The notes beneath the pieces were generated by a model that saw only the letters and a program-made list of their open reading frames with translations, was not told the origin of the DNA and did no database searches. From positions 75,580,001 through 75,644,000 of the forward strand of contig CM059432.1 of the NCBI GenBank assembly GCA_030390025.1: 64,000 nucleotides of DNA, read 5' to 3'. The DNA is from Squalus acanthias (Eukaryota). How positions within the stretch are numbered: position 1 is the first letter of the stretch; the number at the start of each line of letters is the position of its first letter. Of this stretch, positions 1 to 64,000 are shown one piece after another. A program made the translations under genes and the position numbers.

Positions 1-167
1 CTGTCACCGGCTTTCCCTTAATTGGCCTGCTAAGCCCGCAGAGCTGGCTTAACAAGGTCAATCAAGGGAAAATAGCGTGGGTTGGCCGGAAGTCGTTGGG
101 GGCGGGACTGAAACCCGACAACCAGCAGTCCCGCCCCCAACGCGTCCCCATTGATAAAATCCAGCCC
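1..167. mobile_element. End of non-autonomous Harbinger element (family A), truncated by window edge
   Basis: Ends in the TIR aaaatccagccc. Nearly collinear with 54041-54207 and with the reverse complement of 36710-36870. Abuts the ATAG of a CR1 3' tail. Confidence 0.85.
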
Positions 168-734
168 ATAGAATCATAGAATGGTTACAGCACAGAAGAA
201 GGCCATTCGGCCTGTCGAGCCCGTGCCAGCTCTCTGCAAGAGCATTTCAGCTAGTCCCACTCACCCACCCTTTTCCCTTAGCCCTGCAATTTTTTTTCCT
301 TCAGGTACTTATCCACCCTTTCAGGCAGTGCATTCCAGATCATAACCACTCGCTGCATAAAAAAGATTTTCCTCATGTCGCCTTTGGTTCTTTTGCCAAT
401 CACCTTAAATCTGTGTCCTCTGGTTCTCGACCCTTCCGCCAGTGAGAACAATTTCTCTCTATCTACTCTGTCTAGACCCCTCATGATTTTGAACACCTCT
501 ATCAAATCTCAACCTTCTCTGCTCGAAGGAGAACAACCTTAGCTTCTCGAGTCTATCCACGTAACTGAAGTCCCTCATCCCTGGAATCATTCTCGTAAAT
601 CTTTTCTGCACCCTCTCTAAGGCCTTCACATTTTTCCTAAAGTGCGGTGCCCAGAATTGGATACAATACTCCAGTTGAGGCCGAACCAGTGTTTTATAAA
701 GTTTCATCATAACTTCCTTACTTTTGTACTCTAT
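168..734 (-). mobile_element. CR1 LINE 3' end (ORF2 C-terminus, 3' UTR, (ATTCTATG)n tail)
   Basis: ORFs 459-710 (LYKTLVRPQLEYCIQFWAP) and 278-505 (RTRGHRFK, WNALP). Continues at 4990 beyond the Harbinger insertion. Confidence 0.93.
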
Positions 735-1263
735 GTGCTAGATTTTGCCAGGCCCGGGGAGGCGGGTTTGGAGGTATGTGAGGTGTTAAAATAGCAAAAA
801 ATGGCGGGCGGATCCGATCCCGCCTCCAACCCGCCTCTGAGCAATTTTCCAAAAAAGCGGCCTTTCAGACCCCGTTTCCATCCAGCCTCCAAGAGGCGGG
901 ATAGGCCCTTAAGGCCCTTAACAAGCACTTAATTGCCTCTATAATGCCATTTTGAGAGGCCTTTCTAACTTTAACACATTTCCCCCGTGCTGCACATCTC
1001 CTCTGGAACACGTCAGTTAATCCTGGCGGCCTCACAAGTGGATGGCTTACTAACAGCAGCAGCTCCACCATTACAAAGGACTTTTCAACACTGATCATTT
1101 GCAGGTGGCAGAACTTTGTTTTCTCAGGTCTGGGAGAACTTTTAGTAGGCATACTCATTGTGGAAGTTTTGAGGCTGAGATCCATCTGCAGTGTGACCTC
1201 CTGGGAAACCCCTCTCCCCACCTTGACTAAGCGCATTCCTCAACTGAGGTATATACCAGAAGC

Positions 1264-1330
1264 ATGGGAACCATTTATTTCCTTTCCTCCTGGACTTCAG
1301 ATTCGGACAAAGACCAGCAGCAGAACCCTG

Positions 1331-1361
<31 letters not shown>

Positions 1362-2507
1362 ACAGGAGCGCCAAGCTGCTGCTCAGCCACCTGAAGCTGC
1401 ACAGGCCAGAAGGCGCCAGCGCATGGAAGCATGTCGCCGCAGGAGATACCCACAAAACAGGGTTTACAGACAGAGGATGAGCTACCTCAATATGACTGAG
1501 CAGCAGTGCCAAAGGAGGCTCAGACTTTCGCGAGAGGTAGTGGGCGACATCTGCGCAATGCTGCAACAAGACCTGGAGCCCAGAGGAGCGGGTGGACACC
1601 CCTTACCAGTGGCCATCAAAGTCACCACCGCACTCAACTTTTTTGCTTCAGGCTCGTTCCAGGGATCATCAGCGGCATCTCCCAGTCAGCGGCACACACT
1701 TGCATCACGCAGGTAACCGATGTCCTCTTTGCCATCGCGCACAATTACATCAACTTCTCCAAGGATCAAGCCAGTGTAACCGCGCGTGCAGTTGGATTTG
1801 CTAATCTGGCAGGCTTTCCAAGGGTGCAGGGCGTCATTGACTGCACACATGTGGTCCTTAAGGCACCTCATCACAATCCAGGTATTTTTGTCAATTGCAA
1901 GGGCTTCCACTCTCTCAACGTGCAGCTGGTGTGTGACCACAAGAAGGAAATTTTGCATGTTTGCGCCAAGTACCCTGGAAGTTGCCATGACTCCTTCATC
2001 CTGCACCAGTCTAGTGTGCCTCCGCTCTTCAGTCCGCCAGACCAACATTTTGGATGGCTACTTGGAGACAAGGGCTATCCCCTGAAGACGTGGCTAATGA
2101 CGCTGTTGAGGAGGCCATCCAACGAAGCTGAGGAGAGCTACAACTCCAGCCACATTTCCACCAGATCCATAATCGAGCAAACCATCGGCTTGCTGATGAT
2201 GCGATTTAGATGCCGTGATAGATCAGGTAGAGCCCTGCAGTACTTAGCTGCCAGGGTCTCCAGAATCGTCGTGGTCTGCTGTGCACATCACAACATGGCA
2301 CAGCATCGTGGCTTGCAGATGCCTGAGGTAGAAGTGGCTCATCGCATACCCTCCTCAGATGAGGAGGAGGAGGAGGAGGAGAAGGAGGAGGAGGAGGAGA
2401 GCGACAACGAACAGCTTGCGGAGGCGCATCAACCAGCGGCAGCAGCACGCGAGCACATTGCTGCCCGGGATGCAAAGGACGCACTCATCTTGGCCAGAAT
2501 TGCTTAG
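1264..2507 (+). pseudogene. Harbinger DDE transposase (HARBI1-like) with one frameshift
   Basis: The N-terminus is in ORF 1264 (poly-[28 protein letters not shown]). It shifts near 1670 into ORF 1506-2507, which has [20 protein letters not shown] and a poly-E tail. Confidence 0.93.
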
Positions 2508-2762
2508 CCTGCCCAATCAAACACTTTTGCCTCGCACCTTCTTACCAGAGCATTGACAATGGCCAAGAACCTGCGGATTCCTATCACTCTGACCACCATA
2601 CTGACAATTGCAAGTCGCCCTAAGCCCTCAATGTGGAAGTCCCATTTGCGAAATGACACAGGTCACAACTTCAACAGTTTGCCATCAAGTTTTTTATCAC
2701 AAAGTCACGGATGGCTTTTCAAAAATAAACACAACAGAATACCCAAGTGACTACCCATGTGA

Positions 2763-4711
2763 CTACTTGTGCTTTATCTTCCTCTTATGCGTGCTCCTAT
2801 GTGGTGCTTCCCCTGTGGCTTCAGCAGATGTGGAGGCCCCTTGCTCACTTTCTTGCTGCTCCTGTCTCGACACCTTTGGCGGGCGACCTCTGAGGTTGCG
2901 AGCCTGTGAGGGCTCGGCAACAGTCTGCTGCTCCTGCGGCCGTGCAGGGGCTGAGACGCCCATCTCAGTTGGGTGAGGACTCTGATGGGGCTCTGTAGTG
3001 GCATGGTCATGTGAGCGCTTGGAGAGGAGCCCCCACTTCCTTGTTCTCTGCCACCAACATCCCTCTCATGGGTCAGCCCCACTTCAGAGCTAGCAAGTGG
3101 CTTGACAGCACCTTGCTGCACTTCAGGGGGGCCATGAGGACCTGTTTCTGCACTGGAAGTCCTACTCCAGAGGACTTCCATGAAGGTCTGGTTTCTCTGC
3201 TCAATAGCTGACCATCGCTCCTCAAGAGATGTCAGTCTATTCTGAACAATGGCCATGTTTTCAAGACCCTGGTGACTAAGCTCCTCCATGGCCATAGCCA
3301 TCCTCTCCTCTACTGTAGCCATCATTTCCACGGAGGTTGCCATCCTTTCCGTGGTGATGCGTTCATGCGCCAACGCCTCCACAAAAGTTCTGCTCATGTT
3401 AGCGATGGACTCCTCCATTCGCTCCACACTCGCAGCGACTCTGGAGACAAAACCTGACAGAGACTCTTGCACCTGTTCCTGAAGTTCCAGCACCGCTCTC
3501 CTTCTGGATGGACCCGAGGCACAGGGTCGACATGCAGCTGAGCCGAGCTGGGAGAGTCCTGCGCTCTCCGATGAGGACTCTCCACTGCTGTCCCTGTCTC
3601 CACCATCTGCTGATGCTCACTTGTGAGCTGTGATACACCAGGTGACAACTCTACTCTATCTCCCGAAGGTCCCACCGAGGTGTGAGTGTCTGCGCTGGTG
3701 CTGGGTGCACTTTATTCTGCTGACGCTGCGCCCTCAGAGGTTGCAGCTTCCTCTGAGGAGTCTGGGGGCTCAGGCTGTTCCTCCTGGACAGTGGGGAGGG
3801 TGTCTGTCAATGGTCCTGTGGGCGAGTAAAGGAAAGAGTTAGACATGAGATAAGCGTTGCATGCACATGGAATTGTGCAGATCATCATAAGTCAATCTGT
3901 TAGAGCATCAGAATCAATATCAGTCACTCATGCAATGTCAATGAGAGAGATGCAAAACTATTCTGTCACCAGCTTGCCCTGATGCGCCCGTCTGTCCGTC
4001 CCCCACTTGCGCATCCTCCTCGACTCCCACGATCTCCAGGGCCGCCTCCTCTGCAGTGGCAAGCTGGGCTATTGAGGGTAGCCTCCTCCTGTCCTCGCCC
4101 TCTCCCTCTTATTGTGGGCTCTCTTTTCCTGCAATGAGGGACACAAGTGGAGTTTGAGTGAGAATGAAGGAGTGAGTGTAGAGAATCCATAGCATAGATG
4201 CTTAGAAGGACACAAAGATGGAGTGAGGTGCCAAGACCAAGGGCCCTCCCTGTGTGTTGTAAGTTGTTGTCATTGCATCACAGTGATAGAGAGTGTGACG
4301 GCTGCATAGTCGAATATTTAAGTGAATGTGAACATACAGAGAGAGGGAATGGTTAAGGGTGCAGGGATGTAAGGGTGAAGTGGGATGTGGAGGAGGAGGT
4401 TGACAAAGCAGAGTGCTGGTGATGAGAGGTGATGGGGATCAGATTGAGGGTCATGGGGATGGAGTACTCACTTTTCCTGTGTGGAGAAAGTCATGAATCC
4501 TCCTTCTGCACTGCAGCCAGGTTCTGCTGCACATTGAAATGGCATTCACCTCCTGTGCCACTTGCAGCCACACAGCTTTGGTCTGTTGTGGAGGCTTTTT
4601 CCTCCCTGAGGAAGGAAAGAGCACTTCCTTATTCGCTCTTGCTCCCTCCACCAGAGCTTGGAGGGAGTTCTCATTGAATCGGGGTACACACTTTGTTCTG
4701 GTGCTGGACAT
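2763..4711 (-). pseudogene. Harbinger Myb/SANT-like (trihelix) DNA-binding gene, 3 exons, frameshifted
   Basis: Exon 1 is 4711-4472 (PRFNENSLQALVE...WLQVAQEVN...RTWLQCRRRIHD, donor gtgagt). Exon 2 is about 4128-3970 (EKRAHNKRERARTGGG). Exon 3 starts at about 3815 and has a coiled-coil-like region and a basic C-terminus (RGRPPK...KRKIKHK). Confidence 0.88.
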
Positions 4712-4989
4712 GGTTGCAGCAGGAATCCCTCAGAAGTATTATGCTAAAGTTGAAAGGCTGAAAAAGAACCAAGGCTGCTTGCAGACCTTAAATGCAGCTG
4801 CATAGATGATGTCATTGGAGGCGAGTTTCAGCATCAAAAGACTCATTGGTCCAGGGGTTCCCACATGCTGGCCAAATCAAAAGCCCAATTCGGGATCGCT
4901 CATTTGTTCCGCCTCACATCAGAGGCAGGGTCCGGACACGACGACCACCTGACACGCCCCCAGCCTGCCCCCATGACAAAATCCAGCCC

Positions 4990-5637
4990 TATGCCTCTAT
5001 TTATGAAGCCCAGGATCCCATATGCTTTTTTAACCGCTTTCTCAACCTGCCTTGCCACCTTCAACAATTTGTGCACATGTACCCCCAGGTCTCTCTGTTC
5101 ATGCACCCCCTTTAGAATTGTACCCTTTAGTTTATATTGCCTCTCCTCGTTCTTCCTACCAAAATGTATCACTTCACACTTTTCTGCGTTAAATTTCATC
5201 TGCCACGTGTCCGCCCATTTCACCAGCCTGTCTATGCCTTCTTTGAAGTCTATCACTCTCCTCCTCACTGTTCACTACACTTCCAAGTTTTGTGTCATCT
5301 GCAAATATTGAAATTGTGCCCTGTACTCCCAAGTCCAAGTCATTAATATATATGAAGAAAAGCAGTGGTCCTAGTACCGACCCCTGGGGAACACCACTGT
5401 ATAACTTCCTCCAGTTCGAAAAGCAACCGTTCACCACTACTCTCTGTTTCCTGTCACTTAGTCAATTTCGTATCCATGCTGCCAATGTCCCTTTTATTCC
5501 ATGGGCTTCAACTTTGCTGGCAAGCCTATTATGTGGTACTTTATTAAACGCCTTTTGGAAATCCATATACACCACATCAACCACATGGCCCTCATCAACC
5601 CTCTCTGTTACTTCATCAAAAAACTCGATCAAGTTAT
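4990..5637 (-). mobile_element. CR1 LINE RT region (5' part of the copy ending at 168)
   Basis: Motifs [24 protein letters not shown] and AYGILGFINRGI. Joins seamlessly to 734 once the Harbinger and one TAT are removed. Confidence 0.93.
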
Positions 5638-6290
5638 TGTGCACTCAGTGCTGTGAATAAATATTGAATGAAACCCTCATTTATCTTCAGTTTAAAAAAG
5701 CTGGTAATCTTTTTCAAAATTACACTTTTCCAAATTTATATTTGGACAGCTGTGATAGAAAATGGAAATCTTGCCTTGTGGATGGTTATGTATATTTATA
5801 ATTAAATTAGGTCCTATCTAGGTTTCTGTAACATTCAAAGTGGCCAACTAATTCCTTACTGTCTGGATTAACATTGAATACTTATTTTGATCTGGTGTTT
5901 AATTAAGAAGGTATAGTAAAGCGTGAAATGATGTATAGTGTGAGAGATGATGACCGAGCAAGTGTGACTGGGGGCTGTTGCAGCTGAGTAAACAAATAGG
6001 ATCCAGCTGGAACTCTACAATCTTCTGTTTCTATAGTGGATATTTTCATATGGTTGTATTTTAATACAGCTGAAAATGGTTTTATCACATTTTTAATCAC
6101 AGTGTCAATCCACCACCTGTGAACAACTCGATTTTAAATTACTGAAATTCACTTCAAAAAAATATATAAAACAATTTATATTGGGGTACAGTAGTCAGTT
6201 TCTTAGTAAATGAATGCAAAAATTACATTCAAAAACTTTAAAATGTACCTTTTAGTGTCCTTGCGCCCCCAAAAAAGCTTAATATTTGAA

Positions 6291-6537
6291 GGCCTGCAAA
6301 TGATGCAATTAGTGGAAACTCCCAGTAATGATTCATTCACCCTGAGGGTGTGGCCAATTTTGTGGGCGCGGCCTGATACAAGTGCAATGTGTTTAAAACT
6401 AGCGCAAAAGATCACGGAAACTTGCGTTGCGCTGAACACAAATTGCGCTTAAAATTCCACAATCTTTTGCGCCGATTACGTCGATTTTGGCCGCATTGCG
6501 CAGAAAAAACAGCGCAATTGAACAGAAACTCCAGGCC
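6291..6537. mobile_element. Probable small MITE
   Basis: CpG-rich island in AT-rich DNA, bounded by ggcctgcaaa and aactccaggcc. No clean TSD. Confidence 0.5.
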
Positions 6538-6695
6538 ATTGTTTTTAAATTTAGACTAATATTAGGAGGACTGTGCCTTAAGTTGTATTGTTCCATTCGA
6601 ATCAAAGCGTATTTGGATTTGCTGTGCAGAGTATTCACCTGAGAGAACATTGTGGTATTATTACTGACCCCTGAGAGAAAGGATCGTTTCCCAAT

Positions 6696-7205
6696 TACAA
6701 CAACAGCAACTTGCATTTATATAGCACCTTTAACGTAGCAAAATGTCCCAAGGTGCTTAACAAGGGCGTTATCAATAAAAACATTTTTGACACAGAGGAG
6801 ATATCAAGACAGATGGCCAAAAGCTTGGCCAAAGAGGTAGGTTTTAAGGAGCATCTTAAAGTATGAGAGAGAAGTCGAGAGGCGGAGAGATTTAGGGAGG
6901 GAATTCCAGAGCTTAGGGCCAAGGCAGCTGAAAGCACGGCCACCAATGGTGGAGCGCAAGATTCCAGAATTGGAGGAGTGCAGAGATTCCGAAGGCTTGT
7001 AGGGCTGGAGGAGGTTACAGAGATAGGGAGGGGCGAGGCCATGGAGAGATTCGAAAATAAGGATGAGGATATTAAAATTGAGGCGTTGACAGACCGGGAC
7101 CCAGTGTAGGTCAGCAAGCACAGGGGCGATAGGTGAACGATGAGTTAAGATATGGGCAGCAGCGTTTTGGATGAGCACAAGTTTATGTACGGTGGAAGAT
7201 GGGAT
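6696..7205 (-). mobile_element. L2-clade LINE 3' fragment
   Basis: ORF 6804-7178 (QNAAA..LHW.PV..HGLAPPYL..GGRAFS..P.LWNSLP..LKTYLF) followed by a (TTG)n-like tail. Confidence 0.88.
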
Positions 7206-7363
7206 TGTAACAAAAAAAGGGACATTGTAGATAGAAGTTTGAAGAAATCCTTTTTAAAGTGACAAAAAACGACTTCTGCTGGAGAAAAGCAATCAATTTA
7301 ATTCGCCAAAGTCTTTCCCAAGACTACAGCTGTAATTGGAAAAGGGAAAACGAACACCGTTAC

Positions 7364-8615
7364 AGGATGCATTGGTTGTCAGTTTCCAAAATTCCATAGA
7401 TTCTAGAACGGTTCCCGTGGATTGGAAGGTAGCAAATGTAACCACACTATTTAAGAAAGGAGGGAGAGAGAAAACGGGGAACTGCAGACCAGTTAGCCTG
7501 ACATCAGTAGTAGGGAAAATGCTAGAATCTATTATTAAGGACGTGGTAACAGGGCACTTAGAAAATAATAATAGGATTGGGCAGAGTCAACACAGATTTA
7601 TGAAAGGGAAATCGTGTTTGATGAATCTGTTAGAGTTTTTTGAGGTTGTAACTAGCAGAATAGATAAGGGGGAAGCAGTGGATGTGGTGTATTTGGATTT
7701 TCAGAAGGCATTCGATAAGGTGCCACACAAGAGGTTATTAAACAAAATTAGGGCTCATGGGATTGGGGGTAATATACTAGCATGGATTGAGGATTGGTTA
7801 ACGGACAGAAAACAGAGAGTAGGAATAAACGGGTCATTTTTGGGTTGGCAGGCTGTAACTAGTGGGGTACCCCAAGGATCAGTGCTTGGGCCTCAGCTAT
7901 TTACAATCTATATCAATGATTTGGATGAGGAGACCAAATGTAATATATCCAAGTTTGCTGATGATACAAAGCTGGGTGGGAATGTAAGTTGTGAGGAGGA
8001 TGCAAAGAGGCTTCAAGGGGATACAGACAAGCTAAGTGAGTGGGCAAGGACATGGCAAATGGAATATAATGTGGAGAAATGTGACGAAAAATAGAAAAGC
8101 AGAGTATTTTTTAAATGATGAGAGATTGGGAAATGTTGGTGTTCAGAGGGACCTGGGTGTCCTTGTACACAAATCATTGAAAGTTAACATGCAGGTACAG
8201 CAAGCAAATGGTATGTTGGCCTTTATTACAAGAGGATTTGAGTATAAGAGTAAAGACGTCTTACTGCAATTATATAGGGTCACAGAATATCACAGAATCC
8301 CCACAGTGCAGATAGAGGCCATTTCGGCCCATCGAGCCTGCACCGACACATATCCCTACCCTATCCCCTTAACCCCATGTATTTAATCCCCCCTAACACT
8401 AAGGGTCAATTTATCATAGCCAAATCAACCTAACCCGCACATCTTTGGACTGTGGGAGGAAACCGGAGCACTCGGAGGAAACCCACACAGACACGGGGAG
8501 AATGTGCAAACTCCACACAGACAGTCATCCGAGGCCAGATTCGAACCCGGGTCCCTGGCGCTGTGAGGCAACAGTGCTAACCACTATGCCACCGTGTGGT
8601 CCTGGTGAGACCACA
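7364..8615 (+). mobile_element. CR1 LINE RT fragment, interrupted near its end by a SINE
   Basis: ORF 7336-8094 has RT motifs ([20 protein letters not shown]). CR1 sequence resumes briefly (cctggtgagaccaca) after the SINE. Confidence 0.92.
8281..8601 (-). mobile_element. HE1-like tRNA-derived V-SINE
   Basis: The minus strand has a tRNA-like head with A and B boxes (ggtggcatagtggttagcactg...gggttcgaatc), a V-domain-like core (gtggagtttgcacattctcccc) and a CR1-like 3' tail. Confidence 0.85.
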
Positions 8616-9086
8616 TTATGCCAGAAAGTGCTGTGTGATATTATATTTGTAATTATTGTTTAAGCCTGATGCCTTGCTGTGTATTGACAAATAATTATTA
8701 GTGTTTGCATTAGCCTATGCAATTCTGGTCTTGAACTTGTTTCCACTATTTGGAGCAATTGCTGATGTAAAAATGCTCATCTGTAAAATCCAGTATTCAA
8801 TTTAACATAATTCGGTAAATTATTAGAGTTGAATCCCGTGACCTGTGAGGGTAGAGCTTATAAGGAGCACACTTTTGGATTGTGCATTTGTAGGGAGCAC
8901 TGTATGAATGTTGAAAGAGAAAATAGCACTTTAGAACTGTAACCTAGCACACCCTTAAATAATTCACTTCAATCTGGTACCTGATTTTGAGTAATGATTA
9001 TTCAGTTTCAGAGGTTTGAAAATTGTGGTAGATGAGATTTAGTGGTGATAACTTGGTGAGGAAATAAGTGGAATTGAACTTGTATC

Positions 9087-9329
9087 AACAATAACAACAA
9101 TAACAATTTGCATTTATATAGCGCCTTAAACATAGTAAAACAAAATTTGACACCGACCCACATAAGCAGATATCAGGACAGGTGACCAAAAGCTTGGTCA
9201 AAGAGGTAGGTTTTAAGGAGCATCTTAAAGGAGGAGAGAGATGTAGAGGGGCGGAGAGGTTCCGAGAGGGAATTCGAGAGCTTAGGGCCTAGGCAGCTGA
9301 AAGCACGGCCACCAATGGTGGAGCAATGG
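9087..9329 (-). mobile_element. L2 LINE 3' end
   Basis: Near-identical to 6700-6955, including the tail. Confidence 0.8.
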
Positions 9330-9519
9330 AGGAAGGGGTACATGGGATGGTGGCAGTGGGGGGATTGCTGCCCTCCCGTGACATACAGAATTCCAGTCCT
9401 GCTAGGTGGTGAGAGTGCTTCTCAATTGTTTCAATAGATCCTAAAGGGCAAGTAGTTTTTGTGGAAAATTATATTTTATGCCCTATAAGCTTCTAAATTG
9501 CTTTAAAATGTCTAGTGCT

Positions 9520-10468
9520 ATGTAATATATCCTAGTTTGCTGATGATACAAAGCTAGGTGGGAATGTAAGCCATGAGGAGGATGCAAAGAGGCTTCAAGG
9601 GGCTTCTCGACAGGCTAAATGAGTGGGCAAGAACATGGCAAATGGAATATGATGTGGAGAAATGTGAAGTTATCCACTTTGATAGGAAAAATAGAAAAGC
9701 AGAGTATTTTTTAAATGATGAGAGATTGGGAAATGTTGGTGTTCAGAGGGACCTGGGTGTCCTTGTATATGAATCACTGAAAGTTAACTTGCAGGTACAG
9801 CAAGCAATTAAGAAAGCAAATGGTATGTTGGCCTTTATTACAAGAGGATTTGAGTATAAGAGTAAAGACGTCTTGTTGCAATTATATAGGACTCTGATGA
9901 GACCACACCTAGAGTATTGTGTACAGTTTTGGTCTCCTTACCTAAGGAAGGATATACTTGCTATAGAGGGAGTGCAACAAAGGTTCACCAGACTAGTTCC
10001 TGGGATGGGGGATTGTCCTATGAGGAGAGATTGAGTAGACTAGGCCTATATTCTCCAGCATTTAGAAGAATGAAAGATGATCTCATTGAAACATACAAAA
10101 TTCTTACAGGGCTTAACAGGGTAGATGCAGTGCAAATGTTTCACCTGGCTGGGGAGTCTAGAACCAGGGGTCACAGTCTCCGAATAAGGGGTCGGCCATT
10201 TAGGACTGAGATGGGGGGGAAATTTCTTCACTCAGAGGGTGGTGAATCTTTGGAATTCTCTACCCCAGAAGGCTGTGGAGGCTCAGTCGTTGAGTATATT
10301 CAAGACAGAGATCAATAGATTGTGTGAATATTAAGGGAATCAAGGGATATGGGGATAGTGCAGGAAAGTGGAGATGAGGTAGGAGATCAGCCATGATCTT
10401 ATTGAATGGCGGAGCAGGCTCGAACAGCCAAATGGCCTACTCCTGCTTCTATTTCTTATGTTCTTGTG
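9520..10468 (+). mobile_element. CR1 LINE 3' fragment
   Basis: ORFs 9573-10034 and 9917-10318, followed by the 3' UTR and a ttcttatg tail. Confidence 0.92.
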
Positions 10469-10576
10469 TAAGCTTGTGTCAACTGTATTTGTAGATGCCA
10501 ATCATAATATGAGTTGAATATGTGTATAACTCAGCTTCTCAGTTTCTAAAAAGCATTTTCTTGTCTTTTCTCATAG

Positions 10577-10741
<165 letters not shown>

Positions 10742-11561
10742 TAAAGGAAACAAAATGCTAAACTCACTTTCTAGTAAATCACGTAAGCATGAATGTAGCA
10801 ATTATCTAGAAAAGTTTTATGTTTGACTTTCACTGATAAATTATGTTGCGCTTTCTCTCTTTCCTGTTCTCTAATTATTGCACACGACTTCCAGGCCAAG
10901 ATGGTAGCCAGGCAACCAGTTCCCAGATCTCAGCCAGTGGCTCGACAGTTGGTTGTATGACTGGTCCATGGTGACTCTTGCTCAGATTTTCTTCTATCTC
11001 TGTAGTGAAGCGCATGATCTCCATATTTCACCTCTCTCTTACTGGGTTCAGTAATCTGACGAATCACACATGTGAACCAGTGCTCTACAATTCTGTGGTA
11101 AAATGAGTTGCAGTGCCAACGTACTAAATTGCCTGCTACTCAAAATTACAGTAATGAACAATGGTAATATAATAGTGCTAACTAGAATCAGGCTGTACAA
11201 GGGATATGATATGCAGTTTTTGTTTGTTATGAACTATCAGTGGCTCTATAACAGAGGTCAAAGCCAAGCAAAGTTCTTTAGTGTTTTTGATTTTATTCTG
11301 AAACCAACAGAATGCTGAACTATCGAGTCAAAATGTAGAGCACAAGTCAGAGGAAGTCATGGTTAAAATGGTTAGCACTGTGATTGGAGTATCAGATCCA
11401 GTTCTTATCAGAGACACAAAGGGGACATTCAGACTCTGGTGGAAGACTGAGTTATGAGGAACAATTTGAGCACCTTGGGTATTATCTTTGAAAAGCAAAA
11501 TAGTAAATGGTATAGATAATGATGGAGTTTGGAAGACTGTTTCTAACTGAATCAAGACAGT

Positions 11562-12607
11562 GGGCAGGATTTTAACTTGGAGGCAGGTAGGGAGCAGGGG
11601 GGCGGGGAGTGGGTGGATTGAGGTCGGGAAAGCTGGGAGAGCAGGTTTCCCTCAGGCCCTGCCAAATTTAACAGCAGGGCCTGATTAACATTTTTTCCTC
11701 TCTTTTTCCCCTCTGCAGCCAACCAGATTGAGAGGCTGGGTGGCTGTCAGGTGGGTAGGCCTGTGGCACCAGGCCACAGTCGGGGAGCAGCGAGGGGAGA
11801 GGGAGGGATCGGAGGCCAGGATTGTGGAGGGTGGGTTGGAAAGCTGGGATCGGGGGGTGGTGGTCGGAGATCGGGGGGGTGTTGGAAGGCCAGGGTCAGA
11901 GATTGGGAGGGGTGGGGTGGGTGCGGGGTGGGGGCGGGGGGCCTGGTGGAAGGCCAGGATCGGAAGGGGTGAGAATGTTGGGATTGGGCAGGGGATGGTC
12001 AGAGATCAGGGGGCAGGTAGGGGCGGAAGGTCAGGTTCGGTGGGCCAGGGGCTGGCGGGGGGTGAATTAGGGGTTGGGGGAGGGTCGAGTAGCAGATGGC
12101 CAGAGGGGGGGCTAGGGGTTGGGGATCGGAAGGCCGGACTGGGGGTCGGGGGCCGGGGATCGGAAGGCCAGAGGGGGGATCGCAGATCGGAGGCCTCGTG
12201 GGGTGTGCAGGGGTGGTGGTGGACGGTCGGAGGCCAAGGGTGGGGGGGAGGCCGAGGGGAGATCGGAAGGGTTGGGGGAGGGGGGTGGTGGTGCCCAATT
12301 GCGGGGGGTTGGTGAGGCAGGAATGCTGGATCCAGCAGGTAAGTGGAAAGGCACATAATTCCTGGATTCAGCAGTCCTCGCTTTCGTTTAGTTGGTGGGT
12401 ACCCTGAGGCCTGGCAAACCTGGCAGCCCAGAGTTAAATTTAAAATGGAGATTCAGAATGAGGCATGCACCCCACCTCCCATCCCACGTCCATTAAAACC
12501 GGAAGTGGGCGGGTTGAAGGCGGGTTAGGGTCGGGATTCAGATTTCTACCACTTTAACCTCCCACCCGACGCAAACCCACCCATTTTTTGGGGTTAAAAT
12601 TCCCCCC
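11562..12607. mobile_element. G-rich non-autonomous Harbinger-type element (family B)
   Basis: TIRs are gggcaggattttaac and gttaaaattcccccc, with the 3-bp TSD AGT on both sides. The right arm is homologous to 47790-48108 and 52880-53210. Confidence 0.88.
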
Positions 12608-13189
12608 AGTCGGTCAGGCTTAAACTAGCAAAAAGCAAATTTAGCACTGAAGTCAGCAAGTCCTTTTTCACATAAAAGGAAAGAAATGAGTCTAGAAATT
12701 CAGGTGTTTAGCGCTGGCCGTTAAAGCCCGTTTTGAATGAAAAATAGCGGCTGCCTCACTTCTGCCCGCTTCTGGCAGGTCCCCTGGTGGACGCCATTTT
12801 GGGAATGTCGGCAGTGCTACCGATGCATGCGCTCGCTGCAGATATTTAGATTAGGCAGATCGTGACATCAGTGAGTGTGCAATGCAAATCTTGACGCCCG
12901 AACTGCCATTTTTGCCGTCGCTGCTCCACTTACTGCCTGTGTTAATTACGACCAGCTGACCAAGCGTTCACAAGCAGGAAGGAGCCCCCAGCAGCGCTAT
13001 TTAAAGGGATCATCTGCAACAACTTGCAGCTGACATGGTTTTTCAGCTTGACTGGCTCTGTGCAACTTTCTGCAACTCTTGAAGCTTTCTAAACTTGTTT
13101 CAAGTTCCTGAGGTCACAGAGAGTGTTGCTGCAAGTGGAGAACACTTTCATTCTCATTTAAAACTTCTGCTCACAACACTTGCTCAGTC

Positions 13190-14372
13190 ATGGGGGCTCT
13201 ACTGGCGGTCCCCCTTGCTCTCGAGTATCTTCAGGAGAGGGAGCGGAGGCAGCGAAGAAGAGAAGATGCTCGCAGAGGGAGGAGGAGGGCCAGGAGGGCT
13301 TTCAACAGGAGGCCTAACCCATCTAAGGTCTTCTGAGAGCACTTCTCTTACCTTCACTTAAGCAAGGAGTAGTGTATTAGGAGGCTCAGCTTCACCAAGG
13401 AGATGGTCACAGAACTGTCACTTCCTGCAACCAGAACTGCAGCCTGAGAGCAGGGCGACCACGGCACTCCCAGTGGCCCTCAAGGTCACCATGGCTCTCA
13501 ATTTCTTCACCAGCGGATCCTTCCAGTCTGCAGCAGGAGACATATCTAACATCTCCCAGTTCGCCATCCATTGCTACATCTGGGAGGTCACTGAGGCTCT
13601 CTACACCAAGAGAAGGGACTGCATTGTCTTCTCTCTGAACAGATAGAAGTAGGAGGAGCGCGCATGTGACTTTGCCAGGACAGTGGGCTTCCCCATGGTG
13701 CAGGATGCCATTGACTGCACCTGCGTGACTTTGCGGGCACCGCCTACCAATCCTGAGATGTTCCGTAACCGTAAAGGCTACCACTCACTTAATGTGCAGT
13801 TGTTGTGCGACCACGCCCATCGCATCATGTTGGTGAATGCCCTGTATCCTGGCAGCAGTCATGATGCCTTCACCCTGTTTTAGTCCAGTGTGCCAGCAAT
13901 CTTCCAGCCACCACATCAAACATGAGGGTGGCTGTTTGGAGACAAGGGCAATCCGCTCTACACCTGACTGATGACTCTCCTCTGCAACCCCACCACTCCT
14001 GCCCAGCACTCATATAATGACAGCCATGCTGCCACCAGGAACGTCATCGAGCAGACGATCGAGCTGCTGAAGCAACGGTTCCTTTGCAATGCCTACTTCG
14101 GAGAACACCTCCAGTACTTGTCGGATCAGGTGTTCCATTTTGTGGTGGTCTGCTGCATGCTTCACAACTTGGCCATCATGAGAGCACAGCCCTTGCCACC
14201 AGGGATTGCGGGTCCACCTCAGGAGGAGGACGAGGGAGAGGAGGAGGAAGAAGAGGAAGAGAAAGAGGAAAAGGATGAAGAAGAGGATGAGGAGGAAGGG
14301 AGGAGGCAGGCAGCAGATCCCAGTTCTGGATGGGCTGTCCATGAAAGCCTCATCAGACTCCGATTCCAGTGA
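13190..14372 (+). pseudogene. Harbinger transposase remnant
   Basis: Motifs GFPMVQDAIDCT, NRKGYHSLNVQL.CD, YPGSSHDAF, IEQTIELLKQRF and CCMLHNLA, plus poly-E. Multiple stops and frameshifts. Confidence 0.9.
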
Positions 14373-16059
14373 ATGAAACCCCAGATCCCCGTTGTTCACC
14401 ACATCCCCATCATACCAGCCCTCTGTCATGGAACATCACAGTGTCTTCCTGGGCACAAAGTTGAATTAATCAACTTTACAATATGAACTAACCACCTTTG
14501 TGCAATCCCTTAATGCCTGTCGTTCGTGTGCCATTTCCTACTCTGGTGCTCCTACACAGTGCTCCCCCAGTGGCTGCAGCATGGCTAGTGGAAGGCTGCT
14601 GAGATTCCATTTGAGACTACAGATGGACTTGCAGGACAACCTCGACCAGCTCTGGACCTAGAAGACCCGGCTGTAGACTGCACCACCTCAGCATGGGCGG
14701 CAGCAGTCTGGGCTGGCTGGCTGAGAGGCAGTGGCAAGGGCAATGGCGGAGTGCCAGTGGTGAGAGTAGGAATGCTGTCACCTTAGAGAGGACAGCAGGT
14801 TCTTGCTCTACAGATCTACTGCCGCTCCACCGAGGCACGCCTCAGCATTCCTAGCAATCTGTTGGAGGACAGATTGCTAGACTGCTGTGACACCCTGCCT
14901 GCAAGACCCTTTTGACACTCGTAAGCCCAACCACAATGGCAGCAGTCTGAGTTTGGGTTGCAGCAAGCTGAGCCTGCAAGAGAGCAGTCTGCGCTTCCAA
15001 TGCAGCACTGAGACATTGGGCTGTTTCCATCTGTGCTGAAATGAAAGCCGTGACATCGCCCATCACACGCAGCATCATGGCTGGGTTAATGGAGGGAATA
15101 AAGACAGTAGAGAGAAAGGATCTTGGCTCAGAAATACAAAATGTAGAATCAGTTTGGGTGGAGCTAAGAAACAACAAGGGGCAGAAAACACTAGTGGGAG
15201 TAGTCTAAAGGCCCCCTAACAGTGGTTGTAGTGTCGGGCAGAGTACAATTCAGAAATTAGAGATGCATGTAACAAGGGTAATATGGTAATCATGGGGATT
15301 AACTTTCATATAGACTGGGCAAACCAAATTTGCATAAATAGTGCAGCGGAAGAATTCATGGAATGCATTCAAGATAGTTTTCTCGATCAGTATGTCAAGG
15401 AACCTATGAGGGAATTGGCTATTTTAGATCTAGTACTGTGCAATGAGACAGGGTTAATTAATAACCTTGTAGTAAAGGAGCCTCTGGGGAGCAGTGATCA
15501 TAATATGATAGAATTTTATGTTGAGTTTGAGAGTGAATTAGTTAAATCCAAAACTAGAGTCCTAAATCTGAACAAAGCAAACTACATAGGTATGAGAGGC
15601 AAGTTGGGTAAGGTAGGTTGGGAAACTAGATTAAAAAATATGGCAGTAGAAAAGCAATGTTAAACATTTAAAGAAATAATTCATAATTCGCAACAAATAT
15701 ACATTCCCTTAAGGAATAAAAACACCATGGGAAAAATGGTCCGACCGTGGCTAACAAGCGAAATTAAACATAGCATTAGATTAAAGGAAGAGGCTTATAA
15801 TTTTGCCAAAAACAGTAGTAAGCCTGAGGATTGGGAGGATTTTAGAATTCAGCAAAGGAGGAACAAGAAATTGATAAAGAAAGGGAAAATAGAATATGAG
15901 AGTAAACTAGCGAGAGACATAAAAACAGACTGTAAAAGCTTCTGTAGATATGTAAAAAGGAAAATAATAGTGCAAGTAAACATGGGTCCCTTACAGGCTG
16001 AGACAGGAGAAATTATAATGGGGAATAAGGAAATGGCAGAGAAATTAAACAAATACTTT

Positions 16060-17953
16060 GGCTGGAATTTTGCCAGTGCTCAGAGGGCGGGTTTGGAAGT
16101 GGGTTCGCTGTCAAAATAGCAAAGATTGACAGCGGGTAGGAAACCCGTTGTCAACCCACCTCTATGCGAGTCTCCCAGGTGTCAGGTCTGTCAGTGGAGA
16201 ACTGACCCGACACCAAGTGGCGGGGGAGACAATTGAGCTCATTAAATGGCTTGTTAAGAGCCAATTTAATGGTATTTTGAGGCTTCCTTCCAATTTTACG
16301 TGCTCCCCCACGGGTTGCCCGCTGCTCAGGGAACATGCCAGCTCACCCTGGCATGAGTTGAGTCTGCTCTGATGTATATGATAAGCTGACAGCTGCAGAA
16401 GTGGCGTAAAGGATGCCATGTTGCAGATGGTCAGTTTCAGAGTGTAGAAACTGTTGGTTACTGCATTTGTAATACATATAGAGATTTCTTTAGCTTGCAA
16501 GTATTTACAGCCAACTGTATGTCCAGTGCCACCTCACTGGAACAACCTCTCTCACCATTGTCAGATCGCTTCTGTCATCTCACCTGCAGCTGCCATCTAT
16601 TGCCATCCCTTGAAAAAATCAGACCTTGGTCCTCTGAATCCTTCCACAATCAGCCCCCACACCAACATCGCTAGGCGCACCAACATCATCAACAACATCA
16701 CCAACCTTCTCCGCCATCACCTGATGCTGCACAGGACACAGAGCATCAGCCCCTGACAACATTGCTGCCTGGGAGGCCAGCGATGGCCTCACCATGGCCA
16801 GATTTACTTCACTTGACGCTGTAAGCCCTGGCTGCCACATGATGCGCAAGGTTGACACCATCCCACACCAGCACCGTAAAGCATCCCTTTAATGTCCAAG
16901 CCATTCCATGCGCACTCATCACTATAGCGGGGTGGGGGCGGGGGGCGGAGTTATGTCTCAACATTCACTGGAACTCAGTAAGATACTTCTCAAGGTATGC
17001 ACAGATCTGTCCAATAAGGGGCAGTGTTGAAAATATAGATTTCACTGTATGACAACACATTACCACAAATGTCACATGGACATTGGCTAAACCTCTAAGT
17101 GCCTACCCTTGTGTATTGTTAGTTGGTATGCTTGCAGAGGATGAGGGTGAGTGTGAGGGGTGGCTAGTGAGATGGGGAAGTGATAATGTAGATAGAGAGG
17201 CTTGGGTGGAGGTGCAAGGTAAGTTGGTGTGAGTAAGGATGTACAGGAGAAGGGTATGGAAAGCAGAGTGATGGGGATGTGTTGAGTGGCACAGCAGGGT
17301 GAGTTTGAGTGTGGCTTTGCAGTAACATTTCGTGATCCACTGAGATCATTGAAATAACAACAGAAAACGCTGGAAAAACTCAGCAGGCCAGGCAGCATCC
17401 GTAGAGAGAGAAAGAGAGTTGACGTTTCAGGTCGATGACCTTTCATCAAGATCATTGAAAGGTTGGTGCCACTGCAGCCAGGGACCCCTGACAACATCCC
17501 TGCTTTTGTCCTCCTGTGCAATGTGCAACCAGGCTGCGTTGGTGTCCTGGGGAGATTCTCTTCCACCCTTGGAAGGGAAGAGAATCTCCTTGCGTGTTGT
17601 GACTCCCTCCATAAGCATATGGAGGCAGTCATTGGAGAGCCTGGGTACAACCGTCCACCTTTGTGCAGTGCTTGTCAGTGTTTGGAGCACCTCAATGCTG
17701 TCAAACACTGACAGAACAACTGTCAAACTCAATGTGGCCATGGTCCCTTTAAGGAAACCAGCTGATGACGTGTCATCAAATGACGTCATCAGACTCGCTT
17801 CCTGTTAATTGGCCGGAAAGCCCGCAGGGCGGGCTTAACAAGGCCAATCAAAGGAAAATCCCTTTGACAGAGCGGCTGCATCCGGGAGCAGGACCAGAAC
17901 CCAGAAACCAGCTCTCCCGCCACCATTCCAACACCGCTGAGAAAATCCAGCCC
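16060..17953. mobile_element. Non-autonomous Harbinger deletion derivative (family C)
   Basis: TIRs are ggctggaattttg and gaaaatccagccc, with TSD TTT. Splits CR1 codons KYF/VSVFT. Myb exon 1 remnant on the minus strand. Homologous, inverted, to 57204-58999. Confidence 0.92.
17355..17448 (-). mobile_element. Short Penelope-like retroelement fragment with hammerhead-ribozyme-like core
   Basis: Flanked by the 12-bp direct repeat agatcattgaaa and absent from the sister copy at about 57700. The minus strand reads TGATGA-A-AGGTC-ATC-GACCT-GAAACGTC. Confidence 0.72.
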
Positions 17954-18050
17954 TTTGTGTCTGTCTTCACGGAAGGAGACACAAAAAACCTCCCGGAAAT
18001 AGTGGAGAACCAAGGCTTTAGCGAGAATGAGGAATTGAAAGAAATTAGTA

Positions 18051-18347
18051 CAGGTTGAGCGTCCTGAATCCGGCAACTTCGGGACTGAGGCCGAGCAGGT
18101 TTTCGTGTTTTTCCGGACTTCGGAACGTGTTTCTGATGTCCGAAGTCCGGAAATATCGCAACCTGGGCTCGGGCATGTCTGGACTTCGGACATCAGAAAC
18201 ACGTTCCGAGTCCGGAAATGCCTGGGCCCAGGTTGTGGTTTGACAGGGTGTCCGGATTCCAGAACATTTTACGGATTCCAGACGACTCTGCCACCAATCG
18301 TCCCAGAGTCCGGATTCCGGAACTCCGGATTTTGGACGCTCAACCTG
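18051..18347. mobile_element. Tc1/mariner-superfamily (pogo/Tigger-like) MITE
   Basis: TIRs are caggttgagcgtcc and ggacgctcaacctg, with a TA TSD. Has an internal ~40-bp inverted repeat and is CpG-rich. Confidence 0.9.
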
Positions 18348-19380
18348 TATTAGTAAAAAAATAGTACTGGAGAAATTAACGAGACTGAAAGCCAATAAAT
18401 CTCCTGGACCTGATGGCCTACATCCTAGGGTTTTGAAATAGTTGGCTATAGAGATAGTGGATGCATTGGTTGTCATCTTCCAAAATTCCATAGATTATAG
18501 AACGGTTCCTGTGGATTGGAAGATAGCAAATGTAACTGCACTATTTAAGAAAGGAGGGAGAGAGAAAACGGGGAACTACAGACCAGTTAGCCTGACATCA
18601 GCAGCAGGGAAAATGTTAGAATCTATTATTAAGGACGTGGTAACAGGGCACTTAGAAAATAATAATAGGATTGGGCAGAGTCAACATGGATTTATGAAAG
18701 GGAAATCGTGTTTGACGAATCTGTTAGAGTTTTTTGAGGTTGTAACTAGCAGAATAGATAAGGGGGAAGCAGTGGATGTGGTGTATTTGGATTTTCAGAA
18801 GGCATTCGATAAGATGCCACACAAGAGGTTATTAAACAAAATTAGGGCTCATGGGATTGGGGGTAATATACAAGCATGGATTGAGGATTGGTTAACGGAC
18901 AGAAAACAGAGAGTAGGAATAAATGGGTCATTCTTGGGTTGGCAGGCTGTAACTAGTGGGGTACCACAATGATCAGTGCTTGGGCCTCAGCTATTCACAA
19001 TCTATATCAATGATTTGGATGAGGAGACCAAATGTAATATATCCAAGTTTGCTGATGATACAAAGCTGGGTGGGAATGTAAGTTGTGAGGAGGATGCAAA
19101 GAGGCTTCAAGGGGATACAGACAAGCTAAGTGAGTGGGCAAGAACATGGCAAATGGAATATAATGTGGAGAAATGTGACGAAAAATAGAAAAGCAGAGTA
19201 TTTTTTAAATGGTGAGAGATTGGGAAATGTTGGTGTTCAGAGGGACCTGGGTGGCCTTGTACACAAATCACTGAAAGTTAACATGCAGGTACAGCAAGCA
19301 ATTAAGAAAGCAAATGGTATGTTGGCCTTTATTACAAGAGGATTTGAGTATAAGAGTAAAGACGTCTTACTGCAATTATA

Positions 19381-20212
19381 TCTGGACGACTTTCAGGCTT
19401 GGGCTGATAAGTGGCAGGTAACATTCGCGCCAGAGAAGTGCCAGGCAATGGCTATCTCCAACAAGCGAGAGTCTAACCACCTCCCCTTGACATTCAATGG
19501 CATTACCATCGCCAAATCTCCACTATCAACATCCTGGGGGTCACCATTAACCAGAAACTTAACTGGACCAGCCACATAAATACTGTGGCAACAAGAGCAG
19601 GTCAGAGGCTAGGTATTCTGCAGCGAGTGTCTCAACTCCTGACTCCCCAAAGCCTTTCCACTATCTACAAGGCACAAGGCACAAGTAAGGAGTGTGATGG
19701 GATACTCTCCACTTGCCTGGATGAGTGCAGCTCCAACAACACTCAAGAAGCTCGACACCATCCAGGACAAAGCAGCCCGCTTGATTGGCACCCCATCCAC
19801 CACCTTAAACATTCACTCCCTCCACCACCGGCGTACCGTGGCTGCAGTGTGTACCATCTACAAGATGCACTGCAGCAACTCGCCAAGGCTTCTTCGGCAG
19901 CACCTCCCAAACCCGTGACCTCTTCCATCTAGAAGGACAAGGGCAGCAGGCGCATGGGAACACCACCACCTCCAAGTTCCCCTCCAAGTCACACACCATC
20001 CTGACTTAGAAGTATATCACCGATCCTTCATCTTCGCTGGGTCAAAATCCTGGAACTCCCTACCTAACAGCACTGTGGGAGTACCATCACCACACGGACT
20101 GCAGCAGTTCAAGAAGGCAGCTCACCTCCATCTTCTCAAGGGCAACTAGGGATGGGCAATAAATGCTGGCCTTGCCAGTGATGCCCAGATCCCATAAACA
20201 AATTTAAAAAAA
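19381..20212 (+). mobile_element. 3' fragment of a distinct CR1/L2-group LINE
   Basis: Motifs WADKWQVTFAPEKCQ, YSPLAWMSAAPTTLKKLDTIQDKAARLI and SWNSLP. The 3' UTR gatgggcaataaatgctggcc is followed by an A-rich tail. A second copy is at 63546-64000. Confidence 0.85.
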
Positions 20213-21448
20213 GAATAGATAAGGGGGAAGCAGTGGATGTGGTGTATTTGGATTTTCAGAAGGCATTCGATAAGGTGCCACACAAGAGGTTATTAAACAA
20301 AATTAGGGCTCATGGGATTGTGGGTAATATACTAGCATGGATTGAGGATTGGTTAACGGACAGAAAACAGAGAATAGGAATAAACGGGTCATTTTCGGAT
20401 TGGCAGGCTGTAACTAGTGGGGTACCGCAAGGATCAGTGCTTGGGCCTCAGCTATTCATAACCTTTATCAATGATTTGGAAGAGGGTACCAAATGTAAGA
20501 TATCCAAGTTTGCTGATGATACAAAGCTAGGTGGGAATGTAAGTTGTGAGGAGGATGCAAAGTAGCTTCAAGGGAATATAGACAGGATAAGTGAGTGGGC
20601 AAGAACATGGCAAATGGAATATAATGTGGAGAAATGTGACGTTATCCACTTTGGTGGGAAAAATAGAAAAGCAGAGTATTTTTTAAATGGTGAGAGATTG
20701 GAAAATGTTGGTGTTCAGAGGGACCTGGGTGTCCTTGTACACGAATCACTGAAAGTTAACATGCAGGTACAGCAAGCAACTAGGAAAGCAAATGGTATGT
20801 TGGCCTTTATTACAAGAGGAATTGAGTATAGGAGTAAAGACGTCTTATTGCAATTTTATAGCGCCTTGGTGAGACCACACTTGGAGTATTGTGTACAGTT
20901 TTGGTCTCCTTACCTAAGGAAGGATATACTTGCCATAGAGGGAGTGCAACGAAGGTTCACCAGACTGATTCCTGGGATGGGGGGATTGTCCTATGAGGAG
21001 AGATTGAGTAGATTAGGCCTATATTCTCTAGAGTTTAGAAGAATGAGAGGTGATCTCATTGAAACATACAACATTCTTACAGGGCTTGACAGGGTAGATG
21101 CAGGGAGGATGTTTCCCCTGGCTGGGGAGTCTAGAACCAGGGGTCACAGTCTCAGAATAAGGGGTTGGCCATTTAGGACTGAGATGAGGAGAAATTTCTT
21201 CACTCAGAGGGTGGTGAATCTTTGGAATTCTATACCCCAGTCGGCTGTGGAGGCTCAGTCGTTGAGTATATTCAAGACAGACATCGATAGATTTTTGGAT
21301 GTTAAGGGAATCAAGGGATAATGGGATAGTTCAGGAAAGTGGAGTTGAGGTTGAAGATCAGCCATGATCTTATTGAATGGTGGAGCAGTCTTGAGGGGCC
21401 GAATGGCCTACTCCTGCTCCTATTTCTTATGTTCTTATGTTCTTATGT
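20213..21448 (+). mobile_element. 5'-truncated CR1 LINE
   Basis: ORFs 20233-20565 and 20614-21321, with a (TTCTTATG)n tail. Confidence 0.93.
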
Positions 21449-24400
21449 TATGGGTTGACAAAGTCTCTCATGGAGTTGTCCATCATTTGCAGCCTGGAAA
21501 TCCTGGACTCAAAGCTCTGCGCAAAGCCCCGTCCAACGTTGGAGCTGCTGCACAGGACGGGAGGATAAAGAGTGGGAGAGCTATAGTGATAGGGAATTCT
21601 ATTGTAAGGGGAATAGATAGGCGTTTCTGCGGCCACAAACGAGACTCCAGGATGGTATGTTGCCTCCCTGGTGCAAGGGTCAAGGATGTCTCGGAGCGGC
21701 TGCAGGCCATTCTGGAGGGGGAGGACGAACAGCCAGTTGTCGTGGTGCATATAGGTACCAACGATATAGGTAAAAAACGGGATGAGGTCCTAAAAGCTGA
21801 ATATAGGGAGTTAGGAGGTAAATTAAAAAATAGGACCTCAAAGGTAGTAATCTCAGGATTGCTACCAGTGCCACATGCTAGTCAGAGTAGAAATAGAAGG
21901 ATATTTCAGATGAATACGTGGCTAGAGGAATGGTGCAAGGGGGAGGGATTCAAATTCCTGGGACATTGGAACCGGTTCTGGGGGAGGTGGGACCAGTACA
22001 AACTGAACGGTTTGCACCTGGGCAGGACCGGGACCGATGTCCTAGGGGGAGTGTTTGCTAGTGCTGTTGGGGAGGGTTTAAACTAAAATGGCAGGGGGTT
22101 GGGAAACTGTGCAGGGAGACAGAGGAAAGGGAAGCAAGGATAGAAGCAAAAGACAGGAATGAGAAAAGCAAAAGTGGCAGTCAGAGAAATCAAGGGTGTA
22201 AATCAAACATGGCCACAGTAAATAATAATTCTAAAAGGTCTAAGAGTGTTAAAAAAACAAGCCTGAAGGCTTTGTGTCTTAATGCGAGGAGCATTCGTAA
22301 TAAGGTGGATGAATTAGCTGCGCAAATAGATGTAAACGGATATGATATAATTGGGATTACGGAGACATGGCTCCAGGGTGACCAAGGCTGGGAATTCAAC
22401 ATCCAGGGGTATTCAATATTCAGGAAAGACAGGCAAAAAGGAAAAGGAGGTGGGGTAGCATTGCTGGTTAAAGTGGAGATTAACACAATAGTAAGGAAGG
22501 ATATTAGCTGTGATGATGTGGAATCTGTATGGGTAGAGCTGAGAAATACCAAGGGGCAGAAAACGTTAGTGGGAGTTGCATACAGACCCCCAAACAGTAA
22601 TGCTGAGGTTGGGGATGGCATTAAATGGGAAATTAGAGATGCGTGCAATAAGGGCACAGCAGTTATCATGGGTGACTTTAATCTACATATAGATTGGGCT
22701 AACCAAATTAATAACAATACTGTGGAGGAGGAATTCCTGGAGTGTATATGGGATGGTTTCCTGGACCAATATGTCAAGGAACCAACTAGAGATCAGGCCA
22801 TCTTAGACTGGGTATTATGTAATGAGAAAGGTTTAATTAGCAATCTTGTTGTGCGAGGCCCCTTGGGGAGGAGCGATCACAATATGATAGAGTTCTTCAT
22901 TAAGATGGAGAGTGAAGTATTTGACTCAGAGACTTGAGTCCTGAATTTAAATGAAGGAAACTATGATGGTATGAGGCGTGAGTTGGCTAGGATGGATTGG
23001 GGAACGTTACTTAAGGGTTGACGGTGGATAGGCAATGGCAAACATTTAAAGATCGCATGGATGAACTACAGAATTTGTTCATCCCTGTTTGGCATAAAAA
23101 TAAAACAAAAAAGGTGACTCAACCGTGGCTAACAAGGGAAATTAGGGATAGCATAAGATCCAAGGAGAGGACATATAAATTGGCCAGAAAAAGTAGCAAA
23201 CCTGAGGATTGGGAGCAGTTTAGGATTCAGCAAAGGAGGACAAAGGGATTAATTAAGAGGGGGGAAATAGAGTATGAGAGTAAGCTTGCAGGGAACATAA
23301 AAACTGACTGTAAAAGCTTCTATAGATATGTGAAGAGAAAAAGATTGGTGAAGTCAAGGGTAGGTCCCTTGCAGTCAGAATCAGGGGAATTTATAATGGG
23401 GAACAAAGAAATGGCAGACTAATTCAATACATACTTTGGTTCTGTCTTCACAAAGGAGGACACAAATAACCTCCCAGAGATGTTGGGGAACATAGGGTCT
23501 AATGAGAGGGAGGAACTGAATGAAATCAGTATTTGTAGGGTAATGGTGTTAGGGAAATTGACGGGATTGAAGGCCGATAAATCCCCAGGGCCTGATAATC
23601 TACATCCCAGGGTACTTAAGGAAGTGGCCCTCGAAATAGTAGATGCATTGCTGGTCATCTTCCAAAATTCTATAGACTCTGGAACAGTTCCCATGGATTG
23701 GAGGGTAGCTAATGTAACCCCACTATTTAAAAAAGGTGGTAGAGAGAAAACAGGGAATTATAGACCGGTAAGCCTGACATCGGTCGTGGGGAAAATGCTA
23801 GAGTCCATTATAAAAGATGTAATAGCGGAGCACTTGGAAAACAGTGACAGGATCGGACAAAGTCAACATGGATTTACAAAAGGTAAATCATGCTTGACTA
23901 ATCTACTGGAATTTTTTGAGGATGTAACTGGTAGAATAGATAAGGGAGAACCAGTGGATGTGGTGTATTTGGACTTTCAGAAGGCTTTCGATAAGGTCCC
24001 GCATAAGAGATTAGCGTGCAAAGTTAAAGCACATGGGATTGGGGTAAGGTACTGACTTGGATAGAGAACTGGTTGGCAGACAGGAAGCAAAGAGTTGGAA
24101 TAAATGAGTCTTTTTCCGAGTGGCAGGCAGTGACTAGTGGGGTACCACAGGGATCAGTGTTAGGACCCCAGTTATTCACAATATATATAAATGATCTAGA
24201 CGAGGGAACTAGATGTAATATCTCCAAGTTTGCAGACGACACAAAGCTGGGTGGGCGTGTGTGCTGTGAGGAGGATGCAGAGAAACTCCAGTATGATTTG
24301 GACAGGTTGGGTGAGTGGGCAGATGCATGGCAGATGCAGTATAATGTGGATAAATGCGAGGTTATCCACTTTGGTGGCAAAAACAGGAAGACAGATTATT

Positions 24401-25168
24401 ATCTGAACGGCAATAGATTGGGAAAAGGGGAAGTGCAACGAGACCTGGGTGTCCTTGTCCACCAGTCGCTGAAGGTAAGCATGCAGGTGCAGCAGGCGGT
24501 TAAGAAGGCAAATGGTATGTTGGCCTTCATAGCAAGAGGATTCGAGTACAGGAGCAAGGTTGTCTTGCTGCAGTTGTACAGGGCCTTGGTGAGACCACAC
24601 CTTGAGTATTGTGTGCCGTTTTGGTCACCTTATCTGAGGAAGGATGTTCTTGCCATGGAGGGAGTGCAGCGAAGATTCACCAGACTGATACCTGGGATGG
24701 CAGGAATGACATATGAGGAGAGATTGGGTCGATTAGTCTTATATTCACTGGAGTTTAGAAGAATGAGAGGGGATCTCATTGAAACTTATAAAATTCTAAC
24801 AGGACTAGACAGACTAGATGCAGGAAGGATGTTCCCGATAGCAGGGGAGTCCAGAACCAGGGGTCACAGTCTAAGGATAAGGGGTAAGTCATTTAGGACT
24901 GAGATGAGGAGGAATTTCTTCACCCAGAGAGTGGTGAACCTGTGGAATTCTCTACCACAGAAGGCAGTTGAGGCCAATTCATTAAATATATTCAAGAAGG
25001 AGTTAGATATATTTCTTAATGCTAAAGGGATCAAAGGATATGGAGAGAAACCAGGGACAGGGTACTGAATTTGGATGATCAGCCATGATCTCATTAAATG
25101 GCGGAGCAGGCTCGAGGGGCCGAATGGCCTACTCCTGCTCCTATTTTTTATGTTTCTATGTTTCTATG
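21449..25168 (+). mobile_element. Near full-length CR1 LINE (SGNH-esterase ORF1 plus broken EN-RT ORF2)
   Basis: ORF1 has IVIGNSIVRG, CCLPGARV, HIGTNDIG and GLHL. ORF2 pieces at 22209, 23018, 23480 and 24073 have LNARS, ITETW, MGDFN, SDH and FADD. Tail is (TTTCTATG)n. Confidence 0.95.
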
Positions 25169-25379
25169 ACTCCTCCATGCCCCTTGACATTGACAAGAGG
25201 CTCTCTGGCAGGCTTGCCATTACACCTAGCATATCGGTGTGCATGGCCATCACCCTTCTTCTGATGGCCTCCCCCTCGAGGTCCTCATCTGTGTCATGTG
25301 TAGCAGAACTCATGTGCGAACTCGTCCTCCGGGCCATTTGACTGCACCCGATATTGGCCCACCTGTTGAGCGCTAAGCC

Positions 25380-25436
25380 AATCAGCAGCATGTTTAGTGC
25401 TGAGATCAGCAGCATGTTTAGTGCTGAGATCAGCAC
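25380..25436. repeat. 24-bp tandem duplication
   Basis: atcagcagcatgtttagtgctgag repeated about 2.3 times. Confidence 0.8.
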
Positions 25437-25954
25437 TGCAATCTTTATAATGAGCAGGCAGCATGAATTTTGTGTGCTGCCTGGACCACTTTCAACGGGT
25501 GCAGGCAAATAGTGCTGGCATTTGACACCACTCGTTTTCGGGCCTTATTCAATTTCTAGGCCAGGGACTTTACACATGGAATGAACTGTCAGGTAGAGTA
25601 ATGGAGGTGAAAGACTGGAATCAATTAAGACATTGTTGTATGTCAGAATAGGGGGATTGTAGTATATTTGTGGATAGATGAGCTAAGAAAATGCTGATAG
25701 GCCTTCTTTATCTGTATCCATCTTGTGACTAGAAACTCACTGAACTAGTCAATAATGCATTAAGTTGTCATAAAACTGATCCCAGTTGCTAAAGTAGTTG
25801 GAGCACTACAATTGCCTTAGTGTCCTTGACTTAGGAAGGAGGAAAAAAAAACAGCTAGGGTTCTTGCTCCTTTATGCTATCGAGTGTCTTTCTGGAAAGT
25901 GTATATGCAATGTAGAAATAGGGTGAGTACAGGAGCCTTGTCAATACTATCTGA

Positions 25955-27051
25955 GGGTTAAATTCAGGAGCACCCACTTTTGGCATCCCCCCCGCCCCCC
26001 GCACCGGGTGCAGCATTAGTCCCCTACACACAAATGGTAAACTCCAAGGAGCCTTGGCTATTGGGCCTCGGACCTCATCATCATGAAGACGGCGTTGTGG
26101 GAGGAGGTAAGTTTGGATTGCGGCACTAGGAAATTCAACTTTGGATGGGGGCTTCAGAGTCACCATCGGGGGACTGGTGGTTGGGAGGAAGATCAGGGGT
26201 TGCGGAGGAGCGATCGCATATCAAAGGTATTAAGGGATATAGGGCAAATGCGGGTTTATGGAGTTAGGTCACAGATCAGCCATGATCTTATTGAATGGCG
26301 GAACAAGCTCGAGGGGCTAAATGGCCTCCTCCTGTTCCTATGTTCCAAAAGGAGGGGGGGATCAAGGTTCTGGAGGCCTGGTTGTCAGGGCTGAGGTTCA
26401 AGAGGAAGATCAAGGGGCCTGGTTGTCGGGGCCAGGGGTGGGGAGGTAGATCAAGGGGCCTGGTTGTCCGGGCCAGGGGTCGGGAGGAAGATCAAGGGGC
26501 CTGGTGGTTGGGGCCGGGGGTCGGGAGGAAGATCAAGGGGCCTGGTTGTCAGGACCAGGGGTCGGGAGGAAGAACTAGGGGCCTGGTTGTCAGGGCAGAG
26601 GTTCAGGAGGAAGATCTCAAGGGGCCTGGTTGTCGGGGCCAGGGGTGGGGAGGTAGATCACGGGGCCTGGTTGTCGGGGCCGGGGTCGGGAAGAAAATCA
26701 AGGGGCCTGGTTGTCAGAGCTGAGGTTCAGGAGGAAGATCAAGGGGCCTGGTTGTCGGGGCCAGGGGTGGGGAGGTAGATCACGGGGCCTGGTTGTCGGG
26801 GCCGGGGGTCGGGAGGAAGATCACAGGGCCTGGTTGTCAGGGCCAGGGGTCGGGAGGAAGATCAAGGGGCCTGGTTGTCAGGGCCAGGGGTCGGGAGGAA
26901 GATCAAGGGGCCTGGTTGTCGGGGTCGGGGTTGGAGGAACATCAAGGGGCCTGGTTGTCAGGGCTGGGGGTCAAGAGGAACATCAAGGGCCCCATTTTGG
27001 GGGCCTTAGGAAGCCATGTAGCATCTGAAAAATCTGATCCAATTTAGCCCC
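25955..27051. mobile_element. Composite Harbinger-type MITE (family D) containing a CR1 tail and a minisatellite
   Basis: Ends are agggttaaatt and aatttagcccc. 26058-26097 matches the reverse complement of 29661-29700. CR1 3' UTR at about 26222-26345. Confidence 0.55.
26352..26990. repeat. G-rich minisatellite, ~41-bp unit, ~15 copies
   Basis: Unit aggaagatcaaggggcctggttgtcggggccaggggtcggg with recurrent variants. Confidence 0.93.
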
Positions 27052-27629
27052 CTCTGTCTTCCTCTGTTCACTCATGAAGAATGTCACTTGGACAGTATAC
27101 TGAAGGGCAGCCAGCATATGTGAAATATTACCCAACCTGCAAGAGGAAAGGGGAGAAAAATCAAAAAAATCTTAAACATCAAACTGTTGCTGATTCACTG
27201 ACATACACAATACCAAGCCCAATTTGTTTGTGATTTGGACCATTCCCATTGTAACTCCAAGGGTTATTTTGTTCCTGTTAATATACTGTTTGCAATAGTA
27301 TTCTACTTTATTTCCCTGTTATAAAGAATACACAAGAGGCTGGCACAGAATTGTATGTTTTGGATGATTTTTTTTGTGCTTTATATAGTAAGGCAGTTAC
27401 TGCTGGGGAATGGATGAAGTTAGTAAATCTTGCATTTCCAGATCAGGTAGAGCACAGGACAGATGCAGAGTAAAGCAATTTTTATTCTGTCACTACAAAT
27501 CGAATAGCAGAAAAACAACCCTCACCGAAGCAGTGTGAACTTTCCATATTCCACAACAGTGCCCCTTAAGGATACACTGATTAATATTGTAAATTTGGTG
27601 CAAGTTTGTGCTAAATTCTGAGTAAATTT

Positions 27630-27930
27630 GTAGAATCATAGAATGATACATCACAGAAGGAGGCCATTTGGCCCATTATACCTGTGCTGGCTATTTGAAA
27701 GAGCTATCCAATTAATCCCACCGCCCCCCCCCCCCCCACCCCCACTGTTTCCCCATAGTTCAACAAATTTTTCCTTTTCAGGTATTCATCCAATGCCCTT
27801 TTGAAAGTTATTATTGAATCTGCTTCCGCCACCCTTTCAGGCAGTGCATTCCAGATGACAACAACTCACTGCGTAAATTTTTTTCCCTCATGTCTCCTCT
27901 GGTTCTTTTGCCAATTATCTTAAATCTGTG
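27630..27930 (-). mobile_element. CR1 3' tail fragment
   Basis: Homologous to 168-420. Confidence 0.8.
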
Positions 27931-27959
27931 TACGCTCAAAATTAAAATTGCCCTTGAGG

Positions 27960-28290
27960 TGTCTGAGAGATGTTGTATGGATATATAAGATTGTTAAGTG
28001 TATAGACACAGTTAACCTGGAATATTACTTTAAATTAAACTGCGGAAGTAGAACTAGGGGACACGTGTTCAAACTAATAAAAGGCAATTTTACAGATGAT
28101 ATCAGGAAATTCATTTTCCATGCAAAGAGTGATCAATTTGTGGAATAAACTTCCAGATAGGATAATGGAGGCAAAAACCCTGGAAGCATTTGAGAAACAA
28201 TTGCATGCCACAATTGAGGGAGGTTAGGATCTTTCTGGATAAATGTATTAAAATAGCTTCCTAATCCATAATTATTTTATGATCTTGTGA
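27960..28290 (+). mobile_element. Old CR1 3' fragment
   Basis: Degenerate YKIV..RTRGHVFKL..R..F motif. Confidence 0.65.
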
Positions 28291-28889
28291 TCATGTAGCA
28301 GCGCACAAATAATTACATTTGAACGTAATAAGCAACTCAACCAAGGAAGACACCTGGTTCTAATGCAAGTGCATAGGGAAGTTGCCGATATAGGTAATGG
28401 GGCTTCTGAATTGCTTGTGGCTTGCCAGTGTGGGCTTAATAGCCACCCAACACTATTACTTCCGGTTAGGAAGACCCTTAGGAGTTTGGCATTAACACCA
28501 GGATTTCACAAATCAAAAAAGGTAAATGCAGCAGAAAAACACTTTGAACACATACATCATATGCACTCAAACACTATAACATTATTTTCTCATTAATGTA
28601 TCTCTTAAATCTTTCAGTTTTTATCATGCACAACAGAAAATTGTAGTTGTCCAAAGTAAAACTGACACAACATAGGCAGTTCTTTTGCAAAAACTTAGAA
28701 AGTCATACATCGACCTGTTCTGTGATTATAAATATAGCCAATGAAAATCAGAGTGACCATGGCAGAGCTCACAGGAGCAAATGGCAAATGAGACCCTCGT
28801 ACACCTGTCTTCCCAGTTGCAGTGGCTGGTCTGCTGTTGGCAGCTACTCGTCCTGGTCTATCATGCCTACTACTGTTTTTCATTGAAGT

Positions 28890-30380
28890 GCCTTTGTCCA
28901 CGGCAATATTGTGCAGCATGAAACATTCTGCTATAATTGCCATTTTTCACTGGAGCATATTATAGAACCCTTCTAATTTGTCCAGGCATCTGTAATGTTG
29001 CTATAACACTCAAAATATCTCCTTAAACCTTGGTTTGTCTATGTGTGTCATTGTATCTGTGTTTTTCTGTGATATGAGATTGTGAAGGGTTGTCATCAGC
29101 TTTGGTTGCACTACAAAGCTTATACCTCCAAAATGTCAACCCTCCACTCTTCCTTCTCCTTCAAAGACTATGATACTTCAGTTCTTCAGAATTAAAGCAT
29201 CATGGCCTAGCGATTGGGCCATGGAGTGCCCGTTTTTCAGGTGATATGTGGCCTACTAAGGCCCCAAATTGGCAGCCAGGAAGTGCACAACTCCTCCAGC
29301 CGGAAGCACGCTGACCGCCATATATTCGGTAAAGACAAATAAGAGACGTCCTTTACACATGCCTGAAGCATATGCAAATAAATGGCCTTGTGGCTGCATG
29401 AGATCCCCACTCCATCATTGGTTTCCCCTGAGCCAGCCAGCGCCATCACGGGCTGCTAACAGGAAACCAGCCCTACAACCGTCTGCCAATCAATAAGGTA
29501 AGTGACTTACCCGAATGTGGAGCCGGGAGGAGCAGGAGTGCTCCTCCCGAACACACATTAAAGGACCCAATTGCCGTTCCCAACCCCCCCACCCTATCAC
29601 CACTGCCCCCAATCGTGGACCCCTGACCCAACCCCTGGTTTTCACCTGCGGGCGGTTGCACTACGCTGGCTCCATGACAATGAGGTTCGAGGCCCAATAT
29701 CACGGGAGCCTCAGACCTCACCATTCTGCAGCAGGGTACTTACACTTCCCCCACCCCCCACCCACCCCGTCCCGAGCACCCAAATTTCGAAAGCAGCCGA
29801 ATTTCTAGGCCCATGTGTACTTGCCATGCTTTGACAGGCATTGTTTTTTGTTTGGGGTCACATACTATTTGCGCATTTTTTGAGTAATAGCTTTCACTAT
29901 TTATACTATAGATTGTTGGTAAGTGTACCAAAAGCTACACAAATATAATCGATGATGCCCTAAACCTTGGGGAAGTGAGCGATCTGATGTAGCTGCTGGT
30001 GTCACAGCTGAAGGATATTTAGATGGGCGTGTAGTGAAATAGAACTTCAGTTACCTGCTTAGCGAAGCTGTGAACAGGACAACAATTGATTCCTGAGATA
30101 GCCCTATGGGTGCTTTAGAAGGTCTCTGTGGTGTAAAAGTTGAGGGCAATGGTGACCTTCACTGCCACTAGCAGTACGGTGCATATGGTTGACTGTCCCT
30201 GTAGGTTTTGTGGACCAGATGGTACAGAAAGATAACAGCCTCCCTTGTGATCATGAGCTTCATCATCATGCACTGCTTTCTGTGCTCTGTGGCAGTAGAT
30301 CTTCTGCTTAGGATAGTTTGTTTAGTGAGTCATGCAGCACCTATGCCCTCTTGTACTCTGGCTGCCTCCTCCTTCTGTTT
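28890..30380 (-). pseudogene. Ancient Harbinger transposase fossil, interrupted by a MITE
   Basis: Minus-strand remnants LLVAVKVTIALNFY (~30135-30175), FPKV.GIID (~29945-29975) and CFMLHNIA (~28905-28930). Confidence 0.7.
29204..29811. mobile_element. Non-autonomous Harbinger-type element (family D)
   Basis: TIRs are ggcctagcgatt and aatttctaggcc, with TSD CAT. Confidence 0.85.
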
Positions 30381-30762
30381 CTTCTCAGTGAATAAATACC
30401 TGACATGACCATTGCATCAATGCTGTGGGACTAATAACTCCACTGCAATATTCATTTCTGTCAGCAAGCAGAAGGTGACATCGGGATGCCAGAAAAGGAG
30501 TTAACTTTTTCAAGATGTTTGTCAAAGAAAAAACTTGTGTTTAGCTGCTGAGCTTAAATTAGAAGAAGGCCATTCTCACCCAAAATGAAATTGAGGCAGA
30601 AGATTAAATCCTGCAGCTCTTCCCATACACAGCCTGCAGGATGAGTGGAAACACCTCCATAAATCTGGTAAGTGCTTCATCATTTTTGAATGCCTATTAA
30701 TGGAACTGTAGAACAGGAGTGTAGTGTAGAAAGGTAGTGAGTGTAGTCCATACAAACTGATA

Positions 30763-31444
30763 GGGCTGGATTTTGATACTGGGGCGGGTTGGGGTCGTGT
30801 TATCCACCCGACTGCAATTGCATGTGGGAGATTGATGCGATTTTCACCTAATTGGGCAATTGAGTTCCAGCATGGGGGAACCCATGAACCAATTAGTGTT
30901 TTCAGTATGAAAGTCGACTCTGATGATGTCATCATTGCTGCTGCATTGAAGGTCTGCAAAGACTGCCTGGCCTTTGCTGTGAGAGGACCTGGATGCAAAA
31001 TGAGCAGCAGCTCTAAGTCTGCTCCCAGATATTTTTGCACCACCACTCCCAGATATGTCTCCCATCCATCACCACTCCCAGATATTCCAGCCATCCATAT
31101 ATGTCTCCTCCTCATGCCAGCCAGCGATAGTCAGCTATCCAAATGTGCTCCCGCCAGGTTTCACATTCATGGTTCAGAACAGGCGTGCTTCACGTAGAAA
31201 AAGGGTTAAAATCACAAAGGCCTTTCAAAATGGCATTATAGAGGCAATTTAATGCTTGTTCAGGGCCTTAACAGCCTATCCTGCCTCTTGGAGGCGGGAC
31301 GGAGTCGGGACCAGCAGACACAATTTAATGAAAATTGCGTGGAGGCGGGATGGAGGCGGACTTGTGCCCGCCCGCCAGTTTTCGCAATTTTAACCCCCCA
31401 CACGCCTCCAAACCCACCTCCACGGGTCAATGAAAATCCAGCCC
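30763..31444. mobile_element. Non-autonomous derivative related to Harbinger copy 1 (inverted)
   Basis: TIRs are gggctggatttt and aaaatccagccc. 31220-31300 matches the reverse complement of 880-960. Flanks are ATA and ATG. Confidence 0.88.
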
Positions 31445-31949
31445 ATGCTATTTAGAATTAACTGTCACTTGTTTCTCAATGTATAAATGTGAGGATGCAA
31501 AGAAGTAAATGTGAACAATAACTTCATCATTTTTGTCTGTTCACAGATGCACCTGGATCTTCCAGCTTGGGCATAAGATACAAATGCCTATTACTAGCAC
31601 CATCTGCACCACCGAGACAGTCTGTGCCAAAAACTGAAATTGGAATCACCAGAATAGGCTAACTTCACCACCGACACTGGTTAAATCTTCTGCACATGAT
31701 TGGCTCAGTGAAATTAGCATTACCTATTGAGGAAGGTGAATTGGAAAAAACCCTTGCAGACAGTAGGAACAAAAGAAAGATAGTGTAAATAAAGAAGTTA
31801 AGCATACCTTTAAGGCAAGAGTATTATTGCATCAATAGGATATTCATTCTCCAGTGCAGGATTCCATTCCATTGGCGAATTTTGAAAAAACCTTTCTTGA
31901 TCTGCATGAAGAATAAATGTAAAGGCGATATTACAATCTGAAAGTATTA

Positions 31950-32850
31950 GCTTGGTTTATTTGGTAGCAATCTTGCCTCTGAGTCAGAAGGCTGTAAGTT
32001 CATAGCCCAATCATCAACTTAAACACAAAAGCCCCAAAATTGCATGGGCTGCAATCCTGGCAGTTATGCTAGGATTATGCCTGCTGGTGCTAACACTGCC
32101 AGTGAATGTGGGCTCAGTGGAAGGCTCTCTCACCTGTATGGGCTATGTGGATGCCTGTGTTGCCTGCATATTTATTTTTGGAGTCCGTAAACGCTGGTGC
32201 TTGCTGCATCTGGTGGGGGTGTTTGATTCTGCTTCCCTTCCCACCCCCACACCATCGTCCCCCCCCCCCCCACCCCTGGTGGCACAAGAGAACCGTCTTT
32301 CTGCCTTCCACCCTTCAAGAGGCTGATACGCCTCATCTCACTGCTGCGTACCAAACTCCACACTGATGCAGGGCCTCACTGAAACTGGGGAAGCGAGAAT
32401 TCCCAGCTTAGGGAGTCCTTCCCCCAGTCCTGTCCCCTCTGATACAGGGGACCATGCTTGGGGCGGACAGACAATCTGCCTTAGATAAGGCTTCACAGGA
32501 ATTTCTTGAGAGGTTGGAAAGGAAGTGTGCCAGAAGGCCAGTGCAATTATAGAGCCATAATCCAGGCTGGCACTTCAGTGCCATACTGAGTGAGAGGTTA
32601 AACCAAAGGCTTATTCAAGTGGATGTAAGGGGCCCCATGGCATACAGGGAGCAGGGAGTTTTCCCAGTGTCTGACCATTATTCCCTTTTAACCAATGCAC
32701 TCAAAAACAGATCATCTGGTTTTTCATTAATTTATAGTTGCTAGGATCTTCCAATATACAAATCGACTGTTGTGCCTGTCTGCATAACAGCAATAACTGC
32801 ACTTCAGAAGTACTCCATTGGTTGTAAAATGCTAAGGCTGCGATGAGGAT
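31950..32850 (+). mobile_element. DeuSINE-type SINE (SacSINE1/AmnSINE-like), split by a MITE
   Basis: tRNA-like head tggtagcaatcttgcctctgagtcagaagg. Body after 32557 resembles the Deu domain (gtggatgtaag..ccatggca..gagcagggagtt..aaaacagatcatctgg..cacttcagaagtac). Confidence 0.7.
32030..32556. mobile_element. Probable Harbinger-type MITE
   Basis: Degenerate TIRs agccccaaaattgc and gcaattatagagcc. Interrupts the SINE. Flanks are AAA and ATA. Confidence 0.55.
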
Positions 32851-32860
32851 GAGACACTAT

Positions 32861-33400
32861 GGCCTGGAAATTCGGGGGTTTTAGCGCCGGCCATTACCGC
32901 CCGATTCAGGGAAAAAATGAGGTGGGTCCCGCAGCAGCTGCCACTGCCACTCCACCATTGCCCTTGTCACTGCCTCTCAGCCAGCCAGCCAGCCCAGACT
33001 GCTGCCACCCATGCCAAGGTGGTGCAGTCTACAGCCAGGCCTTCTAGGTCCAGAGCTGATCGAGGTCGTCCTGCATCAGAATACCGCTGGTTGCCTGAAA
33101 TGAGCCTGTGCCATAAGAGTTGAGAGTAGTGCTCATCTTCATAGCTACAGAGAGAACAGAGCAGACTGATGAGCATGGCTGAAGGGTCTCCTACAGTCGG
33201 TGACACAGCTACCCTGTTGCTTCTTTGGTAAATCGTATTCTTCTTAGACACATCTCCTCAGTAAGGCCTTCATATGACCTGTGTTCTGTGCATAATATAT
33301 GGTGAGAGGTAATATCTGGTGGGCTGCATCCTCCTTAAATGCTGCATAATCCTGTGCTGCGCCTCCTCCTCCTCCATGATAATGGCATGCAGGATATGCC
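32861..33400. mobile_element. Rearranged Harbinger fragments
   Basis: A left end like copy 2 (ggcctggaaattc..ttagcgccggcc) is joined to an inverted match of 14630-14770. A minus-strand transposase remnant follows (LTEEMCLRRIRFTKE). Confidence 0.7.
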
Positions 33401-33959
33401 CATAGGGAATGTCAGACCTGCCCCTGAGACGCCCTCACCACAGGTAGAGGGAAGGTGCAGCAGAAATCTGCCAGTGGTCTGACCCTATTAGAAGCAAGTG
33501 CAGGTAAATAGAATGGCAAAACAAAAATGCTTTACAAAGTGTTCCCAGCTGCAGAAATCTGTATTCAGCATGGCCAGGCTCTTGTGTGTGAGGAACTCTT
33601 CACTTCTGCCTTGAACATCTGATTCTAGCAGCTTGTTGCGCTTTATGGATCTCAGAATGCATTAAGCGTGTAAAACCAAGAAACTAGCAGCTGCTGCACC
33701 ACTGCCTTTCACTTTGACATATGGAAATGAGGGGACTTGGGACTTGGCAGATGGATCATGGAAAGCTCAAATAGTGTACAGGAACTCAGAGAAGCATCTT
33801 ATTGGTGGAATTGTAGCACAAATGGCTTCCAGTTGATTTTCTTGCCTAATAAATGTTCCTGCGCTGTTTATACACTGCTAATGTGCTGAAAACAGCAGCA
33901 AATAACACTTTAATGGAGACCCTTGCGTTATATCATGTTCATTACTCCTGCCAATCTAT

Positions 33960-34593
33960 GGGGGTGATTTTAAATTTTGGGTGTTTGACTGCTGGAACGT
34001 GTTGGCCACCCATCCGTGCCGGGAGCATAGAGAAGCGCCGGGACCCAAGCCTTGTTTAAATGGAAACCCAGTGGGCTGTGGGCGCTATATGGGCAATCCC
34101 AATGCTGCCCGTTGGATTTGGGCCAGCGCAAAATCGGGCCGCTTGGAGGCAGGAAGTTAAGGTGGGATGGGGGGAGAGGAGTGTTGCGATTGTGGAGGAG
34201 GTACCCTGGGGTTGGAGCTGCCCAGATTATTTATGTGGAGCCTGGAGGAGCATTCCTGCTCCTCCTGGCCCCACATAAATAATTTAAAAGTTACCATCGA
34301 GGGGTCTCTTCTGCTGTACCGCCAGTACAACTGGTCGGAGAGTGCACGATGCACAGTCCTCTCAGTTCTATCCTAAAATGGCAAACGGGGTCCTTTGTTT
34401 GTCATTGGACCTCGCTTGCATATTAAGAGACCCTACCGCCCGTAACAGGCGGGCGCTTTGGCCACCCAGCAGTAGGCCCTTTAAATGATGACAACCGGAG
34501 TGTTGGCATTAATGGGGCCGCATGTCTACCGACCACATTTTAAGGCACTTGCCACCTGGTTAATGCCGATGTGGCTAAGTTAAAATCAGCCTC
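33960..34593. mobile_element. Non-autonomous Harbinger-type element
   Basis: TIRs are gggggtgattttaa and ttaaaatcagcctc. Flanks are TAT and AAT. Shares the ggaggagcattcctgctcctcc motif with family D. Confidence 0.72.
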
Positions 34594-34879
34594 AATGGAT
34601 TTGTGCCAAGTATTTCCACCGTTTTTTCATCTGATTCAAGCCAGAAACTCTGGTTGTTGAAATGATCTCACGGATGATTGTAAATCTTTGTTAATATCAT
34701 TCTTCAGCACCTCCTATATCTCTATCCATAGGATAGCTTCCAGTGGTAGCATCTCTTATAAGATTCTGTTTCCTCTTTGTATTCTCTGAATTTGGCTGAA
34801 CAACTCAAGTTTTCATAACTGAAGGATACCACTGGCTTTGGGCTATTGTCCTCTCTGATTCTGTCACTTCAAACACATT

Positions 34880-35674
34880 GGGGGAAAAATTGGGTATCGC
34901 CTATTTTGGGGCGCTTATATCGGCCGGGCGCAAAGTTTAGCGCCCGACGCTAATTCTCGCCTCCGACTACAAAGTTTGCTTCTATCGCCCCTGGAGGTGG
35001 TTTGAGCGCTAAATCAGGTGCTACACACCTCTCTTAAGGCGCAAACATCGGGGAGCGAGGCGCTACCTCAGAACGCTGCCGAAGCTCAGGCGATATCAGT
35101 AACCATGGAAGCCAGACAGACTGGCGCTGTCCAGTTCTTAATGTGGAGGGGCCATCTTGCTGGCCAGCCACACCCTAATCATTACAGCCTTGAATCTCGG
35201 CCTGGAGAGACTTCTAAAGCAATTGTGTTGGAAGCACTAATGCAAAGGCCCAGGGAAAGATCTGGGCGCTTAGGAACCTCAAAAGTGGTGCTGAGGGCCA
35301 AAACTCCTTAGGACAGTGTTAAATCTTTCCAGACGTCTCTCTCCCTCTCAACCTGGGTGTACCAAAAATGTTGCCGACAAGAAAGGGCAGGAAGCGGCCG
35401 CCTTTAAATAGCGCACCCCCAGCCCCTTCCCAACTTGAAAACGTTCCCCTCTACCTGTCGTACCTAGCAGCAGGCACTAAGGCAGGGGGCGCGACTCAAT
35501 ATCCGGTCCGGGGCGCTACCGGGGCATTGCACGATTGACTGACGTCTCGATCTGTGGGCGCAGGAGATCGTGGCGGTAGTGTTTAGCGCTGCCGCCAAAC
35601 GTCGAGTCAATTTCGTGAGCGGCGCTAAAATCACCGCGCTAACGGGAGGCGCTAACCAACCGAATTTTTCCTCC
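34880..35674. mobile_element. Non-autonomous Harbinger-type element (family E)
   Basis: TIRs are gggggaaaaatt and aatttttcctcc, with TSD ATT. Rich in (T)AGCGCC repeats. Homologous, inverted, to 46553-47445. Confidence 0.88.
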
Positions 35675-36120
35675 ATTTACTCCTGGATATATCAAGGGTT
35701 TATCATTTTATTGAGCATTGCAGCTACATGTGCTAAGTGATATAATGAATGACAGGAGGCATAAACAGCTGAAAGGCACTGATCTACCTTACCAATTATT
35801 ACTTATTGCTTCATCAATTAAAGAGGAGGTTCTGTTATTGGCAGCCAAACCTGGAAACTTAACAGAGGGAATTAACAGACACTGTCGGACAGAAGGGAAG
35901 ATATAAATATATATATATAACTGCTTAATAATGATGAGAACTGGTGACAAACCAACCATGCATGTGTTGCTAGTACAGCAGGTTTTATTTTGGACTCACT
36001 GGTGACTTCATGGGCCCAATTTCAATGTTTTATATCTGCACTAAATTGGTTTGTGCACACAGGAACAGGAGTGCAGTTTAGTAGCAGAAGCAAGAACATT
36101 TTTTTATAGACTGCTCTGCC

Positions 36121-38157
36121 CATAGAATCATAAAATGGTTACAGCACAAAAGGAGGCCATTTGTCCCATCGAGCCCGTGCCAGCTCTCTGCAAGAACACT
36201 TCAGCTAGTCCCACTCCCCTGCCCTTTCACCGTAGTCTTGCAATTTTTTTTCCTTCAGGTACTTATCCAATTCCCTTTTGAAAGCCACAATTGAATCTGC
36301 CTCCACCACCCTCTCAGGCAGTGCATTCCAGATCATAACCACTCGCTGCGTAAAAAGTTTTTCTGCCAATCACCTTAAATCTGTGTCCTCTGGTTCTTGA
36401 GCCTTCCGCCAATAGGAACAGTTTCCCTCTATCTACTCTGTCTAGACCCCTCATGATTTTGAACACCTCTATCAAATCTCCTCTCAACTTTCTCTGCTCT
36501 AAGGAGAACAACCCCAGCTTCTCCAGTCTATCCATGTAACTGAAGTCCCTCATCCCTGGAACCATTCTCATAAATCTTTTCTGCACCCTCTCTAAGGCCT
36601 TCACATCCTTCCTAAAGTGTGGTGCCCAGAATTGGACACAATACGCCAGTTGAGGCCGAACCAGTGTTTTATACAGGTTCATCATAACTTTCTTGCTTTT
36701 GTATTCTATGGGCTGGATTTTGCCAATGGGGAGCTTTTGGAGGTGGGACTCCCACTTGTCGGGTTTTAGTCCCGCCTCCATCGACTTTTGGCCAACCCAC
36801 ACTATTTTCCCTTGATTGACCTTGTTAAGCCCGCCTAGTGGGCTTAGCAGACCAATTAAGGGGAAGCCGATTAGAGAGAACGTCAGTGTATGACGTTTCA
36901 TCTGTCAAAAACTTTTGACAGATGAATTGTCATCATTTGACAGCTCTGTGAAGCTGTCAAACACTGACATTCTATGTTGTTTGATGAGTTCTTATATTCA
37001 AGACTCATCAAACCTCTTTTGTGAGCAGAAATTAGATGGTTGTTGCATTGGAGAATGTAGCAGCCATCTGTCATCTCTGCCGGTGAGATGCGAGACTCTC
37101 CGCATCCCCAATGTTTGAAGCCTGCAGGAAGAAACAAAGGTAAGTAAACATTTTCTATCACTTTCTACTCACCTCACATACTCACCTCTCCACACTTGCA
37201 CCCTTCACTTACCTTCACAGTGCACTTTTGCACCCCTCCGACCCCCGCAGACCCACTGCTCGCCTCGGTGACCCTGGCGGGGTTTTTGCAGCCTTCGGGA
37301 AGCCCGCACTTGTGTGGGTAAAATGGGGATAATCCTCTTATCTGCCTGTTAACTACCTGTTAACAGGCAGTTAAGTGGTTGTAATCCCCTTCCCGCCTCC
37401 AGGAGACGGGACCCGGCGCAGGTCGGCTACCTGCCTCCTGGGAAAATGGCACGGAGGCGGGTTGGGGGTGGGATGGGCACCCGCCCCCAGATTCTGCCAT
37501 TTTCCTGCAGTCCCGCCACCAAACCCGCCACCCCAGGGCTGGCAAGATCGCGCCCTATGCCTCTATTTATGAAGCCCAGTATCCCGTATGCTTTTTTAAC
37601 CGCTTTCTCAACCTGCCCTGCCACCTTCAGCGATTTGTGCACATATACCCCCAGGTCTCTCTGTTCATGCTCCCCCTTCAGAATTGTACCCTTTAGTTTT
37701 CTTGCCTCTCCTCGTTCTTCCTACCAAAATGTATCACTTCACACTTTTCTGCGTTAAATTTTATTTGCCACATGTCCACCCATTCCACCAGCCTGTCTAT
37801 GTCCTCTTGAAGTCTATCACTCTCCTCCTCACTGTTTACTACACTTCCAAGTTTTGTGTCATCTGCCAATTTTGAAATTGTGCCCTGTACACCCAAGTCC
37901 AAGTCATTAATATATATCAAGAAATGTCCTCGTACAGAACCCTGGGGAACACTACTGTGTACCTTCCTCCAGTCCAAAAAACAACCGTTCACCACTACTC
38001 TCTGTTTCCTGTCTTAGCCAAATCCGTGTCCATGCTGCCACTGTCCCTTTTATTCCATGGGCTTCAACTTTGCTGGCAAACCTATTATGTGGCACTTTAT
38101 CAAACACCTTTTGGAAGTCCATGTGCACCACATCAACCGCATTGCCCTCATCAACCC
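36121..38157 (-). mobile_element. 5'-truncated CR1 LINE split by a Harbinger MITE
   Basis: Same subfamily as 168-5637. Has RT motifs and a tail. Interrupted at 36710-37555. Confidence 0.92.
36710..37555. mobile_element. Non-autonomous Harbinger element (family A)
   Basis: TIRs are gggctggattttgcc and ggcaagatcgcgccc, with TSD TAT. Homologous, inverted, to 53373-54207. Confidence 0.92.
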
Positions 38158-38211
38158 ACACAAAGGGGAGTATGTGGTTCTTTGTGCATCTGTGACTGAT
38201 TATCACTAATA

Positions 38212-38560
38212 GGCCTGAATTTTAATGGGGAGGCAGGTTGGGAGTGGGGGTCTCCGAAGTGGTCGAGAAATCCGGGAGAATTTAACAGCAGCGCCTGATT
38301 TGCATGGGAAACCTTTGTTTCCCATCCGCAGACAGCCAGATTGAGAGGCCGGCTCGCTGCGGGCGGGTAGGCCTGTGGCATTAGGCCGCAGGGAGGAGGG
38401 AGGGAGGGATTGCATCGGGGCGGCCAGAGGAGCATGGGGAGGGCCGGGAGAGTTGGGGGGGTGGGGTGGTTTGAGAATGATTGGGGGCTGGGAGAAGTAC
38501 ACGGGGGAAGGTTGGGAACAATCAGGGGCCGGGAGCAACACAAGGGGGTGGGGTCGGGAA
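38212..38560. mobile_element. Left part of a family B element
   Basis: ggcctgaattttaatggggaggc matches the starts at 47599 and 52078. Truncated by a CR1. Confidence 0.8.
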
Positions 38561-41500
38561 GGAGCTTGAGCACAGAGCTTGGAGACAGAGCTGGGATCGC
38601 AAGCAGAGTGGAAGAATTTGCTGAAGTAGGAAACGGTGGAGAGGAGGAAGGCGATTTCTCGCATCCAACTCAAGTGGGTTAACCTAAAGTTTAGTTAGTG
38701 GTATATTAATATAGGCATGGCAGGGCACCTCAGTCCCATTGAATGCACATTCTGTGCCATGTGGAAAGTCCAGGATGCTTCTCGTGTCTGGGACAACCAC
38801 ATGTGCAGGAAGTGTGGTCAGCTGGAGGAGCTCAAGCTCCGGGTTTTGGAGCTTGAGCAGCGGCTGGAGTCACTGCAGTGCATCCGCGAGACTGAGAGCT
38901 TCGTGGATAGCACGTTTCAGGAGGTGGTCACCCCGCAGCTTAAGACTTTGCAGGCAGAGAGGGAATGGGTGACCGCCAGACAGACAAGGAGGACCAGGCA
39001 GGTAGTGCAGGAGTCACCTGAGTGCACCTCAATCTCCAACCAGTATTCTGTTCTGAATACTGGTGAGGGCGATGGTTCCTCTGGGGAATACAGCCAAGTT
39101 CACGGCACCACGAGTAGCTCAGCTGTACTGGGAGGAGGAGGAAGGTCAGAAAAGCAATAGTGATAGGGGATTCAATAGTTAGGGGAACAGACAGGCATTT
39201 CTGCGGCCTGCAGACGTGACTCCAGGATGGTATGTTGCCTCCCTGGTGCGAGGGTCAAGGATGTCACTGAGCGGCTGCAGGACATTCTGAGGGGGGAGCG
39301 GGAACAGCCAGTGGTCCTGGTCCATATCGGTACCAATGACATAGGTAGAAAGAAGGATGAGGTCCTGCAGGCAGATTTCAGGGAGCTAGGAAAGAGATTA
39401 ATAAACAGGACCTCAAAGGTAGTAATCTCCGGATTACTCCCGGTGCCACGCGCTAGTGTGTAGAAATAGGAGGATAGAGCAGATGAATGCGTGGCTGGAG
39501 AAATGGTGCAGGAGGGAGGGCTTTAAATTCCTGAGGCATTGGGACCAGTTCTGGGGGAGGTGGGACCTGTACAAGCCGGATGGGTTGCACCTCAACAGGA
39601 CCGGGACCAATATCCTCGCGGGGGGGGGGTTGCTGGTGCTATTGAGGAGGGTTTAAATTAGCTTGGCAGCGGAATGGGAACCGGAGCGTAGATTCAGAAG
39701 GGAGAGAAGCAAAGCTGGAAATGGAAGGCAGTAAATTAGTAAGTGAGTTTGGAAGACAGAGGAAACAAAGGCTAGAAAATAGACAAGAAAGGGGTTTAGC
39801 AGTGCTTAATGGTATATCCTTCAATGCGAGGAGTCTAGTGAATAAGGCAGATAAGCTGAGGGCACGGCTAGACATGTGGAAGCTATTACTGAAACATGGC
39901 TGAAAGAAGGGCAGGAATGGCAGCTCAACATTCCTGGTTACAGGGTTTTCAGACAAGATAGAGAGGGGGATAAAAAAGGAGGTGGAGTTGCAATATTGGT
40001 TAAAAAAACAATTACAGCTGTGAGGAGGGATGATATGTTAGAAGGATCATCAAATGAGGCCATATGGGTTGAACTGAAGAACAAAAAAGAGGCAATTACA
40101 CTGCTGGGAGTGTACTATAGACCTCCAAATAGTCAGAGGGAGATAGAAGAGCAAATATGTAGGCAAATTTCTGAGAAGTGCAAAAACAATAGGACAGTAA
40201 TAGTGGGGGATTTCAACTAACACTAAATGGGATAGAACCAGTGGTAAAGGTATAGAGGGTGCAAAATTCTTAAAATGCATTCAGGAGAACTTATTTAGCC
40301 AGTACATAGCAAGCCCAACAAGAGAGGGGGTGGTTCTGGACTTAGTTTTAGGGAATGAAGCTGGGCAGGTGGAAGGGGTATCAGTGGGAGAGCATTTTGG
40401 TGGTAGTGATCATAATTCAGTTAGATTTAGCGTAGTTATGGAAAAGGACAAAGATAGACCAGGAGTAAAAGCTCTCGACTGAGGAAGGGCCAATTTTACT
40501 AAGCTGAGATGTGATTTAGCAAAAGTGGACTGGAAGCAGCTACTTGAAGGTAAATCAGTGTCTGAGCAGTGGGAAGCATTCAAGGAAGAGATAGTGAGGG
40601 TTCAGAGCAAATATGTTCCCACAAAGAAAAACAGTGGGACTCCCAAATCTAGAGTCCCCTGGATGTCCAGGTGAGCGGGAATTTAAAAAGTCAATGAGAA
40701 ATGAGAAAACAATAGAGCAGGATAGAGATGGGGGAAATAATAACCAGAGTGTGACAGGAAGGGACAGAATGTTTAAAAATAAGAGTGCAACAGAAAATGG
40801 GGCCAAAATAAGGAGAAATTGTAAAAAGACAAAGTTAAAAGCTCTGTATCTGAATGCACGCAGCATTTGTAACAAGATAGATGAGTTGACGGCACAAATA
40901 GATACAAATGGGTATGATCTGATCGCCATTACAGAGACGTGGTTGCAAGGTGACCAGGGCTGGGAACTGAATATTCCAGGGTATTTGACAATTCGGAAGG
41001 ATAGTCAGAAAGGAAAGGGAGGCTTTGTTGGTAAAGGATGGGATCAGTGCAGTGGTGAGAAGTGATATTGGCTCAGAAGATCAAGATGTAGAATCGGTTT
41101 GGGTGGAGATAAAAAAAAATAATAAGGGGAAAAAGTCTCTGGTGGGCGTAGTCTTCAGGCCCCCAAACAGTAGCAATACTGTTGGACAGAGTATAAATCA
41201 ACAAATAATGGAGGCCTGTAGAAAAGGTACGGTAATAATCATGGGTGATTTTAATCTCCATATTGATTGGACAAATCAAATTGGCCATGGTAGCCTTGAG
41301 GAGGAGTTCATAGAGTGCATCCGGGATGGTTTCTTAGAACAGGATATAATGGAACCAACCAGGGAGCAGGCTATCTTGGATCTGGTACTGTGTAATGAGA
41401 CAGAATTAATAAATAAAGGATCCTCTAGGAAAGTGTGATCATAACATGGTTGAATTTCAAATTCAGTTGGAGGGTGAGAAAGTTGTATCTCAAACCAGTG

Positions 41501-44500
41501 TCTTGATCTTAATCAAAGGCAATTACAATGGCATGAGGGCAGAACTGGCTAAAGTGGACTGGAAAAATAAATTAAAAGGTAAGACAGTTGAAATGCAGCA
41601 GCGGACATTTAAGGAGATATTTCATAACTCTCAACAAAAATATATTCCAGTGAGAAAGAAAGATTTTAAGAGAAGGGAGCACTATCCCTGGCTAACTAAG
41701 GAAGTAAAGGATGGTATTAAATTGAAAACGAAGGCATACAATGTTGCCAAGATTGGTGGGAGGCCAGAGGATTGGGAAATTTTTAAAAACCAGCAAAGGA
41801 TGACTAAAAAAATAATAAAGAGAGAGAAGATGAATTATGAGAGTAAATTGGCAAGAAATATTAAAACAGAAAGTAAGAGCTTCTACAGGTATATAAAAAG
41901 GAAGAGAGTAGCTAAAGTAAACGTTGGTCCCTTAGAGGATGAGAATGGGGAATTAAAAATAGGGAATGGGGAAATGGCAGAGACTCTGAACAAATATTTT
42001 GTATCTGTCTTCACGGTAGAAGACACTAACAACATCCCAATAATGGATAATCAAGGGGCCATAGGGAGGGGGGAACTAAAGACAATCACTTTCACTAAGG
42101 GAAAAGTACTTGGTAAAATAATGGGACTAAAAGACGACAAGTCCCCTGGACCAGATGGCCTGCATCCCAGGGTCTTAAAAGAAGTGGCTGCAGAGATAGT
42201 GGATGCATTGGTTGCAATATATCAAAATTCCCTGGACTCTGTAGAGATCCCAGCGGATTGGAAAACCGCAAATGTAACGCCCCTATTTAAGAAAGGAGGA
42301 AGACAGAAAGCAGGAAACTATAGACCAATTAGCCTAACATCTGTTGTTGGGAAAATGCTAGAGTCCTTCATTAAGGAAACAGTAGCAGGGCATTTGGAAA
42401 ATCATAATGCAGTCAAGCAGAGTCAGCATGGTTTTATGAAAGGGAAATCATGTTTAACAAATTTGCTGGAGTTCTTTGAGGATGTAATGAGCAGGGTGGA
42501 TAAGGGTGAGCCAGTGGATGTGGTGTATTTGGATTTCCAGAAGGCATTCGATAAGGTGCCACATAAAAGGTTACTGCATAAGATAAGAGCTCACGGAGTT
42601 GGGGGTAATATATTAGCATGGATAGAGAATTGGCTAACTAACAGAAAGCAGAGAGTCGGGATAAATGGGTCATTTTCCGGTTGGCAAACGGTAACTAGTG
42701 GGGTGTCACAGGGATCGGTGCTGGGGCCTCAACTATTTACAATCTACATTAATGACTTGGATGAAGGGACCGAGTGTAATGTAGCCAAGTTTGCAGATGA
42801 TACAAAGATGGGTGGGAAAGCAAGTTGTACAGAGGACTCAAAGAATCTGCAAAGGGATATAGACAGGCTAAGTGAATGTGCAAACATTTGGCAGATGGAG
42901 TATAATGTGGGAAAGTGCGAGGTTATCCACTTTGGCAGGAAAAATAAAAAAGCAAATTATTATTTAAATGGAGCGAGATTACAAAATGCTACAAATCAGA
43001 GGGACCTGGGGGTCCTTGTGCATGAAACACAAAAAGTTAGCATGCAGGTACAGCAAGTAATCAAAAAGACAAATGGAATGTTGGCTTTTATTGCAACGGG
43101 GTTGGAGTATAAAAGCAGGGAAGTCCTGCTACAACTGTACAGGGTATTGGTGAGACCACACCTTGAGTACTGTGTACAGTTTTGGTCTCCTTATTTAAGG
43201 AAGGATATACTTGCATTGGAGGCAGTTCAGAGACAATTCACTTGGTTGATTCCTGAGATGAGGGGGTTGACTTATGAAGAAAGGTTGAGCAGGTTGGGCC
43301 TATACTCATTGGAATTTAGAAGAATGAGAGGTGATCTTATTGAAACATATAAGATACTGAGGGGGCTCGACAAGGTAGATGCAGAGAGGATGTTTCACCT
43401 CGTGGGGAAATCTAGAACTCGGGGGCATAGTTTCAGAATAAAGGGTCGCCCTTTAAGAACTGAGATAAGGAGGAATTTCTTCTCTCAGAGGGTCGTAAAT
43501 CTGTGGAATTCTCTGCCCCAGAGAGCCGTGGAGGCTGGGTCATTAAATACATTTAAGGTGGAGATAGACAGATTTTTGCAAGATGAGGGAGTGAAGGGTT
43601 ATGGGGAGCGGGCAGGGAAGTGGCTTTGAGCCCAAGATCAGCCATGATCTTATTGAATCAAGTGGCCTATTCCTGCTCCTATTTCTTATGTTCTTATGTT
43701 CTTATGTCAAGGGGCATACAGGGTAAGATAAGACAATAAAGGGAAACTTATGTCAGATAGCGAGAGCTAAATACTACAGAAAGCCTAGAGGAGTATAGAA
43801 AGTGCAAGGTTGAAATTAAAAAGGAAATTAGGAAAGCAAAGAGAGGGCATGAAAAAATATTGGCAAGTAAAATCAAGTAAAACCCAAAGATGTTTTATAA
43901 ATACATAAAGAGCAAGAGGATAACTAAAGAAAGAGTAGGACCTATTAGAGACCAAAAAGGAAGCTTGTGTGTGGAGGCGGAAGACGTGGATATGGTTATT
44001 AATGAATACTTTGCATCTGTGTTCACAAAAGAGAGGGACGATGCAGACATTGTAGTTGAGGAGGAGGAGTGTGAAATATTAGATGAACTAAACATAGTGA
44101 GAAAGGAAGTATTAAGAAGTTTAGCATCTTTGAAAGTAGATAAATCGCCAGGCCTGGATGAAATGTATCCCAGGCTGTTAAGAGAAGCAAGGGAGGAAAT
44201 AGCGAAGGCTCTGACCATCATTTTTCAATCCTCTCTGGCTACAGGTGTGGTGCCGGAGGACTGGAGGACTGCTAACGTTGTACCGTTGTTTAAAAAGGGA
44301 GAAAGGGATAGACCGAGTAATTACAGGCCAGTCAGCTTAACCTCTTGTCGAGCTTATCCTCGGTGGTGGGCAAATTGTTGGAAAAAATTCTGAGGGACAG
44401 TATTAATCATCATTTAGAAAGGCACAGATTAATCAAGGAGGGTCTGCATGGATTTGTTAAGTGAAGGTCGTGCCTGACTAACTTGATTGAATTTTTTGAG

Positions 44501-45703
44501 GAGGTAACAAGGAGGGTTGATAAGGATAGTGCATTTGATGTAGTCTATATGGATTTTAGCAAGGCCTTTGACAAGGTCCCACATGGCAGACTGGTCAAAA
44601 AGTAAAAGCCCATGGGATCCAAGGGAAAGTGGCAAGTTGGATTCAAAATTGGCTCAGTGGCAGGAAGCAAAGGGTAATGGTCGACGGATGTTTTTGTGAC
44701 TGGAAAGCTGTTTCCAATGGGGTTCCGCACGGCTCAGTACTAGATCCCTTGCTTTTTGTGGTATACATCAATGATGTAGACTTCAATGTAGGGGGCATGA
44801 TTAAGAAGTTTGCAGATGATACAAAAATTGGCCATGTTGTTGATAGTGAGAAGAAAGCTGTAGACTGTAGGAAGATATCAATGGACTCGTCAGGTGAGCA
44901 AAAAAGTGGCAAATGGAATTCAATCTGGAGAAGTGTGAGGTAATGCATTTGGGGAGCAAAGCAAGGGAATATACAATAAATAGTAGGATACTGAGAAGTG
45001 TAGAGGAACAGAGGGACCTTGGAGTGCATGTCCACAGATCCCTGAAGGTAGCAAGACAGGTAGATAAGGTGGTTAAGAAGGCATACGGGATGCTTTCCTT
45101 TATTAGCTGAGGCATAAAATATAAGAGCAGGCAGTTTATGCTTAAACTAGTTAAAACACTAGTTAGGCCACAGCTAGAGTACTGCGTACAGTTCTGGTCA
45201 CCACATTGCAGGAAAGATGTGATTGCACTAGAGAGGGTACAGAGGAGATTTATGAGGATGTTGCCCGGACTGGAGAATTTTAGCTATGAGGAAAGATTGG
45301 ATAGGCTGGGGTTGTTTTCTTTGGAACAGAGGAGGCTGAGGGGAGACTTAATTGAGGTGTGTAAAATTATGAGGTGCCTTGATAGAGTGGATAGGAAGGA
45401 TCTATTTCCCTTAGCAGAGAGGTCAATAACCAGGGGGCATAGATTTAAAGTAATTGGCAGAAGAATTAGAGAGGATTGAGGAGAACTGTTTTCACCCAGA
45501 GGGTGGTGGGGGTCTGGAACTCACTGCCTGAAAGGGTGGTAGAGGCACTTGGATATGCACTTGAAGTGCCGTAACCTACAAGGCTACGGACCAAGAGCTG
45601 GAAAGTGGGATTAGGCTGGATAGCTCTTTTACGGCCGGCACAGACACAATGGGCCAAATGGCCTCCTTCTGCACCATAAATCTCTATGATTCTATGATTC
45701 TAT
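38560..45703 (+). mobile_element. Full-length decayed CR1 LINE (outer) with a nested CR1
   Basis: ORF1 has a Cys-rich N-terminus (CTFC..CRKC), a leucine-zipper-like segment and an SGNH esterase (38717-39660). ORF2 spans 39800-40671 and 43707-45480. Tail is (CTATGATT)n. The 5' boundary is approximate. Confidence 0.9.
40672..43706 (+). mobile_element. Nested CR1 LINE (inner) with a 727-aa uninterrupted ORF2 portion
   Basis: ORF 41446-43629 covers the linker, RT and C-terminus. The endonuclease part is frameshifted. Tail is (TTCTTATG)n. Target duplication is (atg)tccagg/(atg)tcaagg. Confidence 0.93.
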
Positions 45704-46127
45704 AACCTGTAAGTAGTTGGTGGGATGTCCTTCCTGCTGCTGAACGCGTGTTCAGCTTTGCGAGATTAATAGAGGACGTTAGCTGGAACATTCAGCTGGC
45801 GTCATATCAGTGTTACACGCTGATTGACGTCATGATCTGCCTGCTCTGCATACTTCTGGCGGACGGTCACTTTGTGTAAATGTCTATGATTCTATGATTC
45901 TAAGTGACCTTATAACCAAAATGATGCGTTAACTACAGCTACATCAACACTTGTCTCTCAAGTGACTATCTACAGTTTGGACCCCGGATGTTTTACAATC
46001 CAGCCAAGGAAGATTTGTTTTCTGCCGTGTTGCCTGAAGACACCTGAGGGGAAATAATTTGAGCTCATACTGGCAGAAGGGAACTTCACTCGCCAGTAGT
46101 GCGTATCGGAAGTGCGTACCCTAATAA

Positions 46128-46302
46128 CAACATAAGAACATAAGAAATAGGAGCAGGATTAGGCCATTTGGCACTTCGAGCCTGCTCCGCCATTCAATAA
46201 GATCATGCTGATCTTCTACCTCATCTCCACTTTCCTGCACTATCCCCATATCCCTTGATTCCTTTAATATTCAAAAATCTATCGATCTCTGTCTTGAATA
46301 TA
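46128..46302 (-). mobile_element. CR1 3' tail fragment
   Basis: Reverse complement of the 3' UTR and tail seen at 10300-10468. Confidence 0.85.
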
Positions 46303-46552
46303 CAATTTTCCGTTATGTGTTGCTGCTGGGCAAGGCTCTCACAGGTGCGGGCTGTCGCTCTGCTAAATTCATCATCAATGCACCTGTTTTACGCCCATAA
46401 AACGGGCGCACAATGTTGAATTTTGCCCCTATAATTTCCTGAAAGTGTGAGTGCAAAGTGATAAAGTCATAACAAGACAATAGAAGTTTGGGTTTTATAA
46501 CTAGGGAAATAGACGACAACAGTGTAGAAGTAACGATATGTAGAAATACATA

Positions 46553-47445
46553 GGGGTAAAAATTCACTTGGTTGCGCCACCCGTTAGCGCCTTAAGAGGG
46601 CGCTAATGGGGCGCAAAGCCGCTAACGCCCGGGCGCAGCGATGTTTGCGCCGCTCGAGAACTTAACTTGAGATTGTGCGGCGGCGCTAAAGCTTACCGCT
46701 GCGACCACCTGCGCGCGCAGATCGTGACGTCATTCCATGGTGCAACGCCCTTGGGGCGCCCCGTAGCGGAAATTGAGTGGCGCCCCCTGCCTTACCGCCT
46801 GGCGCTTCCAACGACCAGAAGACTGGAACGCTATCAATCGCTGTGGGGCTGGGGGGGGCGCTATTTAAAGGGGGCCTCTTCCTGTCTTTTATTGTTGGTG
46901 GCATTTTTGAACTACGCATTCTGAGAGAGAGAGGGAGAGACTTCTGGAGAGATTCAACGTTGTGTGAAGGAGTTTTGGGTACTGAGCAGCACTTTGCAGG
47001 TTCATTTTGATTTGCCATTCCTTGTATCGATTTAGCAGAGACCGTGGGAGCTGCACTCTGAGCTCTTTGCCTGGTGCTCCCCATTGTTCTTTCCAGCACA
47101 TTTGATGTGCAAGTCTCTCCAGGCCGAGATTCAAGGCAGCAATGAACAGGATGTGGATGGAAAGCAAGATTAACCATCCCCTTTAAGAACTGGCCCGTGC
47201 CATTGTGTGTGTGTTCCATTGCTGACTGACATTACATGAGCTTCGCCAGCGCTCCGAGTTAGCGCCTCACTGCTCGGCCTTTGCGCCTTAAGAGAGGTGT
47301 GCAGCGCCTGCTTTAGCGCTCCACTCACCTCCCGGGGCGGTAAAAGTGAAGTTTCCCGTCAGTGCCGATAATTAGCGCCAGGCGCTAAAATTTGCGTCCG
47401 GACGATATTTGCGCCCCAAATGGGGCGCGACCTAATTTCTACCCC
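46553..47445. mobile_element. Non-autonomous Harbinger-type element (family E)
   Basis: TIRs are ggggtaaaaatt and aatttctacccc, with TSD ATA. CpG-rich. Confidence 0.9.
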
Positions 47446-47598
47446 ATAGAATTTAACAATATGGAAACAGGTCATTCTTTCCAACCAATCCATGTCGGCA
47501 TTTTCCCTCCACCTAAGCAAATAGTCCTAATCACATTCCCAAATCAGTTTAACCTCTTTTCCTTCATCCACCAATCTTATCTTAAGGATGACATACCT

Positions 47599-48108
47599 GG
47601 GCTGAATTTTAATGGGGAAGGCGGGTTGGGAGCGGGGGGCTCCGAAGCAGTTGGGAAACCTGAGAGAACGGGGAGGCCTCTTGGGGGGAATCAGAGGCCT
47701 GTGGGGGTAATCAGAGGTCTGGGGGGATTGGAGGCCTCATGGTGGGGGAGGGGGGTCTCCAATCGCGGGGGGTGGGTTAGGCAGTGACCCTGGATCCAGG
47801 GTTATGTGTAAAGGCACTTACCTCCTGGATCCAGCAGTCCTCGCCTTGCTTTAGCTGACGGGTTTCATGAGGCCTGCAAAACCCGACCAGCTACAGTTAA
47901 ATTCAAAAGTATGGTTAAAGCAGAGGCTTCCAGCCTCATTATAATATTTAAATAGACGACCCGCCTCCTGGGAGCGGGTTGTCTGCACGCCTCCGTTGAA
48001 ACCGGATGTAGGCGGGTTGGAGGTAGGTTCTGGCCGGGCTTCAGATTTTTAACACTTTAACTTCCCACACGCCCCAACCCACCCGGTTTTTTAGGTTAAA
48101 ATTCCCCC
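47599..48108. mobile_element. Family B element (short variant)
   Basis: TIRs are gggctgaattttaa and ttaaaattccccc. Homologous to 52078-53210. Confidence 0.85.
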
Positions 48109-48799
48109 TACTATAATTAGACTGAGTATTCCAGGGAGGAGCGAATTCAGCCACTGTTTGTGCCCCTGATCATTGACCAGTGAATCTTGGATTTGTGCAT
48201 TTGTGTAGATATCAGGGAGGACAGGATTCAGCACGCTGTGATGGCTCCCAGGTTTGGATAATTTGTCTAGCTTCACACATGAAGAATAATTATTTGGGCA
48301 AGTTGCCTGAGGACATCTGGAACAATATAGGTTAACACCTTCAGCACAAAGTAGCTTTTATTGGACATTCTGATCAGAAGAGGGTTAACTGCCCAAGAAG
48401 AGAATCTTGAACCTAAGCATGAACAGATTAAAATGTGCTATACTAGTCTGAAGATCTATGACAGCTGTAAAAAGAGACGTGTCCCTGAAATATCTGCTTC
48501 TAAGCATGTTTCTCATTTTCTCTCTGCTTGTTAATGATGACAATAACATTTTGCCCAGGTCAGCACTGTGAATAAATTGGGACTGTGGTAGGTATATTCT
48601 TGACACAGTATAAATCTTTGTTTATTGGTTTACATTTGGAACACCTATATTATTGACTTCAATTTCTTACAGGACAGTTGAATAGGGGAGGGGTGAGAAG
48701 CACTCTCAATTCTCGGTGTATTCACTCTGCCTTATACTTTCCGGTGTCTATTTATTATTGATTAAACTATTTTTCCTTCTTTCTTTGTTATGTGTCTAG

Positions 48800-48895
<96 letters not shown>

Positions 48896-50591
48896 TAAAA
48901 CAACCATTATATACAAAGCCAGCTGGAGATTTCCTGGCTTTTATTGGTTTTGGAGTGAATGATGAATTCAAATTGAGCCTCACCACCATCTCCCTTTAGT
49001 GAGATGTCAGAGCCATTTGTTTTCTCCTTGCCCTCACTTCTTTTCAATGGGCGCCTGGTTTGACCACCCGAGGCCTAGTGCAGCAACTCTTGTCCTTGCA
49101 ATTCACTTATTCTGCTGTTAACTTGTAATGTGCTGTATGTTCTTAATTACCGTAGTCTTTATTACAAAAAGGTTCTCTGTACTTCAGTTTTCATTCTTCC
49201 TAACACTTAAAAACAAAAATATGAGAACAAATGATACTGTAGAATATGAAATTAGGTAATGTGGTGTCCTCTGGGAATAATGTCTGCAGAATAATTACCT
49301 GGCCTTTGTTAATTGCAGCGATTGCTCATCAGATATTACCTGATTGTCTGAGGTATCCTGTACCTAATGGTTCAAGGTGACCCATCTTTATGTATAGTAA
49401 TTAGCGTTGTTACTTATAGATAACAAATTCAGGGCTTATTGGTTGGCAATTGTGATAAACCTGCCCAGAATATTTGAGTAGGAAAAAATGCAATTCTTTT
49501 TCTGCTGTTGGGTGTTACAATGTAGAGTGCAGCTTTTACCCTTACAAAGTGTGAATATAATCATTATCAAAGACAATTCAAATTAAGTTCTAATTTCAGT
49601 GGATACATTCTACTTTTAACTGACATCAGATCAAGAAGAAAATGAATAAGATCCCCACATTAATAGATGATATTACTGTGTGTTAGGGATTAGCAGTAAT
49701 CAATATTTGGATCAAGATGAAATTGAAAACATGATCATTCACTATGAATATATTATAATTCATCATGTTCCCCCATCTTTCCACTAATTGTATACTGAGA
49801 ATGTTGTTCATCATATTGACCATTGCCATTCCTCTGAGCTCACTGCCATTTTCTGACACATGATTAGCTGAACAATAGCAGTTTAAACATGGTCATGTCC
49901 TCTGTTAAAGAAACCCATGCTTTTACCAAATGAATAGGGACCCATTTGCATGACCTGTGCATTCAAATTTCCTTTAAATACTGAACTTCCTTTGCAGCTT
50001 TCAAATTAGGGTGCCCATACTTTCTACTGACAATGATTATATTCTGAATTATTTGCTGTGAAATGCTCCAACTGCTACATATTAAAATTACAATGATAAA
50101 TTTTGACAATAAAATGTTTCATCAGAATTTTTGGATGAAAATGCATGGCTCTTTAAAGAAATTTTTTTGAGTGCTCTTTTCTTCGGAAATTATCCCTCAT
50201 TTTTGGTCTGTCTGGCCAAGCCACATCTACTGTCCATCCTTCACTCTGTAGCTGCATACTAGTGCTCTAACGCCTGACACCACCTCCTAAAATGCATAAA
50301 CTTTTTTTTGATGTGCTAATATGCTTCTTCGCAAAATCCTCAAATCATTACCATTGGTAACTCTGGCTCCAACCTGAAGAAGAGCAATCCTTATTGGATC
50401 TATGTGATATTTGTCCATTTCTTATACTAGCCATCCTGTGTCCTTCCTGAGTGACATTGCCAACTTAGTGCCAACTCGAAACTGAATTAGTGGCAGTTTT
50501 ATGATGTGAGCCCATGCCCACTGCAGCTGAGTTGAGATTTTTTTGAATGGGACCCGTATACCACGCAGATAAAGTACACTTTCATATAGAC

Positions 50592-50761
50592 AAGGTCAAT
50601 TTTAACCATTCCCACCAGGCGTGAAACAGGCTACAGCAGGTCGGCCTGATTCTCCTTTTCATTGCCTTCAATAGAAAGGAAAATCACGGCAGGGTGTAAA
50701 ATGAGCGGCTGACCCATTGTGGCCTGTTTCACACCTGGCAGGAATGGTTAAAATTGACTCC
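50592..50761. mobile_element. Small hairpin MITE with ~55-bp imperfect TIRs
   Basis: gtcaattttaaccattcccaccaggcgtgaaacaggc pairs with gcctgtttcacacctggcaggaatggttaaaattgac. Confidence 0.8.
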
Positions 50762-52077
50762 TTCTCGCCATCTTTAAATTTCATCAGCTCTCTCGATGTA
50801 CAAGTGCTATAGGATTGTTTTCTTACTGATCCAGACACTAAAGGAGAAAGGATTTATCTGTGACCTTGTTAGGGAGATTTCCCCTCTACACTCCAATTGG
50901 TGTAACAGAGGTTGTTGTGATTCAGCGATTGGGGTAGACTAACTAGCATTGAGACAGATCACCACTAAAAGCATCCAACCACCTAATATTAATTTTTAAA
51001 AACTTTCCCTTACAAATGCTAATAGAATGATTGCACAAATTGAGCTGGCTATCCACACAAAATAAAAAGGAGGAAAATTGATGTAAAATGAATTTCTGCC
51101 CACAGTGGGACAGAACTCAGATATTGGAAAAAAAATTGTAATGGAAGAATGGTAATTTTCATTTACCTGATTTAAGCAATCAGGAGTCAACCCTGTCATG
51201 TTAGCATGGGTTCAGGGACTGAAAGTATAGGATTTTCCCTATGTGTCTGTGTCAGTAAATTCAATGGTAAATCTGCTGGCAAGTATTTTCAGCCTATTTA
51301 GGCACTAATCACAGGCACCTTTCTTTGTCCATCTGGTCCAGGGTCAGTGACCATACACACTGAAACCAATACCTTTGAATGGACATGTTACAAGGGGATC
51401 TCTTTGTTTGGTGTCAGTCCCCTACATTGCCCCACTCAATGCTAAAGCAATAGGATGGATATAGCATTAAAGGAAGGAATTCTGGGAATGAGATTCTTTT
51501 TTATGAAAATACCTTGAATTCAATAAGATCTTCAAAACTGGCCAACTGGTTGACATATTATTAACATAATGCTTTCTGCATAATATAAGCGCATAATATA
51601 AGTGCCACCCAAATATGGTAATTCACAGAGTTATAACAGCGCAACCAACTTTTACTGGAGTTTGATACAAGACGAAATCACAGCAGTGAAACATAACACT
51701 GCTACCACTCACCAGGATCAGCCACAAGCCAATTAGCAAGGCTTACTCCCCATCATACTGTATAATGTACCATATGTGCTGTATAGCATGAAATCAAAGT
51801 ATGACAATCTTGTAACTGAAGAAAAATTGCAACAAAAAAATACTGAATTGTGCTCAATGGAAAGATTTTATAAAATATCCTGGCAGCATCACCACCATTT
51901 ATAATGATGTGAGTGGGGAGCCATGGTGAATCTGCTCGTCACAGGTGCAAAGTAAAGACTCCAGAAGAAAGAAGTCGAACTTTGTCGGCAATTTTAAATA
52001 CTATTGACATACTGCAGCTGTAAATCATCACAGGAATGTAAAAACATGAAACTGAAAATGCTACAAGCTGCTTCTTA

Positions 52078-53210
52078 GGGCTCAATTTTAATGGGGAAGG
52101 CGGTTTGGGAACTGGGGGCTCCGAAGTGGTCAGGAAACCTGGCAGAATGAGTTTCCCTGCAGGCCCTGCCGAATATAACGGTTTGCATCGGAAACCTCTG
52201 TTTCCCACCCGCAGTCAGCCAGATTTAATGGCTGGCTGGCTCTGGGCCAGTAGGCCTGTGGCACTAGGCCACAGAGAGGAGGGAGGGAGGGATCGCGTGG
52301 GGGCCCGAGGAGCATGGGGAGGGCCGGAGGAGCGGGGTGGGGGGGATGCGGTTCGGGTGAAGATTGGGTGCCGGGACCAGCACGGGAGGGGGCTCAGAGA
52401 ACGATTGGGGGTCGGGACCAGCGGGGTAGGGGGTGGGGGTCGGTGACGATCAGGGGCCGAAGGAGCAGGGGGAGGGCCGGAGGTGCGGGGTCAGGGGGGG
52501 GGGGGTGGGGGCGGTTCGGGTGAAGATTGGGTGCCGGGGCCAGCATGGGAGGGGGCTCAGAGAACGATCGGGGGCTGGGACCAGCGGGGTAGGGGGTGGG
52601 GGTCGGTGACGATCAGGGGCCGAAGGAGCAGGGGGAGGGCCGGAGGATCGGGGGGGTTGTCGGCGGAGCAGGGGTGGGGTCAGCAATGATCAGGGGCCGG
52701 AGGAGCAGATCAGCGGATGGAATAGCGGGGTTGGGGTGGTTAGGAAATGATTGACAGCCGGAGGAGCAGATCAGAGGTCAGAGGAGCATTGGGGGGAGGC
52801 CTCATAGGGGGGGATCGGAGGCCTGGGGGGGAAATCGGAGGCCACGTGGGGGGGTCTCCAATTGCAGGGGCTGGGTAAGGCAGTGATCCTGGATCCAGGC
52901 GTTAGGTGTAAAGGCATTTACCTCCTCGATCCAGCAGTCCTCTCCTTACTTTAGCTGGCGGGTTTCACAAGGCCTGCAAAACCCAACCAGCTGAAGTTAA
53001 ATTCAAAATGGAGGTTAAACCCGAGGCTTCCAGCCTCATTATAATATTTAAATAGATGATCTGACTCATGGGAGCCGATTGGCTGCCCGCATCCCGTCCC
53101 ACCTCTATTAAAACCAGAAGTAGGCGGGTTCTGGTTGGGCTTCAGATTTTTAACACTTTAACTTCCCACACGACCCCAACTCATCCATTTTTTTAGGTTA
53201 AAATTCCCCA
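52078..53210. mobile_element. Family B element (long variant, internal tandem duplication)
   Basis: TIRs are gggctcaattttaa and ttaaaattcccc. About 52345-52483 is repeated at about 52508-52645. Confidence 0.87.
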
Positions 53211-53372
53211 ACTTTGTCCTACCAGCCAGACATTCCAGAGTAGGTAAAATGCTGTTACGATTAAATAATGTCAAATCTGGCTTGATATGTTAAATTATTT
53301 ACTGCCAGCCTTCCTTAAAGTACAAAGTAATACAAAGCGCACTCTGTCTAATTTATTCTGTTCAGAAAGGCT

Positions 53373-54207
53373 GGGGGGAATTTTCCCAGCCCTGGGGAGG
53401 CGGGACTGCTGGGAAAATGGCAGAAACTGGGAGCGGGTACCGAACCTGCTCCCAACCCGCCTCTGTGCCAACATTCCGGGAGGCGGGTCCTCGACTCGCA
53501 CAGGGACCCGTCTCCTTGAGGCGGGAAGGGGATTAGAGCCAATTAACTGCCTGTTAACAGGTAGTTAACAGGCAGTTTTGAGGCTTATCCCCATTTTACC
53601 CCTGCAAGTGCGGACTTCCCGACAGCTGCGAACCTCGCCAAGGTCAGCGAGGCGAGCAGTGGGTCTGCGGGGGTGAGAGGGATCGAAAAGTCCACTGTAG
53701 AGGTGAGTGATGGGTGCAAGTGTGGAGAGGTAAGTATGAGAAGTGAGTGTAAAGTGTTAGAAAAAGTTTACTTACCTTTGCTTCTTCCTGCAAGCTTCAA
53801 CCCTTGGAGATCCGGAGGTGCCTCATCTCAACGGCAGAGGTGACAGAATGGCTGCTGTATTCTCAGATGCAACACCCATCTGATTTCTGCTGAGGCAAGA
53901 GGTTTTGGTGAGCCTTCAGTGCAAGGGCTCACCTTAGAACAGAGATTGTCAGTGTTTGACAGCTTCTCAAAGCTGTCAAATGCTGACAATTCATCTGTCA
54001 AAATTTTTTCGACAGATGAAACGTCATACGCTGAGGTCCTCTGTCACCAGCTTTCCCTTAATTGGCCGGCTAAGCCAGGCAGGGTGGGCTTAACAAGGTC
54101 AATCAAGGGAAAATAGCTTGGGTTGGCCAGACGTCGTTGGGGGCGGGACTGAAACCCGAAAACGAGCAGTCCTGCCCCCAACGCGCCCCCATTGACAAAA
54201 TCCAGCC
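53373..54207. mobile_element. Family A element
   Basis: Ends are ggggggaatttt and aaaatccagcc. Collinear with the reverse complement of 36710-37555. Confidence 0.88.
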
Positions 54208-56083
54208 AAGAGTGCAAATACTGCTAACATTTGGAGTTAGAAAATATTGAGGTACAGATAAGGCATTAAGCTAAACCTAAAGTACATCAGCTCATTCAAT
54301 TATTCCATTACTGTCTTTACCTCCACATGAGAGACAGCATGCCTGGTAAAGGTGAGAGTGCTTCTGAATTATTGAAAAGGAAAAGTTTGACAGTTGATGT
54401 GGAGCAGCATTGTGTATTTGTGACATTGTGAAAATTCCTGTCAGCAGTGTTGGCATTTTTGTGCTTGTCTATGTGTCAGTTTTAATTAGTGTAACATCAG
54501 TAAAATAATGTAAAGTAAAAAGGACATGTAAATTAGTGAAGTGAAATTGAGTTTTAGGTTTATAGAGTGGGATTAAAATGACGCAGTGTTTTTGTCAAAG
54601 GCGATTATAGGTGTTGGGATTTGGGAAGCTGCCGATAACCAGCAAGATTCCAGCACTGAAAGATCTTGGAATCTGACCTCCCCTTGGGAATCAGGTTAAA
54701 ACTCACAACAAACACACATTTCATTACTTGTTCTTCTTCACAAGGTGTAAGAAAATTTGACCAAGTTCCTTTTGCTAGTCTTAGACATCTTTTAAATTTG
54801 TGGGTGACTTACTGCTAGTTTGTGCTGCTGTGCTTTCTCCTTCAATTGGAAGAGCTGAGGGTAGCATTTTCATATCTGCCTATTATAGCCCTCCATGTTA
54901 ACCAACAACAGCTGTGTAATATTGTGAACGCTGGTGACTTTTTAGTGATTTTATTGATTATGCGCTGTGGTTCTAATGGTCATAATTCACTGGGATAGAG
55001 AACAAATATTTTGTAGCCTCTCCCTTCTATCCTTGTTAATTGCACATGTTAAAATAATAGTGCAAAATGAATCGGTGCCGATTCCTCAGCTTTACTCTGT
55101 TGCTGCAGATTACCCTTGGATTAGAACACATGGTCCTTCAGTTAGGAGTCTAACAATCCAGTGTAGAAATATGTGGCTGCTCTACTGCCTGGCAGCCTAG
55201 TTTTGCTCAACATTTTTTGTTGCTTTGTCTATTTTTGGTTCCTATGAACCTGAATTTCAATGTAAAAACTCTGCTGCTTGTATGAGTATCTTTGTGAGTA
55301 TAGTAGGCATTACCTTCTCCCAAACTGACCTAATATATTTTCCAAATTGGCTCCGGTCAGATCAATTCCGACTTCAGAAACCAGCCCTCATTTCTGCTAC
55401 ATACAGCATGAAATCTGAAACAAAAGTAAAATACTGTTATTTTTCCCATTATATCTCATACAACCATTGCAGAAACAATACAAACTGGAGAACCCAATAC
55501 ATGCCTGACAGATCTCTCAGCAATCCCCACTCCTGAAAATCTCAGCCATCTAGCTAATATGCAAGACTGCCTTTCATTGTTATCTAGCACAGCCAAGAGG
55601 CAGCACTTTCTTCCTGAATGGCAGTTCCCTATTCTGAAAGACTCACCTGCAGACTCCTGGCATTCCTACTGACTGATATGCAATCTGCAATTTTTTTTCA
55701 CAATATAAACTATTTTCCACAGTAAGTGCAGACAATTGTCATCTTTTGGTGCAGAATGCCTTTTTTATTTTCCTTTGTTGTTTGTGAAATGATTACACGT
55801 TCATAGTGATAGGTTAATATTTATAGATCTGTTTCTTTTTAATTTAATGGATGCTTCAGTTGAGAATGGCCAAGGTCAGTGCTACAGTTCAAAACCTATT
55901 TCAACTTCAGATCAATGTGTTTTAGCTAATAGTCTTGAAGATTCTCCAGTTACTTTTTTTAAAGGTAGATGCCCTGTTACTTTGCTATGTTCAAGTAGAT
56001 CAAAATAAAGAGAAAGTATGTTAAACAAAACTCAGGGTGTGAAAATTTATAATGGAATGGGTTGTGTTGCCTTTTGCCTATCA

Positions 56084-56686
56084 CTTCTTCTTCTTTCGTA
56101 TGGTAGTAGCAAAGCAAATCAAATGTCAATATCGAAGTCAGATATCCAGGCCAAAGCTTGCGGTATAACAGCGTGGATATCTTGTAGGCTGCCTGCGAAT
56201 TTCCTCTGAGGGCCGTGCTCAATAATGTACTCCAGGATCTGATTAGGAGCTCCAGAAGTAACTGGAGAATCTTCAAGACTATTAGCTAAAACACATTGAT
56301 CTGAAGTCACATGATGGGGATGCTTTAATCATCCATCTATGGAGGAGGTGGCAGCATTTACCATGACCGGTTCTGAGGTGGTTGATGGTTGTCCACTGTT
56401 TGCGAGGAAGGTTTGATCCTTCAGGTAGTACTGTGGGGTCCTCTATAAGGAATCCATTCTGTATGTCATAGTTCTTCCGAGCATTTTACCATCGGTCATC
56501 AAGGCTGATGGGAGATCGCTGAAGGGCTTCGGTGACGGTCCAAAATGGCCTTCTAGATTTGAGACGGGTTGGTGGTAGGTTGTTCAAGTCGGCCTGGATC
56601 GGCATGTCTTTGCTGGTGTAGCGGTTGTATTCTCTGGAGACTGCATATTCGCGGAGTAGGTGTGGTGGTGCGATGTTTGCAAGCAC
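56084..56686 (-). mobile_element. RTE-X-like LINE 3' fragment
   Basis: Motifs LANIAPPHLLRE, RLKSRRPF, LRTGHGKC and a split SCD/GAPNQ..II.H zinc-finger-like C-terminus. Ends in an (AAG)n tail. Confidence 0.75.
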
Positions 56687-57203
56687 TTAAAGATTAATAG
56701 CGCAGGTTTGTTCACTGATGTTCATTCAGAAACTGATGTGAAATGAATATTAAAGCTCAGGGACTTTGTACAAACAGCAGAACATTTGTTTGGGAGAACA
56801 ATGTGGGTCTGTTTGTTTCCAAAGCTTATTCTATTGAGAGAATTTCTTCTTCGGGGGTAACTCAAAGAAACCCTTCGAGCGTTGATGACTGAGAACAGGG
56901 CCTTACTTTCCAGTGTGGAAAGCAGAAGTAACCAAAACATTTAGCTTACAATTTAAAGAAATATAAAGTACATCAACTGAAGCTGGTGATGTTTATTGGC
57001 TCTTTTGTCTCTTTCCCCTCATCCCACTTGTCTTCTTACACAATTCATGATCTCTAATAGAATAATAATTCTATTAAATTAATGATTAAATAAAACTGAG
57101 CTCCTGGTCTGGACTGTTTAGAATGTGGTTGCATTCGTTAGTCAAGTCTGTAAGAATTTCTTAATGCTGCTCTGCTTGAGATGAACAGACCAGCAAAGCC
57201 CTG

Positions 57204-58999
57204 GGCCACGATTTTGCTCACCTCGGTGGGTCCGTGGCAGGCGACGTCGGTGGCGGGTCGCGACCCTGCTGCTGGCTCCATCCCGCTCTGTGAAATGACT
57301 TTCCCTTGATGGGGCTTGTTAAGCCCGCCGAACGCATTTCCCAGCCAATTAGAGGAAGCGGGTCTGGTGACGTAATTTGATGACGCGTCATCAGCTGGTT
57401 TCTTTAAAGGGACCATGGCCAACTTTATTTTGACAGTTCTGCTGTCAGTGTTCTACAGCATTGAAGGTGCTGCAAACACTGACAAGCACTGCACAGAGGT
57501 GCACGGCTGCACCCAGGCTCTCCCATGACTCCCTCCATATGCTTATGGAGGGAATCACAGCAGGCAAGGAGGTTCTCTTCCCTTCCCATGGGCAGAAGAC
57601 CTCCCCAGGAGATCAACACAGCCTGGTTGCACATTGCAGAGGAGGGCACAAGCAGGGATGTGGTCAGGAGGACCTGGGTGCAGTGCTGCAAACGTTTCAA
57701 TGATCTCATTAGATCACGAAATGTTAGTACAAAGCCATATTCAATCTCATCCTGCTGTGCCTCTTATCACATCCCCATCACTCTGCCTTCCCTACCCTAC
57801 TCCTGCACATCCTTACTCACACCAACTTACCTTACACCTCCACCCATCCCTCTCTATCTACATTATCACATCCCCATCTCACTAGCCACCCCTCACACTT
57901 ACCCTCATCCTAGTGCAATCATACCAACTAACAACACACAAGGGTAGGCACTTGGGTGTTTTATCCAATGTTCATTTAAAGTTTCTGTTAATGTGCTGTC
58001 AAACATTATAACCTTTATTTTCAACACTTTGCATTCTTGGACAGATTTGTGCGTACCTTTGGAAGTGGCTTAGTGAGTTGCAATGAATGGTGAGACATAA
58101 CGGTACCCCCCGCAACCTCCCCCCCCCCCCCTGCACCCCCTCGCCCCAGCCCCCACAATGATGATGAGTGTGAAAGGAATGGTTTGGGCATTGTAGGGAT
58201 GCTTTATGGTGTTGGTGTGAGGTGGTGCCAACCTGGCGCATCATGGGCCAACCAGGTGTGCAGCATGAAGTGAAGCAAATCTGGCCATGGTGAGGCCATC
58301 CCTGGCCTCCCGGGCTGCAATGTTGTCGGGTGCTGATGCCCTCTGCCCTGTGCAGCATCAGTTGGTTGCGGAGAAGGTTGGTGTTGTTGTTGGTGCTGCT
58401 GGTGTTGGGGCTGATCGTGGTGGGATTCTGAGGACCAAGGTGAGAGAGTATAAAGGGCACCCATACTGATGGAATAGATGGCAGGTGAAGTAGAGATGAC
58501 AGAAGCGATCCGTCAATGGTGAGAGGGGTAATGAAGTTAGATGGATGGAGACTTGTGTAAAGACTTGCAGCATGGTGAATCTGTTGTGTAAATGCAGTGA
58601 GGAAAGCTGAGGGAAGATATCTCTGTAAGGTGGGAGCTTTTACTTTACATTTGAAGCTGTCAACTCAACAGCTAATTCAATGGCCACTGAACTCCCGCCT
58701 CAACTTGACAGACGTGGTCCATGACCAGCGTGGACCCCGTGGGCGAGCTGTCAAATGTAAAAGATAAGTTGAAAATCATTCTTAAGTGGCTCTAAACAAG
58801 CCACTAATTACCTGAATTGGGTCCCCAGCTGTGAACCCGCCGCTGCGTGTCGGGACTGCTCAGCACTGACAGACCCGACATTGGGAAAGGCGCATGGTGG
58901 CAGGTTCACAGCGGGTTCCTGACCCACTGTCAAAAATATCAAATTTCCAACCCGACCCACCACCAATCCCGTCTGCTGACCCCCCGTAAAATTCTGGTC
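57204..58999. mobile_element. Non-autonomous Harbinger deletion derivative (family C)
   Basis: Degenerate TIRs with TSD CTG. Myb exon 1 remnant on + (RRTWVQCCKRFNDL). Poly-Q transposase N-terminus on - (ORF 58204-58464). Confidence 0.9.
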
Positions 59000-59181
59000 C
59001 TGGTGTTTGATCTCTGGTCTGTACTGATTTTGCAGATCTCTGCTGGAGTGGTGCTCAGGGCCATGCAGTTAGTCTGATCGCACATCACTATCTGAGCTTG
59101 TATGTGGAAAATATCATTTAGACAAGCTACCAAAGAGGAACCAGCTTGAGTTAACACCTACATGAAAGGGGAAAAAATGTT

Positions 59182-60860
59182 GTCCTAGAAATTCGATTGT
59201 GTCAGAAAACAGTGCTGGGATTTCATTATAATGTTTCAGGCATGCAACTAGTGCGACCCGCGCTGTTCATTGGCTGCACGTCTATTTGGCGGGGGGGGGG
59301 GGGGGGGTGCGGGTGGGGGGTGGAAGGGAACTCAGGCTTCACTGACGCACTTAAAGACTTAAAAGCAGGCAGCATCTCTGAAAAGGGAAATGCACTTTGT
59401 GTGCAGACAACAGGGGAACATTCCTGAACATGGAAATGGCTGGAAGAAGTACAGAGAGGGCACCCAGATTCTGTGATGCCACCTTGGAGGTTCTGGTCCA
59501 GCTGGTGGACAGCTGGAGGAAGATCCTGTTCCCGCCTGGGCCAGAAAGCCCCCCCACCAGGCAATATCTCCTCCACCAGTGGGAAGAGGTTGCAGAGGAA
59601 GTTAATTCCAGAAGCCTAGCTCCCAGAATATGGCTGCAATGCCAAAAGAAGTTCAGTGATCTCACCAGAGTTTTCAAGGTATGTATACTGTTGTTTGCTC
59701 ACACCTTTACCACTTCCAGCCTCACTACTCACAATAGTCCCCTCATCTGCTTCCTTTCACTCTCCTACAATCTCTGCACCACACTTCACTCCACCTCCTT
59801 CTTCTCATACACACACACTCACCACTATTGCAACCTTTACTTTCCCACACCTTACATCTTTCACACTGCATGCCAACTGCATGCCAACTACTTGACAACA
59901 ACAGGCACATTCTCTAAGCATCTCATAAGACTGTCCTTAACACATTCCCTTCTTTCTTGCAGGAGAAGGCCTGAAGGTGCACCGTCACTCGATCTGACCC
60001 TATCAAGCACCAGCTCAAAGACTGGCACCACGTGTACTTTAAAGGCTAGGCTAGAGAAGGGACCTTTATGTGGTGAATCACCAGGCACAAGTGTGCAGCA
60101 GCTAAGGCAGAGGGATAGGGCTCCATAAATGCCATCTCGCCGGAGGGCAAGATAACACAAAAAGTGTGCTGCAGAGGTCTCAGATGCTGACTTCGAGGGC
60201 CCAGTCTACCAAAGAAGGCTGATGGGCATACACCAGGAAATGCTAGGTACATTGGAAGCCTGTCAGCGAGCTTGCACACAATGACCCACACTGCTGCCAT
60301 GGAAGCTTAGGTGGTTGCCACCTTGGCTCTGGAGGTCAGTGTTAACAGGGTCTTTCAGAGCATCACATCACGCCCTGTTCTTGTGCAGAGCCGCAGGAGT
60401 ACATAGGCACAGTCCCAGGAGAGTGGCCGTAGCTCCATGAGAGAGGCACCTGGGATGGGAAGGATGCACTGTTGAATGAGCTGCTTTTTGAGAGCCCTGA
60501 CACCAAGGGCTCTGGTGGTTGATGCCGCTCCTGCTTTTTCCCCTGTTTATGCTCCTCCTCCTCTTGTTGCACTTTTTGCTGACCAGTGGTAGTAAGGGCT
60601 GGTCCCTCGTGATGGCAAAGTTGTGCAACATGCAACAGATGACCACAAATCTGGATACCTCATTAGGACTGTACTGAAAAGCTCCTCTCGAACGCTCCAG
60701 GCAGCGAAAGCATTGTTTGAGCAGACCGACTGTCTGGTGGATGATGTTTTGGTGGCAGCATGGCTCACCTTGTATGCTACCATTGCAGCTGTGTGCAGGT
60801 TCCTGACAGGACTCATGAGCCAAGTCTGAAAGTCTTGTTGCCCAGTAGCCAGCCTGTAAC
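59182..60860 (-). mobile_element. Decayed two-gene Harbinger (copy 3), transposase end missing
   Basis: TIR-like gtcctagaaatt. Myb gene on +. Transposase C-terminal remnant on - (CFRCLERS.GAFQYSP..CCMLHNFA, 60540-60860). Confidence 0.78.
59430..59678 (+). pseudogene. Harbinger Myb/SANT exon 1 (open, 83 codons)
   Basis: Translates MEMAGRSTERAPRFCDATLEVLV...WEEVAEEVNSRSLAPRIWLQCQKKFSDLTRVFK, then donor gtatgt. Next acceptor is tttcttgcag|GAGAAG at 59963. Confidence 0.85.
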
Positions 60861-61414
60861 CTGACAGCCTGGTTGGAATAAAGGCAGCACAGAGGACTGG
60901 CGCAGGATCTATGCATCATGACTGCCCTACCAAACCACCCATGACTGCAGTAAAACTGCTTTGAAGACAGCCAACTACATCAACAGAGCCTGGCTACTGA
61001 TGTGGAGTAAAAAGGGGAGTGTGGTTGCAGAGAGGCAGTTCTTCTAAAATAGGTATGTACAAAAGTAACTTTGGAGTGTATGAAGTATGGCAGTCTTGAA
61101 CACCTTCAAATTTGTGTAAAAAAAGGGAATGTGAGCTGACTGTAGGCTTGCTGAGCCAATTTTCATGTCTGCTATTATCAACCAGCAATTCATTTTTTTA
61201 AATTACTGTCAGAATTCAGTGAGTATGAATTGAACTGAAATCCAAACTACAGTCTCAAACTGATTAACCCTCCTCCTCAATATGTTGTAAGTTTATGTTT
61301 CATTGCATTTTTCTTGTACCATATACACTGGTTAAACTTCTCTGTCTACGTTGTGAGGCACCATATGCACAGACCCCGGTGAAGCTGACTTAGTGGGTAA
61401 ACATTCCACTTAAT

Positions 61415-63545
61415 GGGCTGAACTTTTACTTTGAAGAGTGTGCGGGTTTGCGAGTGGGCGAGCGCTGAAATTGACAACATGTCGGGAAGCCGGTTTCAAC
61501 CCGTCGGCTTCCGCCTTTAACTCGGGCGCGTTAATCAGCGTGTGAGAGACCCCTTCAGGAGAGGTGGGTGACCTAATTAAAGCAATTTATAGATCGTTAA
61601 GATGCTATTAATAGCCTTTATTACCTGATGTTGCAGCTTTTACTGGCTGTCCACGGGATTCCCGGGCTTGCTGAACCTCGCCAGTGAAAGTAAGGCGAGA
61701 GCACAGCGGTAATTGTGGGAGCTGAACAAATAACAGTTAAAAAAAATTCACATAGATACTCACACCTCACACCTGCTTCCTTGCCCAAGGGAAAGGCTCT
61801 TGCTGACACCACTTGTGCTGAGAGTTAGCTTTCCGGAGTTTGCAGGTGATTTCTACAACTTTGGAAGTCACTCTCACTACATTGGAGGATTGTGCCTCTG
61901 ATAGCCACTTTACCTCTGTCATATATCAGATCAGCAGGGGTGCCACGTATGCTGTTTCACCTTGGACCTCAGATGAGGACCAAGATGAGCCCCAGCAGCA
62001 ACAACACCAGCAACACCAGCAGGAGCAGCAGCAGTCTTCTCCTCTAACAGGAAAGAGGGGATGAGCAGAGGGGTGCACCTCACAGGAGGCAATACCCCCA
62101 ACACAGGGTATATAGGCAGAGGATCAACTTCCTGGACACGACTGAACAGCAGAGCCTCAGGAGGCTCAGGCTATCGCGTCAGGTCATGGCAGACATTTAT
62201 AGCCTGCTGGAAGACCTGCTGCCACGTGGACCTGGTGGACACGCCTTACCAGTGACTGTCAAACTCAACACCGCCATCAACTTATTTGCCTCAGGCTCCT
62301 TCCAGGGATCTGCAGCAAACATTTGCAGGATCTCGCAGTTGGCCGCCCACAAATGCATTACCAAGGTGACTGATGTCATGTTTGACAAGGCAGGCACTAA
62401 TGTACAATTTGCCACTGATGAAGCCAGTCAGACTGAGCGGGCGCTCGGCTTTGCGGCTCTGGCTGACTTTCCACAGGTGTAGGACGTCATCGACTGCACA
62501 CATGTGGCCATCAAGGCACCCCATCATAACCCAGGAGTGTTTGTGAACTGCAAGGGTTTTCTCTCCATCAATGTGCAGCTCATCTGCAACCACAAAAAGA
62601 TCATAATGCATGTGTACGCCAGATTCCCAGGGAGCTATCATGATTCATTTGTCCTGCGCCAGTCTTCCCTCCCTCAGCTCTTCGCACCTCTGACCAGACA
62701 TACCGGCTGGCTGCTTGGGGACAAGGGGTAGCCACTGAAGACGTGGCTGATGACACCCTTGAGGAGGCCAAGCAATGAGGCCGAAGATCACTACAATCAA
62801 AGCCAAATGACGATGAGATGTGCAATAGAGCAAGCAATCGGAATGCTAAAAATGTGCATCAGATTCTTGGACAGATCTGGAGGAGCCCTTCAATACACAC
62901 CAGCCAGGGTCTCCCGAATGATCGTCGCTTGCTGCATGCATCACAACAGAGCACAGCAGCGAGGATTGGAGCTGCAGGAGGAACAAGGCGCAGAGCGCAG
63001 AGCCTCTTTGGAGGAGTAGGAGCAGGAGGAACACGAGGAGGAGGAGGAGGAGGAACCTGAAGTGGACATGACACCAGCAGTGGCGCACACTGCTTCCCGG
63101 GAGGCCCAGGATGGTCTCATAATGGCATGATTTAGTTACGTTGCATCAGTGCACCCATATGACACCCATATGCTGAACCAACATCCCCCCCACACGCCTC
63201 CCCACCACAAAGCAGTCCTAATGTCCAAACCATTCCAGTCACACACATCCATTGCTTGAGGTTAAGTAATGTCTTACCATTCACATCAACTGACAAGGCC
63301 ACTTGCCAGGCAGCAGGCAAAAATGGACAAGACTAGAAGGTTGTGCAAAGAAATAATTTTACGTGGCACAAAAAGTAAACAGAAACTTAACGATCTAACA
63401 TTTTATAATACACCCATGTGCATACCCTTGTGCATCTACAATTGTTTAATCTTTCTCTCCCTACAATTCCTATGCCATGCAACACCTGTGGCTTCAGCAG
63501 AGGTAGAGGCAGGCTGCTCACTTCCCTGCTCTGACTGTTTAGATA
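61415..63545 (+). mobile_element. Two-gene Harbinger (copy 4): left TIR, transposase pseudogene, Myb 3' end
   Basis: TIR is gggctgaacttt. Transposase at about 61935-63130 (poly-[24 protein letters not shown], poly-E) with stops at about 62480, 62729 and 63017. Interrupted by a LINE at 63546. Confidence 0.88.
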
Positions 63546-64000
63546 CTTTTTTATTATTTGTTTATGGGATGTGGGCGTCACTGGCAAGGCCAGCATTTAT
63601 TGCCCATCCTTAATTGCCACCTTCTTGAAACGCTGCAGTCCATGTGGTGAAGGTACTCCCACAGTGCTATTAGGGAGGGAGTTCCAGGATTTTGACCCAG
63701 CGATGATGAAGGAACGGCGATATACTTCTAAGTCAGGATAGTGTGTGACTTGGAGGGGAACTTGGAGGTGGTGGTGTTCCCATGCATCTGCTGCCCTTGT
63801 CCTTCTAGGTGGAAGAGGTCGCGGGTTTGGGAGGTGCTGCCGAAGAAGCCATGGCGAGTTGCTGCAGTGCCTCTTGTAGATGGTACATACTGCAGCCACG
63901 GTACGCCGGTGGTGGAGGGAGTGAATGTTTAAGGTGGTGGATGGGGTGCCAATCAAGCGGGCTGTTTTGTACTGGATGGTGTCGAGCTTCTTGAGTGTTG
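63546..64000 (-). mobile_element. 3' end of the distinct CR1/L2-group LINE
   Basis: Reverse-complement match to 19740-20212. Confidence 0.88.

Follow-up and report, generated by a model that had tools for sequence, protein, structure and literature searches.

Harbinger-type elements of three end families (alpha, gamma, and delta) in Squalus acanthias are inserted between flanks of the form AAASAC...GTSTTT, and we consider it fairly probable that these flanks reflect symmetric reading of the target by protein, a property probably shared by ancestry with zebrafish Harbinger3_DR. The published target of the latter is AAACACCWGGTCTTT (PMC3016246), as an earlier note on this DNA had correctly stated.

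The window analyzed, a stretch of 64,000 nucleotides (GCA_030390025.1, CM059432.1 positions 75,580,001-75,644,000, forward strand), contains 16 Harbinger-type elements with both ends and 10 single ends without a partner in the window (167, 6537, 27052, 32861, 38212, 46429, 51102, 55547, 59182, and 61415). Four families of ends recur, which we named alpha, beta, gamma, and delta; the remaining ends are ungrouped. Below, each row gives coordinates with flanks where an element is listed, the strand where assigned, and the triplets at the two ends; flank fits are out of six and 15-bp matches are to the Harbinger3_DR target:

726..4998, plus strand: autonomous-type element 735-4989 (alpha), TAT/TAT, inside a CR1 copy, with transposase and Myb remnant within
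1500..2507, plus strand: transposase catalytic region of 735-4989, DDE_Tnp_4 (PF13359, E 2.8e-32, domain 1500-2504); the N-terminal part lies upstream in a different frame
4469..4711, minus strand: Myb/SANT-like remnant of 735-4989 (E 2.8e-13 by tblastn against the Myb ORF at 59382)
11553..12616: element 11562-12607 (beta), AGT/AGT, flanks 5/6 and 2/6
12680..25571, plus strand: element 12689-25562 (delta), ATG/AGG, interrupted by nested LINEs, 11/15 match; contains transposase remnant 13521-14198 with a DDE_Tnp_4 (PF13359) profile match at 13968
16051..17962: element 16060-17953 (alpha), in CR1 ORF2, TTT/TTT, 11/15 match, Myb remnant
29195..29820: element 29204-29811 (delta), CAT/CAT, flanks 4/6 and 4/6; contigs of two related organisms also cover both ends
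30754..31453: element 30763-31444 (alpha), ATA/ATG, missing from the corresponding place in contigs of runs X11 and X12, which have 11 letters there instead
32021..32565: element 32030-32556, AAA/ATA, left flank 6/6, right 2/6
32852..33075, plus strand: truncated delta-family element with left end 32861, left flank 5/6, right end not recoverable
33951..34602: element 33960-34593, TAT/AAT, flanks 2/6 and 4/6
34871..35683: element 34880-35674 (gamma), ATT/ATT; the genome-wide flank consensus is read from its right end
36701..37564: element 36710-37555 (alpha), TAT/TAT, in CR1
46544..47454: element 46553-47445 (gamma), ATA/ATA, 10/15 match
47590..48118: element 47599-48109 (beta), CCT/ACT, flanks equal to background
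52069..53220: element 52078-53211 (beta), TTA/CTT, duplication unrecovered, flanks equal to background
53364..54217: element 53373-54208 (alpha), 83% like 36710-37555, duplication unrecovered
57195..59008: element 57204-58999 (alpha), CTG/CTG, 14/15 match, Myb remnant
59382..59699, plus strand: Myb/SANT-like domain, Myb_DNA-bind_5 (PF13873, E 1.1e-7, above the cut-off), of the element starting near 59182, whose transposase remnant lies at 60614-60962 on the minus strand; a PF13359 remnant match occurs at 60371
61406..63052, plus strand: left end 61415 with transposase remnant 62149-62998, related to 735-4989; a LINE cuts the element off

The Harbinger-type identity proposed in the earlier note is borne out by several features together. 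The elements combine short TIRs starting with G and a 3-bp duplication, as is typical of PIF/Harbinger (PHIS) elements, with a DDE_Tnp_4 transposase (shark HARBI1-like matches down to E 1e-98) and a second gene with a Myb/SANT domain, of which remnants persist in 735-4989, 16060-17953, and 57204-58999. The TIRs often begin with GGG, which together with the DDE_Tnp_4/Myb_DNA-bind_5 pair recalls the NuwaI group, although neither feature is exclusive to it. Exact duplications were found in 8 of the 16 two-ended elements (chance 1.6% per pair, P 5e-11), with one mismatch in another 5 and no recoverable duplication in 3. The pairing of the ends of 12689-25562 was inferred from the TIRs and from minus-strand ORF pieces (25164-25544 and 14851-15204) that continue into each other. 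All eight target sites quoted in the earlier note are present in the sequence as it wrote them and where it placed them. Five belong to elements with exact duplications (57204-58999, 16060-17953, 46553-47445, 34880-35674, and 29204-29811), and in 33960-34593 and 32030-32556 the two copies differ by one base; the right flank of the last, which the note had omitted, is the poorly fitting one.

The 14/15 agreement of the 57204 site with the published target, likewise claimed there, held; a scan of 63,985 uninterrupted window positions returned 26 at 11 or 12/15 and none at 13/15, and the probability of 14/15 or better by chance among 16 sites is about 3e-6. Scored against AAASAC, all 42 half-sites average 3.38 of 6, as opposed to 1.80 for the background of their own flanks. 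That the motif is a chance product of hand-picking eight sites, the outcome that the note itself had named as its refutation, would agree with the gap between the 14 cited half-sites (mean 4.5/6) and the 28 uncited ones (2.82), which shows that selection inflated it. This explanation is now scarcely credible and is in effect refuted: the held-out half-sites (n=26, one repeated CR1 site dropped) still score 2.81 versus 1.80 (p about 2e-5), the signal is specific to one register, being maximal at a 3-nt offset from the element terminus, and an independent consensus from contigs, described below, points the same way. Even with the AAAYAC of the note itself, the held-out set scores 2.73 versus 1.91 (p=2.4e-4). 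Termini were placed by the TIR register while the flanks were visible to the analyst, and among the 26 held-out ends 9 have doubtful termini; without these the score is 3.24 versus 1.80 (n=17). Hand-picking thus enlarged the flank effect without creating it.

The strongest columns are A at -4 (29/40) and C at -1 (21/40); in the held-out set alone, A at -4 is the sole clearly enriched one (16/26, p 0.0007), with C at -1 in 9/26 (p 0.09). At position -3/+3 the window has C in 16, G in 8, T in 8, and A in 8 of 40. Accordingly, from the proposed AAAYAC-NWN-GTRTTT we retain the type of flank and replace the Y/R at the third position by S, which fits better both these counts and the C at +3 found genome-wide. 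The preference is graded, not absolute, so that many insertions, at very high copy number, would use partial matches.

Target preference beyond the duplication holds overall and is unevenly distributed over the families. Alpha (3.85/6, n=13), gamma (3.80, n=5), and delta (4.62, n=8) ends each depart from background at p <1e-4, except that beta (n=7) shows no flank bias (2.14 versus a background of 1.85, p=0.30); the ungrouped ends (n=9) are near background (p 0.11). The sites at 11562 and 52078, already listed in the note as poor fits, both belong to beta. The flank rule therefore does not extend to every family, beta being apparently the exception. An autonomous partner of the gamma family is absent from the 64-kb window.

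CR1 copies host four of the ends or elements in the window; two of these share a single base, and one sits in the CR1 tail repeat. Empty CR1 paralogues near 23434 and 41998 carry a single TTT at the insertion point of 16060-17953; such empty sites already contain the flanks, which thus precede insertion, while the triplet is single. Elements 735-4989 and 36710-37555 are different and oppositely oriented, and they occupy the identical CR1 base. Their hosts, each about 1.2 kb, about 90% alike and ending in a common tail register, both place C ahead of the triplet and G behind it, a combination found by eye in 0 of 7 empty CR1 copies; this pair may have arisen by duplication followed by element replacement. 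Such cases would be expected if the consensus came from a few repeat hot spots, or from element-plus-flank units amplified together, and expressed no general rule. We regard this as quite improbable, since unrelated sequence hosts most window sites and the genome-wide data speak against it.

The genome-wide evidence consists of contig loose ends behind 35671, that is, one end of one family (gamma, 34880-35674), in 238 (X1), 373 (X11), and 381 (X12) contigs. Their majority letters read, outward from the TIR end, TAA or TTA, then GTCTTT, then T, then A/T letters that vary between runs. GTCTTT equals the right half of the zebrafish Harbinger3_DR target at 6/6, in 238-381 other copies; it is a majority reading with a mean agreement of only 0.44-0.45, and X11 and X12 share a study, and old insertions with X1. 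With this many contigs, a single background column would show G or C as its majority letter with p at most 0.002. Amplified hot spots are at odds with the A/T-only, run-dependent letters past GTCTTT-T: a fixed flank present in 15% of contigs would take a G/C column 88% of the time. Two further contig joints (31991-32556 and 31438-31964) have short sides, probably belong to other repeat copies, and were set aside.

The duplicated triplet itself is A/T-rich, its third base being T in 23/40 in the window. None of the 16 pairs has TAA/TTA at both ends and 1 has it at one end, a CWG duplication as in NuwaI occurs in 1 of 16 pairs, and a TNA centre at both ends in none of the 16, so that the C|TNA|G target of NuwaII is not reproduced; in 6 of the 16 sites the triplet is bracketed by C and G, and these also carry A at -4 and T at +4. 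The statement that the duplication is not TWA therefore stands for the window, while the genome-wide gamma majority is TAA/TTA, a result that alignment bias can reproduce: if contigs that begin with ATT drop out of an even mixture of A and T, the letters come out identical. The centre is thus A/T-rich and neither CWG nor clearly TWA. Of the related proposal that specificity resides in the flanks and not in the duplication, the first half is upheld, as the information is mainly there; the second goes too far, as an A/T-rich centre is not information-free.

Relatives of the window transposase are found across sharks and rays, and form a clade (100/100) sister to a ray-finned one (99/98), the lineage of the P0077, P0192, and P0200 families. 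For Harbinger3_DR, which is NuwaI-2_DRer in Table S5 of Han et al. 2015 (PMC4482050), we used the proxy P0228, which agrees by eye at 87/92 printed core residues of NuwaI-2_DRer. If the shark elements were horizontally transferred members of the Harbinger3_DR family, the shared target would be trivial, and both the 57204 site with its CWG centre and the Pfam pair DDE_Tnp_4 and Myb_DNA-bind_5, common to NuwaI-2_DRer, would follow. The proteins make this very improbable. The window transposase is 44% identical to P0228, and grouping the two is rejected in favor of separate clades (AU p=0.003, for a group named after the first tree was known), which together render recent transfer unlikely; the best named or attributable match outside chondrichthyans reaches 49%. 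The shark elements thus share the flanks AAACAC / GTCTTT with Harbinger3_DR, and neither a close transposase sequence nor one clade. Transfer is largely refuted for alpha and delta, the families that the protein test covered. Scans with a 21-base element end gave no match in a viral collection and one in metagenomes, which lacks likeness beyond the pattern and is a chance match. A sequence search returned no solved structure of a relative.

To account for the flanks, we propose that the transposase and Myb-like proteins likely read about 15 target bases symmetrically, which would produce mirror images on the two sides. A two-fold symmetric strand-transfer complex would cut with a 3-nt stagger, each half contacting the C at -1, next to the cut, and the A-run at -4 to -6 or -7, with the central three bases read loosely, for bendability. 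Because of this loose reading the centre could drift between lineages while flank reading is kept, as in CWG for Harbinger3_DR and mostly A/T for the shark. The habit probably goes back to an ancestor shared with Harbinger3_DR; it is plausible that cartilaginous and bony fishes have the target in common by conservation. Possible, though unlikely, is that the bias is real but convergent and mostly shape-based (a bendable A/T centre, C/G brackets, and A-runs half a turn away), in which case a conserved base-reading module is not required to explain the likeness to Harbinger3_DR. The degenerate window logo, dominated by A at -4, is consistent with this, as are the unbiased beta family, the extended 9-bp preferences of plant PIF/Pong (PMC2836001), and the C and G flanks given for NuwaII (PMC4482050). 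Against it stands the 6/6 identity of the genome-wide majority with the zebrafish right half, with G at +1 and C at +3 among the shared letters in an A/T-rich background; we favor inherited protein reading.

More tentatively, and at somewhat less than even odds, a base-specific flank-reading module of vertebrate Harbingers (A-run, S, A, C per side) might predate the split of sharks and bony fishes, the triplet being separate and fast-changing. If so, the module would have been kept across transposases less than 45% identical, the TWA, CWG, and C|TNA|G groups would be superficial variations on a single 15-17-bp target, and the shark families, biased and unbiased, would serve as natural mutants with which to map target choice to transposase or Myb protein. 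PMC2836001 names the identity of the target-selecting Harbinger protein as an open question. Natural contrasts are at hand in the same flank with a different centre relative to Harbinger3_DR, and in bias present (alpha, gamma, delta) or apparently absent (beta); swaps between contrasting families could separate flank reading from triplet choice, with a bearing on site-selective transposon vectors and on PHIS classification by duplication alone. The data also add elasmobranchs to the Harbinger record: PMC9179366 reports no Harbingers in the elephant shark and names elasmobranchs as untested. In the literature searched, Harbinger target logos have not been described for sharks.

The basic phenomenon is already known; the shark data and the identical flanks around a different core are new. 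A 17-bp version of the target was reportedly given by Kapitonov and Jurka in 2004. Extended target preference is a trait of the PIF/Harbinger superfamily, carried by element-encoded proteins (PMC2836001). Plant PIF and Ping/Pong/mPing resemble the shark elements in a preference beyond the 3-bp duplication and in two-gene anatomy (PMC2836001); theirs spans 9 bp around TTA/TAA, whereas the shark information reaches -6 or -7 and TTA/TAA is found at both ends of none of the window pairs. The NuwaII group, known from turtles, Xenopus, and amphioxus with a C|TNA|G target, is matched in the C and G bracketing the triplet (6/16) but not in its TNA centre, and the sections of PMC4482050 consulted describe no A-run flank for it. 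Closest is Harbinger3_DR, with its 3-bp duplication within a 15-bp semi-palindrome, a right flank GTCTTT identical to the gamma genome-wide majority, one window site at 14/15, and the same coding pair; the shark elements differ from it in a centre that is CWG in a single pair and otherwise mostly A/T, a looser fit, one unbiased end family, and a transposase that belongs to another clade.

The window DNA holds many CR1/L2-type LINEs together with elements bearing short inverted repeats that start in G. Judged from sequence, these elements are of the PIF/Harbinger type, in an elasmobranch-type genome, because they include a DDE_Tnp_4 transposase ORF and a Myb_DNA-bind_5 ORF, the named proteins closest to them are annotated 'putative nuclease HARBI1' and come from sharks and rays (about 45–67% identity), and four transposase-carrying elements or remnants, as well as Myb remnants in four elements, could be mapped.

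Features of the window
1500-2507, DDE_Tnp_4 transposase ORF (E 2.8e-32)
12689-25562, Harbinger element spanning 12.9 kb through several nested LINEs, one of which contains element 16060-17953
26293-27014, G-rich tandem array with a 41-bp unit; a Harbinger-like end comes after it, at 27052
50592-50761, fold-back element of 170 bp with arms of about 52 bp (85%) and a Harbinger-like end
59382, ORF with a Myb_DNA-bind_5 domain (E 1.1e-7)

The second ORF of 12689-25562 seems to continue across the insertion. Ends were found by combining a terminus profile with a fixed TIR register; since the profile by itself is unspecific (77 matches versus 26–41 in shuffled sequence), they were retained only if paired or resembling other ends. 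The resulting catalogue for the 64-kb window comprises 16 elements with both ends, plus 10 single ends, with the doubtful single ends 27052, 51102 and 55547 and pairs 50592, 52078 and 53373 kept in the main count. The 3-bp duplication is exact in 8/16 pairs (chance 1.6% per pair, P 5e-11), and its copies differ by one base in five further pairs; none was recovered at the ends of the fold-back element. Empty paralogous CR1 sites display a single copy of the triplet and flanks identical to those of the filled sites, which places the flanks in the target DNA, outside the element.

An earlier note had proposed an extended, semi-palindromic target around this triplet, resembling that of zebrafish Harbinger3_DR. 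Its eight quoted sites are all correct in the sequence, the consensus that it gave, AAACACCWGGTCTTT, agrees with PMC3016246, and the site at 57204 indeed matches this target at 14/15; the maximum among 63,985 uninterrupted window positions is 12/15. When half-sites were scored against AAASAC (right side GTSTTT; maximum 6), with a null drawn from the flank of each end itself, all 42 averaged 3.38 versus 1.80 for the null, and the score peaked at a 3-nt offset as the motif was slid along the ends. Counted outward from the triplet, A occurs at -4 in 29 of 40 flanks, at -5 in 22 and at -6 in 21, and C at -1 in 21 and at -3 in 16. Selection of sites did inflate the effect, the 14 cited half-sites averaging 4.5 and the 28 uncited ones 2.82, as hand-picking of a chance pattern would predict; yet the 26 uncited half-sites left after removal of one repeated CR1 site still score 2.81 (p about 2e-5), and we give chance scarcely any credence. 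Uncited ends with confident termini score 3.24 (n=17); when the 26 held-out half-sites are taken by themselves, A at -4 is the one flank column with clear enrichment.

Grouping the ends into families by end sequence revealed the bias in alpha (score 3.85, n=13), gamma (3.80, n=5) and delta (4.62, n=8; p <1e-4 for each). The beta ends show no flank bias despite their Harbinger-like TIRs (2.14, n=7, p 0.30), and the ungrouped ends score near background (2.33, n=9, p 0.11). Beta comprises 11562-12607 (triplet AGT), 47599-48109 (CCT/ACT), 52078-53211 (TTA/CTT) and 38212 (ATA), and thus includes both 11562 and 52078, previously singled out as poor fits. Its behavior may reflect a real loss or change of specificity, age, or misplaced ends.

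Contigs from four sequencing runs were aligned to window positions 28600-36100 at 80% likeness. At the right end of the gamma element 34880-35674, contigs from other copies diverge from the window (238 in X1, 373 in X11 and 381 in X12), where X1 may be the source of the assembly, and X11 and X12, two related organisms from a single study, share old insertions. Their majority letters read TIR end, TAA or TTA, GTCTTT and one more T, a consensus for one end of one family in X1, X11 and X12, taken from among the loose-end rows listed (24 of about 7,500). The window's own flank differs here, so the GTCTTT majority is not drawn from it, and a G or C majority in a single background column has p <=0.002 at these contig numbers. 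The TAA/TTA center is unreliable, since contigs beginning ATT prolong the alignment and are lost from the count, which alone makes an even A/T mix read T-A-A; no pair in the window has TAA/TTA on both sides. Hot spots within repeats might also create such a consensus, but one amplified element-plus-flank unit at a 15% share would usually be expected to bring G/C further out, whereas the letters beyond GTCTTT-T are A/T and differ among runs (agreement 0.44–0.45); this origin is very improbable.

In the same region, X11/X12 contigs link 30762 to 31449 without the alpha element 30763-31444. The junction holds 11 letters versus 1 in a clean empty site, and is either an excision footprint in X11/X12 or a small deletion in the window. 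Summed depth over this element's family relative to single-copy flanks, a measure of depth and not of copy number, is several-fold higher in X1/X2 than in X11/X12.

Elements 735-4989 and 36710-37555 occupy the same base in two copies of one CR1 subfamily, in opposite orientation. They have in common only a stretch of about 114 nt at 75%, and 36710-37555 has 83% likeness to another element elsewhere. In both hosts C precedes and G follows the triplet, a combination present in 0/7 empty CR1 copies of family D12 (by eye; the copies are related, not independent). As the two hosts (1.2 kb) resemble each other at about 90% and have been truncated in a similar way, duplication plus element replacement is possible. 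Separately, an element end at 167 lies within an 8-base CR1 tail repeat (161-182), and a sister copy (36118-36140) stops in the matching register, preceded by the same four letters; this may be a remnant of an element end.

Element anatomy, 3-bp duplications, flank bias and pre-existing targets are demonstrated. Overall, they are probably best explained by a symmetric complex that would read the C adjoining each cut and the A-run further outward, and would accept varied triplet centers. As described in PMC2836001, the extended target preference covers 9 bp for plant elements and 15 bp for those of vertebrates and is retained in foreign hosts, hence protein-encoded; mPing's own duplications are stated to have no influence on its next target (PMC4561436). 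The observation is real, and the extended-target trait itself is already known; the literature searched, exclusive of the primary zebrafish papers and Repbase, yielded no report of a shark target logo or of identical flanks around a different center. PMC9179366 records no Harbingers in elephant shark and calls for other cartilaginous fish, PMC12498223 names Tourist/Harbinger as the most frequent DNA transposons of a reef shark, and PMC8151067 adds nothing further.

In Han et al., 2015 (PMC4482050), Harbinger3_DR is identified with NuwaI-2_DRer, whose catalytic core is printed there. The goldfish protein P0228 matches 87/92 of these core residues (by eye) and was used as its proxy. Two trees were built, one with 58 rows and one with 26, for which 55 and 23 proteins, respectively, were hand-picked from some 260 listed. 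In them, the three window transposases fall within a shark-and-ray clade (100/100), the sister of which is another ray-finned lineage (99/98). A single clade of window transposases and Harbinger3-like rows, a group chosen once the first tree was known, was rejected (AU p 0.003). The elasmobranch Harbinger clade also encloses the P0051 cluster, a Harbinger transposase-like protein of 383–388 aa (90% identity clustering over sharks, skates and rays) that looks like a domesticated transposase gene. Horizontal transfer of Harbinger3_DR-family elements could in principle account for the common flank, but the window transposase is only 44% identical to the proxy and belongs to a separate clade, making recent transfer highly implausible. 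Convergent, shape-based reading of the target is an unlikely though more serious contender, and the flank common to the shark elements and Harbinger3_DR would reflect either old inheritance or convergence.
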